From assembly GCA_019057795.1 (NCBI GenBank), contig JAHLWS010000077.1:64001-128000 (forward strand): DNA of 64,000 nucleotides. Reading direction: 5' to 3'. This DNA comes from Promethearchaeota archaeon (GTDB taxonomy: Archaea; Asgardarchaeota; Lokiarchaeia; Sigyniarchaeales; SOKP01). Of this stretch, positions 1 through 64,000 are shown in pieces. Both the position numbers and the translations under genes were made by a program. Positions within the stretch are counted from its first letter, which is position 1, and each line of letters opens with the position of its first letter. The notes beneath the pieces are model-generated. The model saw only the letters and a program-made list of their open reading frames with translations. It was not told where the DNA came from and did no database searches.

Positions 1-764
1 TTGTTAATCTCTTTTACTTTTGATAAAGCGTCATTAAGAAGAGTTATCGATTGATTATGTTCTCTTTTTTGTTGATCTGCTTGTGTTATAATACTATTAA
101 TTTCTGTAATATGGATCTGATCAAGCTCTTGTTCACATTTGCTTAATTTAAATTTAATTTCTTTTCTAAATTTCATATCTTGTCTAGAACACTCAATACT
201 AACTGCCTTTTTAAACAGTTCACGTGCTTCTTCATAGTTTTGTTTGTTAAATTTAGCTAATCCTTGTTCGTACAAACTCTTTACGTTAGCGATTTGAAGG
301 CTTTTTTGGAAAAAATTAAGGATTTTCGTATCATAGTATTCTCCGTCTCCGTTATCTTTTAGTGGAGTTTCATTTAATGCTTTTTTAGTTATTTTAATGC
401 CAAGATCTGGATCTTCCCAGAATTCTTCTACTAAATCCTTTACAATTTCAGTGGTTAAATTTTCAAAATTGAAATACTTAGAGGAGTTTTCCATGTATTG
501 TATATATGGAATATCTAACAACCAATTATCCATACTCTCTCGTACAAACTGAATGAAATGAAAGTCATAATTAGTAAAACCTATAAACGTTTCCACTCGT
601 AATTTATCAATTTCTTTTAATGCTTCACTTAAAGTTATGAATTCCTTAAAGTTGGAAGTATCGATATGCATCGAAGTATCGATATACATTTTGAATTTTT
701 TATGCCATTTTTCAGTATGTAATTGGCCACGCAGTGTTTCATTTGGTCTCTGCGACTTTTCCAT
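1..764 (-). CDS. TPR-like repeat protein, partial (runs off the left edge)
   Basis: Not in the ORF track. Manual translation from ATG 764 gives MEKSQRPNETLRG...KSLYEQGLAKFNKQNYEEARELFKKAVSIE..., with a TPR-like helix pair and no stop before position 1. The frame is open back to 857. Confidence 0.7.
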   Translation of the reverse strand, partial: MEKSQRPNETLRGQLHTEKWHKKFKMYIDTSMHIDTSNFKEFITLSEALKEIDKLRVETFIGFTNYDFHFIQFVRESMDNWLLDIPYIQYMENSSKYFNFENLTTEIVKDLVEEFWEDPDLGIKITKKALNETPLKDNGDGEYYDTKILNFFQKSLQIANVKSLYEQGLAKFNKQNYEEARELFKKAVSIECSRQDMKFRKEIKFKLSKCEQELDQIHITEINSIITQADQQKREHNQSITLLNDALSKVKEIN

Positions 765-979
765 ATTTGAATAATAATTCCTTAGTAGGTTGTCTTTCTC
801 TTCTTTTGAAATTTTAAATACTCTTTTTTTTAATTTCTTTACTATGTCTAGTTTTATTTATTAATATTATATAATAAAAATTTAATGTTGCACTATGATT
901 CTATGAATGACTTAAATTTTCAATTCAGTCTCACCTTCTAAGATTTATGAGTTTTTCTTTATTAATAATTTTTCTTTCA

Positions 980-1123
980 TTACTTCTTTCCAAATTCCTT
1001 ATCTTCCCATTCTTTATAGGTTGTCATTAATTTGTCAATCTCGTTAATATTCGCTTGTTGATCAAAAGCTACTGATTTGCTGCTCTCGAAATATTCTGCA
1101 TAAATTTCCTTATCATCTATCAT
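980..1123 (-). CDS. 47-aa small protein or orphan C-terminal remnant
   Basis: Manual translation MIDDKEIYAEYFESSKSVAFDQQANINEIDKLMTTYKEWEDKEFGKK*, with an SD-like GAGGTGG just upstream. Confidence 0.4.
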   Translation of the reverse strand: MIDDKEIYAEYFESSKSVAFDQQANINEIDKLMTTYKEWEDKEFGKK

Positions 1124-1387
1124 ACTATTAACCACCTCTACTATTAAATCTTGATTATTTATTTTAGATTTTTCTCCAATTTCCTCTATTGATAGTATCT
1201 TACATCTCCCAATGCATCATAATGTTCTTTAAAAAACTTTAGACTTAATCTTGACACTCCTCTGCGTTCTTCTAGAATCCCAGCATTCAGTACAGAGTGA
1301 ATTAAAATTCATGCCTTTCTCCTCTTAAAAATTTAAAATTAACTTTTTATTAGGTTGAATTGTTTTATCAGAATAATAACAGGATTA

Positions 1388-2284
1388 TTAACCCTTTAAT
1401 CTCCACGCGTTTTTTCCATTTTTTAAACCATCTTCGATCAATTTTAAGCTAACTAATTCATTCAACTTATCTAATAATGCAATTGCAAACCATCTACTTG
1501 TAATTCTATTATTATTAATAATATCAAGAATTGTCTGATCCTCGATTGATAATAGACTTAGAGCGTGTTCTTTTGAAATATCCTCAAATTCTATTATCAT
1601 GTCATGGACAAGTTTTGATTTTTCAGAAGAAATTGGAATTGAAGAATTATCAAATCCAGAGTTATTTTCATCATTACTTACGCGAGAATTAGCATATTCT
1701 TCATAATCAGAATTGTTCAATGGTACAACGTTAATCTCTTCTTGTCTTGGAACATTATTTCTTCTGTTTAATCTTCTAGTAAGGTTTTCCTCTTCATACC
1801 TTCTTATATCGTCCTCAGTAAGTGGTAATTTAAAATTATTATTGAAAGCATTAAAAAAATCTTCATAGTTCTCAATGCTATAATTATCTTCGATAAATTC
1901 CACCATATTGTTCCGTAAAAGATACTTATAGAATTTTCTACCGTAACTAGTAAGTGCACAATACAATGCCGGTATAGAATGCATTGATTTTTTCCAGTTT
2001 TTTCTCGGTCTTACCCTAATTAAATAGTTATTTCTAGAAACTTTATTTGAGGGATTATTTGCTAACTTTAAACAATCGATTTCTCTGTCCTTAAGAATTC
2101 CTCTTGGATCGAAGGAAGTAATCTTTTTCCCTCTTTGTTTTATGTGGTTCCAAGACCCTCTTCGACAGATGAAATATAACAAATCTGATTTTTGAACTAA
2201 TAACCTATAAAGCAATTTTTCCAAGTCAGCATCCTCTTTTTTATTCAAACTTTCGATTATTTTTTCCGTGCTATGCTCTACCAT
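1388..2284 (-). CDS. hypothetical protein with possible C-terminal winged-helix
   Basis: 298-aa ORF with a basic N-terminal half and an N/S-rich linker. The C-terminus LDKLNELVSLKLIEDGLKNGKNAWRL resembles a wHTH recognition helix plus wing. Confidence 0.6.
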   Translation of the reverse strand: MVEHSTEKIIESLNKKEDADLEKLLYRLLVQKSDLLYFICRRGSWNHIKQRGKKITSFDPRGILKDREIDCLKLANNPSNKVSRNNYLIRVRPRKNWKKSMHSIPALYCALTSYGRKFYKYLLRNNMVEFIEDNYSIENYEDFFNAFNNNFKLPLTEDDIRRYEEENLTRRLNRRNNVPRQEEINVVPLNNSDYEEYANSRVSNDENNSGFDNSSIPISSEKSKLVHDMIIEFEDISKEHALSLLSIEDQTILDIINNNRITSRWFAIALLDKLNELVSLKLIEDGLKNGKNAWRLKG

Positions 2285-2313
2285 AATTTATTCACTATGT
2301 GTATTTGATTGTT

Positions 2314-2880
2314 TTAAGTATGCTCTCTAACTTTCGATTTCTCAGGTGAATCTGAAATTAGAGCTCTTAAAAAAGGATATTCTATTATTGATTTGACGCG
2401 ATCATACATATATTCTTCCAAGTTCCTGAAGAAATCAGTATTGATATCCTTCTGAGACTTTAATTGATCAAGATATTCTTTAATTAGTATTATTATGTTT
2501 GGTATGATATCATACTTAAATTTAGCAATTTCATCTCTCATTATTTCTAAGGAAACATCATTCTCAATGGAATTTTTGCAAAACTTTTTTAAAAATTCCA
2601 TAATATCACGCTTAATAAAAAAGAGAAATTCATTCAAACTATCAGTGCTACGATAATTTATTAGGGAATGATTATTTTCCCCCTCCTGTTTTCCATCCCT
2701 TATAATTAGATTTTCCTCTTCCAATTTCCCTAAAAATTTATAAAGCGTACTTTGTGGAAAACCGAATTTTTTCTTTAATTTTTCAGCGGTACATTTTCCG
2801 CTTTCACTGAAAAATTTTAAAGTTAGTAGTTTTAGAAAGCTTCTTTTTAATTCAACTCTAACTTTCTTAGTAAACATCAT
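2314..2880 (-). CDS. winged-helix transcription regulator (ArsR/PadR-like fold)
   Basis: TAEKLKKKFGFPQSTLYKFLGKLEEENLIIR...INYRST fits HTH plus wing. The gene is divergent from the giant gene. Confidence 0.75.
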   Translation of the reverse strand: MMFTKKVRVELKRSFLKLLTLKFFSESGKCTAEKLKKKFGFPQSTLYKFLGKLEEENLIIRDGKQEGENNHSLINYRSTDSLNEFLFFIKRDIMEFLKKFCKNSIENDVSLEIMRDEIAKFKYDIIPNIIILIKEYLDQLKSQKDINTDFFRNLEEYMYDRVKSIIEYPFLRALISDSPEKSKVREHT

Positions 2881-3179
2881 ACATTTATTTTCTAGCCGAA
2901 TCTATTTAAAGAAAAAGATAAAAAAAAGTTATCAGTTACTTTAAAGAAACTCTGAATCACACCTCAACAAGAGAGCATGGAATGCATTTTAAGCATAAAA
3001 GAATAAAGCTTGATCAACATTTTGGAAATTACCAGCAACTTTGGGACCAGGATTACGGTGTTTCTTAAGAAAACCAGATATCGAAAGATTTAAAACTCTT
3101 CATAAAGTTTTGAAACTACCCTAATATTGCTAAATCAGAATTTGATCATAAAATCTTTTTTGATTTTTACAAAGAATAA

Positions 3180-3230
3180 AAATTCTCAAAGTGGAGAATT
3201 TCATATTTAAATATAGAACTCCTTAGTTCT
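3180..3230. promoter_or_regulatory. candidate TATA box flanked by two inverted repeats
   Basis: AAATTCTC-N6-GAGAATTT (3180-3201), palindromic TATTTAAATA (3204-3213) and AGAACT-N4-AGTTCT (3215-3230), all in the divergent intergenic region. Confidence 0.35.
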
Positions 3231-3508
3231 TTGATAATATTAATATATTGTACAATTATCAAAGGTCTTGTCTTTAATATTTTAGAAATGGAAGGTTTAG
3301 AGTTCAGCGCTGCGCATCGTAAGTTTTCTGGGGGGTGTATGCAAACTGAAAGAGATGGAACTCAAAAAACGCGAGGGATCTATATTTTTGGAAACTCAAG
3401 ATTTTATCTTTTCTTTAAATACTTACGAAATCTTAAGATGGGAAATTATAAAATTTTATTGAAATATACCAAGAACGATAAAAATTACCAAATGGGGAGT
3501 AATTTAAA

Positions 3509-3877
3509 ATGAAAGTTAATAATCATCGATCTTTTTTTTCAAAAAACGATCTCGCTATTTCAGGTCAAAAACAAGGTGAAAGTAGTTCCCTTAAAAAAGA
3601 TGGGTGCGAAAAAACTTATGAATTCCAAGTTTTTTACAATGGAGGGGTTTCTACTGAGAGAATAACCGTAGAATCCCCTATACAAAGGTTTGTACCTGAT
3701 TTCGAAGTAACCAGATACGAAGAATCTTGCGATTACGCGATTAAATACGATAAAGAATCATGCTTTAAAGATTTTCAAAAAGAGGAAAAACTTCCTACAG
3801 TAGAAAAAAAAAAGTTTCGTTTGATAATGTATTGGATAAATTCTACTTCGGTAACTATGAAGACCCATTTTCTTTGA
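3509..3877 (+). CDS. probable true N-terminal segment of the giant protein, out of frame at an A10 tract
   Basis: ATG-initiated 122-aa ORF overlapping the giant ORF, whose frame is open from 3769. A10 at 3804-3813 lies in the overlap. One extra A, or a -1 shift, gives ...PTVEKKK-VSFDNVLDKFYFG. Confidence 0.6.
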   Translation: MKVNNHRSFFSKNDLAISGQKQGESSSLKKDGCEKTYEFQVFYNGGVSTERITVESPIQRFVPDFEVTRYEESCDYAIKYDKESCFKDFQKEEKLPTVEKKKFRLIMYWINSTSVTMKTHFL

Positions 3878-6800
3878 AACCAAAGTCGAATAATAAAAAT
3901 CATCTAACCTTGAAGGTTGTTGATATAAATTCCAATACATCACAACTGAATGAAAAGAAGCAAAAACTCGATAAAAATTCTAATAAAAAATTAAGATTTG
4001 AAAAGGGGAAAAAAACACTTCTTATATTAATAAAATGCTGTTTAGTATTTTGTTGTATTGGATTTCTTGTTTACATATTAACGCTAAGTTATTCTTCAAA
4101 CACTGTTGTTTCCAACAATAATTCAGGGATTTTTATTTTTATGATATTTGCTTTCGCGAGTTTATCATTAAGTTTATTTTTAAATAGTAATAAAAGAAAA
4201 AAAGGAAGTGCACTATGGATTTTCCTATTTTTAATCTTAGGAGCATCAATTTATAATTATTGGTTATTTTATCCGCTCCAAATATTACTAATTCCTATAA
4301 CTATAATTCTTATTTACACTCTACTTTATACGCGGAAGAATAATAGGAACAATAGAAAATTGCGACCGGTATCCCTTATAGCGATTTTTCTGATTGGGTT
4401 GCCATTATTTCTTTCTATACCTTCATTAATCGGTATTAATACTCCTGATTATCAATTCGGAAAAATTAATCCGGGTGATAGAATAGAAATAGAATCCTCA
4501 ATAGATCCTGCTAAGTTACAATATTATTCAAACTTTGACGAATTTGAACTTACAATTAACGATTTATTTGTTACTCGTTGTGCGATTTCTCCTAAATTTG
4601 GCGCTGCATCAACCGTTCAAGTTCGCCTTATACCTCAAGATGTCTCGGATGTGGAAGGGTATTATGTAAGAGATCATTATGATGTCGGTTCTGATTATAT
4701 TGTTGGTCCAAAATCTAATTTCTCTATGTATACTAATATACCACTAAATACATTAGACTTATTGCCCGGGTCCTATAAAGCTCAAATCGCATACAGTGAA
4801 CTTACAGTGGGGGGATTCAAAACTTCTGAACCTCAAGAATATACTATTAGCTTAGAAAAAGATAATCTGAAAGCCGTACCCTACGAAGATTTTGGTCTCG
4901 AAGTAGAATATGGTTCGGTTTATACGATCAAGCAAAATAATTCGTGGAATATCGTATTCTCAGGAAAGATCGTTAATTCCTTGCATGAAGCCGTACCTGT
5001 TCAGAATTTAAGCTTATATATTGAAGAATACGATAAATTTGTAAAGGTTGCAATGGTTAATACCGATGAAAATGCTCACTTTTATTACAATCATACTATA
5101 TATGGCTCAATGGAAACAAATCTACTTGTGAAGGTTGAATCTAATGCGGAACATGCCCGTTACAAGAAATTGGAGCATATTGAGTATGCGGGAATCGAGT
5201 ACAAGACTGATAAGTTTTACTTCACTCCTGATGGAGATGACGCGGATTCGTTTCCTGATTGGCCATTTTCTCTGTACGATCTTCTTTTTGCTTTACAATC
5301 AGCAGAATTACATGAAATGCCACATCAGTGGGATGATTTTGAACTAGGAATGAACGATGAAACTCTAAGTACAGGAGATTTAGAGTATGATGACGGTAAT
5401 GAAAACCATATATATGCTTATGGTGAATTTCAAGCATCTCTATGGGCTATAGTAACATGGAAGCCAAGCGGAACCGTAGAGTCGATGGATTATTTGCATT
5501 ATGCTTATAGAATGGATGCACAATATCAAAATTTTTATATTTACAACTGGAATACTTCAGCATATGAAGACATTACTGCATTTCCTAATAGTGGAAGTGT
5601 TACTCTTACCCCTGAATATTATGACGAAGATTATTACGTGAAAGTTAGATTTTTTGCAAGTACGGGAGGAATTCCTGTATTGAGTTCATCCAACCCACAC
5701 ACAGCATCTCCTGGTGGGGTCGAAGCCGACTTATGGATCGATCAACTGCGTATTGATTATACCGGAGATCCTACTCCACCCCCTCCACCAGAACCACTCG
5801 CATTCTGTGCTGAATTTGACGATGGTTCTGGAATTTATACGTATGATTCGGTAAATAATTTTGAAGGAATTTTGCATGGGAACGCCTTATGGACAAATGG
5901 TATGTACGGTACGTATTGTCTTTCTTTTGACGGAGATGGAACAGTTTATGTTCCAGAGGTTATAGGAACCACGATTTATACGACTTATGCAGATGTATCC
6001 TATAAAGAGAAATCTGGACTAGTGAAATCTGTGGAGCATGTAGAACTTATACTGACAGGTACATCTAATTCATATCAGTTAACGAAATTTCAAAATATCG
6101 ATAATTGTATACCATTTGTCACCATGAAACAAGATGTTGGAGATGACTGGGATAATATTCCGTGTGATGTGTATTTTACAAATACTGGTACTCCAACGGT
6201 ACACGCAGAACGAGCAGGGTCGTTGAATAGTGTTACTCTCAGCATATATATTGTTGAATTTGACGAAACTAGAGTTAATGTGCAAAGCGGCTCATTTTCC
6301 TCGTCTGGAACAACTTCAGATCCAACTATTAATGAGGTTGATCTTTCTAAAGCTGTGCCACTAGCGTATTATAAGGTAGATGGCGGAGATGATGATTGGG
6401 ACGGGGCGATGGTATCCACAGATTTTTTAGATAGCACAACAATTCACATGGAAAGGGACCAATCAAGCGGTACGATGAGCGGGCATTATTACGTGTTCGA
6501 AACCCAAGGTTCGGGATTTTCCGTACAAAAAGCAGAATTGAGCATGTCAACAAGCGACGGCTATGATACGGCGACGATCAATTCGATTGACATGTCAAAA
6601 TCGTTTATTGTATCCTCCTATGAAGCTGCTGTTATGAATGATGATAGTGAAGATGCTGCCGTAGATGTATGGCTGAACTCTCCAACAGAAGTTCGGGCAG
6701 AACGGCATTCTGAATCGTATTATTCTGGAGCAATACCTACAATTAATGTATTTGTAGTTACATTTAGTGGAAATGAAAGTGTGCAGCGCGGAGACTTTAC

Positions 6801-9800
6801 ATGGGGGGCTTCCGACGATTATAAGGAAACAGATATTACAGAAGTAGATTTGTATTCGGCTATGATTAAATCGAATATATACGGGATCATACAGTGTGAT
6901 GGCACACAAGGTAATGATGTGAAACCTTCTTTTGTTAAGCATGAGTTTATTGATAATAATACAATACGGTTGGAACGATATACCAACGGTGAAGATGGAA
7001 TTGGACATTGGGAAGTAGTTCAGTGGGAGTTAGTGCAATATTATAATGGAATCGTGCGGCCAAATAATGATAATTTAGCACAATGGGAAGCATCAGAAGC
7101 GAATAGTCATTATGAACTACTTAATGACAATGTAATAGATCCTGCAGCCCCATATATCAATGAAAGTTATATTTATACATCCAGTTTTAATAATGAGAGT
7201 GTTTCGGACATCCTTGAAATGGATACAATCACTATTGGAAGCGATAGGATAGTTTCGCAGATTCTACTTAAGGTGTACGGAAAAGAGATCAATATCGCAT
7301 CTACCATTGATGTATACATTGGAGGTCAGTGGTTAGGCGCGAAAAATCTTGATATGAATACGAACCCAGGGTGGCATACTTATATATGGTCTAGCTTAAA
7401 TGTTTCTCAGTCGGATTTGGATAGTATGCAAATAAAATTTGAATCAGAACAACCAGAACTAGCAGACCCGATTTATGAGAACTATGATTATGTGGCTTGG
7501 GGCGATATTCTTGATAATCCCCTTGGTACATCTAGTAATGAGTTTGTGATTTCTGCCTGGATAAAACCTACAATATTCTCATCAAAACAAAGTGAGAATG
7601 GTATTAAAAACGTATTTATTTCAAAGAATGGAAATTTGGAAATTGGAATTGATGAGAACGGATTCGTTGAACTTTATATTAAGACCTCAGACATTGAAAC
7701 ATCAGCTAGCTATGGAGTACATTACGCAGTTAAATTAAATCAATTTAATTATATTTCAATTTTGTATAATCAGAGCAACGTAGATGTGCTTATTAACGAT
7801 TTCTGGTACACTTCAGCAATCGGGGCAAATCCAGAGCCGTGGAATGCTAGCGGAAATATTGCGAGTGGTGGCAATTTTGCAATAGGTCTTGAGACTATAT
7901 CATTTTCTTCTTGCTTCACAGGTAAAATTGATAATGTCACCGTTTTTAGAGGAGCACTATCACATGAAGAAATTGAAGCTTACAGGAACTTGCTAGAAAT
8001 TTCATGTACTGTATTAAAAGATGATGAACAGAACGGTTGGACGCCTGTAAATTCTTCAGAGGTCTTAGCCGGCTATATTAATTTTCAATGTAATAAAACC
8101 GCCGGAATCCAAAATGAAATTAAAGCATTAGAGTTTTACCTGTCAACCTATGAGCCTGCATTTTTTGAAGATCCTGTGCCGGATGATTGGTCGTTAATAA
8201 AAACAATAACATATGACAGCATTTCTAATTCTTACGTAATTCACAGCCGAGATCTACCCGATGAAGAGGAGTTCTATTTTATTGTACGGGCTGTATATAA
8301 AAATGATATAGAAAACGTCACATTTGATTGTTTTTCAACTCCATTTTCAATTTCACATTTCATCAATGGTTCGCTTTCTTTTACCTATACGGCAAGAGGT
8401 AATAGAATTAATCAAAATTCTCAAATTGGAGTTATATTAAATGATGGATTTGAATGGTGGCATATCAATTATTTAGACGTATATGTTAACTATTCAGAAA
8501 ATATAGAATTCTTAACTTCCGTAAATATTACTGAATTATATTATAATCATCAGTTTATTGATTTAGATATATTGGAATCCTGGATCGAAAATAGGGGACT
8601 ATCTAATAGAGAAACTAATATTAATTTTTTAATCGCTGCAAATTACACCTTCGGTCCTGAATTTCCGACATATGCGTATAATTACACATTAGACCAAGTT
8701 ATACTTGATACTAAGGGTCCCGATATAACTATTGGATCACCCAATCCATTTGGAACAACTTATAACGATCCGGACAATCACATATTAACCGCAAATATTA
8801 CTTTTACAGACGAACATTTTACTTCTGTATCTTTAGATTACATGTATGACACGCATGAGGTCGGATCAGAAATCTGGAGAAATATTGGCACCTTTGTAGG
8901 AGAAGGTCCTTCACTATTAGTAAATTTCAGCATTTTAAACATGAGAGATAATAAAATAATTTTCAGATTTAGTTGTTTAGATGATCTGGCAAATAGTCTA
9001 GTGTTAAGCGATTCAGGTCTATGGATCGTCAAGGATATGAACAACCACGGGAATTTTATCGTCGAAGGATTAGACAACGAGTTGTATGGTCTTGACGGAG
9101 ATGACACGATAGATTTATCTCTTAAAGTTATCCCTGTTGATAATGATATAGATAAAGTAGTCCTTAGCACTTTGTACGAAACATTTGAGCTTACCTACGT
9201 GTATTATAATAAAGATTTCATTTATTTTGAAGATGTAGGCTCAGAAGATATCCGTCTAAATGCAAGTTTCTATGATGTTATAGGAACTGAGTTTTCTTAC
9301 ATCACCATCGATATAAAGTTATATCAAGGCGCTACTTTAATTGCCTACGATGAAAAAGTAATTACCGCAACTGATACAATTTTTGAAGACACTGTAGAAA
9401 TTTCAAATATTGAAATCGATACTGAAATTGAAACGCATAATATATGGATGAGTTTTGCCAATGGCACGAATGCATACAATAATACTCACGGTATTCCGTT
9501 TGTTTTGAACAATAATTTCCCCGTAGTGAAATTATATGATTCTAACAATATATTAACAGCAACAATACCTTTACAACCTTGGTGCGATAATTACGCAACA
9601 GAAGTGTATGATGCAGTTTCAATTGAAATTGTAGATAATCATTTTATTATAACGCTTCCAAATCCAGCTACAGGTGAAGTTTGCTCAATTAAAGAAGTGT
9701 GGGTAAACTTTACCCAATACGAGTTTTCATATCTTATAAACAGCGATGGCGACCTATTTGTTCAATTACTAACCGAAGAAGATATAGATGGAATTTATGC

Positions 9801-12800
9801 CTCATCAGGACCAATTGAGGTAAAGTATGGCGTTTCAACTGCTCTTCGCAATACGCGTCAGTTCTATACAACTTTCGATTTTACAACAATACCTCAGGAT
9901 GAATATGTTGTTCTTGGAGAATTTTGCGACATTTCGGGAAGTATCTCAAGTTTTACTATGAATGACACAATTCCGATAGACTTTGAAGGTCCTTATGCTT
10001 TTAAACAATTCGAAAATGGAGTTTCTGTAAACCCTGATACTGGATCTATTTCATTTATAATTACCGATTATTCAAATATCGCGGATTATTATTTTAATGT
10101 ATCGTTTACAGAGGGATACTGGGTACTCGATGGCACCCTATATACTTTTTATTTCAATAGTGATAGCGTACCGGAAGGTATTACCTTTCTTAAATTGACA
10201 TGTAAGGATTCTCTTGGGTATAATAGCAGCGTTGACTTTAACATTGTATTTGACAAAACTGCTCCTAATATCGTGCAATTATATAAGGATAACGATATTT
10301 CAAACCATCTCTTTTTAATTAACGTTTCAATAAGCGATATCTCTGATTATACCATTTATTTGAAATGTGTAAACTGTTATTCAAGCGTTGTATATGATGA
10401 TATGGAGTACACCGCACTTGAAATCGAAGATAATATGTGGCAAATCGTATTTGATACGTCTCAATTACCGAATGGATATTATGATGTATACATATGCGGG
10501 ACAGATAGTGCGGGAAATTATGCAGAAAAGCTCATTGATCCATATTTTGATAATACCCCTCCTCAGATAGTTTCTATAACAGATAAAATATTTGCAGAAG
10601 GAGAAAATATTTATAATAATACTATTGCAAATACCATATTTTTCAACGACCAGAAATACATCTCACTTACCGCAGTGGATGAAACAGAGAGCGGTTTTGA
10701 TTGGGCTTCTGTAAGCCAAGAATTAGGCTATCAAATGGGCGTTCAATCAGTTGTAATGTATTATACCGAACCTTTGGCGTGGCATAATTTATCGATTGCA
10801 GGAACATTTAATTACGATATACTATCATACGAAATAATAGGATATGATCAAAGTTCTGATAAATCAAGGATAAAAAACATCCAAGCAATAAAAATTGCAG
10901 GTCATCTCGTAGATAAATTCTCAATATTGATGAGCGGAACTTCACTTATACTTAAGATTGATGAGCAGTACCGCTTCTTGCTGTCGTCTGAAAATACTGA
11001 TGAGATAACCGCATTATTCTATGAATATACTGACAAAAACGGTATTCCACTTGAATTTGATAATATTAACAAAGAATGGGATTTATTGTCTTCCGGAACT
11101 AATTATTTTAACGTTTCTGAATTCCTTTCACTTTCAGAAGGGGAAGAATTTCTTTTCTGGTTCTCCCTAAAGGATAACTTACCAAATGAATTTATCTCAC
11201 ACGTATTTAAAGGAATTTATGATCGTGCTATTATACGGAATTCTAATAATAGTTTGTTCAGCTGGCATCTTGGAACGAATAGCACAGGTGCAGGAGTTCT
11301 GATATTCGGCTCTGATACCTATGAAGATAGTACTATTCAGATAGACACTTCTTCTATAGCACTGGATGTATGGAACGAAGAAGATATTACTAGAGTTTAC
11401 TTTTATGGTTCTGAAGATGAGACAACATGGCAAATTATCGGAAGGGCATACTATTCCTCCAAAGAAACTCTCTGGAGTTATTACTGGAACGGTGAATTGC
11501 TAAAATCACAGGGTCAACTTCCGCCTAAGAATTATTTTATAAAATCTATACTATTTGACAAAGCTGGAAATTATATAATAGAAAATAGTAAAATACACAT
11601 ATACGATTATATTGAATTTAATTTAATAACCAACTTAGTGTTTGGAGAAATATTAGAATTCGACGAAAATTTACTGGAGAATATCCATGATATCACCGGA
11701 ACCATAGAAAATTTCATTGGAGATGTGAATTTATGGGATGTAATCGCCCAATATTACGATCCCTTAGCAAACGAATGGATTCCGCTAAATATTAATCCTG
11801 CAGTGATAGCAACCCAGGGGACATATACTATTACATGGGATATCAATGCTGATTACATGTTTATGGAATCAATGTATGATTTTAATTATACCTATTTACC
11901 GATGCACGTAACTCCCAAGACAGATGCAGATCTATGGGGCTCATGGGGTATATTCACGGAAAACGGCACATGGCAACCGATCATTGTATCTCAAGTTGGT
12001 TCTCTCTTGGATATTACTATATATCAATTTAACGAAACATTGGGGTGGTTAGTGGATTATTCTATAAGCACTGAAGCAACCATCGGAACACTTGAGGGAC
12101 AAGTGTTCAAATTAACTGATATTGACGGTAATGGTATTAGTGAGATCATTCGAATCTCTCCCTCCCAACTAGATGTTCTATATCTGAAAGAAAGCTCAAT
12201 ATGGGTAATAAAAGAAAACATTATAGCCCGTACTGGGTTTGAATATTTCTCATTTGATTTTTCTTTTAATTCATTTGGCGATTGTACGATGATTATTCAT
12301 CAGCAAGACACATCAGGCAATTCTTATTTATCAAAATATATTTTTGATTCAGAATTCAATCTTGAATTTATAAAAGAAGTTGGAGCGCCTTTAAATTTTG
12401 ATATTACCTCAATTAAAATTATAAATCAATTTTCTTCAGACAGTAGAAAGGCAATACTTATCGGTGGCCTAATGGAAAATTCATATTCCTCTCAATTACT
12501 TGAGTACGATTTTGACTTAAACTTTAAAAATATCGTATTAGAATCAATTCTGGGAAAAATATCTGTTATAGATTACGGTGAATTGGACGGTGTTGACATG
12601 ATTATGCTAGGTATCGATAGAATTACCATTGGACGAATGGATGCTGTTATTGCTTTAAACCAAATCGCCGGCACAGAGACCTGGAATGAATTTGAGTTGA
12701 CCGGATTTGACGATGTAAAGTTCAAGGTTTATGATATGCTTATCATTAGCGAAAATAATATAAAAAAACTATTATTAGCATCAGAGACAGGAGTGTATGA

Positions 12801-15800
12801 GACCACATTCGAATATAAAGAAGACTTAAGCACCATTACCAGCCCAATTTGCTTTATTCATGAGATATTTGCGAGAGATGAACTGTCCAGCGGCACTCCA
12901 ACTATAGAACTGGTTCACCAGCCGATCTACTCGATTGAAAAAATATTTTATAAGTCTGCTAATAAATGGATAGAATTGGATATAGATGAAGTTCTTGTGC
13001 GCCATTCACGGCGGGACGTTGAATTAGATTTAACTTCTGTGTGGTCCGGTTTATCTTACCTGAAAATTGCTTATGCATTCGAATCTTTTGTCGCAGAAGA
13101 GACCTCTATGGTTGATCCCTCTTTTGACTGGAAAGAGGGCACTTCTAACACTCAGAGTATTTCGGCTTTTGGAAAGTTCTTTGATGCATCCACTCTACCG
13201 CTGATGTGGTTAAATCCTACCTCTACTTATATAAATCCAAATTGGAACTCTTTACCAAACGCGATGACATATCGTTATTCCCCTGTTATATCTAAATTAG
13301 GAACATCAACTATGTATCCAGCAATATCTAATACATGGGGTCCTGAATATAACATACCGGAATTAGAAAACAGCCTTATTCATTACGATGGTACCTACGA
13401 TTCGGGAATATTAGTGGAAGATCTGTCAGGTCAAGAATTTACACGGGATGATCTTGCCGATGATGAGTTTTACGGTCAATTTGAAAATAATTATATAGAT
13501 GGGGTATGGATAAGTAATCCAGTACAAAGTACAAATTACAACTTCACTGAAATGTATAATGATATAATTTACAGCACGAACGGAATATATAATGAATACC
13601 TTAGCACTCAGATGGTTCTTGTTAAAAATAGAATAAATAGCTATTATGTGGACGCTTCCTATACCCAAAGCGGTATCTCTTCAACAGGTTCCCTCCCTTC
13701 AGGTTCAATATATAAGTATTTATCACAAGCGTCTACAAAAGATGTTGAGTATGCATTATCTTCATGGGACGAATATCTTTCTATCTACATGAATAACGAA
13801 GATACCTACAGTCTAGAACTTACATGTGAATTACCAGTTGTAGATAGAAATGGTATCGATTCTATTCAAATCGCACTTGATGGATCCATTGTTTCATCGG
13901 ATTTCAGCAAGAATTATCCACTTTCAATACAAATGTTTAACTTCAACTATAATAGTGGGCAGGGTCGTTGGGAATCTATTCCAATGGGTAATGTTTATTA
14001 CAGCTCCGGTAAGTATTACTATGATATTTCTAGTTCTTCATTTCCGTTTAAAGAACGAAATGTATTTGATTATGATTTTTGGACATGGGAAGATTCCACC
14101 CTTGTTGATGCATTCAGACCAAACTGGGGAACTACTGCTTCAAATGATATGAGTACAATAAACTTCGGAGACTGTTTCCCAAGTGTTGTGGATGCTAGTG
14201 GCAATGCGTGGTTCGATACAACTGTATTTAATCCAATATATGGGTCCAACTTCATGATACCAAGTCACACTGACAATTATGTAAGAAATACGTTGTGGAG
14301 CGATGACTATAGAGTATTATATTACGATGATTCACATATCTCAAATTCTAATAAATTTCAGTTTACCAATCTAGAAGTAGATCCATCAGATTTCTGTACA
14401 ACTAGCACACCATTTCCAGCCCCAACAAGTTCAACCGTGTTTTCACCCGCTAATTTTTACAATGATTTTGTTAGCGAGAATAGTGAGTTTAAAGTTAGAA
14501 TCATCACACAAAAGGAAGCTGGACAAGCAGGTAGTGCGTATTTATGTATAGGGGACTTAAAAACGTATGTCCATACCGACAGCAATTACTTAAACTACAA
14601 AAATTTTGAATATGAAGGGATTCACCATGTTAGTGATAATATTGATGTTACGATCTCAGGTGTAGAACTAGGAGGGAAAAGCGGATTTAAAGAAGTAGAT
14701 ACAAAGTATTTAGAGGATAAATATAATGAACCACACGATGTATATAAAGCGTCATTTACCTTTGATTATGACGTTAAAGATCAAGGTGGTAAATTTTATT
14801 TCTCATTAAATGACCATGTTACTTACTGTGTAAATGATGACAACAGTCAGCTTTATTTCCCAGGGTATGGTAATGAATTTATATTTTATTATAACTGTTC
14901 GACAGGATGGTGGGAGGCATATCTTAACCCGCAAGATTTTTCAACCCCTATATGGAACTACCAAGAAGGTGTTACGCAGGTTGAAATCGCCCCTCAGGTA
15001 ACATCAGAGTGTGCGGGATCTCAAAAACTTATCGTTTCTTCTATGGAATCGCAATTTCTAAAAAGAATTCGTGATAAATACGATTTTGCGGATTACAAAA
15101 CACTCGTTGCCAATGATAAAACAGGACAGTATGTGGATCTACTTGATATGGATTTTGAAGAAGCTTTTATGACTCCAGAAAATACATTTGCACAAGTATC
15201 TTCTGATATTGATCTGTACTATAGCTTCAATGACGAAATGGTACAAGAAAATCTTGAAAACGGTCTGTGGAGCATGACTATTGATCCTACTTTTGAGTAT
15301 GACCGAATGGATGATGATTATGATACACCGTACACCTATTATGAAGAAGGGTTTATTCCAAACGGTTACCAATCGCTGGATTTCACGTATATCACTGATG
15401 TGAATAGGGAAGAAGTCAGAAGGTGGGATTTACGTTCAGGGGATGCGTTGTCTGACATGCATGATGATGACGGAAATACATATAGAGTGACCCGACATGG
15501 GAATAAAAATTGGATTTACTTGGATCCTAATACACGTAATCATGTGAATGTGATGGACTTTTATCAAATTTATATGTCGAATTACCATGTGGATTCCACT
15601 TCTGGTTTTGAATCTTCTAATTGGTATAAACTTATAGATGGTTACGAGGCATATATAAGAGCTTACGGTAGTATCCCATCTATGGCTGGCTATGATACCT
15701 GGCATCTTTTGCGTCAAGGTATTAGGATACCTTGTCCAAACTTCAACCCTTCAGATCCAGTAGACTCTATAAGTGGTAGAATTAGTGCAAGATCATGGTG

Positions 15801-18800
15801 CTTACCCGGTACAAATTTTGCAGGTGGAATCGATATCATATCTAAATATGGCCAAAATGTGAATCTTCGTAATTTGTACTGGAGTATGGTAGAACCTATT
15901 AATTACGACTTTCAACTATACGGTCCTAATCTTAACGATTTTATCCATTTTGATGGTAATCAATATTACATTGAACTTCAAGTATGGGACGCCGCGTATT
16001 CTGAGTATGATGGCTCTTATTATTGGAATATAAATCTTAATCTATTCACAGATCAAGTATATGTAGATGTAATGTGGGGGATGGGGAGTACTTCTACTTT
16101 TGAAGTTGATGCGGTTGATGACACAATAAACAATGATTTCATGTTATTCTTTCAAGGGGAATACTACGATCCTGAACCTCCTTATAGAACATCGGAATTA
16201 TATATTAACAATCAAGTAGAGATTAGTAATCTTGGAAGTAAAACAATACATAAACTTGTAGACGCATCTGTATTAGGAAATATGTATATACCAATCGCTC
16301 AGCCCCTAAGTGATGATGATAATTATATCGATATAGATTATCTATTTCTCTATAGGATGAACCAACAAACTACCATCCCAATCGCAAACAAAGATGGTAT
16401 TATTTTACCATCAACATTATCTAACACATATAATGACACTATTACTCATCCATTTGTTAAGTACGATCCATTTTTAGGGAATAATACAGTCAGATTTACT
16501 CTGGGACGCAGTGTTTTGACTCATATATTCGGAAGAGGATCAAGCACACAGATCTATGCAAATGCAACATTAGACGATGTAAGACTACTTTTTAATTTGT
16601 TCCCACCAGATGAATCGTATGTAAATTTTCCTACAACCCACCAATATGTCGAGGGATTTGATAATAATAAACACAATCCGGAGGATTTAAGGGATTACGA
16701 TAATTATGCGATAAGTAGATTCAAGAATAGCGCGTTAGATGATATCCAGATACCTCTTGTAAGCCCAATTATATTAGACTTTAGTGATGATACTAGTGAT
16801 TTTGAAAACGATTTTAGTTTGGAACTTGCTCTTGATTTAGATATAGCGCTTAATAACAGATTGGTTAATTCTAACTGGAGCTTGCGTTTCAGATTATTAT
16901 ATTACAACTATGTTTCGGGAAAATGGAAAGATATTAATTCGCTCCTGTGGGCAGAAAGTGAAGGACAAGCAGAACCGGTATGGGATCCAGATTGGTCTGA
17001 TAATCATATCGTATATTTAAAGAATGCAAGTGCTGAATTGTCGAATAGGCTCATTCCAATACAAGATAATTCAGATATCACTATATTGAACCCCATTTGC
17101 TTTGATACGCTAAATAGTGATATGATCTCTCAAGGAAAAATGAAACTCGCATTTATTTCATACATAATGCCGGGTAATCTTTCCGTTGATACGCAGGGAT
17201 ATTTCTCGTACGAGAGATTTGACCCGATGGTGCCGATAAATATCTCCCAAACTGTTACCGTACTCGATGCATCAATTTCTTCCTATTTGGATCGGTCATT
17301 AAATTTAGAAAATTATTTGACAAAAAGTCTTGTTTTAGATAACAGCAAGGCAAATATGAGTGCAGTTGAAAATATTGGAGAAATTCTTGCTGTAAGAGGG
17401 ATTTTTGAAGATGAAAATGGTATCATTTATGAATATCTAATAGATGATTATACGATTGAAAATGACGAGCTTGTTATTAATTCTCCAATGGCGGATATAT
17501 TCTGCAATGTATCAATAGAATACGTGCCCGAGGTGGAATTGGAATACCGCCATAATCGCTGGTATTTACCTGATTCGTTGCATATCGATTCTATTAATTT
17601 TACGCAGCCTTTCTTTGTGTCTAACCTTAAAGACGATAACAAATTCTACGGTACCTATGTATATAAGGATACTGGGGTTGGTTATGTCTTGATGTACGAC
17701 ATAACAGGACAATATGCAGGTGTGTATGTAGATTTTGATGATCCGGCGCAAGTGACCGGAACCCCACGGGGTGCGGTGAGATACGGAAAGTTCAATGATA
17801 TATCACTTACTGAGTTTTCTCTTACAGATGAATTATTGTACCAATATGATGTACTAAGCTCCCCTTCGAACTGGACGGGCGGTACACTGAATTTACAAAT
17901 AAGCGCAGGGTTCAATGATGTGCTCTATTCTGAATTATCCCAAGTATGGTGTGACTCCTACAATATTGTAATTGAATTGTATAAACTTGATTCAAATAAT
18001 TTATTGACAAAAATCGGCACTATAACAGAAGATCTTGACACATTTTTGCTTGGTTTTCACGTGTATGATTTGGAAATAGACTTACTTGAAGATATTTTAT
18101 TTGAGCAAAATGGACAGCAGTTGTTTGGAGAGGCGGTTGCGATGAATTTGGGCAATGATTTATATATGACAATCAAAACATCAATAGAAAATACAACTGT
18201 GGATGGTTACTTATTCGAAGGTTTTTACGCTCAAGAAATTCACTCTGCCACGTTAAAAATAGATGCATCGGATTCAGGATTAAGGGTAAACGGAAATCTA
18301 ATAGATAAAACATATATGGAAATCGTGCAAAATCACACGATGTTAACAAAAACAGAAAATGGATTATATGAATTTGATTCATTAAAATATGATTTTAAGG
18401 TAGAAATTAAGAACCTTTATGTAGAAGGAGTAAAGCTTCAAGAATTTGCTGATTATGAATTTGATCAAGAGAATTCCCAGCTCTTATTAATTGCCAATTA
18501 CAGCGACTATTCTGGTCTGTTATTTGCAGATATTTCATATCGTGCATTTGAATGGAAGAAAGGTATGGTATCAGCTTTAGAACCGGTCAGAGTCTCTTTT
18601 GATCACGAATACATGGAAAAAATTACAAAATATTTAGAAATTGAATTGGGATATTCTTCAACAGGATTTCCGGGTTATGAGGTGGAGGTGATCGACGAAG
18701 CAACAGGGAAAGTCTTACTCGCGAGCGAAGAGAAAGGCGCAGAAATGCTGAATATCTACATGTATAATTACATGAAAGGCAAATGGGAGAAAATACAGTT

Positions 18801-21800
18801 TGTCGCTTATGATGATTATAGAGAGAGTAATTCCATATCTTATGTAGCCGATAGAAATTACCTCACATTCGAGAATTTTTTCAATAGAACTGTAGCGGGA
18901 ACGTTTGAAATGCAATTTCTTCCCACAATAGAAGCGTCGATAGGAAAGTGCTTTTTATCCACTATCGGTTTTGATATTAATTCAATCAATGCAAAGATCT
19001 ATTATTCCAGTCCTCAAATGGGTTTCTTTGCTAATCCGCAGATTGAATTCGATGTGGACATAACTCAGTATATTAAAAATAAAAATATTTGTATCGACGA
19101 AATTACGCTTGATTTAAGTTTTGCAGGTGAAGTGTTGCTCGATACCGCATTTATCTATTCTGATTACGCGATAATAGAAGAGGTTTTTAATATATACCTC
19201 AGAAATGAATATTTAGAATTTGAGGAATATCAATTGAATGAAGACGGTTCGATTATAATTCTAAGAGGAGATCTTAATAGGTTATTGTATTATGACATCG
19301 CAAACGATAAATATTACATACGTGTAATGTTAGAATACGATTGGACGTGCCATCTTGATTTAAGCTTGGGCGGAAACTCTATGCTCGATATTGTAGCCAC
19401 GCTAAACTTGATTAAATACGATCTCACCGTAACCTATACAATCCACAAAACTACGAGAATTTCAGCGCAAAAAATAGATATTCCATATGAATTAGTACCT
19501 ATTTTAGCTCCAAACTATATGCAAGACAATGAAACTATAACTATATTAGACGATGATGAACAGCTTGATATCGGGGTTTTCGGCGGTTTTTTAAGAAATG
19601 TTGATACGCGCCAAAGGTTAATGCTTCGGCAACAGTTAATTTACAATTTCACTGAAGCTCAAGAGGGATGGAGCCAAATCATTTTAGATCAAGAATATAC
19701 CGATTTAATTATGCGATTTATTAGTCCTGTTGGATATCTCAATACCCCCATAGAATACCTTACCGATAATACGTATTTCGCGTTTGTCGCAGATCATGAA
19801 GTTGTATCAGTTGAATTATATTGGAAGAACGGTTCTTTATATGAGAAAATAGGAGATATGATACCTAACGACGAATATCCTACCTTATTTGAGTATACTT
19901 GGTATGATATTTCGGAAAATACAGAAGCTTTAACCAATGATATTGTTGGAATTATGTTCAAACTCACAGATATTTTTAATAATACCAATCAATATGATTA
20001 TAATCTAACCGCTGATTTTACCCCTCCGCAACCTTCAATTTCAGTAGGAGATGGTTCTGAAAGTTTTGAAAGTATGAACGCAGATCCCCTAACAAGTATC
20101 GAGTTTATTAATAATGAACAGGTAGGGAACTTTATAGAGTATTACAGGATAATAGATCTTATTTCAGGGCAAGCATCTGAGTGGATCAATTTTAATTCAT
20201 CAGAAATTTTTATTTTAAATGACTTAATAGATACACCTACTAATTTTTCTATTGAGTATAAAATAATTGACGCTGCAGGAAATGAAAACAGTACATTACT
20301 CTATAATAATGGATATGAATTTATGCTATTTTCGCGCAAAATTTCGATATATTTAACAGATAATACTATTGATCTAAATAGCGACAGTATTTACGAGCGA
20401 GAAATAATATTTGAGGATAATAATCAATTTAATGGAGAAGATCTTGATATATATATCAATGGTTTTAAATATGGCACAGCGGTATCAAACGGCACTCATT
20501 ATATCATATCGTTTGGAACAGAAAATAATGAATCTTCATTAATGGCATATTCAGATTCATTAATGAGCGAGAATATATATTCCAATACCAACCCTCTCAA
20601 TCACGTCAGCTGGAAGATTACTGAAGATAATCTCTTCGGCGTTTCAAAACATGTTTTAGTAAACGGTGATATAGTTATTATTAATCCACTTACCTATAAT
20701 GCAACGGCAACTTTAGAGTTAGCACACCTTTATGACGGAAGTTTTGCATTGCCAAATTTTATGAGATTACAACAAGTATATTATTATAATGCTTCAAATA
20801 ACGATATTTGTTATCTTATTTATGGAAAAGATTATATAATTACAGATGCCTCAGGCACAATCGTATTTCCGGAGGGTTCTCTTGTCCATGATCTATTTGA
20901 GAACCACACTTCTGAGGTTCTTCGTGGTCTTATCTATTTTGAATATGCAGCATCTAAGGTATGTGATCTACTATCATTATCCAACGCAGATGGTCTTTTT
21001 GTAAATTTCATAATGCCTGCGGTGTTTTACGACCATACTACAATAGAAAAACTTACCGTGAGAGTCCAAGACTTTTTAGGAAACTCATTTGTAAAAGTTT
21101 TTTACGATCTTGACTTAAGAAAGTATTTCTTAGAGGGAGAAAAAGATAAGTATGAAACTGATATCTACGGGTTAGGGAAGATGATGGTAATACCCCTATA
21201 TATCGATTTTAATGAACTATCTTTTTCCAATCCCGGAGTAACGTTTGATTTAAGTCTTTTAGAAACCATATCTTTTGAGGTTTCTGATTCCAAACGATGG
21301 CCGGGGTCATTTATGCAAGAATACGAAGAATTTAGCGTATTAAATCTCCCCTATCAACGTATTGCAATTACAGATCTTTCGCTCTATAATTTAATATGCG
21401 ATTCTGTTGAGGAAGATGAGGATAATTACGTTGCTTCTTCATTCAAGGTTATTGCTCCTAACTATTACAATTATTACGCTCAAGATGAATTTAAGATTAA
21501 ACGCCTTGATATTGCATTTACTAACGTGATGGCATTTGCAAATAATAGCCAGATCACTCAAGGAAGCGAGGTAGATGTTGAATATTCTGATTATATTGAA
21601 CTAAATTATCTGTTCAATAATACAATTTTGCCCGTACTATTAAATGATATTATTACCTTACCAATAACGTTAAATAATGCAACCGGTTCCAATGAGATAT
21701 TAGCATTTAGCATAGCAAATTGGATAACAAAGTCAGATATTGATTCATTATCTGGCTATACAAATTATTATTATTCCAAATTCCAGGTACCACCCGTTCT

Positions 21801-24800
21801 GGGAGAATATTACAGCACATTTGGGTCGACAGGAACTCCGATATTCAATATTGCGTTTGTTAATCCGCCAATATTTACCCTTAATATAACTCAAGAATCT
21901 CTCTATGAACCTGAACCAATATATCTCTCAAAAAATTCATACGAATTAGAATACGGTAATTCTCTTTTGCTTGAAGGGTGCATTAAAGATAACGATGAGT
22001 ATTTAATTGAAGATGAGATATACCTTTACGAATATCAAGAGGCAATGGACGGAGAGACGGTTCACGTCCTTAAAATTATAGCGCCTGTAGATGACGCTAA
22101 TTTTATCAGCAAAGAAGAATTCGCCATCTATTACGTTAATAGGGAATTAAAGAAGCTTCCTTTGTTCTCTACTCTAAATAATAAATTTTTCAAAAACGAT
22201 ACAATTTTAAAAAATAATACAAATCCTGAAATTACTTATGTGAATAATAAGTATTTGTTAACTATCTACTGGAATACAACCATAAATGAATTTATTGACT
22301 ACGATACCCACCTTTTAATAACTTATAAGGCTGTGAGAGGAAGACCAATTTCCCCTGCTTCCTACAGTACTGTAGATTCCTACGGCAATAATATTTATAG
22401 TAATTTAATTGAGATTCCTTTTGCCAGATATAATATGATTACTAGAAGCTGGGAGTTTGAAGATGACTTTACAGAACAATTTATTGTTGATAAAAATTTA
22501 TTATATGAAGATGTCGAGGGTACAAGTGCTACCCTACAGGGAATTCAATACGATGATGGACAGGTTATTCAGACGGGAGTGATTTCTCTTGAGGGTATAT
22601 ACGTAAATTGGAGCGGTTCCAACACTTTTGAATTGCTAAATGAAAGTCGGTATTCATGGGACATTAATCAAAACGGGGAATTACATATTACCGGACTTCC
22701 GTATAATTCTTCCGGGGATGTATTTAGAATTTTATATTATGGTATTAATCCTACTCCGATTATTCATTCACTTATCAATCCTGTATCTTCAATATATTCC
22801 ATTAAAGTAATTAATAATACAGGGTTTGAATATGAATTTGAAGTAGGCACCGATTATGTAATATCTGAAGATGGTTACGCGATCTATTTCAAAGACTTGT
22901 ATAATACGATTTTAAAAAGCGGAAACTTTTCGATTTATAGCAGATTTTTAATTAGTTACCATTCAACACACTCAAGGAAGATTGATCTTTCCCGGAACCT
23001 GCTCTTAATGCTTCAGGATTCAAGCGGTCACGATATCCCCGTTGATAATATACCAGTTGATAATTTAGGATTTTTTAAATATCAACAATCCCTAAAAGAA
23101 AATAGTCCGCTTTCTATTCCGGTTGGCGGTGGAGAGCGAATTGTCCACATGTCATTAGCCTATTTACCAATATCGGTATATAACATTTCCTCCGGTGGAT
23201 TTGTTAATTTAAGTTATGAAGTCGAGAACGGTAATAAAATCTACTCGCATAAAGAAGGTAATTGGGTAAAATTTTTTAGCATTATTACCAATCCTAAGAA
23301 AGTAAAACTTGAGATGGTTGAAGATCCTTCGCAAAATATCGTAATTACTCAGAAATTTTACGAAGAGCGTGAATATCAATATAACTATAATCCTTTAGAA
23401 ACTCTTGAGAAAGGGGAAGAGTATACAAAAGTGATGATTGATGCTCTTGTAAAAGACGATTATGAATTTACATTTAAGCTGACCACCTTTGAGGATAAAC
23501 CGATAAAAGATTCAATTGTTTGGATGCACCTGGGCTTCATGCCGAAAAGTAAAACTAAATTTCTCAATGAGCGAGCCCTTATCAATGATTTGGATCTACA
23601 TCCATATTTCGAATCGTTTGGAACAGAAGAGATCACCTCAATAGGTCCTGGTGTAGGCCCTCAAAAGATGTTTGGAAAGCCTCTTACATATGAGATCAAG
23701 AATTATACTTCTGAGCAAAATGCGTACGGTCCTTATGCGTGGGTATATGGAATAACAGATGCATTAGGGGAAGTTACGTTTAATGTATCGTTTGATCAAG
23801 ATTTTAGGGAAGATTTTGCACGATGCTTCGGAAGTAGGGAAGGTATCACTTCTGTAGAGGATAATGTGCTCTATCTTAGGGCATTTAGCACGTATTTTGA
23901 AAGCTGGGAAGATATGGCAATTAATAACCCTGAACAGTATATCTGCTCACGAGACGGTGATATTTTTGATGGTAGCACCATAATAGAAAATTACAACTTT
24001 ACGGGTATGATCACTCAAGACAGCACTTATGTTGAAGGTCCTGTGAGAGTGCATAAAAAAGACACCGCATTAGCGATTGCAGATAGTATCTCCTACGATT
24101 TACCAGACCCTGATCTCCAAGAAAATAGATATGACGACTTGCGATTACACCTATACGTTACTGAAGCGCATCCAATTCCGAACGCTAAAGGCAGCTTCTC
24201 GATTGAAGATCTTACTCGACAGTATACTATGCGTGAGTTGGAAGCGACGGCAAAAAGTATACTTGAAGATGAGAATAATTATGAAGCTCATATAAAAATA
24301 TATGATCCTTCGGGAAATTATATTATTACATTTAAACCTCCGATTATCGAAACTCCTGATGGCGGCGGATATATCTCCATAGATAACGAATCTTTAGTTG
24401 ATACTTTACTTAAGTGTGGACCAGGCTTATCCTCATTGGTAATATATATCCCAGAATCTGAGTATTACAAGAACTCGCCTGTGGTTACTATACCTATTGA
24501 AATCAGACCTCCAAATTGGTTAAAGTTCGGTGAAAAGAACACTAAAATCCCGCTAATCGATCCATTTGTCTCAGCGTGGGGCTCTGCATATAATAACGAA
24601 AAGGAAATGACTTTTGAGTCGAATTACCCGTTCCTAACCGGTACTGTGTGGGTAGAACCGTTTTATAATAGTACAGGCGCAGAATCATCCGTTCAAGATT
24701 ATATTGATATTAATTTAGATTGTACGATTTACAATGGTGATGGAACCACCAGTACGTTTCCCTTACAGAATAATATAATGTTAAGACCCGGGAATAGGGA

Positions 24801-27800
24801 TGGAATTTTGACTTTTAGTATAGGTTTAGGTCCTGAAAGTGCCTTTTTGATGGGTCTGCAGTGTGATCTTAACCTATCATTTAACATTGACTTTAATAAA
24901 GACCAAATTTTCGAAGAAAAAAGAAACGTTGAAATAGTCCTATTAGATTTACGCTTAGAATCAAATCCTTCTAGCAATACTCCAAATACTATCTGGTCAA
25001 TATACGATAATGAATTTATTTCCAGCGATATTACAGTAGACATCATTGATGATACAATTACAAAACACGACGATACTATTCTTAATTTAGGCGGAGTTAA
25101 GAATGGACAAATTTACGGACAAGAAATTGCCTTCTTATTTAGCGATGATACATTAGAATATGGTTTGGATGCTGATAGTGAATTATTATCTCTTTTGGCG
25201 TTAACAGGAATTGAAGCATTGAAAGTTGTTGGAATAAAGGACGGAGATGAGTATGAATTTGAGCAGGGAACAGAATGGACAATTCCATATTATTCTTCTG
25301 GATTTTTATACAATAACTCGATTATTCGTTTCACAGGAGCTAGTATACCAGATAGTGGCACGGAATTTTCAATAACCTATCAATTAACGTTTACTTTTGC
25401 TCAGAATAAATATTATGGAAATATTACATTAGGTTATACCAATAGTTATAACGAAAGTTCGATTGAACTGCAATTACCTGATGGTTTCTTACCAGAAAGT
25501 GATGAATCGTATTCTCCTATGTTTACGCGATTTACCGATAATTTTACAGGCACAGGCTCGCAAACACAATTTAAATTGAATTATGGGCTTAGCGGAGTGA
25601 CTCAATGGAATGATAATTATTTCATTATTTATAATGAACAGGAGCTTAATAATACGTTTGGACAGTTCGCTAAAGGAGTTTCTCAAGAACACCCAACATT
25701 AACATTTTCCCAAGCACCTTTAAACAATTCCAAAATTATTATCACCTATGGAATTAAATCCCAATATATTTTGAGCTATGGCTTCCAGAAGGTTGATAAA
25801 TCGTTTAGCGATTCTATTCGGTTAATGGACACTGATGATACTTCCCCTAAAATAATCGATGAGTCAAATAGTGAAATGTCTGCTTTAACTTTTGAAAACT
25901 CTTCGTTATATATTTCCCTAGATAATTCAGATGAAAAGACCATTCTAAAGCTGATTAACGTACCTTTACTATATTCACCTGAACTTAACATAACTTTTAC
26001 GTTTGATCACCTTATATTGGATTTATTGGATAGTTACGGGAATGATTTTAATAATTTAGCTATTGAATTTAAATATATAACAAACGATGGATATTATGAA
26101 TTTTATTCAGATCCACTGATAATTCCTCTGAATTATTCAGAAATTTCATCAAATATTATCGATAATACCTATGCAATTAGCTATAATAAGGACTTACAGG
26201 CGATTTATGACGTGGTTGGGGCTGATAGCGTCGATATTGAGATTATAATACATCAATCAGGAAAAAGTAATAACTATATCCCTTACTTAATCTTAAATCA
26301 ATACGATTATTTATCTGATACTCATTTGGTTGAAACTTACGATAGAATGCCTTTAAATGAATATTGTAATCTCGATATAAATTCGGTGATTACCACACCC
26401 CATTATTTCCAAATATTTTCCCGCCCCTTCGTGGATGGTGCATATGGAGATTCACCGTTTAACCTTTTCGATGGCAGTCAGGTCACAGTCGCTCTTACAG
26501 ATTTACCTAACTCAACATTAGTCTCGTTAGATCGTAATGGTGATAATTACAACTTCAATTACTTGGGTACTTCAAATACTCTTTCTGTAAGCGAAGATAA
26601 TTTCTATATGATCCCAAACTTAGGCATGTTTATTGATACTTACAATATTGATGAGATGTTATACCAAGACGGTTATCTTGATTTGTATTATGGAAGTGGA
26701 ACAGAAATTGACGGAGAAAAACAATATAATAATAATATATTTATGGATTATGCAGGTGTTCCGGTAGAAGATTATACATCATCCATTTTAAATAACGCTC
26801 CTACTTCATGGAATAATACCTATGATTTTACCAATAAATTTTTAACTACAGATGCAATAACAGCGGAGGGACGAGTGTTTTATCACCAAATATTCGATTT
26901 GGACGCGGATTTAAACAGCTCTTCAGTTATAAATAATATTTTCCCAAACTATGCCAACGATATTTATTTCGGTTTACAGCTAACTTCAAATTTTGATATT
27001 GATGAAATTAGGGCTGTGGGTAAGCCATATTTCTACTCCTTGTCAGTTCAAGGCTTTCCCACAGGAAAATATAAAGAAAATTATTGTTCTATTCATACAA
27101 CTTCCAGCGGAGATTTTGAGCCTACTCCAACGCTATATACGCTTAATATTGATGAGGATTATACTCTAGATTATGATGAGAATGGAACGGCTTACGTTTT
27201 ATTCTTTAGACCGGTTAGTGATTTGAGTTCTTATACAGATTCTCAAAACAAAATTATGATTGATTATTGGGTAAATCATCAGTTTATTAATAATTATGAT
27301 TATTATATTAAAGAAAATCCAGAAGATCCATACACATCCCAAATAGAATGGGATTATAGTTATATCGATTATGATACATTCCATCTACACCCTGACTTCA
27401 CCGGTGAGACATATTTCACTGTCGATTATCTCGCCTTAGAATGGGAGATTTTCGACGACGAGTACATTAAAGACGGCGACGATTCGTTTGACTTCCAACC
27501 GAGAGAATTTTACAACGTTTCTGTGTTATATACGGGAGATACAAGCACCGATGAATTTAGCGTTCAATATATCGTACCCGAGGGACAATATTTAGAAGAC
27601 CATATAATTTTCCCAACTATCTATGCGTTGGCTCAGATAGGTGACGATGAGGAGACCATGAAAGTAATTAAAATTTACAATAGTTTGATGGATAATTATA
27701 TTTCTCAAAACGCTCCTGATTCGTACGATTATACCGTTAATTTCGCCGAAATTGAGACTTATATTAATACTTATTACCCAAGCTATCAACTAGTCGAAAA

Positions 27801-30800
27801 TTCGTTTATGTATATAACCGCCGAATACGACTCTATTTTACTGCGATATCCAATGGGCCATACTCCGTTCAATTACGACTATTTAGGACCTGATCATTAT
27901 GCTTACCATATCGCTTTATATATCAACGGTGAATTTATCGCTTATTCAAATGAAACGGTATTTAACGATTACGTGTTAAAAGTTGAAGATAATTATATTT
28001 ATTTCAATAATAAATCACAAGGACAGCCAGGGTATATCGCTCCTAATAGTGAAATTCAACTTATATATAAATTTAAAGTTCAACCTGGGTTACTTGATAG
28101 AAAGCATTTCCTAATTGTTACCTATCCGTGGACCAATGTTTTTGATACACCATACAATCCGATTGTACCTGATGATCAGATAACTTATAGAGAAAAATAT
28201 AGAAAGCTAAGCGGAGGCTCCATTATTTCGCCCTTCGAATATAGTTTATCCATTGAAAATAGATACAGTCTTTATCTAAGCTACCGCCTAAATGAAAGAG
28301 AATATTACGAAGAAAAATTTGAAATAAGTTCTGAATACTATAAATCCAGCAAAGATGGCTATGTGTATAATTTTATAACACAACAACTCGACAACTATGT
28401 GGATGTTCTGGAGTTAGATGGTGAAAATTCGATAAATGTTTATTATTTCGATACACTAGGAAATATGAAATTCTTAGATCCATCCCAGTATGTAGTTAAT
28501 ATTGCCTTACGCGAAATTATTATCAAAAACGATGGCAATCTTTTAGTAAAATCTAATAAAATCTCAGAATTTTACATATCCTTTATTCCAAAAAGCAATG
28601 ATAAAGAATTTGCTGCATATCGCTTCTCCTATGATCCTACAGAAACCATAACACTAACCATGGATATGACCTATTGGGATATCATTGGTTTAGAGGGATT
28701 AGATGTAATTCCAAATTTAGATGCATATTATTTCCTAAATGAACATGAATCAACAATAGGAAATACCGTGTGCCATGCTTCTCAAGTGGCAGCATACCTT
28801 AGCGAAGGGTATGAGTTAGAGTTTAATATTATAGGTGAATTGGGAGGGTTTGACCAGGAGTTAAATAATGGAATTCATAATGGTGAATATCTTGCTTTCT
28901 ATATTGATACAAATATAAAAAATATCGAGAGTTTAGAATACCTTACTATTGAGGTTCATAACAATTCAGGGAAAATGTCTAAATTTTCTAAAAACATGAC
29001 CCGCGAAGAGTTAGAGATGGCTGATTTCACCATAAAAATAGATTTACCAACTGAGTCAAATACTCTACAAAAAATCAGGTTTATTCCTCATTTTAGAGAA
29101 GATAATGAATATTCTATTGATAATACTCAAGGGATTTCCCGAATGCAAACAATTCAGTGGGCTACCGAGCAAGTTATTGTTCTAGAGGACGGTCAAGAAT
29201 ATATGCCTATAACCTTAGACCATGATCTAAAGACAGAGCTAAACGGATTTGAATTAGCATATGTGTATAATGATAAATTGCAATATTTGACCTTCCCAGA
29301 AGGCTTTGCTCTTTCCTATAATTATGACGAAATCACAGAATCTTATAGATTTCTTATACCAACTGTATATACTAATCCAGATACGCATGAAATAGTAGAA
29401 TTTAAGGAAGAACAATTACTCTTAATTCGATATAATTCACCTGTGAAAAGAGGGATTGCTATTGGTATTGGTAAAATGTATTTTGAACATAAAGGGTATA
29501 ATTATGATGCTCATCTAGATATTCCCAAAGCGGAACTCTTATTAGTTAATGCAGATTCAGAAAAAGCATGTTCTGAATTTACAAGCGACTATTATTATCA
29601 AATACCAATAGAATTAACTCCATTTGAGACTGAATTAAATAATAGATATAAAGCTATTAAAATTGATCTAAATCTCACATCTTTATATGAATTAACAAGT
29701 AGTACTATTCTAAACTTCAGTCATATCATATTTTCTGTACCTGATCCTTCTTACGAACTGACTGTAAATGAAGTGCTTATCTTAGAAAAATCTTATGAAA
29801 CGACAATAGAATATGGAAGCATGGACAGTCGTGTATGGCAATATACTGAAATTGAGATGTTTACTAGCAGTGCAAGTCCAGAGGAGGATTCCTATCAATT
29901 AACATTAGAAAATACACCGCTATTCCATCCTGATTCAGAATGGCTCGATTATCTCAATATATATGATGAGGATGGTAATTATTACACAGCAGGAATAAAT
30001 GGAAATGACCATCAGCTACATTATGAACCTTCCACTAATATATTCACGTGGAATAATGAATTTAACCAGTTTCCTGAGTATTTTGGCATGGAATTTCAAG
30101 AACCTTTAATAATCGAACCCAATAAGACCTTATTCTTTGAATATACAACAAATACTTCCTGGACTGAACCAGTTCGAATTAAAGTAGAAAACCTTGATCT
30201 TGAGTCAATTCGTGTTATTTATGACTACAATTATCTGCTTAAACCAGAATTTTATGATTGGTATTCCCAAGAATTTTCTATGGAGCATTCGTATGAGAAT
30301 ATTGCCTATTCGTTTAAAGAAGAAGCGGAATACAAGGTTATTCAGTATTATTATGAGTTTTTTACCGTATATACTAATACTTCTGAATATACACATACAT
30401 TTGATATTGGAGATCTTTCTTTTGAAGAAGATTTTGTGAATTTAAGCACGTATAAAGTAATTGGACTCACCCCTACGTTTGAGACCGAGATTTTAACTGA
30501 TAATACTGAGTATTCCATTGAATTTAATAAACCTTCAAAAGAAATTATAATTAACGATTTAGATACCAGTGATGGGTATTATCTGAATAAGTTTGACCAG
30601 ATTACAGTTATTATAAATTTTTCATACGCTCCAATCTCTTCTTTTACTGAGATTTTTCTTTTAGATACATTTAATCAAACATATTTAAGCGATCCTGAAG
30701 ATACTTTTTATAATTATATAGATCTTGATTATCGCTACTTAGCAATTTCAGGAGCTACATTATTTGCCGAGGGCTCTGATGTAATAACAAGCGATACTAC

Positions 30801-33800
30801 TTCGTTTACAGCAATAGATTATTGTCGAAATCCCGACATGAGCATAAATAACAAACTCATTGGCTATGGTTCAGAGCTATTTGATAATTTTGAAATTTAT
30901 AAGGATGAAAGCTCCATTATCTATGTAGCGGACATAGATATGGACGGCGAACCAGATTATAAGCATACGATTGATTTAAATGGTGATGGGATAATTGACA
31001 TTATTAAATATGGAATCAACGACCCAGAAAATCCTGAAGAAATTTATTGGTACACTATCATTCAAGATATCCATAACGAACAAGTTAAAATAGACCAACA
31101 CCTTGACGATGTGAAAAGAACAGAATGGTTTGATATTGATGATCGCACATTCGCCCAGTTTGATTTTAATGTGTTTGAGCTGATGGTATGTTTATTTACA
31201 ATGCCAACATTACTTTATTATGCTGCGAGGATGGTTCTCCCCGATGTGGACTACTGGGCTCAAAAATCAACCCAACAAGCCATTAATAAAGAGGAGCATG
31301 TTAGCTCTAACTTTTACAGCGTAAAAGTTGACGATAATCGAGATGGTATTCCAGATTCTCAAATTAATTACGAGAGGATCAGTGTCAGTATATATTATGA
31401 AGTAACTGAATATAGGAAAACTATTCTTGCCGCAAAACAACAAAATATAATTAGATATTTAAGCGAATATATCACAAAAAGCTTTAATTCATTATTTGGA
31501 GGTCCTACAGATGATGGCATATTTAATAAACATTTAACTGAAGATGTACTTGATTCTCAGGATTTTACCAGTTGTAATTTATATACTCGATTTAATGCTC
31601 CAACATTGCGGGCAACATATAGAAAATTCACACAAAACATCACTACAGCATATACAGATACTTTTGAGCAGGTAACAATCACAATTACAGATTTTGATGA
31701 TGAAGGAGAGATTGAAGAGCAAAGATTTTATAAAGATGATTTTAAGACAGGAGAGGTTGATAATGTAGAGGATTATTTCTCAGATTTATCAGCGGAGCAT
31801 TCCATCACCAATGTTGATACAGGGCAAGAAACCATGGTTTCTTTTGATCCCGAACTTCCATTTTCGCACCCTGTAAATATTAGTTGGGATACAAAAACAT
31901 GGGGACCTGATAATGTTCCTATTAAATATGATTCTTTGCAAGTTATTGGAGAAGATTATTCTTACAGTACAAATGCATTTGAAACAACCATCATTATCAG
32001 GATTCCAAATCGATTTTCCTTATATAATGATTTTGGTAAAATATCGAGATCTTCAGTGGAAAATGATGGTTGGGTAGAGTTTGAAGTGAAAGGTCTACTT
32101 ATTACTCCTCAAGATGGGAAGGTGTATTATACTTCCGATGTAGATTCCTTTATAGACGGTACAGCAAAAATAAGCGGACATTACTTTTATGTCGATTCTA
32201 ATGAAGGTAAAGACGGATTTTACGAAACCGTGTATATTTTAAGTGATACATATGTGAGACCTGATAGTTCCGGCATTCCAAAATATAATGTAATGTCAAT
32301 CGGGCTCAATTATGATTTTCTTCCTGACTTTGTCCCATATGAAAAGATAGATAAAACAGAACATGAAGTTTCCGATTTTAGTAATGTAGCAAAAGAAACT
32401 AAAATGTTTGGCGATAAATGGATATATAATTTTGCAAGACTTGAAAATTGTGAACTTTTAAAAAAAACAGAATCCAAATTGGAAAAATTCGGATTAAAAT
32501 CAAAAGATCAAATTTTTGAGATCTACAAACTTGTAGAACCAAGCGAACAAAATAGCAAGTTTTCCACGTTATTCTACGAAATCAGGCATAAGACCTATTC
32601 AAAAGCATGGGAGCAATACAGAAAGCAACTTTTAGGAGACATTGTACAACAGGTATTCATGTCCGTAGTTGCCTCAACGCTGAGTGCCGCAATCGATGCA
32701 ATCACGGTAGGCACTGGTCATCCATTAGCTACATTCACTTATTTTATGGTATATTCCTTAATGACTAAATTCTATATTGATTTACAACTTCATGAAGCCG
32801 ATTCGAAAATACGCTCCGAAACTTTCTATCCTGAATCCGCCAAAGTACGAAACCCAATTTCCCTTAATGAAAAATCACTTGGTGATAGAATACTTGGAGA
32901 TAGTATGGCTGCGGCACTTATAGGTCATCCGGGGGGGTATTATACCACCGTGAGCGGAGGAGAGCCAGGAAATCAATATACCGCACAATTATTAGTAAGT
33001 CCCCCAAACCTTGCTCGATGCTTGAATGCATTTGGCGGATTTTTGAATTTACTGGGGGAAAATTTCCTAAATATGGGAGAATCAGACCCAGACTCATATT
33101 GGGCTCTTGATTATGATGATATGAATTTGGATTTCTATTTACTTACCAGCGAATTACCATCATATAACCAGAAAAAGTATTACACCTATGAAAATACTGA
33201 TAGTCTTTTGAGCTTGTATAACTGGTATTGGGCTAATACATTAGGATATCTTGAAACACGAGTAAAAAGTGCTTCTCATTATCAATTAGATGCAATTCGA
33301 CCAACCTGTATAGACGGTGTGCCACAATATGAATTTATTGACAGTTCTTCATATGAGCAGGTACTTCTACAGTCAGTATTATATAAACCAATCGTGATAA
33401 GCAAGGAATTATACAACCAGATCAACCCTGTCCCAGGTCATCTTGTTGTACAGGTTCAGTCCAAGGATTACGATAATACAGAAGGAGTAAACGCTTACGA
33501 TTTAGAAGATCTCGAATTTAGAGCAGGATATAAGGCAAAAGTTCCCTTAAACAATCACAGTTTTGAATACCCAATTCAATACATTTCTATTGATATAATC
33601 AGAGATCATAAATATGAGGGTTCAAGTTTCATCGTTCAAAATCTCATCATCGATGACTCTTATTTTTCAATTGATTGCGGAAACCTCTATTTCACCAAGA
33701 CCATTGAACAAATCATAATAAGGAACTATGAAGGTCTTGAAGATGATTACCAGAAAGAATCTTTGCAATCCTTACAGCATATTTGGGTAGAAACCTCTCC

Positions 33801-36800
33801 TGACGCTTCCATCTATTATAATATTCATATTGTGTTTGATCTGGTTGTACCAGACACCACAGAAGAAACAACTAACTTAGCTCTATCCCAAGCGACCTTC
33901 TACACCGTAATGGACTACTTTAATCAATATGGTTATGCCCAGACCACGGCAAATATGATCTCTGAAATTGCCTACACAGAAACACTGACGTTTTGGTCAA
34001 CTCTCATCAGTGCTCCGCTGGTATTTTTCGGCTCATGGACAGTTATGGGCACAGATAAATGGATAGCTAAGTCAGGCTTAACAAAGGTTGCCGCAGATTT
34101 AGGTAAGAATGTTGCAATCAAACGAATGCTAGTTGGAGCTCTTGTATCATTTGCTACGGCCCCGCTCAAGGAAGTAGTTGAAGAAATCGTCAAGGATGGA
34201 TTTATTGAAGCCTTATGCGAGAATATTGTTGGTTTGACTCCTTTATCAGATGATGTAGGATTCTGGTTGTCCTCATTCGCAACATCCGCAAGGGAGGTCG
34301 GAGGTGCGCTCGGACAATTAGCACTCGGTGGTCCCATGACCAGTTTAAAGACTTCTATCTCCCTTCTCAAGGTACGGTTTACGGTAGATGCCGACATCCG
34401 TAAAGCAATTCGGCTAGAAATCGAGCAAGAAATAGAAACAAAGAAAGAAACCAAAAGACAAGAGGAAGAGAGTACAAGTTCGTGGAAGAAGCTACTGATG
34501 ACAGGGATTTATACGGTTATTTCATTAATCATACCAATGTGCTATTTTGGTACATTTGACCTTCTTGGGCTGACCAGATTTAAACATGCAATTAAGGATA
34601 CAATCAAGTATTCACCAAAAGCTTACGGAGAGATCAGGTCCAAGCTTGAAGCCCACCGACTTGATAAATATTTCAAAGGTAGACCGGAATATTCTGAGCA
34701 AAATATGTTTGCTAATAGATTGCAGGAAATTACAAAACAACCCGCTGATTTAGAATCTGCAAAATCCACACTTAACGATTATTTTGAGCAGCAGCCACTA
34801 GTAGCTATCCTTTCTCATATAAACTACAATCCAAAAGAAGTTCAAGCACGGCAGGAGCTTGCCAAAAAATTTAATGAAATACAACTCTCCAATTGGATAG
34901 GAGAACTTACCCAAGATTATCGCTTTGAAGATAAAAAATCTGAGTTTGAAGCTATTAGGCAAAATTTCAAAAATGTTGACTTCCAAATAGCTAAGAAAGA
35001 TATTATTTCCGCTATTAGAGACGCGCTTCAAGATAAAAAAGATCTTAGATATGTTGATATTAATGGAATTGTTATGTATGATCCTAATTTTGTGTTGGTC
35101 GGATTACCTCATTTCAATCCAGAACAAGAAATCGATATTGTTTTTAATCAACCAATTAAAGACTTTGTGAAAGATCTAAAGAAACAATACTATACAATCT
35201 CGTATGAAGTCAAACTTGCGTTAATTAAAGGTGATAAAATCATATACGTTGATGAGAACAGTAATCAACATATGACTCGATGGTTAATTGGTAATGGGTA
35301 TTCAAAAGATGAAACAGTATATATTATTCCTGTTGATAAGGATTATTACGGACCCCTTTACGAAAAGGATTATTGGAGAGGGACTGGTAATCCAAGTCCC
35401 TACGTATCCCATTTTAATAAATTTAGAGAAAAATTACAAGATTTATTATATGGTCCGCACCTAATTAGCAGAAATACTAAGACTGCAACAGATAACTTTT
35501 TCTTCAATTATAATTACTTGGAAAGCGTCGCTGCTAAAATGAAAGCAGGGACTCAATTTGATATTGAAGAAACCACACTTCTTAATATGCAAGCTCGATT
35601 TTTAAATAAGCTGGAGGAACATTATAAAGAAGGACAAATGACAGAAAGAGAGTATGTTGAGCATACCTGCGAAGTTAATGAGCTATTTAATAATCAGTAT
35701 GCTATATATGGATATATCGTAGCTAACCCATTCTACTTTGAGGGAAGGTTTAACGCTCTTAAAATTGGGGATATTTTAATGGATTATAAGATCATCACTA
35801 AAAATTCTTTAATAGGTAAAGATAGTCTTTATGAGTTCATAAAGTCCTTTGGTGGCTCGAAAAGTGCTCTAACTATGGTGAACTATAAGAAAGAAAAACC
35901 CTCTCAACATCTTTCGAAATATAGTATTCCGATGGAAAGCACATATAACAAACTGAAGAAAAGTTTTTATGATGCTGTTATGGATTATGCGAATAAGCAT
36001 AGTGAAATCACAAATGAAATAGCTAAGAAAGTAGTAGATAAAATAGATGCACTAATAAATAATTTCATTCAAGTAATAAGGGAGACGGAAACAGCTAGAA
36101 ATTTATTTAAAGGTTATAGCAGTAGTAATCCGAGGGTAGATCTTCTTATGCGTATTCAAAATTGTCATCCTGCTTTACGAAGAGTCTCGTCCCTTGAGAA
36201 ATTTTCTACGCTTTTGTTTGACGATGAGAATTTCATAAAAAATAATTTCCTTAGAAGTGGAAAGATTACAAGCCGTCCTGATCTGTCTAGACTTTATAGA
36301 ATTGCCTTTAGCGCCTTGAAATGGACTGTACTTGATTTCGATGGGCTTGTATCTGGGCTTGTATCTGAGTCCGATTTAGAAGCCATTGGGAATAATGTTG
36401 AGAACGTAATATATAAATGGATGCTTCGCAACCCCAGTGATCCATCATCACCTAATCCATGGTCATCCTATTTCACAGAGACTCCTCGTCGATTTGGAAG
36501 ACTTCAACCAAAATCATTTTTAAAACTGGAACATGAGCTAAAACAATCCTTAGTTCATGCTGCTTCCGCTTTCACTGAAGAAGACATTTCTTCTATAAAG
36601 AAATTAGCAAATGCTCTTAAAATGAGCCCTCCATCTTTTGAAAAACTGTTATCTCCAGGGTCGACCTCTGCCTCTGTAAAAGATCTTCTTAGGGCAAAGT
36701 CCACTATCGTCTCGTATATACTTGATGCTTCAATGACAGAAGAGAAACTTAAATTTTACGATAGGGCCTTAGTCAAGATAGATGAATACATAGCTACAAG

Positions 36801-37494
36801 ACATTTAAGACTTTTTGACGAAAAGATCGTGAGCAAGAAAGGATATGATAAGAAGTTATGGCATGATGACAGAATTTTGGCGTACCATGTAATCTCCTTG
36901 CTTTGCAGAGATCTAGGATTCGATCCCCTAACATTTAGACCGTTAAATCCGCAAATTTTTGACAAAAATTCGGCAACTGGTCTTTATGCCCGTCATCATC
37001 TTGACACCCTCAAGAAATTTTCAGTGTATTTACAACATCTTTTGCTTACAGATAGTAGTACACATAAAACATACGATAGTCATATAGACTTAGAGGATCA
37101 AAAAATTCTTTTGAAAATTATAAACGATTTAATTCAAAACGACGGTTCAGGTCCAAATAAAGAAATTACGGCTAATGATGTCGAGAAGGCATTCTTAGAC
37201 AATTTTGGAGATCCTAAAAAAGTTAAGTTTTACCTCGATAACTATTGGGATTGGAAATCGATTAATTTTCAAGATTATTTAAAAGAATTTAATAAAAGAA
37301 GGGATATGATGAAAAACGGGGAGTATGAAGAATTTATTAAGACTAAGTTTAATGATGCATACAGGCGATTCTTTAACGATGCTATGGGTATTCTTAACTC
37401 ACTGACGGAGCTTTCAGATTTTAAAGGGTATAGATTAAGTAGAGTTTTCAGTATCGCTGACATCGATTACCTTAAGAGAGTCTTTAGCATTTAG
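3832..37494 (+). CDS. giant membrane-anchored surface protein (11,220 aa) with LamG/Ig-like/FG-GAP modules and C-terminal HNH-like nuclease; putative polymorphic toxin
   Basis: Uninterrupted 33.7-kb ORF. Five N-terminal hydrophobic helices; LamG motifs (SFDGDG, FVISAWIKP, FTGKIDNVTVF); D.T.P/D.AGN Ig-like signatures; DIDGNG and DLNGDG loops; late hydrophobic helices; C-terminal GFDPLTFRPL...ARHHLD...HLLLTDSSTH. The CDS is certain; the function is inferred. Confidence 0.9.
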   Translation: MDKFYFGNYEDPFSLKPKSNNKNHLTLKVVDINSNTSQLNEKKQKLDKNSNKKLRFEKGKKTLLILIKCCLVFCCIGFLVYILTLSYSSNTVVSNNNSGIFIFMIFAFASLSLSLFLNSNKRKKGSALWIFLFLILGASIYNYWLFYPLQILLIPITIILIYTLLYTRKNNRNNRKLRPVSLIAIFLIGLPLFLSIPSLIGINTPDYQFGKINPGDRIEIESSIDPAKLQYYSNFDEFELTINDLFVTRCAISPKFGAASTVQVRLIPQDVSDVEGYYVRDHYDVGSDYIVGPKSNFSMYTNIPLNTLDLLPGSYKAQIAYSELTVGGFKTSEPQEYTISLEKDNLKAVPYEDFGLEVEYGSVYTIKQNNSWNIVFSGKIVNSLHEAVPVQNLSLYIEEYDKFVKVAMVNTDENAHFYYNHTIYGSMETNLLVKVESNAEHARYKKLEHIEYAGIEYKTDKFYFTPDGDDADSFPDWPFSLYDLLFALQSAELHEMPHQWDDFELGMNDETLSTGDLEYDDGNENHIYAYGEFQASLWAIVTWKPSGTVESMDYLHYAYRMDAQYQNFYIYNWNTSAYEDITAFPNSGSVTLTPEYYDEDYYVKVRFFASTGGIPVLSSSNPHTASPGGVEADLWIDQLRIDYTGDPTPPPPPEPLAFCAEFDDGSGIYTYDSVNNFEGILHGNALWTNGMYGTYCLSFDGDGTVYVPEVIGTTIYTTYADVSYKEKSGLVKSVEHVELILTGTSNSYQLTKFQNIDNCIPFVTMKQDVGDDWDNIPCDVYFTNTGTPTVHAERAGSLNSVTLSIYIVEFDETRVNVQSGSFSSSGTTSDPTINEVDLSKAVPLAYYKVDGGDDDWDGAMVSTDFLDSTTIHMERDQSSGTMSGHYYVFETQGSGFSVQKAELSMSTSDGYDTATINSIDMSKSFIVSSYEAAVMNDDSEDAAVDVWLNSPTEVRAERHSESYYSGAIPTINVFVVTFSGNESVQRGDFTWGASDDYKETDITEVDLYSAMIKSNIYGIIQCDGTQGNDVKPSFVKHEFIDNNTIRLERYTNGEDGIGHWEVVQWELVQYYNGIVRPNNDNLAQWEASEANSHYELLNDNVIDPAAPYINESYIYTSSFNNESVSDILEMDTITIGSDRIVSQILLKVYGKEINIASTIDVYIGGQWLGAKNLDMNTNPGWHTYIWSSLNVSQSDLDSMQIKFESEQPELADPIYENYDYVAWGDILDNPLGTSSNEFVISAWIKPTIFSSKQSENGIKNVFISKNGNLEIGIDENGFVELYIKTSDIETSASYGVHYAVKLNQFNYISILYNQSNVDVLINDFWYTSAIGANPEPWNASGNIASGGNFAIGLETISFSSCFTGKIDNVTVFRGALSHEEIEAYRNLLEISCTVLKDDEQNGWTPVNSSEVLAGYINFQCNKTAGIQNEIKALEFYLSTYEPAFFEDPVPDDWSLIKTITYDSISNSYVIHSRDLPDEEEFYFIVRAVYKNDIENVTFDCFSTPFSISHFINGSLSFTYTARGNRINQNSQIGVILNDGFEWWHINYLDVYVNYSENIEFLTSVNITELYYNHQFIDLDILESWIENRGLSNRETNINFLIAANYTFGPEFPTYAYNYTLDQVILDTKGPDITIGSPNPFGTTYNDPDNHILTANITFTDEHFTSVSLDYMYDTHEVGSEIWRNIGTFVGEGPSLLVNFSILNMRDNKIIFRFSCLDDLANSLVLSDSGLWIVKDMNNHGNFIVEGLDNELYGLDGDDTIDLSLKVIPVDNDIDKVVLSTLYETFELTYVYYNKDFIYFEDVGSEDIRLNASFYDVIGTEFSYITIDIKLYQGATLIAYDEKVITATDTIFEDTVEISNIEIDTEIETHNIWMSFANGTNAYNNTHGIPFVLNNNFPVVKLYDSNNILTATIPLQPWCDNYATEVYDAVSIEIVDNHFIITLPNPATGEVCSIKEVWVNFTQYEFSYLINSDGDLFVQLLTEEDIDGIYASSGPIEVKYGVSTALRNTRQFYTTFDFTTIPQDEYVVLGEFCDISGSISSFTMNDTIPIDFEGPYAFKQFENGVSVNPDTGSISFIITDYSNIADYYFNVSFTEGYWVLDGTLYTFYFNSDSVPEGITFLKLTCKDSLGYNSSVDFNIVFDKTAPNIVQLYKDNDISNHLFLINVSISDISDYTIYLKCVNCYSSVVYDDMEYTALEIEDNMWQIVFDTSQLPNGYYDVYICGTDSAGNYAEKLIDPYFDNTPPQIVSITDKIFAEGENIYNNTIANTIFFNDQKYISLTAVDETESGFDWASVSQELGYQMGVQSVVMYYTEPLAWHNLSIAGTFNYDILSYEIIGYDQSSDKSRIKNIQAIKIAGHLVDKFSILMSGTSLILKIDEQYRFLLSSENTDEITALFYEYTDKNGIPLEFDNINKEWDLLSSGTNYFNVSEFLSLSEGEEFLFWFSLKDNLPNEFISHVFKGIYDRAIIRNSNNSLFSWHLGTNSTGAGVLIFGSDTYEDSTIQIDTSSIALDVWNEEDITRVYFYGSEDETTWQIIGRAYYSSKETLWSYYWNGELLKSQGQLPPKNYFIKSILFDKAGNYIIENSKIHIYDYIEFNLITNLVFGEILEFDENLLENIHDITGTIENFIGDVNLWDVIAQYYDPLANEWIPLNINPAVIATQGTYTITWDINADYMFMESMYDFNYTYLPMHVTPKTDADLWGSWGIFTENGTWQPIIVSQVGSLLDITIYQFNETLGWLVDYSISTEATIGTLEGQVFKLTDIDGNGISEIIRISPSQLDVLYLKESSIWVIKENIIARTGFEYFSFDFSFNSFGDCTMIIHQQDTSGNSYLSKYIFDSEFNLEFIKEVGAPLNFDITSIKIINQFSSDSRKAILIGGLMENSYSSQLLEYDFDLNFKNIVLESILGKISVIDYGELDGVDMIMLGIDRITIGRMDAVIALNQIAGTETWNEFELTGFDDVKFKVYDMLIISENNIKKLLLASETGVYETTFEYKEDLSTITSPICFIHEIFARDELSSGTPTIELVHQPIYSIEKIFYKSANKWIELDIDEVLVRHSRRDVELDLTSVWSGLSYLKIAYAFESFVAEETSMVDPSFDWKEGTSNTQSISAFGKFFDASTLPLMWLNPTSTYINPNWNSLPNAMTYRYSPVISKLGTSTMYPAISNTWGPEYNIPELENSLIHYDGTYDSGILVEDLSGQEFTRDDLADDEFYGQFENNYIDGVWISNPVQSTNYNFTEMYNDIIYSTNGIYNEYLSTQMVLVKNRINSYYVDASYTQSGISSTGSLPSGSIYKYLSQASTKDVEYALSSWDEYLSIYMNNEDTYSLELTCELPVVDRNGIDSIQIALDGSIVSSDFSKNYPLSIQMFNFNYNSGQGRWESIPMGNVYYSSGKYYYDISSSSFPFKERNVFDYDFWTWEDSTLVDAFRPNWGTTASNDMSTINFGDCFPSVVDASGNAWFDTTVFNPIYGSNFMIPSHTDNYVRNTLWSDDYRVLYYDDSHISNSNKFQFTNLEVDPSDFCTTSTPFPAPTSSTVFSPANFYNDFVSENSEFKVRIITQKEAGQAGSAYLCIGDLKTYVHTDSNYLNYKNFEYEGIHHVSDNIDVTISGVELGGKSGFKEVDTKYLEDKYNEPHDVYKASFTFDYDVKDQGGKFYFSLNDHVTYCVNDDNSQLYFPGYGNEFIFYYNCSTGWWEAYLNPQDFSTPIWNYQEGVTQVEIAPQVTSECAGSQKLIVSSMESQFLKRIRDKYDFADYKTLVANDKTGQYVDLLDMDFEEAFMTPENTFAQVSSDIDLYYSFNDEMVQENLENGLWSMTIDPTFEYDRMDDDYDTPYTYYEEGFIPNGYQSLDFTYITDVNREEVRRWDLRSGDALSDMHDDDGNTYRVTRHGNKNWIYLDPNTRNHVNVMDFYQIYMSNYHVDSTSGFESSNWYKLIDGYEAYIRAYGSIPSMAGYDTWHLLRQGIRIPCPNFNPSDPVDSISGRISARSWCLPGTNFAGGIDIISKYGQNVNLRNLYWSMVEPINYDFQLYGPNLNDFIHFDGNQYYIELQVWDAAYSEYDGSYYWNINLNLFTDQVYVDVMWGMGSTSTFEVDAVDDTINNDFMLFFQGEYYDPEPPYRTSELYINNQVEISNLGSKTIHKLVDASVLGNMYIPIAQPLSDDDNYIDIDYLFLYRMNQQTTIPIANKDGIILPSTLSNTYNDTITHPFVKYDPFLGNNTVRFTLGRSVLTHIFGRGSSTQIYANATLDDVRLLFNLFPPDESYVNFPTTHQYVEGFDNNKHNPEDLRDYDNYAISRFKNSALDDIQIPLVSPIILDFSDDTSDFENDFSLELALDLDIALNNRLVNSNWSLRFRLLYYNYVSGKWKDINSLLWAESEGQAEPVWDPDWSDNHIVYLKNASAELSNRLIPIQDNSDITILNPICFDTLNSDMISQGKMKLAFISYIMPGNLSVDTQGYFSYERFDPMVPINISQTVTVLDASISSYLDRSLNLENYLTKSLVLDNSKANMSAVENIGEILAVRGIFEDENGIIYEYLIDDYTIENDELVINSPMADIFCNVSIEYVPEVELEYRHNRWYLPDSLHIDSINFTQPFFVSNLKDDNKFYGTYVYKDTGVGYVLMYDITGQYAGVYVDFDDPAQVTGTPRGAVRYGKFNDISLTEFSLTDELLYQYDVLSSPSNWTGGTLNLQISAGFNDVLYSELSQVWCDSYNIVIELYKLDSNNLLTKIGTITEDLDTFLLGFHVYDLEIDLLEDILFEQNGQQLFGEAVAMNLGNDLYMTIKTSIENTTVDGYLFEGFYAQEIHSATLKIDASDSGLRVNGNLIDKTYMEIVQNHTMLTKTENGLYEFDSLKYDFKVEIKNLYVEGVKLQEFADYEFDQENSQLLLIANYSDYSGLLFADISYRAFEWKKGMVSALEPVRVSFDHEYMEKITKYLEIELGYSSTGFPGYEVEVIDEATGKVLLASEEKGAEMLNIYMYNYMKGKWEKIQFVAYDDYRESNSISYVADRNYLTFENFFNRTVAGTFEMQFLPTIEASIGKCFLSTIGFDINSINAKIYYSSPQMGFFANPQIEFDVDITQYIKNKNICIDEITLDLSFAGEVLLDTAFIYSDYAIIEEVFNIYLRNEYLEFEEYQLNEDGSIIILRGDLNRLLYYDIANDKYYIRVMLEYDWTCHLDLSLGGNSMLDIVATLNLIKYDLTVTYTIHKTTRISAQKIDIPYELVPILAPNYMQDNETITILDDDEQLDIGVFGGFLRNVDTRQRLMLRQQLIYNFTEAQEGWSQIILDQEYTDLIMRFISPVGYLNTPIEYLTDNTYFAFVADHEVVSVELYWKNGSLYEKIGDMIPNDEYPTLFEYTWYDISENTEALTNDIVGIMFKLTDIFNNTNQYDYNLTADFTPPQPSISVGDGSESFESMNADPLTSIEFINNEQVGNFIEYYRIIDLISGQASEWINFNSSEIFILNDLIDTPTNFSIEYKIIDAAGNENSTLLYNNGYEFMLFSRKISIYLTDNTIDLNSDSIYEREIIFEDNNQFNGEDLDIYINGFKYGTAVSNGTHYIISFGTENNESSLMAYSDSLMSENIYSNTNPLNHVSWKITEDNLFGVSKHVLVNGDIVIINPLTYNATATLELAHLYDGSFALPNFMRLQQVYYYNASNNDICYLIYGKDYIITDASGTIVFPEGSLVHDLFENHTSEVLRGLIYFEYAASKVCDLLSLSNADGLFVNFIMPAVFYDHTTIEKLTVRVQDFLGNSFVKVFYDLDLRKYFLEGEKDKYETDIYGLGKMMVIPLYIDFNELSFSNPGVTFDLSLLETISFEVSDSKRWPGSFMQEYEEFSVLNLPYQRIAITDLSLYNLICDSVEEDEDNYVASSFKVIAPNYYNYYAQDEFKIKRLDIAFTNVMAFANNSQITQGSEVDVEYSDYIELNYLFNNTILPVLLNDIITLPITLNNATGSNEILAFSIANWITKSDIDSLSGYTNYYYSKFQVPPVLGEYYSTFGSTGTPIFNIAFVNPPIFTLNITQESLYEPEPIYLSKNSYELEYGNSLLLEGCIKDNDEYLIEDEIYLYEYQEAMDGETVHVLKIIAPVDDANFISKEEFAIYYVNRELKKLPLFSTLNNKFFKNDTILKNNTNPEITYVNNKYLLTIYWNTTINEFIDYDTHLLITYKAVRGRPISPASYSTVDSYGNNIYSNLIEIPFARYNMITRSWEFEDDFTEQFIVDKNLLYEDVEGTSATLQGIQYDDGQVIQTGVISLEGIYVNWSGSNTFELLNESRYSWDINQNGELHITGLPYNSSGDVFRILYYGINPTPIIHSLINPVSSIYSIKVINNTGFEYEFEVGTDYVISEDGYAIYFKDLYNTILKSGNFSIYSRFLISYHSTHSRKIDLSRNLLLMLQDSSGHDIPVDNIPVDNLGFFKYQQSLKENSPLSIPVGGGERIVHMSLAYLPISVYNISSGGFVNLSYEVENGNKIYSHKEGNWVKFFSIITNPKKVKLEMVEDPSQNIVITQKFYEEREYQYNYNPLETLEKGEEYTKVMIDALVKDDYEFTFKLTTFEDKPIKDSIVWMHLGFMPKSKTKFLNERALINDLDLHPYFESFGTEEITSIGPGVGPQKMFGKPLTYEIKNYTSEQNAYGPYAWVYGITDALGEVTFNVSFDQDFREDFARCFGSREGITSVEDNVLYLRAFSTYFESWEDMAINNPEQYICSRDGDIFDGSTIIENYNFTGMITQDSTYVEGPVRVHKKDTALAIADSISYDLPDPDLQENRYDDLRLHLYVTEAHPIPNAKGSFSIEDLTRQYTMRELEATAKSILEDENNYEAHIKIYDPSGNYIITFKPPIIETPDGGGYISIDNESLVDTLLKCGPGLSSLVIYIPESEYYKNSPVVTIPIEIRPPNWLKFGEKNTKIPLIDPFVSAWGSAYNNEKEMTFESNYPFLTGTVWVEPFYNSTGAESSVQDYIDINLDCTIYNGDGTTSTFPLQNNIMLRPGNRDGILTFSIGLGPESAFLMGLQCDLNLSFNIDFNKDQIFEEKRNVEIVLLDLRLESNPSSNTPNTIWSIYDNEFISSDITVDIIDDTITKHDDTILNLGGVKNGQIYGQEIAFLFSDDTLEYGLDADSELLSLLALTGIEALKVVGIKDGDEYEFEQGTEWTIPYYSSGFLYNNSIIRFTGASIPDSGTEFSITYQLTFTFAQNKYYGNITLGYTNSYNESSIELQLPDGFLPESDESYSPMFTRFTDNFTGTGSQTQFKLNYGLSGVTQWNDNYFIIYNEQELNNTFGQFAKGVSQEHPTLTFSQAPLNNSKIIITYGIKSQYILSYGFQKVDKSFSDSIRLMDTDDTSPKIIDESNSEMSALTFENSSLYISLDNSDEKTILKLINVPLLYSPELNITFTFDHLILDLLDSYGNDFNNLAIEFKYITNDGYYEFYSDPLIIPLNYSEISSNIIDNTYAISYNKDLQAIYDVVGADSVDIEIIIHQSGKSNNYIPYLILNQYDYLSDTHLVETYDRMPLNEYCNLDINSVITTPHYFQIFSRPFVDGAYGDSPFNLFDGSQVTVALTDLPNSTLVSLDRNGDNYNFNYLGTSNTLSVSEDNFYMIPNLGMFIDTYNIDEMLYQDGYLDLYYGSGTEIDGEKQYNNNIFMDYAGVPVEDYTSSILNNAPTSWNNTYDFTNKFLTTDAITAEGRVFYHQIFDLDADLNSSSVINNIFPNYANDIYFGLQLTSNFDIDEIRAVGKPYFYSLSVQGFPTGKYKENYCSIHTTSSGDFEPTPTLYTLNIDEDYTLDYDENGTAYVLFFRPVSDLSSYTDSQNKIMIDYWVNHQFINNYDYYIKENPEDPYTSQIEWDYSYIDYDTFHLHPDFTGETYFTVDYLALEWEIFDDEYIKDGDDSFDFQPREFYNVSVLYTGDTSTDEFSVQYIVPEGQYLEDHIIFPTIYALAQIGDDEETMKVIKIYNSLMDNYISQNAPDSYDYTVNFAEIETYINTYYPSYQLVENSFMYITAEYDSILLRYPMGHTPFNYDYLGPDHYAYHIALYINGEFIAYSNETVFNDYVLKVEDNYIYFNNKSQGQPGYIAPNSEIQLIYKFKVQPGLLDRKHFLIVTYPWTNVFDTPYNPIVPDDQITYREKYRKLSGGSIISPFEYSLSIENRYSLYLSYRLNEREYYEEKFEISSEYYKSSKDGYVYNFITQQLDNYVDVLELDGENSINVYYFDTLGNMKFLDPSQYVVNIALREIIIKNDGNLLVKSNKISEFYISFIPKSNDKEFAAYRFSYDPTETITLTMDMTYWDIIGLEGLDVIPNLDAYYFLNEHESTIGNTVCHASQVAAYLSEGYELEFNIIGELGGFDQELNNGIHNGEYLAFYIDTNIKNIESLEYLTIEVHNNSGKMSKFSKNMTREELEMADFTIKIDLPTESNTLQKIRFIPHFREDNEYSIDNTQGISRMQTIQWATEQVIVLEDGQEYMPITLDHDLKTELNGFELAYVYNDKLQYLTFPEGFALSYNYDEITESYRFLIPTVYTNPDTHEIVEFKEEQLLLIRYNSPVKRGIAIGIGKMYFEHKGYNYDAHLDIPKAELLLVNADSEKACSEFTSDYYYQIPIELTPFETELNNRYKAIKIDLNLTSLYELTSSTILNFSHIIFSVPDPSYELTVNEVLILEKSYETTIEYGSMDSRVWQYTEIEMFTSSASPEEDSYQLTLENTPLFHPDSEWLDYLNIYDEDGNYYTAGINGNDHQLHYEPSTNIFTWNNEFNQFPEYFGMEFQEPLIIEPNKTLFFEYTTNTSWTEPVRIKVENLDLESIRVIYDYNYLLKPEFYDWYSQEFSMEHSYENIAYSFKEEAEYKVIQYYYEFFTVYTNTSEYTHTFDIGDLSFEEDFVNLSTYKVIGLTPTFETEILTDNTEYSIEFNKPSKEIIINDLDTSDGYYLNKFDQITVIINFSYAPISSFTEIFLLDTFNQTYLSDPEDTFYNYIDLDYRYLAISGATLFAEGSDVITSDTTSFTAIDYCRNPDMSINNKLIGYGSELFDNFEIYKDESSIIYVADIDMDGEPDYKHTIDLNGDGIIDIIKYGINDPENPEEIYWYTIIQDIHNEQVKIDQHLDDVKRTEWFDIDDRTFAQFDFNVFELMVCLFTMPTLLYYAARMVLPDVDYWAQKSTQQAINKEEHVSSNFYSVKVDDNRDGIPDSQINYERISVSIYYEVTEYRKTILAAKQQNIIRYLSEYITKSFNSLFGGPTDDGIFNKHLTEDVLDSQDFTSCNLYTRFNAPTLRATYRKFTQNITTAYTDTFEQVTITITDFDDEGEIEEQRFYKDDFKTGEVDNVEDYFSDLSAEHSITNVDTGQETMVSFDPELPFSHPVNISWDTKTWGPDNVPIKYDSLQVIGEDYSYSTNAFETTIIIRIPNRFSLYNDFGKISRSSVENDGWVEFEVKGLLITPQDGKVYYTSDVDSFIDGTAKISGHYFYVDSNEGKDGFYETVYILSDTYVRPDSSGIPKYNVMSIGLNYDFLPDFVPYEKIDKTEHEVSDFSNVAKETKMFGDKWIYNFARLENCELLKKTESKLEKFGLKSKDQIFEIYKLVEPSEQNSKFSTLFYEIRHKTYSKAWEQYRKQLLGDIVQQVFMSVVASTLSAAIDAITVGTGHPLATFTYFMVYSLMTKFYIDLQLHEADSKIRSETFYPESAKVRNPISLNEKSLGDRILGDSMAAALIGHPGGYYTTVSGGEPGNQYTAQLLVSPPNLARCLNAFGGFLNLLGENFLNMGESDPDSYWALDYDDMNLDFYLLTSELPSYNQKKYYTYENTDSLLSLYNWYWANTLGYLETRVKSASHYQLDAIRPTCIDGVPQYEFIDSSSYEQVLLQSVLYKPIVISKELYNQINPVPGHLVVQVQSKDYDNTEGVNAYDLEDLEFRAGYKAKVPLNNHSFEYPIQYISIDIIRDHKYEGSSFIVQNLIIDDSYFSIDCGNLYFTKTIEQIIIRNYEGLEDDYQKESLQSLQHIWVETSPDASIYYNIHIVFDLVVPDTTEETTNLALSQATFYTVMDYFNQYGYAQTTANMISEIAYTETLTFWSTLISAPLVFFGSWTVMGTDKWIAKSGLTKVAADLGKNVAIKRMLVGALVSFATAPLKEVVEEIVKDGFIEALCENIVGLTPLSDDVGFWLSSFATSAREVGGALGQLALGGPMTSLKTSISLLKVRFTVDADIRKAIRLEIEQEIETKKETKRQEEESTSSWKKLLMTGIYTVISLIIPMCYFGTFDLLGLTRFKHAIKDTIKYSPKAYGEIRSKLEAHRLDKYFKGRPEYSEQNMFANRLQEITKQPADLESAKSTLNDYFEQQPLVAILSHINYNPKEVQARQELAKKFNEIQLSNWIGELTQDYRFEDKKSEFEAIRQNFKNVDFQIAKKDIISAIRDALQDKKDLRYVDINGIVMYDPNFVLVGLPHFNPEQEIDIVFNQPIKDFVKDLKKQYYTISYEVKLALIKGDKIIYVDENSNQHMTRWLIGNGYSKDETVYIIPVDKDYYGPLYEKDYWRGTGNPSPYVSHFNKFREKLQDLLYGPHLISRNTKTATDNFFFNYNYLESVAAKMKAGTQFDIEETTLLNMQARFLNKLEEHYKEGQMTEREYVEHTCEVNELFNNQYAIYGYIVANPFYFEGRFNALKIGDILMDYKIITKNSLIGKDSLYEFIKSFGGSKSALTMVNYKKEKPSQHLSKYSIPMESTYNKLKKSFYDAVMDYANKHSEITNEIAKKVVDKIDALINNFIQVIRETETARNLFKGYSSSNPRVDLLMRIQNCHPALRRVSSLEKFSTLLFDDENFIKNNFLRSGKITSRPDLSRLYRIAFSALKWTVLDFDGLVSGLVSESDLEAIGNNVENVIYKWMLRNPSDPSSPNPWSSYFTETPRRFGRLQPKSFLKLEHELKQSLVHAASAFTEEDISSIKKLANALKMSPPSFEKLLSPGSTSASVKDLLRAKSTIVSYILDASMTEEKLKFYDRALVKIDEYIATRHLRLFDEKIVSKKGYDKKLWHDDRILAYHVISLLCRDLGFDPLTFRPLNPQIFDKNSATGLYARHHLDTLKKFSVYLQHLLLTDSSTHKTYDSHIDLEDQKILLKIINDLIQNDGSGPNKEITANDVEKAFLDNFGDPKKVKFYLDNYWDWKSINFQDYLKEFNKRRDMMKNGEYEEFIKTKFNDAYRRFFNDAMGILNSLTELSDFKGYRLSRVFSIADIDYLKRVFSI
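6028..7026 (+). repeat. four tandem ~83-aa beta-rich repeats inside the giant protein
   Basis: Units begin SVEHV (6028), NVQSG (6277), SVQKA (6520) and SVQRG (6778). They share I..VD.SK[AS]-like and ..ER-type motifs and end in YIVEF/YVFET/FVVTF/EVVQW. Confidence 0.75.
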
Positions 37495-37531
37495 ATTTTA
37501 GATTTTAGGTTATTAGAAATCTGTCGCACTA

Positions 37532-37543
37532 CAAAGATTTAAA
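37532..37543 (+). promoter_or_regulatory. candidate BRE/TATA promoter for the small zinc-finger gene pair
   Basis: CAAAGA-TTTAAA about 33 nt upstream of ATG 37576. It is absent in front of the second copy. Confidence 0.35.
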
Positions 37544-37575
37544 TTTTTAATTAACCATATTAAGTTTGACTAAAA

Positions 37576-37917
37576 ATGAAAAACGGCAGGACTATAAGCA
37601 TTAAGGACCCGAGATTACAGAAAATTAGGAATAATATAAGACTGCTCATTTTAAATGAATGCTCAAGGCGAAGATCAGAAATTAGAGATCAAGAGCATGA
37701 TTTAACTCACGACAAGGACGGAAAATATGTAAAGATTTCTCCTGAAACTAGCGAAATTTTACAGAATCTTACTGACAAGTGGTGGGAGATCGAGCGTCCC
37801 TTAAGAGCTTCCGCAGTAATATGCGCAGGTTGCGGCAAACACGATAGAGACGTGACTTATCACCGAAAGTCTCGTTCTTGGTTCTGCGTGCGGTGTTATA
37901 AAGAGAGGTATGGCTAA
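37576..37917 (+). CDS. small C4 zinc-finger protein, putative immunity protein copy 1
   Basis: 113 aa, helical N-terminus then CAGC-x17-CVRC; 81 bp downstream of the giant gene. Confidence 0.8.
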   Translation: MKNGRTISIKDPRLQKIRNNIRLLILNECSRRRSEIRDQEHDLTHDKDGKYVKISPETSEILQNLTDKWWEIERPLRASAVICAGCGKHDRDVTYHRKSRSWFCVRCYKERYG

Positions 37918-37963
37918 CTTTTTTCTTTATTTTCGCTTGATTAAGTATTAAGTTTGACTAAAA

Positions 37964-38305
37964 ATGAAAAACGGCAGGACTATAAGCATTAAGGACCTGA
38001 GATTACAGAAAATTAGGAATAATATAAGACTGCTCATTTTAAATGAATGCTCAAGGCGAAGATCAGAAATTAGTGATCAAAAGCATAATTTAACTTTTGA
38101 TGAAAATGGGAATTATATTCGAGCTTCTGAAGAAACTACTAAGATTATACAAGGTCTTACTGACAAGTGGTGGGAGATCGAGCGTCCCTTAAGAGCTTCC
38201 GTAGTCAAGTGCGCTGGTTGTAACAACAATAATCGAGACGTGACATATCACCGAAAGTCTCGTTCTTGGTTCTGCGTACGGTGTTATAAAGAGAGGTATA
38301 GCTAA
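37964..38305 (+). CDS. small C4 zinc-finger protein, putative immunity protein copy 2
   Basis: 113 aa, 90/113 identical to copy 1 by manual alignment. Confidence 0.8.
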   Translation: MKNGRTISIKDLRLQKIRNNIRLLILNECSRRRSEISDQKHNLTFDENGNYIRASEETTKIIQGLTDKWWEIERPLRASVVKCAGCNNNNRDVTYHRKSRSWFCVRCYKERYS

Positions 38306-38424
38306 CTATTTTCTTTATTTTCGTTTGATTAATTTCGATTAATTCCTAAAAAAGTACGCCGACGGGCCTACTGATAAGAAAATTAAATAACCATGAGATA
38401 TATTATAACAATAACAGTGAGAAT

Positions 38425-39177
38425 ATGGCTAAAATTACTCGATCTTCGAAACATCTTTTTGCAAGTACCGCTCTTGTTTTAATCTTTATGGGAGGTTTCA
38501 CATCAAAAGTAATTGCTTTAGACTATAGTATTGGTTTTAGAGAAGATGATCAATTAATTTGGAAATGCAATGTATGTAATATTAACAAAATGAATGTGCT
38601 ATTTGGGGAGAGTTGGAGAGACGCGGGATTGTTTGAAAACCTAAGCCAAGGAAAAAGGATGAGATGGGATGTTAATACGATCGAAGAAAATTCCACAACA
38701 ATATTAACATCAGTTAACATATGGATGTGGAAAAACGAAGAGAGTTGGGGAACTCTTGACAATATAACAGAATCTTCATATTTAAAAAATCCAAGCCAAT
38801 ACCCCGCCAATTTTAATTTTTCAACTTATTTGCCTTTTGTGCCTTTTTGGTTACCCGTTCCGATTGGCGATTATTTAGGGGAAATGAAACTAAGTAATTT
38901 GTACGATGTTGATAATCGTGTTTTGCCAACTTTAAATGTTCAGGTTGAAAAAGACTATATAAAACCTAATACTCCCACTGAAAATGTTTATATAATCGCG
39001 GTCTATAACCTTAATGGGATATTAAGCTCTTATAAATTATATTTAACTGGTAATGTAGTCGTCATTGATATTTCACTTGATAGCATCCCTCTATTTGCAT
39101 TAATTTTCACAATAGGCTTAATTAGTGCATTTTTTATTGTTATTTATTTATATGTAAAGAGAAAACGAAATATATAA
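38425..39177 (+). CDS. secreted protein with signal peptide and C-terminal membrane anchor
   Basis: N-terminal hydrophobic signal ending VIA-LDY, N-x-S/T sequons, and a C-terminal TM followed by KRKR. Confidence 0.8.
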   Translation: MAKITRSSKHLFASTALVLIFMGGFTSKVIALDYSIGFREDDQLIWKCNVCNINKMNVLFGESWRDAGLFENLSQGKRMRWDVNTIEENSTTILTSVNIWMWKNEESWGTLDNITESSYLKNPSQYPANFNFSTYLPFVPFWLPVPIGDYLGEMKLSNLYDVDNRVLPTLNVQVEKDYIKPNTPTENVYIIAVYNLNGILSSYKLYLTGNVVVIDISLDSIPLFALIFTIGLISAFFIVIYLYVKRKRNI

Positions 39178-39205
39178 CCTTTTATCACTATTTATTAAGA
39201 TTAGC

Positions 39206-40486
39206 ATGGATTTTAAAGCACATTTTACTCAAGTTAAGAATCGCTCTGTAGAACTATGGAAATTTAAATTCTTCAGATATAGTATATTTCTTCATATGTT
39301 TTATTTTATATTTTCAATAATTATGACACTGTTCGTATTCAGAGCGCAAAGTGATTTCTATGTATATTATAAAGTTGGAGAAATTTTTGTTAACGACCCT
39401 GCTAACCTTTATAACCCTGCAAATTATGCCGACATTTGGCCTTTTAGATACCTCCCTCTTTCTGCCCTACTCTTTGTTCCTTTTTATTTATTGGGTTTTG
39501 AATTAGGATTTATTGTTTTTAATTTAATCAATTTAATTTTAAATGTTTTGATCTCTATTATTCTTTATAAATTAATACTCTTAATTAGAAGAGAAGATCA
39601 CGAGAAAGAAGAAAATAGAGTAATACTATACATTTGTCTTTACCTCATTGGATTACCGCAGGTATTTAATTACATATTAGGACAAATAAATTTATATGTT
39701 ACTCTACTTATTTTATTATCTCTGTTTATTTTTCTTAAATATAAGGATATCAAATGGCAATTTATCGCAAGTTTCTTATTAGGAATAAGTATTATAATTA
39801 AACCAACATCTATATTCATGATTCCCTTCTTGATTATGCTCAATTACGATTATAATAATAAAAAATTAAAACTTGATTTTACTAGAAGCTTTCTAAGATT
39901 AATAGGCGTTATATTGCCTTTGTCTTTAAACATTATCGTGTTTTTAATTTACCCGGGTTTGTTAAATGGGTTTTTAGAAACAAATTTTACCGGCTCTGAA
40001 ACAGTGCTTTTAAACCATTCTTTTAGTATTACAAAACTCATATCGAATTTCTTCTTATATATTGGGGTTCCCGCAACCGAATTACGCGTTTTACCTATTT
40101 TTTTAAGCGTTTTGCTCATTTTAGGAAGTATAAGTTTTATTTTCTATGTATTTAGAAGATTTTATCGAAATAGTTTAATTTATGGATACACATTCGGTAT
40201 TTTAATTATGTTCCTTGCTTACTTTGACTCATGGGACCATCATCTTCTCAATCTAACTCCACTTTTGGTTGTTATATTGTTTAATTTGCCAAGAAACTCA
40301 GATATAACCAGAAAGTATATTAAACCTAGTTTTTTCTTTTTGAGCTTCTTTGATTTGGCTTTTATGGGAATATTTTGGTTAACAAAGCTATTTTTTCCAT
40401 TTAATTTCGCTTCAACAATATTTTTAATTCTTATTTTTATAGGGATTAGCCAATATTGCTTAAAAAAGGAAAATGAAGAAAAATAA
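39206..40486 (+). CDS. GT87/DUF2029-like GT-C glycosyltransferase
   Basis: Polytopic membrane protein with DFYVYY, PFRYLP, GQIN, IKP and SWDHH motifs. Confidence 0.8.
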   Translation: MDFKAHFTQVKNRSVELWKFKFFRYSIFLHMFYFIFSIIMTLFVFRAQSDFYVYYKVGEIFVNDPANLYNPANYADIWPFRYLPLSALLFVPFYLLGFELGFIVFNLINLILNVLISIILYKLILLIRREDHEKEENRVILYICLYLIGLPQVFNYILGQINLYVTLLILLSLFIFLKYKDIKWQFIASFLLGISIIIKPTSIFMIPFLIMLNYDYNNKKLKLDFTRSFLRLIGVILPLSLNIIVFLIYPGLLNGFLETNFTGSETVLLNHSFSITKLISNFFLYIGVPATELRVLPIFLSVLLILGSISFIFYVFRRFYRNSLIYGYTFGILIMFLAYFDSWDHHLLNLTPLLVVILFNLPRNSDITRKYIKPSFFFLSFFDLAFMGIFWLTKLFFPFNFASTIFLILIFIGISQYCLKKENEEK

Positions 40487-40576
40487 TAAGGTAAAAGCTT
40501 AAATAATTTCAATTCTAAATTTTACATGTAATATTAAATAATATTAAACGAATCCAAAAGGCACTTTACTGAAAAA

Positions 40577-41281
40577 ATGGTGCAAGAATATTTTATTATT
40601 TTAATGCCAGCATTTTTATTAGGAATATTGCATACGCTAATTCCATGTGAAGATAAAGCTATCTTCTTTTTTTGGTCGTTTGGAATAGCAAAGACTCCAA
40701 AAAAGAGTATTTACATATTGATGCTCTATGGATTGGGATTAATTACTTCCAATATGATTATAGCGTCAGTAACGGTTTTTATCACTCAAATCCCAAGATT
40801 TATTATACCCAATTTTACACCCGACCCTATAGTTATTAATTTCTTTGGAGCGTTCACATCTATGTTTGCCGGGATATTTTTTTTCTTGTTCGTTACAAAA
40901 CGGGACTATTTACCTCATTCTAAATATTTTAAGGACATTCCAAGTTTAGATTGGGAATTAAAGAAAACGCCTTATGTTTTTGGAATCATAGCAGGATTTG
41001 CTCCTTGTATATTTGAATTAATGTTATATTCTCAAGCTTTTCAATTATCTCTTGGATATGGATTTATAGAAGGTCTATTGGTAGTATTTTATTTCTCTTT
41101 AGGCACTTTTGTGGGATTATTTCCACTTGCTTTAGCTAAACAAGGTACTGCGCTTATTGTTAAGCCAACCAAGAGCAGAAAGAACACAATTTATTACCTT
41201 ATGCTCCTAATAATTATACTTTTTAATGTAGCGGTTATGGTGCTATCGCTTTTAGGAGTTTCTGTATTTCCAATCTTATAA
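40577..41281 (+). CDS. NiCoT/UreH/DsbD_2-like membrane transporter
   Basis: LGILHTLIPCEDK in TM1, FGIIAGFAPC and FSLGT; about 6 TMs. Confidence 0.65.
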   Translation: MVQEYFIILMPAFLLGILHTLIPCEDKAIFFFWSFGIAKTPKKSIYILMLYGLGLITSNMIIASVTVFITQIPRFIIPNFTPDPIVINFFGAFTSMFAGIFFFLFVTKRDYLPHSKYFKDIPSLDWELKKTPYVFGIIAGFAPCIFELMLYSQAFQLSLGYGFIEGLLVVFYFSLGTFVGLFPLALAKQGTALIVKPTKSRKNTIYYLMLLIIILFNVAVMVLSLLGVSVFPIL

Positions 41282-41445
41282 GTATAGTTTTTTTTATTTT
41301 GATTCAAAAAATTAAAAACTAATCAATAATTCAAAAAAATCAATAAATCAATAGTTGGTCTCATAAAATAATTTATATCTGTATTTTTATATATATTATA
41401 AACTAATCTATATCTTTCAACAATTATGGAGATAATTATCAGATA

Positions 41446-43815
41446 ATGGAATGCAAATTCTGCGAGAGTCAAAACATTTCTTTTACCTGTGAGAAATGCA
41501 AATCAAGTTTTTGCATCCATCATATGGCTACAACAGAAAGTTGGCTTTGTAAAAAACATGGAATACTCTATTCAAAAGCAAGCGCTGCTGAAAAGTATTA
41601 TAAATGTACCGTTATTGAAAATAGTAAGTGCCCTGAGTGCGAAGCGTTTTTAAGGTTAGAGAGACTGTCGTCTGGTCAATATTATTTAGAGTGCACTGAT
41701 GAAACTTGTGCCTGGAACTCCTACTTAAAGTCCCCTGGTTTATTTTTTCCGACTAAAGAACAACTAGCAAGAGAAGCAACTAAGTATAATTTAATAAAAG
41801 GATATCGGTTAAATTTATGTCGTAGGTCTTTAAAAAGGATAATCGGAAAAAATGTTTGTCCTAATTGCTTTTTAGAATTTTTAAAGAGATCGACAATCGC
41901 TAACTTCTCTACGATTATGGAGTCTTTTAATATATCCGCCCAACAAATGATAAAATTAATTAATCAATACATCGACGAGGAGCGTATCTACGGCATACTC
42001 GATCAGAAGGACCAAATGTTTTATTACATTTCGTACGAGATGAGAGAAAAAATCCTTTCAAAAATACAAAACGAGGGTATTTTGAAAGTAGCTGATTTAG
42101 CCACCATGCTTGACATGAGTTCTGAAATAGCCATTAAAGTTATATATAAATTAATAAGTCAATTTCAGATAAAAGGTTCCTTTTCACAAACTAAGAAATT
42201 TTATTATACTCAAAGATATATTATGGACCATTTAATTAAAGAAATAAATAAACAGGGAAGAATTTCATTAGATAAACTTGCGAAAGTTTTTGATATACCA
42301 AAGGAACTGTCGAAATCGTTTTGCGTCAATTTAATGAGAACTAATGCCGTTACCGCATTTTTTGCGGATCGTGGCAATGAAATTATTACTTCTGATAAAA
42401 TTTATAAAGAAATCAAAGATTTTTCTAAAGAAAACGGATTGTTTGAATTAACTAAGCTTGCAAAAAAGTTAAAAATCGCAGAAGAACTAGCAAGGAAATC
42501 ACTCCACGACCTTATCAAATCGGGTTCGATAAAAGGAATTTTCACTCAAAGAAGAGAATTTATGACGCGAAAATACCTTGAAGATAAAATAAAAGAACTA
42601 GCAAGAGCATATAGAACTATGCCTTTGAGAGAATTATCGAATCGATTGGGGGTTACTGAATCCAGTATAGAAGAAAATCTAGCTCAATTAATTGGAAGGG
42701 GCGACATTGATGGTTACATTGACATGCACAAGAGAATTTTTATGGCTTATAGTGTCCCCCGAACACAAGCAGGATCAACTCGTACGAAACAGAAAAAGCC
42801 CCAACCAATTGACGAGGGTAAAATTGAGGTTGTAAGGGATTACGATTTTGAAGGTGGACAGTTACATTTCAAAGTAGCCGTTAGGAATAAGAGCAATATG
42901 GCAATAAATAATGTTAAAATTCTATTGGACGCACCCTCAAGTTATAAGATAAAACAACCATTAATCAACGTTCCAGTAATCGAGTCCAAGAATTCTAGGG
43001 GTGTAGATTTTTATTTAGAGCCTAAGCAATGCGGTGTGTCGAATATTAGTGGTACAGTTATTTATCGAACAGCTTCAGGAACTAAAAAAACAATCAACAT
43101 ACGGAAAATGGAAGTTCAAATCAAATGTCCCTTGGTTTGCACTTCTATGAGTACAATAGAGGATTGTCAAGTCGCTATACAAACGCTTGGAAATGATGCA
43201 CGGGCGTTTTTAATTGCCGACTTAGACCCGCGATTAGCTTATAGAGCTGCCATAAGAACTCTGAAAAACTTTGATACAAGCGCTGTTACTTCCCATGAAA
43301 GTTCAGATGCTACAGGAAATTACGAAGGGGAGGCGTGGTTTTGTTCGGAAGCAAAAACTACTGGAGGGAGAATTATAACGAGAATTTACGTTAACGAGAC
43401 GAGTCAATCGTTAGAAGTTAGGGTCTGGTGTGGAAACCCAGGACAACTTACAGGATTTTTAGCAAAAATTATCGAAATTCTCTTTGAGGAAATTAATATC
43501 ATTCGGAAGATTAAGTCAGAAGAAAGGGAGAAAACCATTGATATTATGGCAATCACTCAAAACTTAGCAGAAGTCAGCGATTATTGTATGCTTAGATGGA
43601 AAGCACAGAACATAAGAAATAAACTACATGATACTTTTATTCGATTACGTAAAGTAATAGGAGACAAAGAGGCGATCTTAGGTAGAATTGAATTTTGGTT
43701 GACGCAGTTGAATAAGTACGGCAAAGACGATAAAATTAGCGATGAGGACGCCGATAAACTAGTGAACGATGTAGAAAAATTTAAAAATGTCATTGCTCGA
43801 GCCATAAGATTGTAA
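41446..43815 (+). CDS. Zn-finger + tandem PCI/winged-helix + adaptin-appendage-like protein
   Basis: Cys/His-rich N-terminus (CKFC..CEKC..CIHH, CPEC, CPNC), five ~60-aa wHTH repeats, then an Ig-like ear (FKVAVRNKSNMAINNVKI) and a platform-like domain. Confidence 0.7.
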   Translation: MECKFCESQNISFTCEKCKSSFCIHHMATTESWLCKKHGILYSKASAAEKYYKCTVIENSKCPECEAFLRLERLSSGQYYLECTDETCAWNSYLKSPGLFFPTKEQLAREATKYNLIKGYRLNLCRRSLKRIIGKNVCPNCFLEFLKRSTIANFSTIMESFNISAQQMIKLINQYIDEERIYGILDQKDQMFYYISYEMREKILSKIQNEGILKVADLATMLDMSSEIAIKVIYKLISQFQIKGSFSQTKKFYYTQRYIMDHLIKEINKQGRISLDKLAKVFDIPKELSKSFCVNLMRTNAVTAFFADRGNEIITSDKIYKEIKDFSKENGLFELTKLAKKLKIAEELARKSLHDLIKSGSIKGIFTQRREFMTRKYLEDKIKELARAYRTMPLRELSNRLGVTESSIEENLAQLIGRGDIDGYIDMHKRIFMAYSVPRTQAGSTRTKQKKPQPIDEGKIEVVRDYDFEGGQLHFKVAVRNKSNMAINNVKILLDAPSSYKIKQPLINVPVIESKNSRGVDFYLEPKQCGVSNISGTVIYRTASGTKKTINIRKMEVQIKCPLVCTSMSTIEDCQVAIQTLGNDARAFLIADLDPRLAYRAAIRTLKNFDTSAVTSHESSDATGNYEGEAWFCSEAKTTGGRIITRIYVNETSQSLEVRVWCGNPGQLTGFLAKIIEILFEEINIIRKIKSEEREKTIDIMAITQNLAEVSDYCMLRWKAQNIRNKLHDTFIRLRKVIGDKEAILGRIEFWLTQLNKYGKDDKISDEDADKLVNDVEKFKNVIARAIRL

Positions 43816-43901
43816 TTATTTTTTATAAAAACATTTATAAGTGTTATGACAAATTTATATTATTAAGATAGAAGAAGAGTTTAAATAATAAGTGGAAAAT
43901 T

Positions 43902-44327
43902 ATGCCAATAATTTCATTCTCAATAAATGAAAACCTAAAGCAGTTTATTAATAAATTAGTATCTAAAAATCAATATGAAAACAAATCTAAATTAATAAGA
44001 GATGCTTTATTAAGGTTAATGTCAGATATAGAGGTCTCAAATTTAGAGTCGTACGGAGAATCCTACGGAGAAACAATTCCAACTACCAAAAAAATTGTTG
44101 GAAATATGATAATTGTAGCTCCTCACGATCCGAATATTCAGAGAAAATTAAATAAGATAGAGAGTAGATATAACGAGCAAATATTAAATAAGAATCAACA
44201 TTTTCAAGGGGAAAATCTAATTATTTTTATGATTTTTGAAGGGACAGTACAAGAATTTCAAAATATTGTAGTTGATGTAAATGGAATTAAAGAACTTAAG
44301 AATTTCCGTTATTTGATTATAAATTAG
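43902..44327 (+). CDS. CopG/NikR-like ribbon-helix-helix regulator with ACT-like C-terminus
   Basis: PIISFSINENL...YENKSKLIRDAL fits RHH. The NikR His/Cys nickel ligands are largely missing. Confidence 0.8.
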   Translation: MPIISFSINENLKQFINKLVSKNQYENKSKLIRDALLRLMSDIEVSNLESYGESYGETIPTTKKIVGNMIIVAPHDPNIQRKLNKIESRYNEQILNKNQHFQGENLIIFMIFEGTVQEFQNIVVDVNGIKELKNFRYLIIN

Positions 44328-44513
44328 TCTAAATTAAAGCATTTTATTATTATACTCCTTTTCAATATTCCATTCTCCTATTTTTACAATTACACTACAA
44401 CATTCCTATAACTTTATTTAAAACTTATCAAGGTGTAGGCGTAACTTTAATAAATATATCTAATTTAAATCAGTAATTTGATGCTTTATTTTAGCAAAAT
44501 TTAAACGAGAAAA

Positions 44514-45632
44514 ATGATTGAAAAAGAAGATAATATATACCGAAAGCTGCAACAGCAATTAGATACTTTACCCATAGGCTTTCCTGCGACTAAATCAGGT
44601 GTAGAAATTCGATTGTTAAAATTTTTCTTTACTCCTGAAGAAGCAGAAATTGCTTTTAACTTGCGATTTATCCCCGAACCCGTGAAAAAGATTTATCGCA
44701 GGGTTAAAAAAAAAGTAAAATCCATAGAGGAACTTGAGCTAATCTTAGACAAAATGTATCACAAGGGTGCTATTAATTTAAAAAAACTGGTGGATGAAAA
44801 TGGGGAAGAGATACGATATCATCTCGCCTTTTTAGCAGTAGGCATGTATGAGTATCAAGTAAAGTCGATTACAAAAGAATTTTACGAAGATATCGAGCAA
44901 TACTTTGAAGAGGAATACCGAGATGAAATCGTAAGCACTAAAATCAACCAATTACGAACAATTCCAGTTGAAGAAAGCATTACGCCAGAACACAATATTG
45001 CCACATACGACGAACTAAAAACTATAATTGAAAGTACCGAGAAGATTGCTATAATGGATTGCATATGCCAAAAAGGAAAAGATCTAATCGGCGAATCGTG
45101 TAAACAGACGAATATGCGCGAGCACTGTTTCGCACTAAATAATTCTGCTCAACATGTTGTAGACATAGATAACGGAAGATTTATAACAAATGATGAAGCT
45201 TTAAATATACTTAAAAAAGCACAAGAAGAAGGTTTAATTCTTCAACCTGGAAACGCTCAAGAGCCTAATTTCATTTGTTGTTGTTGTGGATGTTGTTGCG
45301 ATCTTATAACAAATTTAAAGAAAATTGAGCGTCCTTGGGAAATGTTTTATTCTAATTATTACGCTAAGGTTGATTCAGACTCATGTATCGGCTGTGAAAC
45401 CTGTTTAAATCGATGTCAGATGGATGCTATTTCGATGGTTGAGAGTATAGCTGTTGTTGAACAAAAGTTATGTATAGGGTGTGGTAATTGCGTAACCACT
45501 TGCCCAGAACAAGCAATAACGCTCAAAAGGAAAGATAAGGAGTTGATACCACCCAAAACTACAACAGATTTATACTTAAAAATGATGGTTAAAAAAGCAG
45601 AATTAAGGCGCGCAGAAAAAGGCACAACATAA
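44514..45632 (+). CDS. 4Fe-4S dicluster domain protein with N-terminal wHTH-like region
   Basis: CIGCETCLNRC and CIGCGNCVTTCP ferredoxin motifs, plus ICCCCGCCC and DCIC clusters. Confidence 0.85.
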   Translation: MIEKEDNIYRKLQQQLDTLPIGFPATKSGVEIRLLKFFFTPEEAEIAFNLRFIPEPVKKIYRRVKKKVKSIEELELILDKMYHKGAINLKKLVDENGEEIRYHLAFLAVGMYEYQVKSITKEFYEDIEQYFEEEYRDEIVSTKINQLRTIPVEESITPEHNIATYDELKTIIESTEKIAIMDCICQKGKDLIGESCKQTNMREHCFALNNSAQHVVDIDNGRFITNDEALNILKKAQEEGLILQPGNAQEPNFICCCCGCCCDLITNLKKIERPWEMFYSNYYAKVDSDSCIGCETCLNRCQMDAISMVESIAVVEQKLCIGCGNCVTTCPEQAITLKRKDKELIPPKTTTDLYLKMMVKKAELRRAEKGTT

Positions 45633-45656
45633 AATATTTAATAGAGGTGAAAATTA

Positions 45657-46022
45657 ATGGGAAAAGGTGGTAAATATGGAAAAGGATATCAAAAAAAAGG
45701 TCAAAGTTCGAAAGGTTCAGGAAAAGGTGCTGGAGGAGCACCCATTCGCGGAGGAAAAATCAAAGCAAGTCATATTTTGGTTGACAAATTTAGTAGAGCC
45801 CAAGAATTACGTGAAGACATACAAGCAGGAGAGAAATTTGAAAGCTTGGCGCAAAAATTTTCTACTTGTCCAAGTAAAAAAAAGAGTGGCAATCTAGGAG
45901 ATTTCTCTAAGGGTGATATGGTTCCAGAGTTCTGGAACGCGTGTATGAAGCTAAAAATTGGTGAAATTTCTCAGCCAGTTAAAACTAAATATGGATATCA
46001 TATAATAAAAAGAACGGGTTAA
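45657..46022 (+). CDS. parvulin-type peptidyl-prolyl isomerase with basic Gly/Lys N-terminal tail
   Basis: ASHILV, FESLAQKFSTCPS, GNLG.F, MVPEF and ISQPVKTKYGYHII motifs. Confidence 0.92.
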   Translation: MGKGGKYGKGYQKKGQSSKGSGKGAGGAPIRGGKIKASHILVDKFSRAQELREDIQAGEKFESLAQKFSTCPSKKKSGNLGDFSKGDMVPEFWNACMKLKIGEISQPVKTKYGYHIIKRTG

Positions 46023-46033
46023 AAAAGAATAAA

Positions 46034-46135
46034 TAGCCCAGCACGGAATTCCGATTCACGAGAAATTCGTTAATTTTTCGAACCGTGGTCGCAGGGTTCA
46101 GGGCCCCATATGCTTGACCTCTACACCACTGGGCT
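46034..46135 (-). tRNA. tRNA-Gln(CTG) with a 29-nt intron at 59/60 (46048-46076)
   Basis: Manual fold: AGCCCAG/CTGGGCT acceptor, TGGGG-CCCTGAA-CCCTG anticodon arm, CACGG/CCGTG T stem. The T loop TTCGAA^T is interrupted by an intron with a TTCG/CGGA central helix and AAA/ATT bulges. Confidence 0.9.
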
Positions 46136-46238
46136 TTAATAAAATAAAGATTTGATAAATTATAATATATTTTCTGTAAAAAATTTTATTATTTTGAATA
46201 AAGATAGATTTTTATATCTCTATAACCTTATAATTTAT

Positions 46239-46388
46239 TGGATTACACAGTTTCTTAAATGGAGGATGCTAAAAAAAAACTTGTTTTTCTTAATACTCTT
46301 CTAACTGAGGGGTATTAAAACCCGTGACTGAAAAAAACAAAACCCCGTATAAACTTAAAAAAAAATTTGCTTCTCCATGTGTAATCCA
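46239..46388. other. 150-bp intergenic element with 11-bp terminal inverted repeats
   Basis: TGGATTACACA (46239-46249) pairs with TGTGTAATCCA (46378-46388); an inner TGGAGGA/TTCTCCA pairing is also possible. Confidence 0.5.
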
Positions 46389-46582
46389 CTTTGTTTCATT
46401 AAAAAGTTAATATAATATCTTAGTAATTTTTATAAGATTAAAATTAAGAATTAGAAATGAGTTGAAACTGCTGAATAGTTAAGGATTTATTAATGCTTAA
46501 GATTGTATTTTCTAAAAATCTCGTAAAAATTGAGTGCTTTACACATGAATAAGATAAGTTCTATTACGCGTAAAGGTTCTAC

Positions 46583-46858
46583 TTAAATATTTGACATAGA
46601 AATTAGTGATTGAAATTTTTTCAATTTATCAAACAAGATTTCTATAATAATATCTGTTTTTTTAATTTCTAATTTTACTAACCTTTTTTTTAAAGAACTA
46701 TCAATAACGAGCTTAAAATCTTTATAATGAACTTGATCAAGAGGTTTAAATGGTCCTAATTCCTCTTTAATTGCCAATTTTATCAACCCACGAGCTGCTG
46801 GAGGGCTGATATTAATTAAACTTGAAAGATATTCTCCTAAATAATTAATTATTTCCAT
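46583..46858 (-). CDS. small helical protein coupled to the upstream 7TM gene
   Basis: 91 aa; its start overlaps the end of 46845-47657 and is preceded by GGAGG. Confidence 0.75.
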   Translation of the reverse strand: MEIINYLGEYLSSLINISPPAARGLIKLAIKEELGPFKPLDQVHYKDFKLVIDSSLKKRLVKLEIKKTDIIIEILFDKLKKFQSLISMSNI

Positions 46859-47657
46859 TAGGACCTCCTTTCAATAATTGTAATTTTATTTGCGCCATTA
46901 ATTCGTCTTCAGATAATTCTTCGTCTTCAGTTTTAGAATAATCCCGATTGAAATAACTTTTTAACTTTTTAGGCATAACCCAGGCTATCAAACTCAAAAT
47001 AGCAAATATAATATTAAAGATTGTAATTATTATTGTTAATGTAGCCATTAAAGGAGATTCAAAACTAACTCTATAAGGCATTAAAATATTAGGGATATTT
47101 TGTGCTATTAAGAAGATCGCTGAAATTCCAACTATAAGATATCTCTTTTTTACCCATGGACTTATTTCACTCTTTTTAATTTTATAATACGCTGATAAAG
47201 ATGCGAATGAAAGCCAAAAACTTGAGATAAAAATCATGTAGGTTGCTAATCCTTTGACGATGTAGTACAATTCGGCAGATAACTCGAAATCAGTTATCGC
47301 ATATGCTATAATATAGAAAATTTTAGCTATTATTGCTGAAGATAGAACAAAAGAAAAAGCACTTCTACGTTCAGTATAAAAAGTAGATTTTACGAAAAAT
47401 ATTAATGCAAAGTGACCTGTTAAATTGAAAATATAATAAATCCATGAAATTAAGTTTACGCCAACAGTTGGTCTTCCAGCAGCAAAGACCATTCGCATTA
47501 TAAATTCAATAACTGTGAAAAAAAAATAAAAACTCAGCCAATATATGTTAGATAAACCGGTTCTTCTAATTCTTATTAGTAGATATGAGCCGATAAAAAA
47601 ATTCATTGAAAATAAAAAAGCTCCCATCAAATAAATGATAATTTGAGCATCCACCAT
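46845..47657 (-). CDS. 7-TM integral membrane protein (putative sensor)
   Basis: Seven hydrophobic segments followed by an acidic tail (TEDEELSEDEL); no catalytic domain. Confidence 0.75.
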   Translation of the reverse strand: MVDAQIIIYLMGAFLFSMNFFIGSYLLIRIRRTGLSNIYWLSFYFFFTVIEFIMRMVFAAGRPTVGVNLISWIYYIFNLTGHFALIFFVKSTFYTERRSAFSFVLSSAIIAKIFYIIAYAITDFELSAELYYIVKGLATYMIFISSFWLSFASLSAYYKIKKSEISPWVKKRYLIVGISAIFLIAQNIPNILMPYRVSFESPLMATLTIIITIFNIIFAILSLIAWVMPKKLKSYFNRDYSKTEDEELSEDELMAQIKLQLLKGGPNGNN

Positions 47658-47817
47658 AATAATTTCCTTAACACAGTAATTAAAGTAATAATAATGTGAT
47701 AGTAATTATTAATAAACTTTCTCTTTGTATAGTTAAGCCTTCTGTATGGGATTTTTAAATACTACATAATGTATCTGTTAAAACTAGTGAATAAATCTCA
47801 ATTGAAATGGATTCTCT

Positions 47818-49026
47818 CTACTCAGGTTTTAACTGTGCGAAAATCTCGTTGAAATACTTATCACTCATTCCGGAGATATAATCACGTACGACCAAAGTTA
47901 ACTTATTTTGATTTTTAAGAGGTTTATAGTAAGTAGAATAATTTTTATCGTCGATGTATTCTATGTGATCTTTAAAAATTGGCGCGTCGAAGTTCTCTTC
48001 CTCCAAATCCTTCAAAGAACTTTCAAATATTAATTCAAACTGATAAGTTAAGTTTTCTATGTAAGAAATTTTTGAACTTTTGCTTTTGTAAAGATCTCTT
48101 CGACTGTATATTTGTTCATAATTAAATTCTTTCAATCTTTTTAGCGCTTCAAAAATTTCCTCACTATAACCGATTATGTCGCTATCAAGGCTATTATTTA
48201 AGAGGTCCATAATTAGAGTTTTCATTATTTTTCGGTTAGTATCGCCAAGTACATTTGTGCAACTTTTAGGTAAGTCAGACCTTTTAATGAATTTAATTAA
48301 AATCGCATCTTCGATATCTCTTCCGATATATGCTATGGTGTCTGCTAATCTAACCACTACTCCCTCGTAAGACATTGGGATTCTTTTTATTTTGTTTTCG
48401 TGGAATGCATCGTTATATTCATTTAAATGGTCTTCCCAAGTTTTTCCATTTACTTCAATTGGTTTTAACCCTTGTTCGTAAACTTCACCGTCGTGACAGA
48501 GAATCCCGTCCAATACCTGTAGTGTTAAATTTAATCCTTTCGCAGGTTTATTTGGAAACCTTTTTTCTAGGTACGACAACCATCTTATTCCTTGAGCATT
48601 ATGATTAAATGTCCCCATTTTATACTTGTTACTTATGTCATTAAGTATTTTTTCGCCCAGATGCCCCCTTGGGCTATGCCCTATGTCGTGTGCTAAACTT
48701 ATAGCTTCCATTAAATCAGTATTTAGTTTTAATATACGCCCGATTTGACGAGCAATTCTTGAGACTAATAAAACATGTAACGAGCGATGAGTAATATTTG
48801 CGTTGTTAACACCAAAGAAAACTTGTGTTTTATCTATATATCGCGCATATGCTTTGCTATGAACGATACGGTCAACATCTCTGAAAAAAGAGGGTCTAAT
48901 ATCGATTTTAGACTCAACATCTTCATCGTACAATCTTACCGCTTGAGAATCGGATATAGCTTTAAATCCAATATCGGAATCTCTACGCATATGTAACCTG
49001 TATATTTTAAGGTTTTTAGGATCCAT
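47818..49026 (-). CDS. dgt: dGTP triphosphohydrolase-like HD protein
   Basis: FFRDVDRIVHSKAYARYIDKTQV, HRSLH, HDIGHSPRGHLGE, ADTIAY..RDIED and DYISGMSD motifs. Confidence 0.85.
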   Translation of the reverse strand: MDPKNLKIYRLHMRRDSDIGFKAISDSQAVRLYDEDVESKIDIRPSFFRDVDRIVHSKAYARYIDKTQVFFGVNNANITHRSLHVLLVSRIARQIGRILKLNTDLMEAISLAHDIGHSPRGHLGEKILNDISNKYKMGTFNHNAQGIRWLSYLEKRFPNKPAKGLNLTLQVLDGILCHDGEVYEQGLKPIEVNGKTWEDHLNEYNDAFHENKIKRIPMSYEGVVVRLADTIAYIGRDIEDAILIKFIKRSDLPKSCTNVLGDTNRKIMKTLIMDLLNNSLDSDIIGYSEEIFEALKRLKEFNYEQIYSRRDLYKSKSSKISYIENLTYQFELIFESSLKDLEEENFDAPIFKDHIEYIDDKNYSTYYKPLKNQNKLTLVVRDYISGMSDKYFNEIFAQLKPE

Positions 49027-49071
49027 TGCTGCTTATTATAGGTCTCTTATCAAATATTTTATCAAATCGCA

Positions 49072-50022
49072 CTATATATTTCCAAATTTTATTAATATCG
49101 CGTCATGAGGACACTTCTCTTTACACTTCAAACAAAAGTTACACTCGCCTTTACCCGTGAAAAATTCAAACGGCTCATCTAATATTCTAATCTGTTTTGG
49201 ACAAACATCTTCACAGATTCCACACTCAGACCTACCTACACATTTAACAGGGTTTCTGGATAATTTTAAAAAAGAATAATCGGTTACGACTGAAGAAACT
49301 GCAGCAAAAGGGCAAATGTACCTACAGTATATTCGTGGATACCACACTGAAAGAACAATGATTAAAGTGTAGAAACCTATTATAATATATCCTCCAAGTT
49401 CTAAAGCATCGAATTTTACCGGCAAAAAGATATTCTGAATAATATCTGGAAGAAACACAAAAATAAATTCAGACAAAGAAAAAAATCCTATTGGTCGTTG
49501 AGCAAAAACACCTAAATAGGTTTTTAAATCAAGATGAAATAAGAAGTTCGTATTTTTTGTAATTCCTAATGGGAATATAATTAATGTGATAATAATTATA
49601 AAAACATACTTTAAGTTGAGAAGATTCTTATGGGTTTCAAGTTTTATCTTCTTTTTTTTAGTGGGTATCGCAGCACACACATCTTGGATCGCCCCAATCG
49701 GACATATCCATCCACAAAAAAACCGGTTTGAAAATAATAATATTAATATTAACACTGCAATAAGAAAAAATGGGAATACACCTTCTGCCATGGAGAAGAA
49801 GATATATTCTAACATTCCTGCTCCATTAGAAAGAGGATTTCTTGGCGTGTTTAAAACGGGTAGTGCCTTAATAATTCCTTCTAAAATTAATAGGTTAATA
49901 GGAAAAATTGTTTCAATAATTATGTAATTTATCAGTAAAAAAGCAAAAATCTGAATTATTCTTCGAGTGATTGTAATTAAGTTTGCTCTAATCTTTAACC
50001 TTTTAAATCTCAAAGATATCAC
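49072..50022 (-). CDS. NapH/MauN-type membrane polyferredoxin
   Basis: RFFCGWICPIG, RIYCRYICP, ECGICEDVCP and CNFCLKCKEKCP motifs, plus TM helices. Confidence 0.85.
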   Translation of the reverse strand: MISLRFKRLKIRANLITITRRIIQIFAFLLINYIIIETIFPINLLILEGIIKALPVLNTPRNPLSNGAGMLEYIFFSMAEGVFPFFLIAVLILILLFSNRFFCGWICPIGAIQDVCAAIPTKKKKIKLETHKNLLNLKYVFIIIITLIIFPLGITKNTNFLFHLDLKTYLGVFAQRPIGFFSLSEFIFVFLPDIIQNIFLPVKFDALELGGYIIIGFYTLIIVLSVWYPRIYCRYICPFAAVSSVVTDYSFLKLSRNPVKCVGRSECGICEDVCPKQIRILDEPFEFFTGKGECNFCLKCKEKCPHDAILIKFGNI

Positions 50023-50142
50023 TTGCTAAATTTTAAATTAATAAATAATCGCTGGTTAAAAAAATTTAGTCTTCTAAAAAGGTAATGTGCGTTTTAGAAT
50101 TGAAAAAAGAGAAAATAAAAAAAATTAGAAAAAGTAATTTTA

Positions 50143-50577
50143 TTAAGCTTTTTTAATTTTACTGAAAGACTTTTTATACTCTTCGGGATTTCCACCCGTA
50201 CCAAGGTAATCTATGTAAACCTTTAAACTTTTTAAAAATAAATCCCCAGCCATTTCCATAATCATTCTTTGGTCTTCTAATTCAAATTCAGCCCAAAGCG
50301 TCACTATAGTTACATCGCCTTTCGGTTCGAAAATATAACCAATTTTTTTCATAGGGCTTCCCTCTTGAATTGATGTAATCTTCTCGTGAGGTATGTTCTC
50401 AATTTCTATGTTTGTCACATCCCCTACATTAGTTTTTAAAAAATATTTTTTGGATTCGAGTTGTTTGATTTCATTTACAACGATATTCCATCTTGGTAAA
50501 CCCATATAATCGTTTAATATCTCATAAACTTTTTCTACGGGAGCCTTAATTTCTATTTTTTTTTCTACTATTGGCAA
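50143..50577 (-). CDS. SRPBCC/START-like protein
   Basis: IEIKAPVEKVYEILND...PRWN N-terminal signature and a C-terminal helix. Confidence 0.8.
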   Translation of the reverse strand: MPIVEKKIEIKAPVEKVYEILNDYMGLPRWNIVVNEIKQLESKKYFLKTNVGDVTNIEIENIPHEKITSIQEGSPMKKIGYIFEPKGDVTIVTLWAEFELEDQRMIMEMAGDLFLKSLKVYIDYLGTGGNPEEYKKSFSKIKKA

Positions 50578-50704
50578 AAAATCAACTCCTTTAAAATTTA
50601 TTTCTTTAGTTAATAGTTATAAATTATAATTTTTTAAAAAATTACAGTAAAATATTTAGCTGTAATTTAAATCTTTAATATAATAAAATAGAGAGATGAA
50701 TGGA

Positions 50705-52615
50705 TTACTTGAGCGAAAGAGATTCTCTATTTCTCGGAGCTTTAGTGGCTTTTCTTAATTTTTTATGTATCATCGTCGATAAACTTACACATTTGCTTTC
50801 TTCGCCGTGGTTGATTATAACTAATTTTGGTCTGGGTTGAATTCTACGCAAGAATTGTGAGATTTGACTACGCGACGAATGACCGCTGAATCCTTCTAAA
50901 GTAAAGACATTTAAGTTTAATCTTATAAGCTGTGTCCTTCCTTTCTCATTGGTGTATTGAATCTCGCGGAAACCACGCTGAACCCTGCTTCCCAAAGTTC
51001 CATTCACTTGGTAAGATACGAATACAAGAGAATTTTTCTTATCTTCGGCTAACCTTCTTAAATATTGAACTGAGGGTCCTCCGATTAACATACCGCTTGT
51101 AGCTAAGATAATACAAGATCCACCCAAAATTACATCGTTCCTTTCTTCTTGACTAGAAATAGTCGTGAAAAAGTCGCTTAAAAATGGGTTTTTGCCCTGA
51201 TGTAGTATTTTTTCTCTTAAGTCAGAGCTAAGAAAATCGGGGTTTGCGGTATGTATAGCTGTTGCTTCTGAGATTAATCCGTCCAAAAAGATTGGGACAT
51301 GATCAATAATACCTTTTGAGATGAATTCTTCTAACACTATTATTAGCTCTTGAGCTCGCCCTACTGCTAATACAGGAATAAGAATTTTGCCACCTCTCTT
51401 GATTGTCGAATTTAATATTTGTCTAAGGTCTCTTTCAGAATCTTGTCTACTTGGGATTCGATCTTGAGGGCCTCCATAAGTTGATTCAATAAGTAGGGCT
51501 TCTACTCTAGGAAATTTTACAGCCGCTTTTTCTAAAAGTCTTGTTTTTTGATATTTAAAATCTCCTGTGTATATAAAATTGAATCCACCCTTTCCGAAAT
51601 GTAAATGAATTATGGAAGAGCCTAATATATGACCAGAATTGTGAAGTGTTAACTTAATATCGGGAGCAATATCCGTAACTTTCCCCCATGAGAGAGGTAT
51701 CGTATGGAGTACAGCGCTTTTTACATCCCTTTTAGAATAAGGGCCAGGTATACCCTCTTTTTCGCAAATCTGAACGAAATCTAATTGTAACATGGTCGAA
51801 AGGTTCCGTGTAGGGAGCGTACAATATACGGGACCTTTATACCCATACTTAAATAAAAAAGGTACCATTCCACAATGATCTAAGTGAGCATGAGATACTA
51901 TTATGGCGTCTAAATCCCTTATTGAAAACTCTGGAATATCAAAATTTGGAAATGGATCCTTTTTATTGCCGACATTTAACCCTACATCGAGAAGAATGTT
52001 ACTATCTCTTGTTTGCATTAAAATACACGATCTACCGACTTCTCTAAAACCACCTAAGGAAGTTAGGCGAATATCTAAATCTTTAAAAATGGTAGGGCGG
52101 TGAATTCTCTTTCCAATATTCAAGAGTATATCTTTTTGATTTTGTCTTTCTTTACTCAACATTCCTCTAATTAAATCAATGGTTCTCGAATGCAACGGTG
52201 GCGTTCGTATTGTTTTAGGTTGCCAAAAAGTGTTCATCCGTATTTCCTTTAAATTCACACCTTTTTTTCCAATAACCAACCCTGGTTTTACCGATTCTAT
52301 AATAACTTCTCCACGAGTGTGATCAAATTCAATATTGGTGATTTCAGCACCTTCGACTATTAAATTTCTTATGTAATCTTCTGTTTCAGATGGATCCTTG
52401 CGCTTCTCCGCGTTCCAGCGAAAAACCACTCTTTTACGCATAGTTTTCGCTAATTCTTTTAAAATATCTGAACTTTCAATAAGATCCAAATTTTCATTTT
52501 CAGAATAAACGGCTATTTCAGGACCCTCAAATTCAATTTTTTTAACCTTAATATCAACAGGGAGATGCGAAATGATTTGATCCTTAATTCTTTGTAGTTC
52601 TCCTTCAAAACTCAT
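50705..52615 (-). CDS. fttA: beta-CASP ribonuclease aCPSF1 / transcription termination factor FttA
   Basis: Two N-terminal KH domains (IEFEGPEI, KPGLVIGKKG), GGFREVGRS, SHAHLDH, GHILGS, ESTYG and GFSGHS; 636 aa. Confidence 0.95.
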   Translation of the reverse strand: MSFEGELQRIKDQIISHLPVDIKVKKIEFEGPEIAVYSENENLDLIESSDILKELAKTMRKRVVFRWNAEKRKDPSETEDYIRNLIVEGAEITNIEFDHTRGEVIIESVKPGLVIGKKGVNLKEIRMNTFWQPKTIRTPPLHSRTIDLIRGMLSKERQNQKDILLNIGKRIHRPTIFKDLDIRLTSLGGFREVGRSCILMQTRDSNILLDVGLNVGNKKDPFPNFDIPEFSIRDLDAIIVSHAHLDHCGMVPFLFKYGYKGPVYCTLPTRNLSTMLQLDFVQICEKEGIPGPYSKRDVKSAVLHTIPLSWGKVTDIAPDIKLTLHNSGHILGSSIIHLHFGKGGFNFIYTGDFKYQKTRLLEKAAVKFPRVEALLIESTYGGPQDRIPSRQDSERDLRQILNSTIKRGGKILIPVLAVGRAQELIIVLEEFISKGIIDHVPIFLDGLISEATAIHTANPDFLSSDLREKILHQGKNPFLSDFFTTISSQEERNDVILGGSCIILATSGMLIGGPSVQYLRRLAEDKKNSLVFVSYQVNGTLGSRVQRGFREIQYTNEKGRTQLIRLNLNVFTLEGFSGHSSRSQISQFLRRIQPRPKLVIINHGEESKCVSLSTMIHKKLRKATKAPRNRESLSLK

Positions 52616-52928
52616 ATATATTCAATTTTTTAATATAATTTTTATTTAGTTTTAAAAATGCATAAGTTATTGATTCTCTTATTATTTAGAATAGTCTTTT
52701 CTTTAAATTGAACTATTTTTATAACTTAGCTATAATCTCCTTTAAAATTATATGTACAGTTAATTTGGTTTTTTTAAACGATGTTTTTAAACAAAAAGAA
52801 CAATTCTTAGATATTAATACTAATACCAGAGATTAAATTTAACAACGAATTAATTCTAATTTCTAAATAATATATGATTTAATAGAATAAAAATATTGTC
52901 ATTATGGAATGAGGATCAATGATATGCT

Positions 52929-52971
52929 GCAAATCTTATCCCTCACCTAAAGGAGGGGGTTTTTCTTTTGC
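52929..52971. mobile_element. orphan hairpin resembling an IS200/IS605-family end
   Basis: GCAAA-TCTTATCCCTCACCTAAAGGAGGGGGTTTTTCT-TTTGC is a GC-rich imperfect hairpin in an AT-rich spacer. The resemblance is from memory only, and there is no tnpA/tnpB nearby. Confidence 0.35.
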
Positions 52972-53014
52972 TTTAATGATAAACTTTTTTTAAAAGAGAA
53001 AATTAAAACGAACT

Positions 53015-53650
53015 ATGTCAAAAGTAAAAATAGGTGCGATCGCCTCTGGTTCTGGGAGTAATTTCGAAGCGATAATTAAAGCATGCGAGGAAGGCATTTT
53101 GAAACATAAGGCGGGTGTAAAAGTACTTATTTGTAACAAAACTGAAGCATTTTGCATGGAACGAGCGAAAAATCATAACATACCATATGAATTAATTGAA
53201 ACTACTAAGTTTCTTCATCTCCCCAGGGAAGAATTCGATAAAAAGATGATAGCTGTACTAAAAAAATACGATTGTGAATTAATTGTTTTAGTCGGTTATA
53301 TGAGATTAGTAAGCCAAAGTTTTATTGATGCTTTCAATGGGAATGTTATGAACATACATCCTGCCCTTTTGCCTTCTTTCAAAGGTATGCACGCTCATAA
53401 AGATGTTTTAGAATATGGGGTAAAGGTTTCTGGTTCTACAGTTCATTTTGTGGATCCAGAATCGGATCATGGCCCTATCATCATCCAGAAATGCGTTCCT
53501 GTGTACGATACCGACACAGAGAAAACTTTAGGACCAAGAGTTTTAGAATGGGAGCATAAAATCTTTCCTAAAGCGATAGAATTATATTGCGATAAACGGT
53601 TGCATGTCGATGGAAGAATTGTAAGAATCGATGGTGATGTTGTCTTATAA
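53015..53650 (+). CDS. purN: phosphoribosylglycinamide formyltransferase
   Basis: ASGSGSNFEAI, GYMRL, NIHPALLPSFKG, G.TVHFV and DHGPII motifs. Confidence 0.95.
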   Translation: MSKVKIGAIASGSGSNFEAIIKACEEGILKHKAGVKVLICNKTEAFCMERAKNHNIPYELIETTKFLHLPREEFDKKMIAVLKKYDCELIVLVGYMRLVSQSFIDAFNGNVMNIHPALLPSFKGMHAHKDVLEYGVKVSGSTVHFVDPESDHGPIIIQKCVPVYDTDTEKTLGPRVLEWEHKIFPKAIELYCDKRLHVDGRIVRIDGDVVL

Positions 53651-53668
53651 TTGTAATTACTTAAATAT

Positions 53669-53771
53669 GCGGGAAATGATTTCGTTGAAAGCTCTGACCC
53701 AACTGAAAGTATTGGTATTTTCCATAACTTAATGAAGAAGATCTTGAGTAATGAGATTACTCATTTCCCGC
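53669..53771. other. 103-bp structured intergenic element, candidate ncRNA
   Basis: Terminal GCGGGAAATGA/TCATTTCCCGC 11-bp inverted repeat; internal TTCGTTG/CAAC(T)GAA and TGAGTAAT-GAG-ATTACTCA hairpins. Confidence 0.45.
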
Positions 53772-53857
53772 TCCTATTACATTCAAATAAACCTAAAATT
53801 TTAATCAAATCAATCATGGTTTAATAATATATTATTATAATTAACAAGAGAATAAAG

Positions 53858-56056
53858 TTGGTAAGGATGCCTCGTCGTAAGGAGATTTCTGAGATTCTAA
53901 ATATGATGGAAAAGACTCAGAATATTAGAAATATTGGGTTTGTGGGCCATATAGACCATGGAAAAACAACGCTAAGCGATTCTCTTTTAAGTGAAGCGGG
54001 TTTACTTTCACCCGATCTAGCAGGTGAAGCACGTGCCTTAGATTATTTAGAAGAAGAACAAAGACGTGGAATTACCATGAAATCTACTAATATTTCATTA
54101 TACTATGAAAAATCTCTTAAAGACCACGACCCCTTTCTAATAAATCTTGTTGATACACCAGGCCACTTAGATTTTAGCGGCAAAGTAACAAGGGCTTTAA
54201 GGTTAATAGATGGAGTCGTTGTAGTTGTCGATGCTGTTGAGGAAATAATAACTCAATCTGAAACGGTTATTAAACAAGCTCTACAGGAAGGTGTGAAACC
54301 AGTACTTTATATTAATAAAGTAGATCGCCTCATCCGAGAGTTAAAGCTAACAGATGAACAAATAAGAAAAAAATATACAAGGATTATTAAAGATTTTAAT
54401 ACGCTTATTAAAAGATACGCAGATAAACCCTTCAAAAAAGAGTGGCAAGTATCTCCTGCTGATGGAAACGTCGCATTCGGCTCAGCGCTCCACAAATGGG
54501 GTTTTACATTAGGTATTTTAGAAAATAACGAGTTAAAGTTTTCAGATATTAGATCGCGATATCAAAAAGAAACATACACTAAAGAAACCTATGCTGATTT
54601 AGCTGTTTATTTTCCAATTCACACCGCAATACTAGAAATGGTTGTTGATCACCTCCCTAATCCTATTGAAGCTCAAAAATACAGAATAGGTAAGATTTGG
54701 GGTGGAGATTTGACATCTGAAGTTGGAAAATCTATGACTAATTGCGATCCAAATGGACCTTTAATAATATGTTTGAGTAAAGTACAAGCAGATAAGCACA
54801 GTTTGGTCGCAACTGGAAGAATATTTTCTGGAAATTGTTTCAATAAGGAGGAAGTATTTTTATTAAGAGAAAATAATTTCGAGACAATTCGAAAAACCGC
54901 AATTTTCATGGGTCAAAGAAGAGAACAAGTTGAAGAAATACCTGTTGGAAACATCGTTGCTATAGAGGGTTTAAAACAAGTAAAAAGTGGCGAGACTTTA
55001 ATTAATAAGAATTATATTGATAAAATGGTTCCATTTGAAAACGTAAAATATGTTTCTACTCCCGTCGTAACAGTATCGATCGAACCGGAATATTTAAGAG
55101 ATTTAGATAAAATGAAAGAGCTCATCGAAAACATACTAATCGAAGATCCTAATTTGTTATTTGAAATAAACGAGGAAAACGGCGAATTCCTCCTCTCAGG
55201 TATGGGACCTTTACATCTTGAAATTACTGCATATGAAATTGAAAAACGAGGTGTTGAGATTTCAATGTCAGAACCAAGAGCGGTCTTTAAAGAATCTTGC
55301 AAAAACGGTTCTTCTACTATAGCTGTAGAATCGCCAAACAATCAAAGTTCGCTAAAAATTAGAATAGAACTATTAAGTGATAAAACAAGCCGGTTCTTCC
55401 GAACTCATGATTTCAAGTCTATAAAACCAATAGAAAGATTGAAAGAATTGTTAGAAGAATTTACAGGCTTAACAACGGATGAAATCCAAGATTTTTGGAC
55501 ATATTTCGATGCTAATAATGTTTTAATATATAATTTAAAAGATGATTTAAACCAATTCTTGAAAGATACGATTGTAGAAATTATTGATAAAATTCTATTA
55601 AATGGTCCACTATGCGGCGAAAAATTAACAGGTCTAAAAGTTATAATTGAAGAACTCGTCGTAAACAAGCTTGACGAAGAAAACGCGTTTACAGAATTAG
55701 CCGCAATGTTTTACGATGCCATTAAAAAGGCTTTAAACGAATCTGACCTTATCTTACTTGAACCAATTTATCATACAATTATTCAATTACCCCCAGATTA
55801 CATAAAAACTACGCTTTCTTTGCTTTCTAAGTATTCTGCAAAAATAAAAAATGTCAACCAAGAAAAGGATTATCAGGCAATCATAGAAGTACTCTTACCA
55901 GTAAGAAATTCTATTAAATTCGCTGAAGATATTCGTTCTAGCACTTCAGGAAAAGCCTTCTGGCAAAATGAGTTTTATGCTTTCATGGAGGTTCCTAATC
56001 ACGAAGCTAAACTAATTATAAATGATCTGCGCTTTATGAAAGGTATATCGTGGTAA
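53858..56056 (+). CDS. elongation factor EF-2 family GTPase, stand-alone divergent paralogue
   Basis: GHIDHGKT, RGIT, DTPGH, NKVD and GMGPLHLEI motifs. The domain IV loop lacks HRG, and the gene is not next to ribosomal protein genes. The start is probably ATG 53867. Confidence 0.9.
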   Translation: MVRMPRRKEISEILNMMEKTQNIRNIGFVGHIDHGKTTLSDSLLSEAGLLSPDLAGEARALDYLEEEQRRGITMKSTNISLYYEKSLKDHDPFLINLVDTPGHLDFSGKVTRALRLIDGVVVVVDAVEEIITQSETVIKQALQEGVKPVLYINKVDRLIRELKLTDEQIRKKYTRIIKDFNTLIKRYADKPFKKEWQVSPADGNVAFGSALHKWGFTLGILENNELKFSDIRSRYQKETYTKETYADLAVYFPIHTAILEMVVDHLPNPIEAQKYRIGKIWGGDLTSEVGKSMTNCDPNGPLIICLSKVQADKHSLVATGRIFSGNCFNKEEVFLLRENNFETIRKTAIFMGQRREQVEEIPVGNIVAIEGLKQVKSGETLINKNYIDKMVPFENVKYVSTPVVTVSIEPEYLRDLDKMKELIENILIEDPNLLFEINEENGEFLLSGMGPLHLEITAYEIEKRGVEISMSEPRAVFKESCKNGSSTIAVESPNNQSSLKIRIELLSDKTSRFFRTHDFKSIKPIERLKELLEEFTGLTTDEIQDFWTYFDANNVLIYNLKDDLNQFLKDTIVEIIDKILLNGPLCGEKLTGLKVIIEELVVNKLDEENAFTELAAMFYDAIKKALNESDLILLEPIYHTIIQLPPDYIKTTLSLLSKYSAKIKNVNQEKDYQAIIEVLLPVRNSIKFAEDIRSSTSGKAFWQNEFYAFMEVPNHEAKLIINDLRFMKGISW

Positions 56057-56142
56057 GAATTGATGCTAATTACATGAAAGGTATTCTTTTAGTATATACT
56101 TCACAAATTAATATAATACAACTTAGTTCTTCTTAACTATAG

Positions 56143-56238
56143 AGAAAAATTGGAGGATTACATGATGGAGATATTTGGGCCAAATCTGAAGGAAGGAATA
56201 AAGGATCCACTTTCATTGTAAGTCTTCCATTAGATTGA
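56143..56238 (+). pseudogene. C-terminal remnant of a histidine kinase HATPase domain
   Basis: Manual translation EKIGGLHDGDIWAKSEGRNKGSTFIVSLPLD*, preceded by an in-frame TAG and with no start. Confidence 0.75.
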
Positions 56239-56287
56239 AACTAAAAAATTTTGATAATTAATACTACAAAATTTTTAAACAATATAA

Positions 56288-56304
56288 AAGGAGAATTTCT
56301 CCTT
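56288..56304. terminator. palindrome between convergent genes
   Basis: AAGGAGA-ATT-TCTCCTT. Confidence 0.3.
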
Positions 56305-56328
56305 AATAAAATTCCAAGAGATTTATTA

Positions 56329-57069
56329 TTATAAATAATCAAAAAGAATATTGAGATCAGAAAAATTAAATGGTTTACAGAACAATCCATCTGCTCCAGT
56401 TTCTTTAATTTTTTTACTAGCTTCCGATTCTGGGATGGCTGATATATAAAATATAGGAATGTGTTTTAATTTATCGTCTTGTTTAATTATTTTACAAATT
56501 TCATAACCAGTAATATCAGGTAAAATTATGTCTAAAATTATCAGTTTTGGAGTTGTTCTGCTTAATTCGTCTAATGCTTTGGCTCCAGTTGTAACTCCGA
56601 AAGAGGAAAATCCATTTATTTCAAAAAAATCAGTTAACACCATGATTGTGGGAGAATCATCATCAACAATTAAAATATCATAAGTAGGATGTACCGGTTC
56701 AAACTCGTTAATAATTGAATTAATCTTTCTTTCAAGAAATACGCTTTGATCATATATCTCTTTAATCCTTAATAAAATATTTGTATCCAATTTATCGGAT
56801 TCATGTTCAAGGATTAATTGAGAAAAACCTTTAATTGAAGTGAGCGGTTCCTTTAAATCATGAGTAATTTTGGAAAAATTATTTATAAGTGATATTAGAG
56901 GTTCAGAATCAATATAAAAATTGACTGCTTTTCTAATTAACATAGAAATTGTAGTAAACTCATATTCATCTACGAATTTTTCCCATTTGTTTTTAGTATC
57001 CTCAGATACTAATATGCCTATTCGTTTTGTATCATCAGATTTTTTTTCATTTGCAGTGATCTTCATCAC
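56329..57069 (-). CDS. RHH-HisKA-receiver protein (no ATPase domain), paralogue 1
   Basis: RIGILVSEDTKNKW...ISMLIRKAV; THDLKEPLTSIKGFSQL; ILIVDDD, ILDIILPD and FCKPF. Confidence 0.85.
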   Translation of the reverse strand: MMKITANEKKSDDTKRIGILVSEDTKNKWEKFVDEYEFTTISMLIRKAVNFYIDSEPLISLINNFSKITHDLKEPLTSIKGFSQLILEHESDKLDTNILLRIKEIYDQSVFLERKINSIINEFEPVHPTYDILIVDDDSPTIMVLTDFFEINGFSSFGVTTGAKALDELSRTTPKLIILDIILPDITGYEICKIIKQDDKLKHIPIFYISAIPESEASKKIKETGADGLFCKPFNFSDLNILFDYL

Positions 57070-57379
57070 ATTCTGACTAATTTTTTTTATTATTATATTA
57101 TTCTTTTATATAATTATAAGTTTTCACTAAAGAAATTAAATACAACTCACAAATTATCCATTTATTGAATGGTTTCCGATATATAACCAATATTTTGGTA
57201 AAAGAAATTATTAAACTTATAATATATTTTCTGAGATAATTAGTAATTTTCAATTTTTTTAGCAATAAATTCAATTTTTCTTTATTTTTTTATAGTTTGA
57301 AATCTAAAATTAAAAAATTTAAAATAAACACAAATAAAATAATAGTATAAAAATAAATATACTAAGTTGTAATATATGA

Positions 57380-58123
57380 TTATTTTAAATAATCAAATAA
57401 TGTCTTAAATTGTGAGAAGTTAAAAGGTTTAAGAAAATATCCATTTGCTCCTTTTTGTTTAAAATTTTTACTTACTTCTAATTCTGGAATTGCGGTTATA
57501 AAATAGACCGGAATCTCTTTAAATCTTTGATCTTTTTTGATCTTTTCACATATTTCATATCCACTTGTATCAGGTAATATTATATCAAGTAGGATTAATT
57601 TAGGTTTTACTATATTTAACTCTTCTAATGCTTTATTTCCTGTTAAGACTCCAAAAGTGGTAAATCCTTTAGATTCAAAAAAATCGTTAAGAAGTGTAGT
57701 AGTTGGTAAATCATCTTCTACGATTAAAACATCATATTGAGGATATTTTCCTTCTAAATTAAAAAAGTATTTATCTATTTTACTTTCCAGAAAATTACTT
57801 TGCTTATAAATTTCTTTGAGTCTATATTGAAATTTAGAATCTAATTTATCTGCATAATTTTCAAGGATTAATTGGGAAAATCCTTTTATCGAAGTGAGTG
57901 GTTCTTTTAAATCATGCGATAACTTCGTTAAATCCTCTAAAAATGAATATTTGGTTTTTATTTCAATAAGAGAATCAACTGCTTTTCTGATTAATTTGGA
58001 AACAGTAGAAAAATTATTATTTTCAGCATAGTTTTCCCATTTAGTTTTTGTCGCTTCAGATACCAGAATTCCAATCCGTTTAATTTTCTCGCTATTTTTA
58101 TTTTCTTTCGGAATTAAAAACAC
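57380..58123 (-). CDS. RHH-HisKA-receiver protein (no ATPase domain), paralogue 2
   Basis: RIGILVSEATKTKW...VSKLIRKAV; SHDLKEPLTSIKGFSQL; VLIVEDD, LLDIILPD and FLKPF. Confidence 0.85.
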   Translation of the reverse strand: MFLIPKENKNSEKIKRIGILVSEATKTKWENYAENNNFSTVSKLIRKAVDSLIEIKTKYSFLEDLTKLSHDLKEPLTSIKGFSQLILENYADKLDSKFQYRLKEIYKQSNFLESKIDKYFFNLEGKYPQYDVLIVEDDLPTTTLLNDFFESKGFTTFGVLTGNKALEELNIVKPKLILLDIILPDTSGYEICEKIKKDQRFKEIPVYFITAIPELEVSKNFKQKGANGYFLKPFNFSQFKTLFDYLK

Positions 58124-58475
58124 TTTTTAAAGTTTAATTAAAATCTTTTCATTCTTAATCAATAATTAATCTTCGATAGGTAAAAATAATGTTCATTTTT
58201 TCTTTTAGAATTCTGAATCATTAATAGAAAAAGAAAGTAAATTCAAAAAATATTTACTCGAAGATTCTTTTTCTTCTATTTCTTAGTTAACTATAGACGC
58301 AAACTTTTATAAAAACCTTATGATTTTTCATTCATTAATCAAATATTACTTTATTCTTACCCCCGATATTTCTTTTTAGACTTTTTTTAAATTATTATGA
58401 AGGTATATTAATTTATATAATTTATTTCGATAAAACTGTTGTTTTATTTTTAAATAAACTACTTATTTAAACTTT

Positions 58476-58802
58476 TTAAGAGGCAAATTTCATAATAGAA
58501 CTGCCAATCTCATAATTAGGTAAAATAATATCGACAATTCCCTCTTTAATGGCATTTTTTGGCATACCATAAACGGCACACGTTTCTTTAGATTCCACTA
58601 TTGTTTTTCCTCCAAACTTTTGGATAACACCAAGTCCTATAACGCCATCTACCCCCATTCCTGTTAGTAAAATCCCTAATACTCGACGTTTATACACTTT
58701 AGCAGCAGATATAAATAATACATCTATAGAAGGCATACAAAAATTCACGGGGGGCCCAATAAATGTTTTTATACATGGCTTTTCCGCTTTAACTATAATC
58801 TC
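58476..58802 (-). pseudogene. cheB: 5'-truncated chemotaxis methylesterase CheB
   Basis: EIIVKAEKPCIKTFIGPPVNFCMPSIDVLF..GILLTGMGVDG..VYGMP. The catalytic Ser/His region and the receiver domain are absent. Confidence 0.85.
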
Positions 58803-59249
58803 CTTCGAGGACGATCCATAACGGGCATGGTAGCGGCTTGTTTATATTATGTATGTAGAAAAATGAATTATCCTATATTTCTAATAGATATAATTAATGA
58901 ATCTTCATCGGAAAAAGAATTGATAAAAAAATGTTATACCATACTGATTAAAAAGTTTAATTTAAATGGATTTAATATTGATCCTGTCAAATTTATTCCA
59001 AGATATATAGCTGAATTAGGATTAAGCATCGAAATTGAACAGTTAACAATTAAGATTCTTAAATGTTATTTAGACGGTTTTAAGGTTAACGGAAAACACC
59101 CAAGAGGACTTTGTGCTGGAGCAATATATTTAGCTGCAAAACTTAAATATGTTAAGATCACCCAAAAAATTATTGCTGAAAGGTTTGGTATAGCTGAAAT
59201 CACTTTACGAGCACGGTATAAAGAAATACTTAAAATATTAAAATACTAA
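58797..59249 (+). pseudogene. tfb: 5'-truncated transcription initiation factor IIB
   Basis: In-frame NLLRGRSITGMVAACLY...GKHPRGLCAGAIY...TQKIIAERFGIAEITLRARYKE. It lacks the zinc ribbon, B-reader and most of cyclin repeat 1. Confidence 0.8.
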
Positions 59250-59259
59250 TAATTAAAAT

Positions 59260-59496
59260 ATGAAAACTGAGATGAAAATGGAAAGTAAAACAATTATATA
59301 TATCCCTCATGTGTGCCCCTATTGTGATTCTAAGAAAGTAACTCATAAAAACGGATTTATTGAGGGTAGCCATTTAAAAATCCCATTATTTTGCCTTAAA
59401 TGTGGAAAACGTTCAATAGAAAAATATTATATCGAATATTGTGAAACTGTGGGAGGAGATTTCTTTAGAAAATCCATGTTCCAAATATCAGAATAG
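59260..59496 (+). CDS. small zinc-ribbon protein
   Basis: CPYC...CLKCG, 78 aa. Confidence 0.6.
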   Translation: MKTEMKMESKTIIYIPHVCPYCDSKKVTHKNGFIEGSHLKIPLFCLKCGKRSIEKYYIEYCETVGGDFFRKSMFQISE

Positions 59497-59528
59497 AAGA
59501 TGAATTAATAAATGAATGAACAAATAAA

Positions 59529-59599
59529 TGCGCCTGCCGGGAATTGAACCCGGGACGCTGACTTGGGAAGCCAGCATATTACCACTATACTACAAGCGC
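59529..59599 (-). tRNA. tRNA-Gly(CCC)
   Basis: GCGCTTG/CAGGCGC acceptor, CTGGC-TTCCCAA-GTCAG anticodon arm, CCGGG-TTCAATT-CCCGG T arm; no intron and no encoded CCA. Confidence 0.95.
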
Positions 59600-59686
59600 A
59601 AAAATATAGAAAATTAATAATAATAAATGAGATTTTATAAATAAATTTTTTTACAAGTTGTGGTTTATTATTAATTAAATTTCAAA

Positions 59687-60373
59687 ATGGGTAGCACCAT
59701 GAATATTGAGAATTTAAAATTTCAAAAAAATATTACGATTAACAGCAACGATTCACTACTTATAATTGATATGCAGCACGATTTTATGCCGGGGGGAGCT
59801 TTACCTGTCGAAGAAGGCGATCAGATTATAGATAACATTAATTTAGTCGCTAAAATTTTTAAGAATAACAATGGGATAGTTGTATTAACACAAGATTGGC
59901 ATCCAAAAAATCATAAGTCATTTGCAAGCAGCTATGCTGGGAAAAGTCCCGGAAATAAGTTTCAATCCGAAGGAATTGGTCCAATTCTTTGGCCAGATCA
60001 TTGCGTTCAAGGCACACAAGGTGCAAAATTTCACGAAAAATTAAAATCGGATTTAGCTAATGCTATTATTCGTAAGGGCTATAATATCGATGTAGATAGT
60101 TATTCTGGATTTATTGAAAACGATAAAAAATCAGAAACAGGTTTGGCGGGACTTTTGAAATCATTGAATATTAAAAGGATCTTTATTTGTGGATTAGCGT
60201 TAGACTATTGTTGCTATTTTACTGCGATTGATGGCATCGATTTTGGTTTTGAGGTTTACTTTTTAGTAAATTTAACTAAAGGCATAGATTTGCCCCCGGG
60301 AAACATCTCTAACTCTTTAGAGAATATGAGAAATAAAGGAATTAAATTCGTAGTTAAGGATAGTTTTATATAA
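59687..60373 (+). CDS. pncA: nicotinamidase/pyrazinamidase
   Basis: IIDMQHDF, TQDWHP.NH.SF, WPDHCVQGT.GA, KG...DSYSGF and GLALDYC motifs. Confidence 0.93.
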   Translation: MGSTMNIENLKFQKNITINSNDSLLIIDMQHDFMPGGALPVEEGDQIIDNINLVAKIFKNNNGIVVLTQDWHPKNHKSFASSYAGKSPGNKFQSEGIGPILWPDHCVQGTQGAKFHEKLKSDLANAIIRKGYNIDVDSYSGFIENDKKSETGLAGLLKSLNIKRIFICGLALDYCCYFTAIDGIDFGFEVYFLVNLTKGIDLPPGNISNSLENMRNKGIKFVVKDSFI

Positions 60374-60383
60374 GGGTAAAATC

Positions 60384-60881
60384 ATGAAGCCTTTTACGAA
60401 TGACAAACCTAAGAGTTTTCCATACAGCAAAGTTTTAGTAGCTTGTAGTGTAAATACCGCTAGAAGTCCAATGACAGAAGGATTTTTAAAAGATTTCTTT
60501 GCTCGTAATAATATGAAAGTAGAAGTGTATTCTGGTGGAATTTCTTCGAACGCTAGAGATGGAATGCTTATTTCTCTTGACGCGAAATTTGTAATGAAAG
60601 AATTTTTTATAGACCTACCAGAAGATGCACTCTCGATTGATTTAAAAAAACGACCTAAATTAATACAACGGCCAGATTTAATCCTCACGCTAACTGATAA
60701 ACATAAAAAAGAACTTATTGACTATACTAACTCAGATAATAAAGAGATTTACACTCTAAGAGAATTTGCGGGAGAAAATGGGGACATCGAAGACCCTTCA
60801 ATGAAAGGACTTGAAGGTTTTCGCAAAGCTCGGGACGAGATAAAAAGATGTTTGGATAAAGGTTTAAGAAAATATTTGTGA
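60384..60881 (+). CDS. low-molecular-weight protein phosphatase/ArsC family
   Basis: P-loop CSVNTARS (CX5R) and DIEDP acid loop. Confidence 0.85.
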   Translation: MKPFTNDKPKSFPYSKVLVACSVNTARSPMTEGFLKDFFARNNMKVEVYSGGISSNARDGMLISLDAKFVMKEFFIDLPEDALSIDLKKRPKLIQRPDLILTLTDKHKKELIDYTNSDNKEIYTLREFAGENGDIEDPSMKGLEGFRKARDEIKRCLDKGLRKYL

Positions 60882-60887
60882 AATTTT

Positions 60888-61781
60888 CTAACTGGTTTTG
60901 ATAAAATTAATTAAGTAATCACTCAATATAGTTTCAATATTTTTTATTCCTCTAAATCCTGGAAAATCGTTAAGATCTATGAAATAATACTTATTGCTAT
61001 TGACGGGCTGAATCAGGTCGAACCCAAATATTTTTAAATTCATTTCTATTGAAAGGATTTGGGCTAGATTATGAATTTCTTTAGTTATTTTAAATTCTTT
61101 TCTTTTGATTGTGTCAACATCGATATTATCATGCTTCTTTTTCAAATATATATAAATCGGATTTTCTCTTATAATCCCAAACGTTTTGTCTCCTATTACA
61201 TAAATCTTTCTTTCAAAGCCATCACACTCAATAAATTTTTGAATGTAAATGTCGTAGTATAATAAATGTTTATATCTTTCGCAAAAAATATTTATTTCTT
61301 CTATCTTTCGAACTAGAAAATTGAATCTATTGTATTTATCGTGTTGATAATGACTTTTAAGTACAATAGGTAATTTCGGAGTTGCCCATTTCTTAAATTT
61401 TTGAACATCTGTAATATTATTATTCCAGGAATTTGGTAGAGCGAATTTCTTCCTGATTTGAGGGTTGTTTTTAAAGACTCTTCTTAGAGCATAATCAAGA
61501 GCGATCTTGTTTTTGCATGTTAAAACAGCATCAACATTATGGAATGTCGGAATTTTATTTATTTTAGCAAAATGAAGTAGATCAATAGAACAATCGTTTC
61601 TTATTTTAGCAATTATTAAATCTGCTTCTTTAATCGCTTTAGGCATTCTGGAAAGGTTGAAAAATTTCTTTGTAGGATCGTGAAAGTATAAATTGACATC
61701 TGGAATAGTTTTGAGCTTGTTTATAACGCTTTTTATGATTTCGTGATCTTCTCTTGCTGAAAAAACGACCTTTTTGACCAT
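60888..61781 (-). CDS. ATP-grasp protein, ITPK1 (inositol phosphate kinase)-like or RimK-like
   Basis: CKNK, PIVLK, IQKFI, KIYVIGD, FGFDLI and IDLNDFPGFRG motifs. Confidence 0.75.
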   Translation of the reverse strand: MVKKVVFSAREDHEIIKSVINKLKTIPDVNLYFHDPTKKFFNLSRMPKAIKEADLIIAKIRNDCSIDLLHFAKINKIPTFHNVDAVLTCKNKIALDYALRRVFKNNPQIRKKFALPNSWNNNITDVQKFKKWATPKLPIVLKSHYQHDKYNRFNFLVRKIEEINIFCERYKHLLYYDIYIQKFIECDGFERKIYVIGDKTFGIIRENPIYIYLKKKHDNIDVDTIKRKEFKITKEIHNLAQILSIEMNLKIFGFDLIQPVNSNKYYFIDLNDFPGFRGIKNIETILSDYLINFIKTS

Positions 61782-61904
61782 AATTAATTCTTAAAAAAGC
61801 GGCACATGTTCTTAAATCTTCCTTAATCCTTATTTTTTTTAAAGTTTAAATTAATTAAAATTTAATTAATTATTATTAATTACATCTTTAAATTTAACCA
61901 GAAT

Positions 61905-63194
61905 GTGGAGATTCTATTGAAAGAAAAAAAATTTAGCAAATTTTTAAGGAGACAAGTATTACTGATTGGATTACTTTATTGCGGTGATTATATTTTCTTC
62001 TTTTTTGAGCAAAACTACTTTAACACTTATATTGATCACGTTCTTAATCTTCCAGAAATCTATATATCACTAATGGTTTCTTTATCTGCTACTATGGGAT
62101 TGATTATGAATTTTGTATGGGGCGTTTTTAGTGATAATACGCGATCTAAATTCGGAAGGAGGCGTCCATATTTACTTTTAGGAATGATAGCGGGAACTGC
62201 TATGATTTTCTATGGATTATCACCTAGTTTTTATATTTGCCTATTCATAGATGTCGTCATTATAGGAATCTTTTCGAACGCGTATTTAGTTGCCGAAAGG
62301 TCTCTTATCCCAGACACAGTTGAGATTGAGAATAGAGGTCGAGCAAATGGCATAATTAATGCTGTTAGCTATATAGGATTATTAGTTGGCGTCGCTTTTT
62401 TGTTGGTTGGTAATGAACTATTTGGAGTCCAGGACCCTATCGATGGTGGAACGATCATTACTCAAGAAGGACATTTTATCTTACTTTCTGTAGGGGGTAT
62501 AATCTTTGGATTAGTCGGATTAATTGGTTTCATTTTTATTAAAGAAAAACCAATATCTGAGCTTCCTGAAAAGAAACCGTTTTTGAAAGAATTAAAAAAT
62601 TCCTTTAATTTGAGAGAGTTTAAAGCTCAAAAAGAATTCTATAAAATTACGCTGGCATTTATGGTTTTTCAGTCGGGAATCTCATCAGTGATGCCATTTC
62701 TGTTTGTCTTTATCTTTGGTTTAGGCTTATCGACTTTAGAATTGTTTACGGTAATTGCTGTAGCTTTTCCTATATTATTTGTTGTGACCCTATACCTTGG
62801 TAAAGTGGCTGATAAATTTGGTCGAAAAAAGTTTGTTCCGTTATCCATTATATTGACTAGTATAGGATATCTAATCGTTCCATTCACAGTGAGCGGTAAT
62901 AATGTAAATTTCGTTCTATTCATAGTGCTATTTCCATTTATCATGGTAGGATTGCTAGCCTTGGTAACTCCTCTAAATGCTTGGGCGCAAGATTTATTAC
63001 CTGAAGATAGGCGAGGGACATTTAATGGTATATTCAATATAGTTTTTACCGTATCACAAGTAATCGGATCAATTGCGGGTGGAATAGTAGCAACCTTATT
63101 CGGAATCCAATGGATTTTTTTATTAGGTCCTGTCTTTTTTATTGCTTCAATACCACTTTTCCTAAAAGTAAAAGAAACTGTAATCAGAGAATAA
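61905..63194 (+). CDS. MFS transporter (sugar/glycoside type)
   Basis: GVFSDNTRSKFGRRRP and GKVADKFGRK motifs; 12 TMs. Confidence 0.9.
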   Translation: MEILLKEKKFSKFLRRQVLLIGLLYCGDYIFFFFEQNYFNTYIDHVLNLPEIYISLMVSLSATMGLIMNFVWGVFSDNTRSKFGRRRPYLLLGMIAGTAMIFYGLSPSFYICLFIDVVIIGIFSNAYLVAERSLIPDTVEIENRGRANGIINAVSYIGLLVGVAFLLVGNELFGVQDPIDGGTIITQEGHFILLSVGGIIFGLVGLIGFIFIKEKPISELPEKKPFLKELKNSFNLREFKAQKEFYKITLAFMVFQSGISSVMPFLFVFIFGLGLSTLELFTVIAVAFPILFVVTLYLGKVADKFGRKKFVPLSIILTSIGYLIVPFTVSGNNVNFVLFIVLFPFIMVGLLALVTPLNAWAQDLLPEDRRGTFNGIFNIVFTVSQVIGSIAGGIVATLFGIQWIFLLGPVFFIASIPLFLKVKETVIRE

Positions 63195-63225
63195 TATAAG
63201 AACTAAATAGAACTTCTCTTTTTTT

Positions 63226-64000
63226 TTATTTTTTTTGCGGTTCTACAATTATTTTTATCCACTTCTTACGATCATAGTATTTAAATGCATTAACAGTGTC
63301 TTCTAGTGTTATTCTTTTAGTAACTAATTTATCTAAATCTAAGGATTTAGTAGCAATTAAATCTAAAGCTTCCTTCCAATAATCCTTATCTGCTTTTGAA
63401 TTTACCATCGCTTCAGGATAGACTAATTCTACACCTTTTTTTCTACAGCTTACATATGGAATATATTGCATTTTTTGAGCTCCAAATACAATAACTCGAA
63501 AGCCAGGTTTCACTAAGTCTATAGCATCAAGAAGAGTATCATTATTTCCAACCATTTCAAATACAGTGTGGGCTTCACCAAAATCCTTTTTAATCCCATC
63601 AACAACAGTTTCCTTTCCATGAGTTGATCTCGAATATTCACTTGGACTAAAGACTTTTGCACCCCAATGCTTCGCTAAGTCTTTTTTATGGTGATAAGGT
63701 TCTGAAGTTGCGACTTCAATTCCATTTTTTAATAATATTTGAGTAAGAATTAACCCAATAGGACCCAACCCTAATACAATCGCTTTTTTCTCACCTTCGA
63801 TTCTTTCGAATTCTGCCCTTTCGTAACAGTTAATTGCACAACCAACTGCATCAGCAAATGAAATTTCATCCATTGAAAGATCATTTCTAACGATTGGTAA
63901 TGCTTCAACAAGTTCATCTTTACCATGTCCGATAACATTTACATAAGTAGAGTATTCTGCATACCCTTGACCCATTCGCGCTAAATGATCGCCTTCTGAA
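63226..64000 (-). CDS. MDR zinc-binding dehydrogenase family, partial (5' end beyond the window)
   Basis: GYAEY, VLGLGPIG Rossmann motif, VFEMVG and C-terminal KIIVEP. Confidence 0.8.
   Translation of the reverse strand, partial: SEGDHLARMGQGYAEYSTYVNVIGHGKDELVEALPIVRNDLSMDEISFADAVGCAINCYERAEFERIEGEKKAIVLGLGPIGLILTQILLKNGIEVATSEPYHHKKDLAKHWGAKVFSPSEYSRSTHGKETVVDGIKKDFGEAHTVFEMVGNNDTLLDAIDLVKPGFRVIVFGAQKMQYIPYVSCRKKGVELVYPEAMVNSKADKDYWKEALDLIATKSLDLDKLVTKRITLEDTVNAFKYYDRKKWIKIIVEPQKK

Follow-up and report, generated by a model that had tools for sequence, protein, structure and literature searches.

In the 64,000-nt window (the whole stretch of Promethearchaeota DNA that was analysed), a giant putative carrier-toxin gene (3832..37494, + strand) and the small gene behind it appear, with a probability of about 0.8, to form a polymorphic toxin–immunity system on an archaeal chassis that is neither Rhs nor CdiA. 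In related genomes, a constant carrier, tips with enzyme folds, a downstream gene that co-varies with the tip, and orphan cassettes with surplus candidate immunity genes were all found, as in polymorphic toxins. An earlier note on this DNA had proposed such a toxin, and the genomic tests of that proposal (tip swapping, partner co-variation and zinc-finger linkage) came out as predicted.

The giant gene and its carrier

The gene encodes 11,220 aa from a TTG in a frame open from 3769, matching the claimed open reading frame of more than 11,000 aa. The region described in the earlier note begins at 3509, but that good ATG belongs to a separate 122-aa open reading frame (3509..3877, +) in another frame, overlapping that of the giant, with an offset of −1, at a run of ten A (3804-3813). 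This 122-aa frame is a possible true N-terminus of the giant protein, reached through frameshift or slippage; regions of 160-900 aa precede the transmembrane helices in giant homologues, while homologues of the 122-aa frame were sought in 60 relatives, within longer proteins and, through a DNA pattern, in metagenomes, and none was found. The frame of this copy may be shifted at its start, in which case expression may be lost. The assembly of the 3' 13 kb of the gene is supported by other samples: contigs of a second sample from the same study are identical to long parts of 24,000-44,000, and a 10-kb contig from another study covers 28,010-37,926 at about 96%. A depth drop over the tip in run X5 was considered as copy-number evidence and rejected, contig depth not being equivalent to copy number.

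Behind the N-terminus lies a membrane anchor of five hydrophobic segments (4006..4443, +; aa 59-204), as the earlier note described, with multi-helix anchors also present in homologues. The stalk that follows (aa 205-9560, ~9,400 aa) is acidic as stated, with a pI of 4.2. Of the adhesion modules proposed within it, a LamG/concanavalin-like domain (7480..7974, +; aa 1217-1381; PF13385, E 3.9e-11) and an Ig-like domain (10435..10611, +; aa ~2202-2260; Big_3_3, E 5e-7 as a fragment) were recovered by Pfam, while the remaining modules stand at motif level. A sequon-poor segment (12034..16431, +; aa 2735-4200) leads into the stretch where the stalk varies most (aa 3600-4400, 16-30% identity); together they are a candidate target-binding region. 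Further along, the DxDxDG loops that had been pointed out are indeed clustered as calcium-loop-like motifs at aa 9034-9167, in a segment (30931..31350, +; aa 9034-9173) with weak matches to Excalibur and, at only E 0.001, to FG-GAP_3.

The stalk gives way to a conserved pre-tip module (32512..34851, +; aa 9561-10340), modelled by AlphaFold (pLDDT 75.6) as a beta domain surrounded by two long helical hairpins that contain hydrophobic segments. Its hydrophobicity is kept: the several hydrophobic helices noted before the tail correspond to three stretches (aa 9600-9644, 10051-10072 and 10220-10251) conserved over 54 homologues. The module serves as a marker of the giant family and is a candidate membrane-insertion and translocation unit. 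A structure search returned generic helical matches only; the 780-aa model was searched whole, and a known translocator fold is still possible.

Of the 134 other genomes in the same Promethearchaeota family, 56 encode giants of this protein family, which are 11,000-20,000 aa long and take up 35-60 kb per gene; some of these genomes carry several copies. Anchor, stalk and hydrophobic pre-tip module are kept throughout, whereas the last ~900 aa are swapped for unrelated tips, a constancy and variation that the earlier note had asked for and that is found even inside this genome, where three carriers bear three different tips. C74 and C66 share 87% DNA identity over the 4,029 nt before the junction and are unrelated beyond it. 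On a tree of 35 carriers there are at least 18 switches of tip class (the minimum being 8), and sister carriers supported at 100/100 bear different tips. The tip classes comprise several HNH types, LAGLIDADG (by Pfam, E 7e-7) and, assigned by motif only, GIY-YIG, PD-(D/E)XK, RNase-like and metallopeptidase-like (HExxH) tips. At the level of sequence, a constant carrier and exchangeable tips of predicted enzymes demonstrably meet at a fixed junction.

The HNH tip and its partner genes

The exchangeable tip of this copy (34852..37494, +; aa 10341-11220) had been described as a basic tail of ~970 aa; it measures about 880 aa and is near-neutral (K+R 125, D+E 122, pI 8.2), so that only by comparison with the stalk does it count as basic. 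Its predicted HNH-type (beta-beta-alpha) nuclease core (36859..37161, +; model pLDDT 89) carries H11055, H11056, H11078 and D11082, and among 100 homologues the three histidines are conserved in 93, 93 and 97, which bears out the HNH-like motif first noticed. Structural matches are mostly HNH nucleases, as are nearly all of the top-ranking ones, the best being the CBASS effector Cap5 at Z 5.6. These structural scores are modest, with no Foldseek match at E<0.001; a curated HNH profile does not match this tip and matches one of the 100 homologues (HNH_3, E 0.004). The ESM Atlas gave no usable match, and PHROGs nothing, for either the tip or the zinc-finger protein behind it. With HNH (beta-beta-alpha-metal) nucleases such as CBASS Cap5, Cas9 HNH, McrA and PtuB, the tip shares two strands and a helix with the conserved His-His and His; it differs in that the usual Asn is mostly Asp (His in this copy), in that the last ligand is Glu or Asp, and in the large helical extension that follows the core. 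The tip is predicted to be an HNH-type nuclease. No release protease was recognised in it, S24-like domains being present only in some other tips; likewise, a ubiquitin-like release domain is supported in one homologue only (L036), with no such match in the corresponding segment of this tip.

Immediately downstream stand the two small paralogous genes of the earlier description, both encoding 113-aa four-cysteine zinc-finger proteins: a candidate immunity gene (37576..37917, +) and its tandem duplicate (37964..38305, +), 80% identical in amino acids and 85% in nucleotides. An immunity array had been proposed; the two paralogues do adjoin, but the second is a recent, strain-variable duplicate and not part of an array of different immunities, as strains of two other studies lack it and join 37926 to 38368 (runs X5 and X6). 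The linkage of this zinc-finger family to this HNH type is tight: for 27 of the 34 strong copies of the tip, the next 800 bp downstream contain a zinc-finger gene, and on carriers it accompanies 11 of 14 with this tip versus 0 of about 31 with other tips. Furthermore, tip and partner diverge together, closely related tip pairs coming with closely related zinc-finger pairs.

Other tips have LRR or other genes downstream, so that the expected co-variation of downstream gene with tip class was also observed. LRR genes lie downstream of at least 17 of 35 tips, against a background of about 0.5%, and cluster by tip class (GIY-YIG, a second HNH type and one PD-(D/E)XK pair). Many of them are convergent, on the strand opposite the tip, an orientation that departs from the usual toxin–immunity operon and counts against the toxin–immunity reading. 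With a pI of 9.3-9.9, the zinc-finger proteins are basic, whereas DNA-mimic immunity proteins are acidic; a nucleic-acid-binding or chaperone role is therefore possible. No significant match to them was found among Pfam, PHROG or PDB families, and a co-folded model of tip domain and zinc-finger protein (score 0.01, mark 0.32) carries no weight either way. Orphan tip-plus-gene cassettes, deletion remnants and lone zinc-finger genes are common, with zinc-finger genes in 38 genomes versus this tip in 20.

Four of the families among the tips are known as homing endonucleases, often with long helical extensions here, which raises the improbable alternative that the giants deliver cargo for a mobile element, homing-type endonucleases or other effectors being sent to neighbours to spread their own island while the small gene acts as regulator or chaperone of the cargo. 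Consistent with this, some giants adjoin ParB-like, primase-like and HTH genes, the distribution of the family is patchy, and the present locus adjoins a rearrangement junction. Yet RNase-like and metallopeptidase-like tips also occur, many genomes hold partner genes in the absence of the tip, a persistence also shown by immunity genes, and this locus showed no integrase, ParB, tRNA boundary, att repeat or terminal repeat, the nearest tRNA being 21 kb away. Loose contig ends at 38,418-38,454 were examined as alternative insertion sites and rejected as evidence of mobility, since they trace to a dehalogenase-like gene on C9 that matches over 37 bp. Upstream, a divergent winged-helix gene (TrmB/MarR-like; 2314..2880, −) is a possible regulator of the giant, and several other giants also have HTH-like genes upstream.

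Sequon avoidance and the route of the tip

An indication of where the tip goes comes from N-glycosylation sequons, of which this tip has none and 36 tips together have 2 against 261 expected; a wider tip set has 34 against 378. Cytoplasmic-like open reading frames, by contrast, reach 0.93 of expectation and the zinc-finger family has 89 against 82 expected. An AglB/STT3 gene is present. As tips avoid sequons while cytoplasmic proteins do not, the tip is probably exported by its producer; the N-terminal transmembrane anchor provides an export signal, and the sequon pattern implies, indirectly, that the tip follows. With strong support, we infer that everything behind the anchor, tip included, uses the secretion and N-glycosylation route, with the last ~1,300 aa sugar-free.

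The same pattern disfavours the alternative offered by the earlier note, a giant transmembrane receptor whose nuclease would sit in the producer's own cytoplasm, restrained by the small protein, for defence or suicide signalling. Several hydrophobic helices do lie between stalk and tip, and the best structural match is a CBASS effector, Cap5. Tips, however, avoid sequons about 100-fold, an avoidance that is absent from cytoplasmic proteins and from the zinc-finger family and that would serve no purpose in a cytoplasmic tip; moreover, the hydrophobic segments are of moderate strength and fall within long hairpins in the model, and tip swapping and lone partner genes are better explained by conflict between cells, which leaves this receptor very improbable. 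Export of the tip, together with the LamG and Ig-like domains, would also suit a surface adhesin with an extracellular terminal enzyme (degrading environmental DNA, for example) and a small gene acting as folding or export helper. Such an adhesin would leave unexplained both the near-total sequon avoidance over 900-1,900 aa and the unrelated tip families with their class-specific cytoplasmic partners and lone partner genes, and we give it little credence.

Under the toxin–immunity reading, the stalk would reach a neighbouring cell, the hydrophobic hairpins of the pre-tip module would insert in that cell's membrane, and the unglycosylated tip would be threaded through to the cytoplasm beyond, for the HNH domain to cut nucleic acid there, while the cytoplasmic zinc-finger protein would protect the producer and its siblings by neutralising this tip. 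Recombination at the junction would replace one tip by another, and deletions would give rise to orphan pairs of tip and immunity gene as well as to immunity genes standing alone. The likeliest targets would be related Lokiarchaeia, since zinc-finger genes are retained in genomes that lack this tip. Against this reading count, besides the convergent LRR genes, the basic character of the zinc-finger proteins, the modest HNH scores, the possibly shifted start of this copy and the failure to recognise a release protease in this tip.

Relation to known systems and significance

CdiA combines a long tethered filament, a variable middle, a membrane-entry region, a C-terminal toxin, an adjacent immunity gene and orphan modules, and the giant, with its putative toxin and candidate immunity gene, shows the same layout. 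It differs from CdiA/CdiI in being tethered by N-terminal transmembrane helices with no outer membrane, in being two to four times longer, and in its pattern of N-glycosylation sites. No filamentous haemagglutinin repeat or TPS domain was matched by Pfam over the whole giant protein, and a search for a CdiB/ShlB partner gave no match, as it also did in control genomes. With Rhs/YD-repeat toxins, including that of Methanosarcina acetivorans, the system shares a swappable C-terminal toxin and a cognate immunity gene; RHS/YD repeats were found neither in the giant protein nor in the genome, while the control matched in three genomes. The reported absence of Rhs YD and FHA repeats was thus upheld by Pfam scans.

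Polymorphic toxin systems at large (Zhang et al., 2012; PMC3482391) share the constant 5' carrier, variable 3' toxin domain, toxin–immunity order, cassettes and extra immunity genes, as well as HNH, restriction-like, RNase and metallopeptidase tips, with LRR as a named immunity class. They differ in that the carrier here has 11,000-20,000 aa and a multi-helix anchor, and no described trafficking marker was found in it. These systems are generally absent from most archaea (PMC3482391), and the names LAGLIDADG and GIY-YIG do not occur in the text searched. Within Asgard archaea, many unrelated giant genes without function have been noted, and the Aloposon giants Otus and Ephialtes are likewise accessory, but these are tandem genes of 3,000-6,000 aa with a tRNA integration site downstream and a MinD/ParA ATPase upstream (Wu et al., 2022; PMC8813620). 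By that description the present gene stands apart, being a single gene of 11,220 aa with no MinD/ParA ATPase recognised in the adjacent genes (upstream open reading frames inspected) and a toxin–immunity layout not described for Otus and Ephialtes (PMC8813620). The VARTIG module of Thermococcales (PMC8416519) also pairs an archaeal surface protein of hypervariable C-terminus with variable downstream genes, although its variable end is an Ig domain and not an enzyme.

In the literature searched, which calls classical polymorphic toxins rare in archaea, no paper describing the giant family and no contact-dependent antagonism system in Asgard archaea was found; Makarova et al. 2019 (mBio), which is the principal survey of polymorphic toxins in archaea, may mention it. 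On balance we lean towards a one-protein contact weapon of Lokiarchaeia, in which a micrometre-scale, anchored and glycosylated tether and an undescribed membrane-crossing module would thread a sugar-free cargo of 900-1,900 aa into neighbours, with cargo drawn from homing-endonuclease, RNase and peptidase families, immunity provided by LRR or zinc-finger proteins, and strain-level discrimination of self from non-self among Asgard archaea.

Asgard archaea have mainly been studied as cooperative syntrophic partners and relatives of eukaryotes, and about two in five genomes of this Promethearchaeota family carry the system. The proposed function would account for one group of giant proteins in Asgard archaea that lack an explanation and would offer a testable route to kin discrimination, and it points to a translocation module without clear structural relative, to new immunity families and to a pool of new nucleases.

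The giant gene and its exchangeable tips

The giant gene is a single open frame of 11,220 codons at 3832-37494 (+), directly followed by two 113-aa genes (37576-37917 and 37964-38305, +). In its product, five N-terminal hydrophobic segments precede an acidic stalk of ~9,400 aa, which is followed by hydrophobic helices at aa 9600-10250 and by a tail containing a His-His...His motif. This bears out both the order of parts and the two small paralogous genes described in an earlier note. Of the adhesion modules which that note ascribed to the stalk, Pfam scans of the protein support LamG and an Ig-like domain and nothing beyond these, and the tail, called basic, is near-neutral (pI 8.2). The start placed there at 3509 is instead the ATG of a separate 122-aa ORF (3509-3877), which has its own ribosome-binding-like sequence and shares a -1 overlap with the giant frame at a run of ten As; this run and the following G (3804-3814) form a classic prokaryotic slippery heptamer. 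The overlap may represent a programmed frameshift, phase variation or a slip in assembly, and a frameshifted start is possible because TTG is the sole start codon on offer in the giant frame and the N-terminal regions of homologues are longer. Contigs of other samples back the assembly over the 3' part, among them one of 10 kb that comes from a different study and is ~96% identical.

Two further copies are encoded in the source genome, a 13,767-aa paralogue (contig C74) and a truncated one (C66). The three proteins are alike to about aa 10,350 and then carry three different ends, namely the window HNH type, a GIY-YIG-like domain and another HNH type. At the DNA level, C74 and C66 are 87% identical over 4,029 nt to the junction and unrelated beyond it, whereas the C66 tip resembles that of the window giant over its first ~250 aa. 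Together with five full-length giants of the same subtype, whose stalk is mostly 40-70% identical to that of the window giant and whose tip nearly lacks a match (a sixth is more distant), this agrees with the expectation of a conserved carrier and a variable C-terminus. Across ~45 loci, tips include several HNH types, GIY-YIG, LAGLIDADG (Pfam E 7e-7, PHROG E 8e-25), PD-(D/E)XK, RNase-like and HExxH classes, most labels being motif-based, and a group of 1,500-1,700 aa placed in no class. In a maximum-likelihood phylogeny of 35 carriers, at least 18 switches of tip class are needed against a possible minimum of 8, and at 100/100 support three pairs of sister carriers differ in tip. That these giants are surface enzymes is considered very improbable. 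At four loci (L044, L050, L056, L105) the frame breaks at or just before the junction and the tip carries on as a separate ORF.

The window tip was modelled from a 100-homologue alignment (pLDDT 89) as two strands plus a helix bearing H11055, H11056 and H11078, and structure searches returned mostly HNH nucleases at modest scores (Cap5, Z 5.6 over 94 residues; Cas9 HNH; McrA; PtuB), consistent with the HNH-like motif noticed earlier. The usual Asn position of HNH holds Asp in 73 of the 100 homologues and His in the window tip, a predicted nuclease. Other tips (L064:6075-7532 (-), L035:3288-4853, L039, L046) contain S24/S26-like peptidase domains, candidate self-release proteases, and one (L036:3160-3399) has, just past the junction, a ubiquitin-fold domain of ThiS/MoaD type that ends in di-glycine (Pfam, over cut-off), possibly a release site for a deubiquitinase-type protease.

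Class-specific partner genes

The small genes belong to a protein family, at least 181 members strong, that shares a conserved four-Cys finger and matches nothing significantly in Pfam or PDB. Among 101 genomes, 27 of 34 strong copies of the window-type tip have a family member on their own strand no more than 800 bp downstream; among carriers, such a gene follows 11 of 14 window-type tips, the remaining three having LRR genes instead, and 0 of ~31 others. Both the linkage and the predicted co-variation of tip and downstream gene were thus found. Furthermore, close tips pair with close zinc-finger partners (Mantel p 0.005, Spearman 0.25; kin not independent), and LRR genes follow at least 17 of 35 tips, compared with ~0.5% of ORFs. 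Behind RNase-like tips stand genes of another unnamed partner family, coding for 150-180 aa (L064:5579-6028 (-), L039:5862-6329 and L041:8350-8889); L064 has three of them in tandem.

Zinc-finger genes are more widespread than the window-type tip (38 genomes against 20). The source genome holds several lone zinc-finger genes and four orphan tip-plus-gene pairs, one of which (L074-L076) derives from a giant gene by deletion, since pieces of the pre-tip module still stand in front of it. At L064 and L105, the carrier, tip and several partners are followed by a fresh cassette beginning near the junction. The second 113-aa gene of the window is missing from strains of two other studies and is a recent duplicate. 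It is likely that the zinc-finger protein confers immunity; these proteins are basic, so that binding of nucleic acid or a chaperone role may be involved. Free-standing ~550-aa members of the tip nuclease family are paired with a zinc-finger gene in the source genome (C5:37201-39352) and in L107, L108 and L109, adjoining ribosomal protein S13/S4 genes in the source genome, L107 and L108, and are possibly settled cassettes or a source of tips. In addition, one 281-aa open frame (G051:C10:14914-15576, L051 region) combines a zinc-finger match with a fragment of the window-type nuclease.

Sequon avoidance and the membrane side

N-glycosylation sequons occur at or above chance in the window giant's stalk, with none past aa 9908 (tip, 0 against 6.5 expected). 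Across 36 tips of all classes, 2 sequons stand against 261 expected, with control motifs normal (243 and 265), and the last 900-1,900 residues of all six other full-length giants are sequon-free; cytoplasmic-like ORFs have 0.93 times the expected number, and the zinc-finger family has 89 where 82 are expected. The source genome codes for an AglB/STT3 enzyme, and selection against tip sequons implies that the tip passes this enzyme and must stay unmodified, so that it is very probably exported. An in-house receptor is accordingly a most unlikely role for the giant. The exported tip would then be threaded through a membrane, which fits the model of aa 9561-10340, where a pair of long helical hairpins is predicted whose hydrophobic segments are conserved; structure searches with this model gave no clear match. 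Full-length giants also have a second sequon-poor zone in the middle of the stalk (window 12034-16431; C74 giant, aa 2800-4900 and 6000-7500; giants of G037, G008 and G018), adjoining the part of the stalk that varies most and possibly serving in receptor binding or docking.

Range, surroundings and overall reading

Nearly all named homologous loci are from Promethearchaeota (Lokiarchaeia), the few short contigs in other bins being probably mis-binned. Among the other genomes, the pre-tip module is present in 56 of the 134 that belong to the family and in 3 of ~265 from the rest of the phylum sample, all incomplete MAGs in which a missing match does not prove absence, and open frames containing it reach 20,619 aa. 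Several giants have ParB-like, primase-like, HTH and ~600-aa surface-protein genes upstream (L139, L140, L142, L071, and C74:717-6628 of the source genome), which suggests accessory islands; in L071 this set and the zinc-finger gene are kept and the giant is gone. At the window locus, the sole such neighbour is a divergent winged-helix gene, the defining features of aloposons are missing, and delivery of cargo for a mobile element is an improbable reading.

The locus borders a rearrangement, as the gene downstream sits after a GT87 gene in ten relatives. At its 5' end this 250-aa gene consists of 37 bp from a dehalogenase-like gene, and its usual GT87 neighbour lies on C9 beside an IS-like transposase. 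The junction (window 38425-38453; C9:4901-4937 and 6663) is also seen in metagenome run X6. Further along are a 789-aa protein of eukaryotic-signature type (41446-43815; Pfam matches PCI, UFM1-ligase-like, DDRGK, VPS28) and ~246-aa genes duplicated in tandem (56325-58081; 1,054 nt spacing, ~71% identical).

The giant would work like CdiA/Rhs systems and is neither: RHS repeats are absent from the source genome and, as the earlier note had it, from the giant, and a Pfam scan detected no haemagglutinin repeat in the giant. No published description of the family was found in the literature searched, one key survey lying outside its reach. It is directly observed that the carrier stays constant as tips are exchanged, that partner genes differ by tip class, that orphans exist and that sequons are avoided, and every genomic hallmark of polymorphic toxin systems is present. 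Judged from sequence, the giant and its partner gene would constitute such a system (probability about 0.8), whose tip is probably delivered into another cell, with kin somewhat favoured as the main target.
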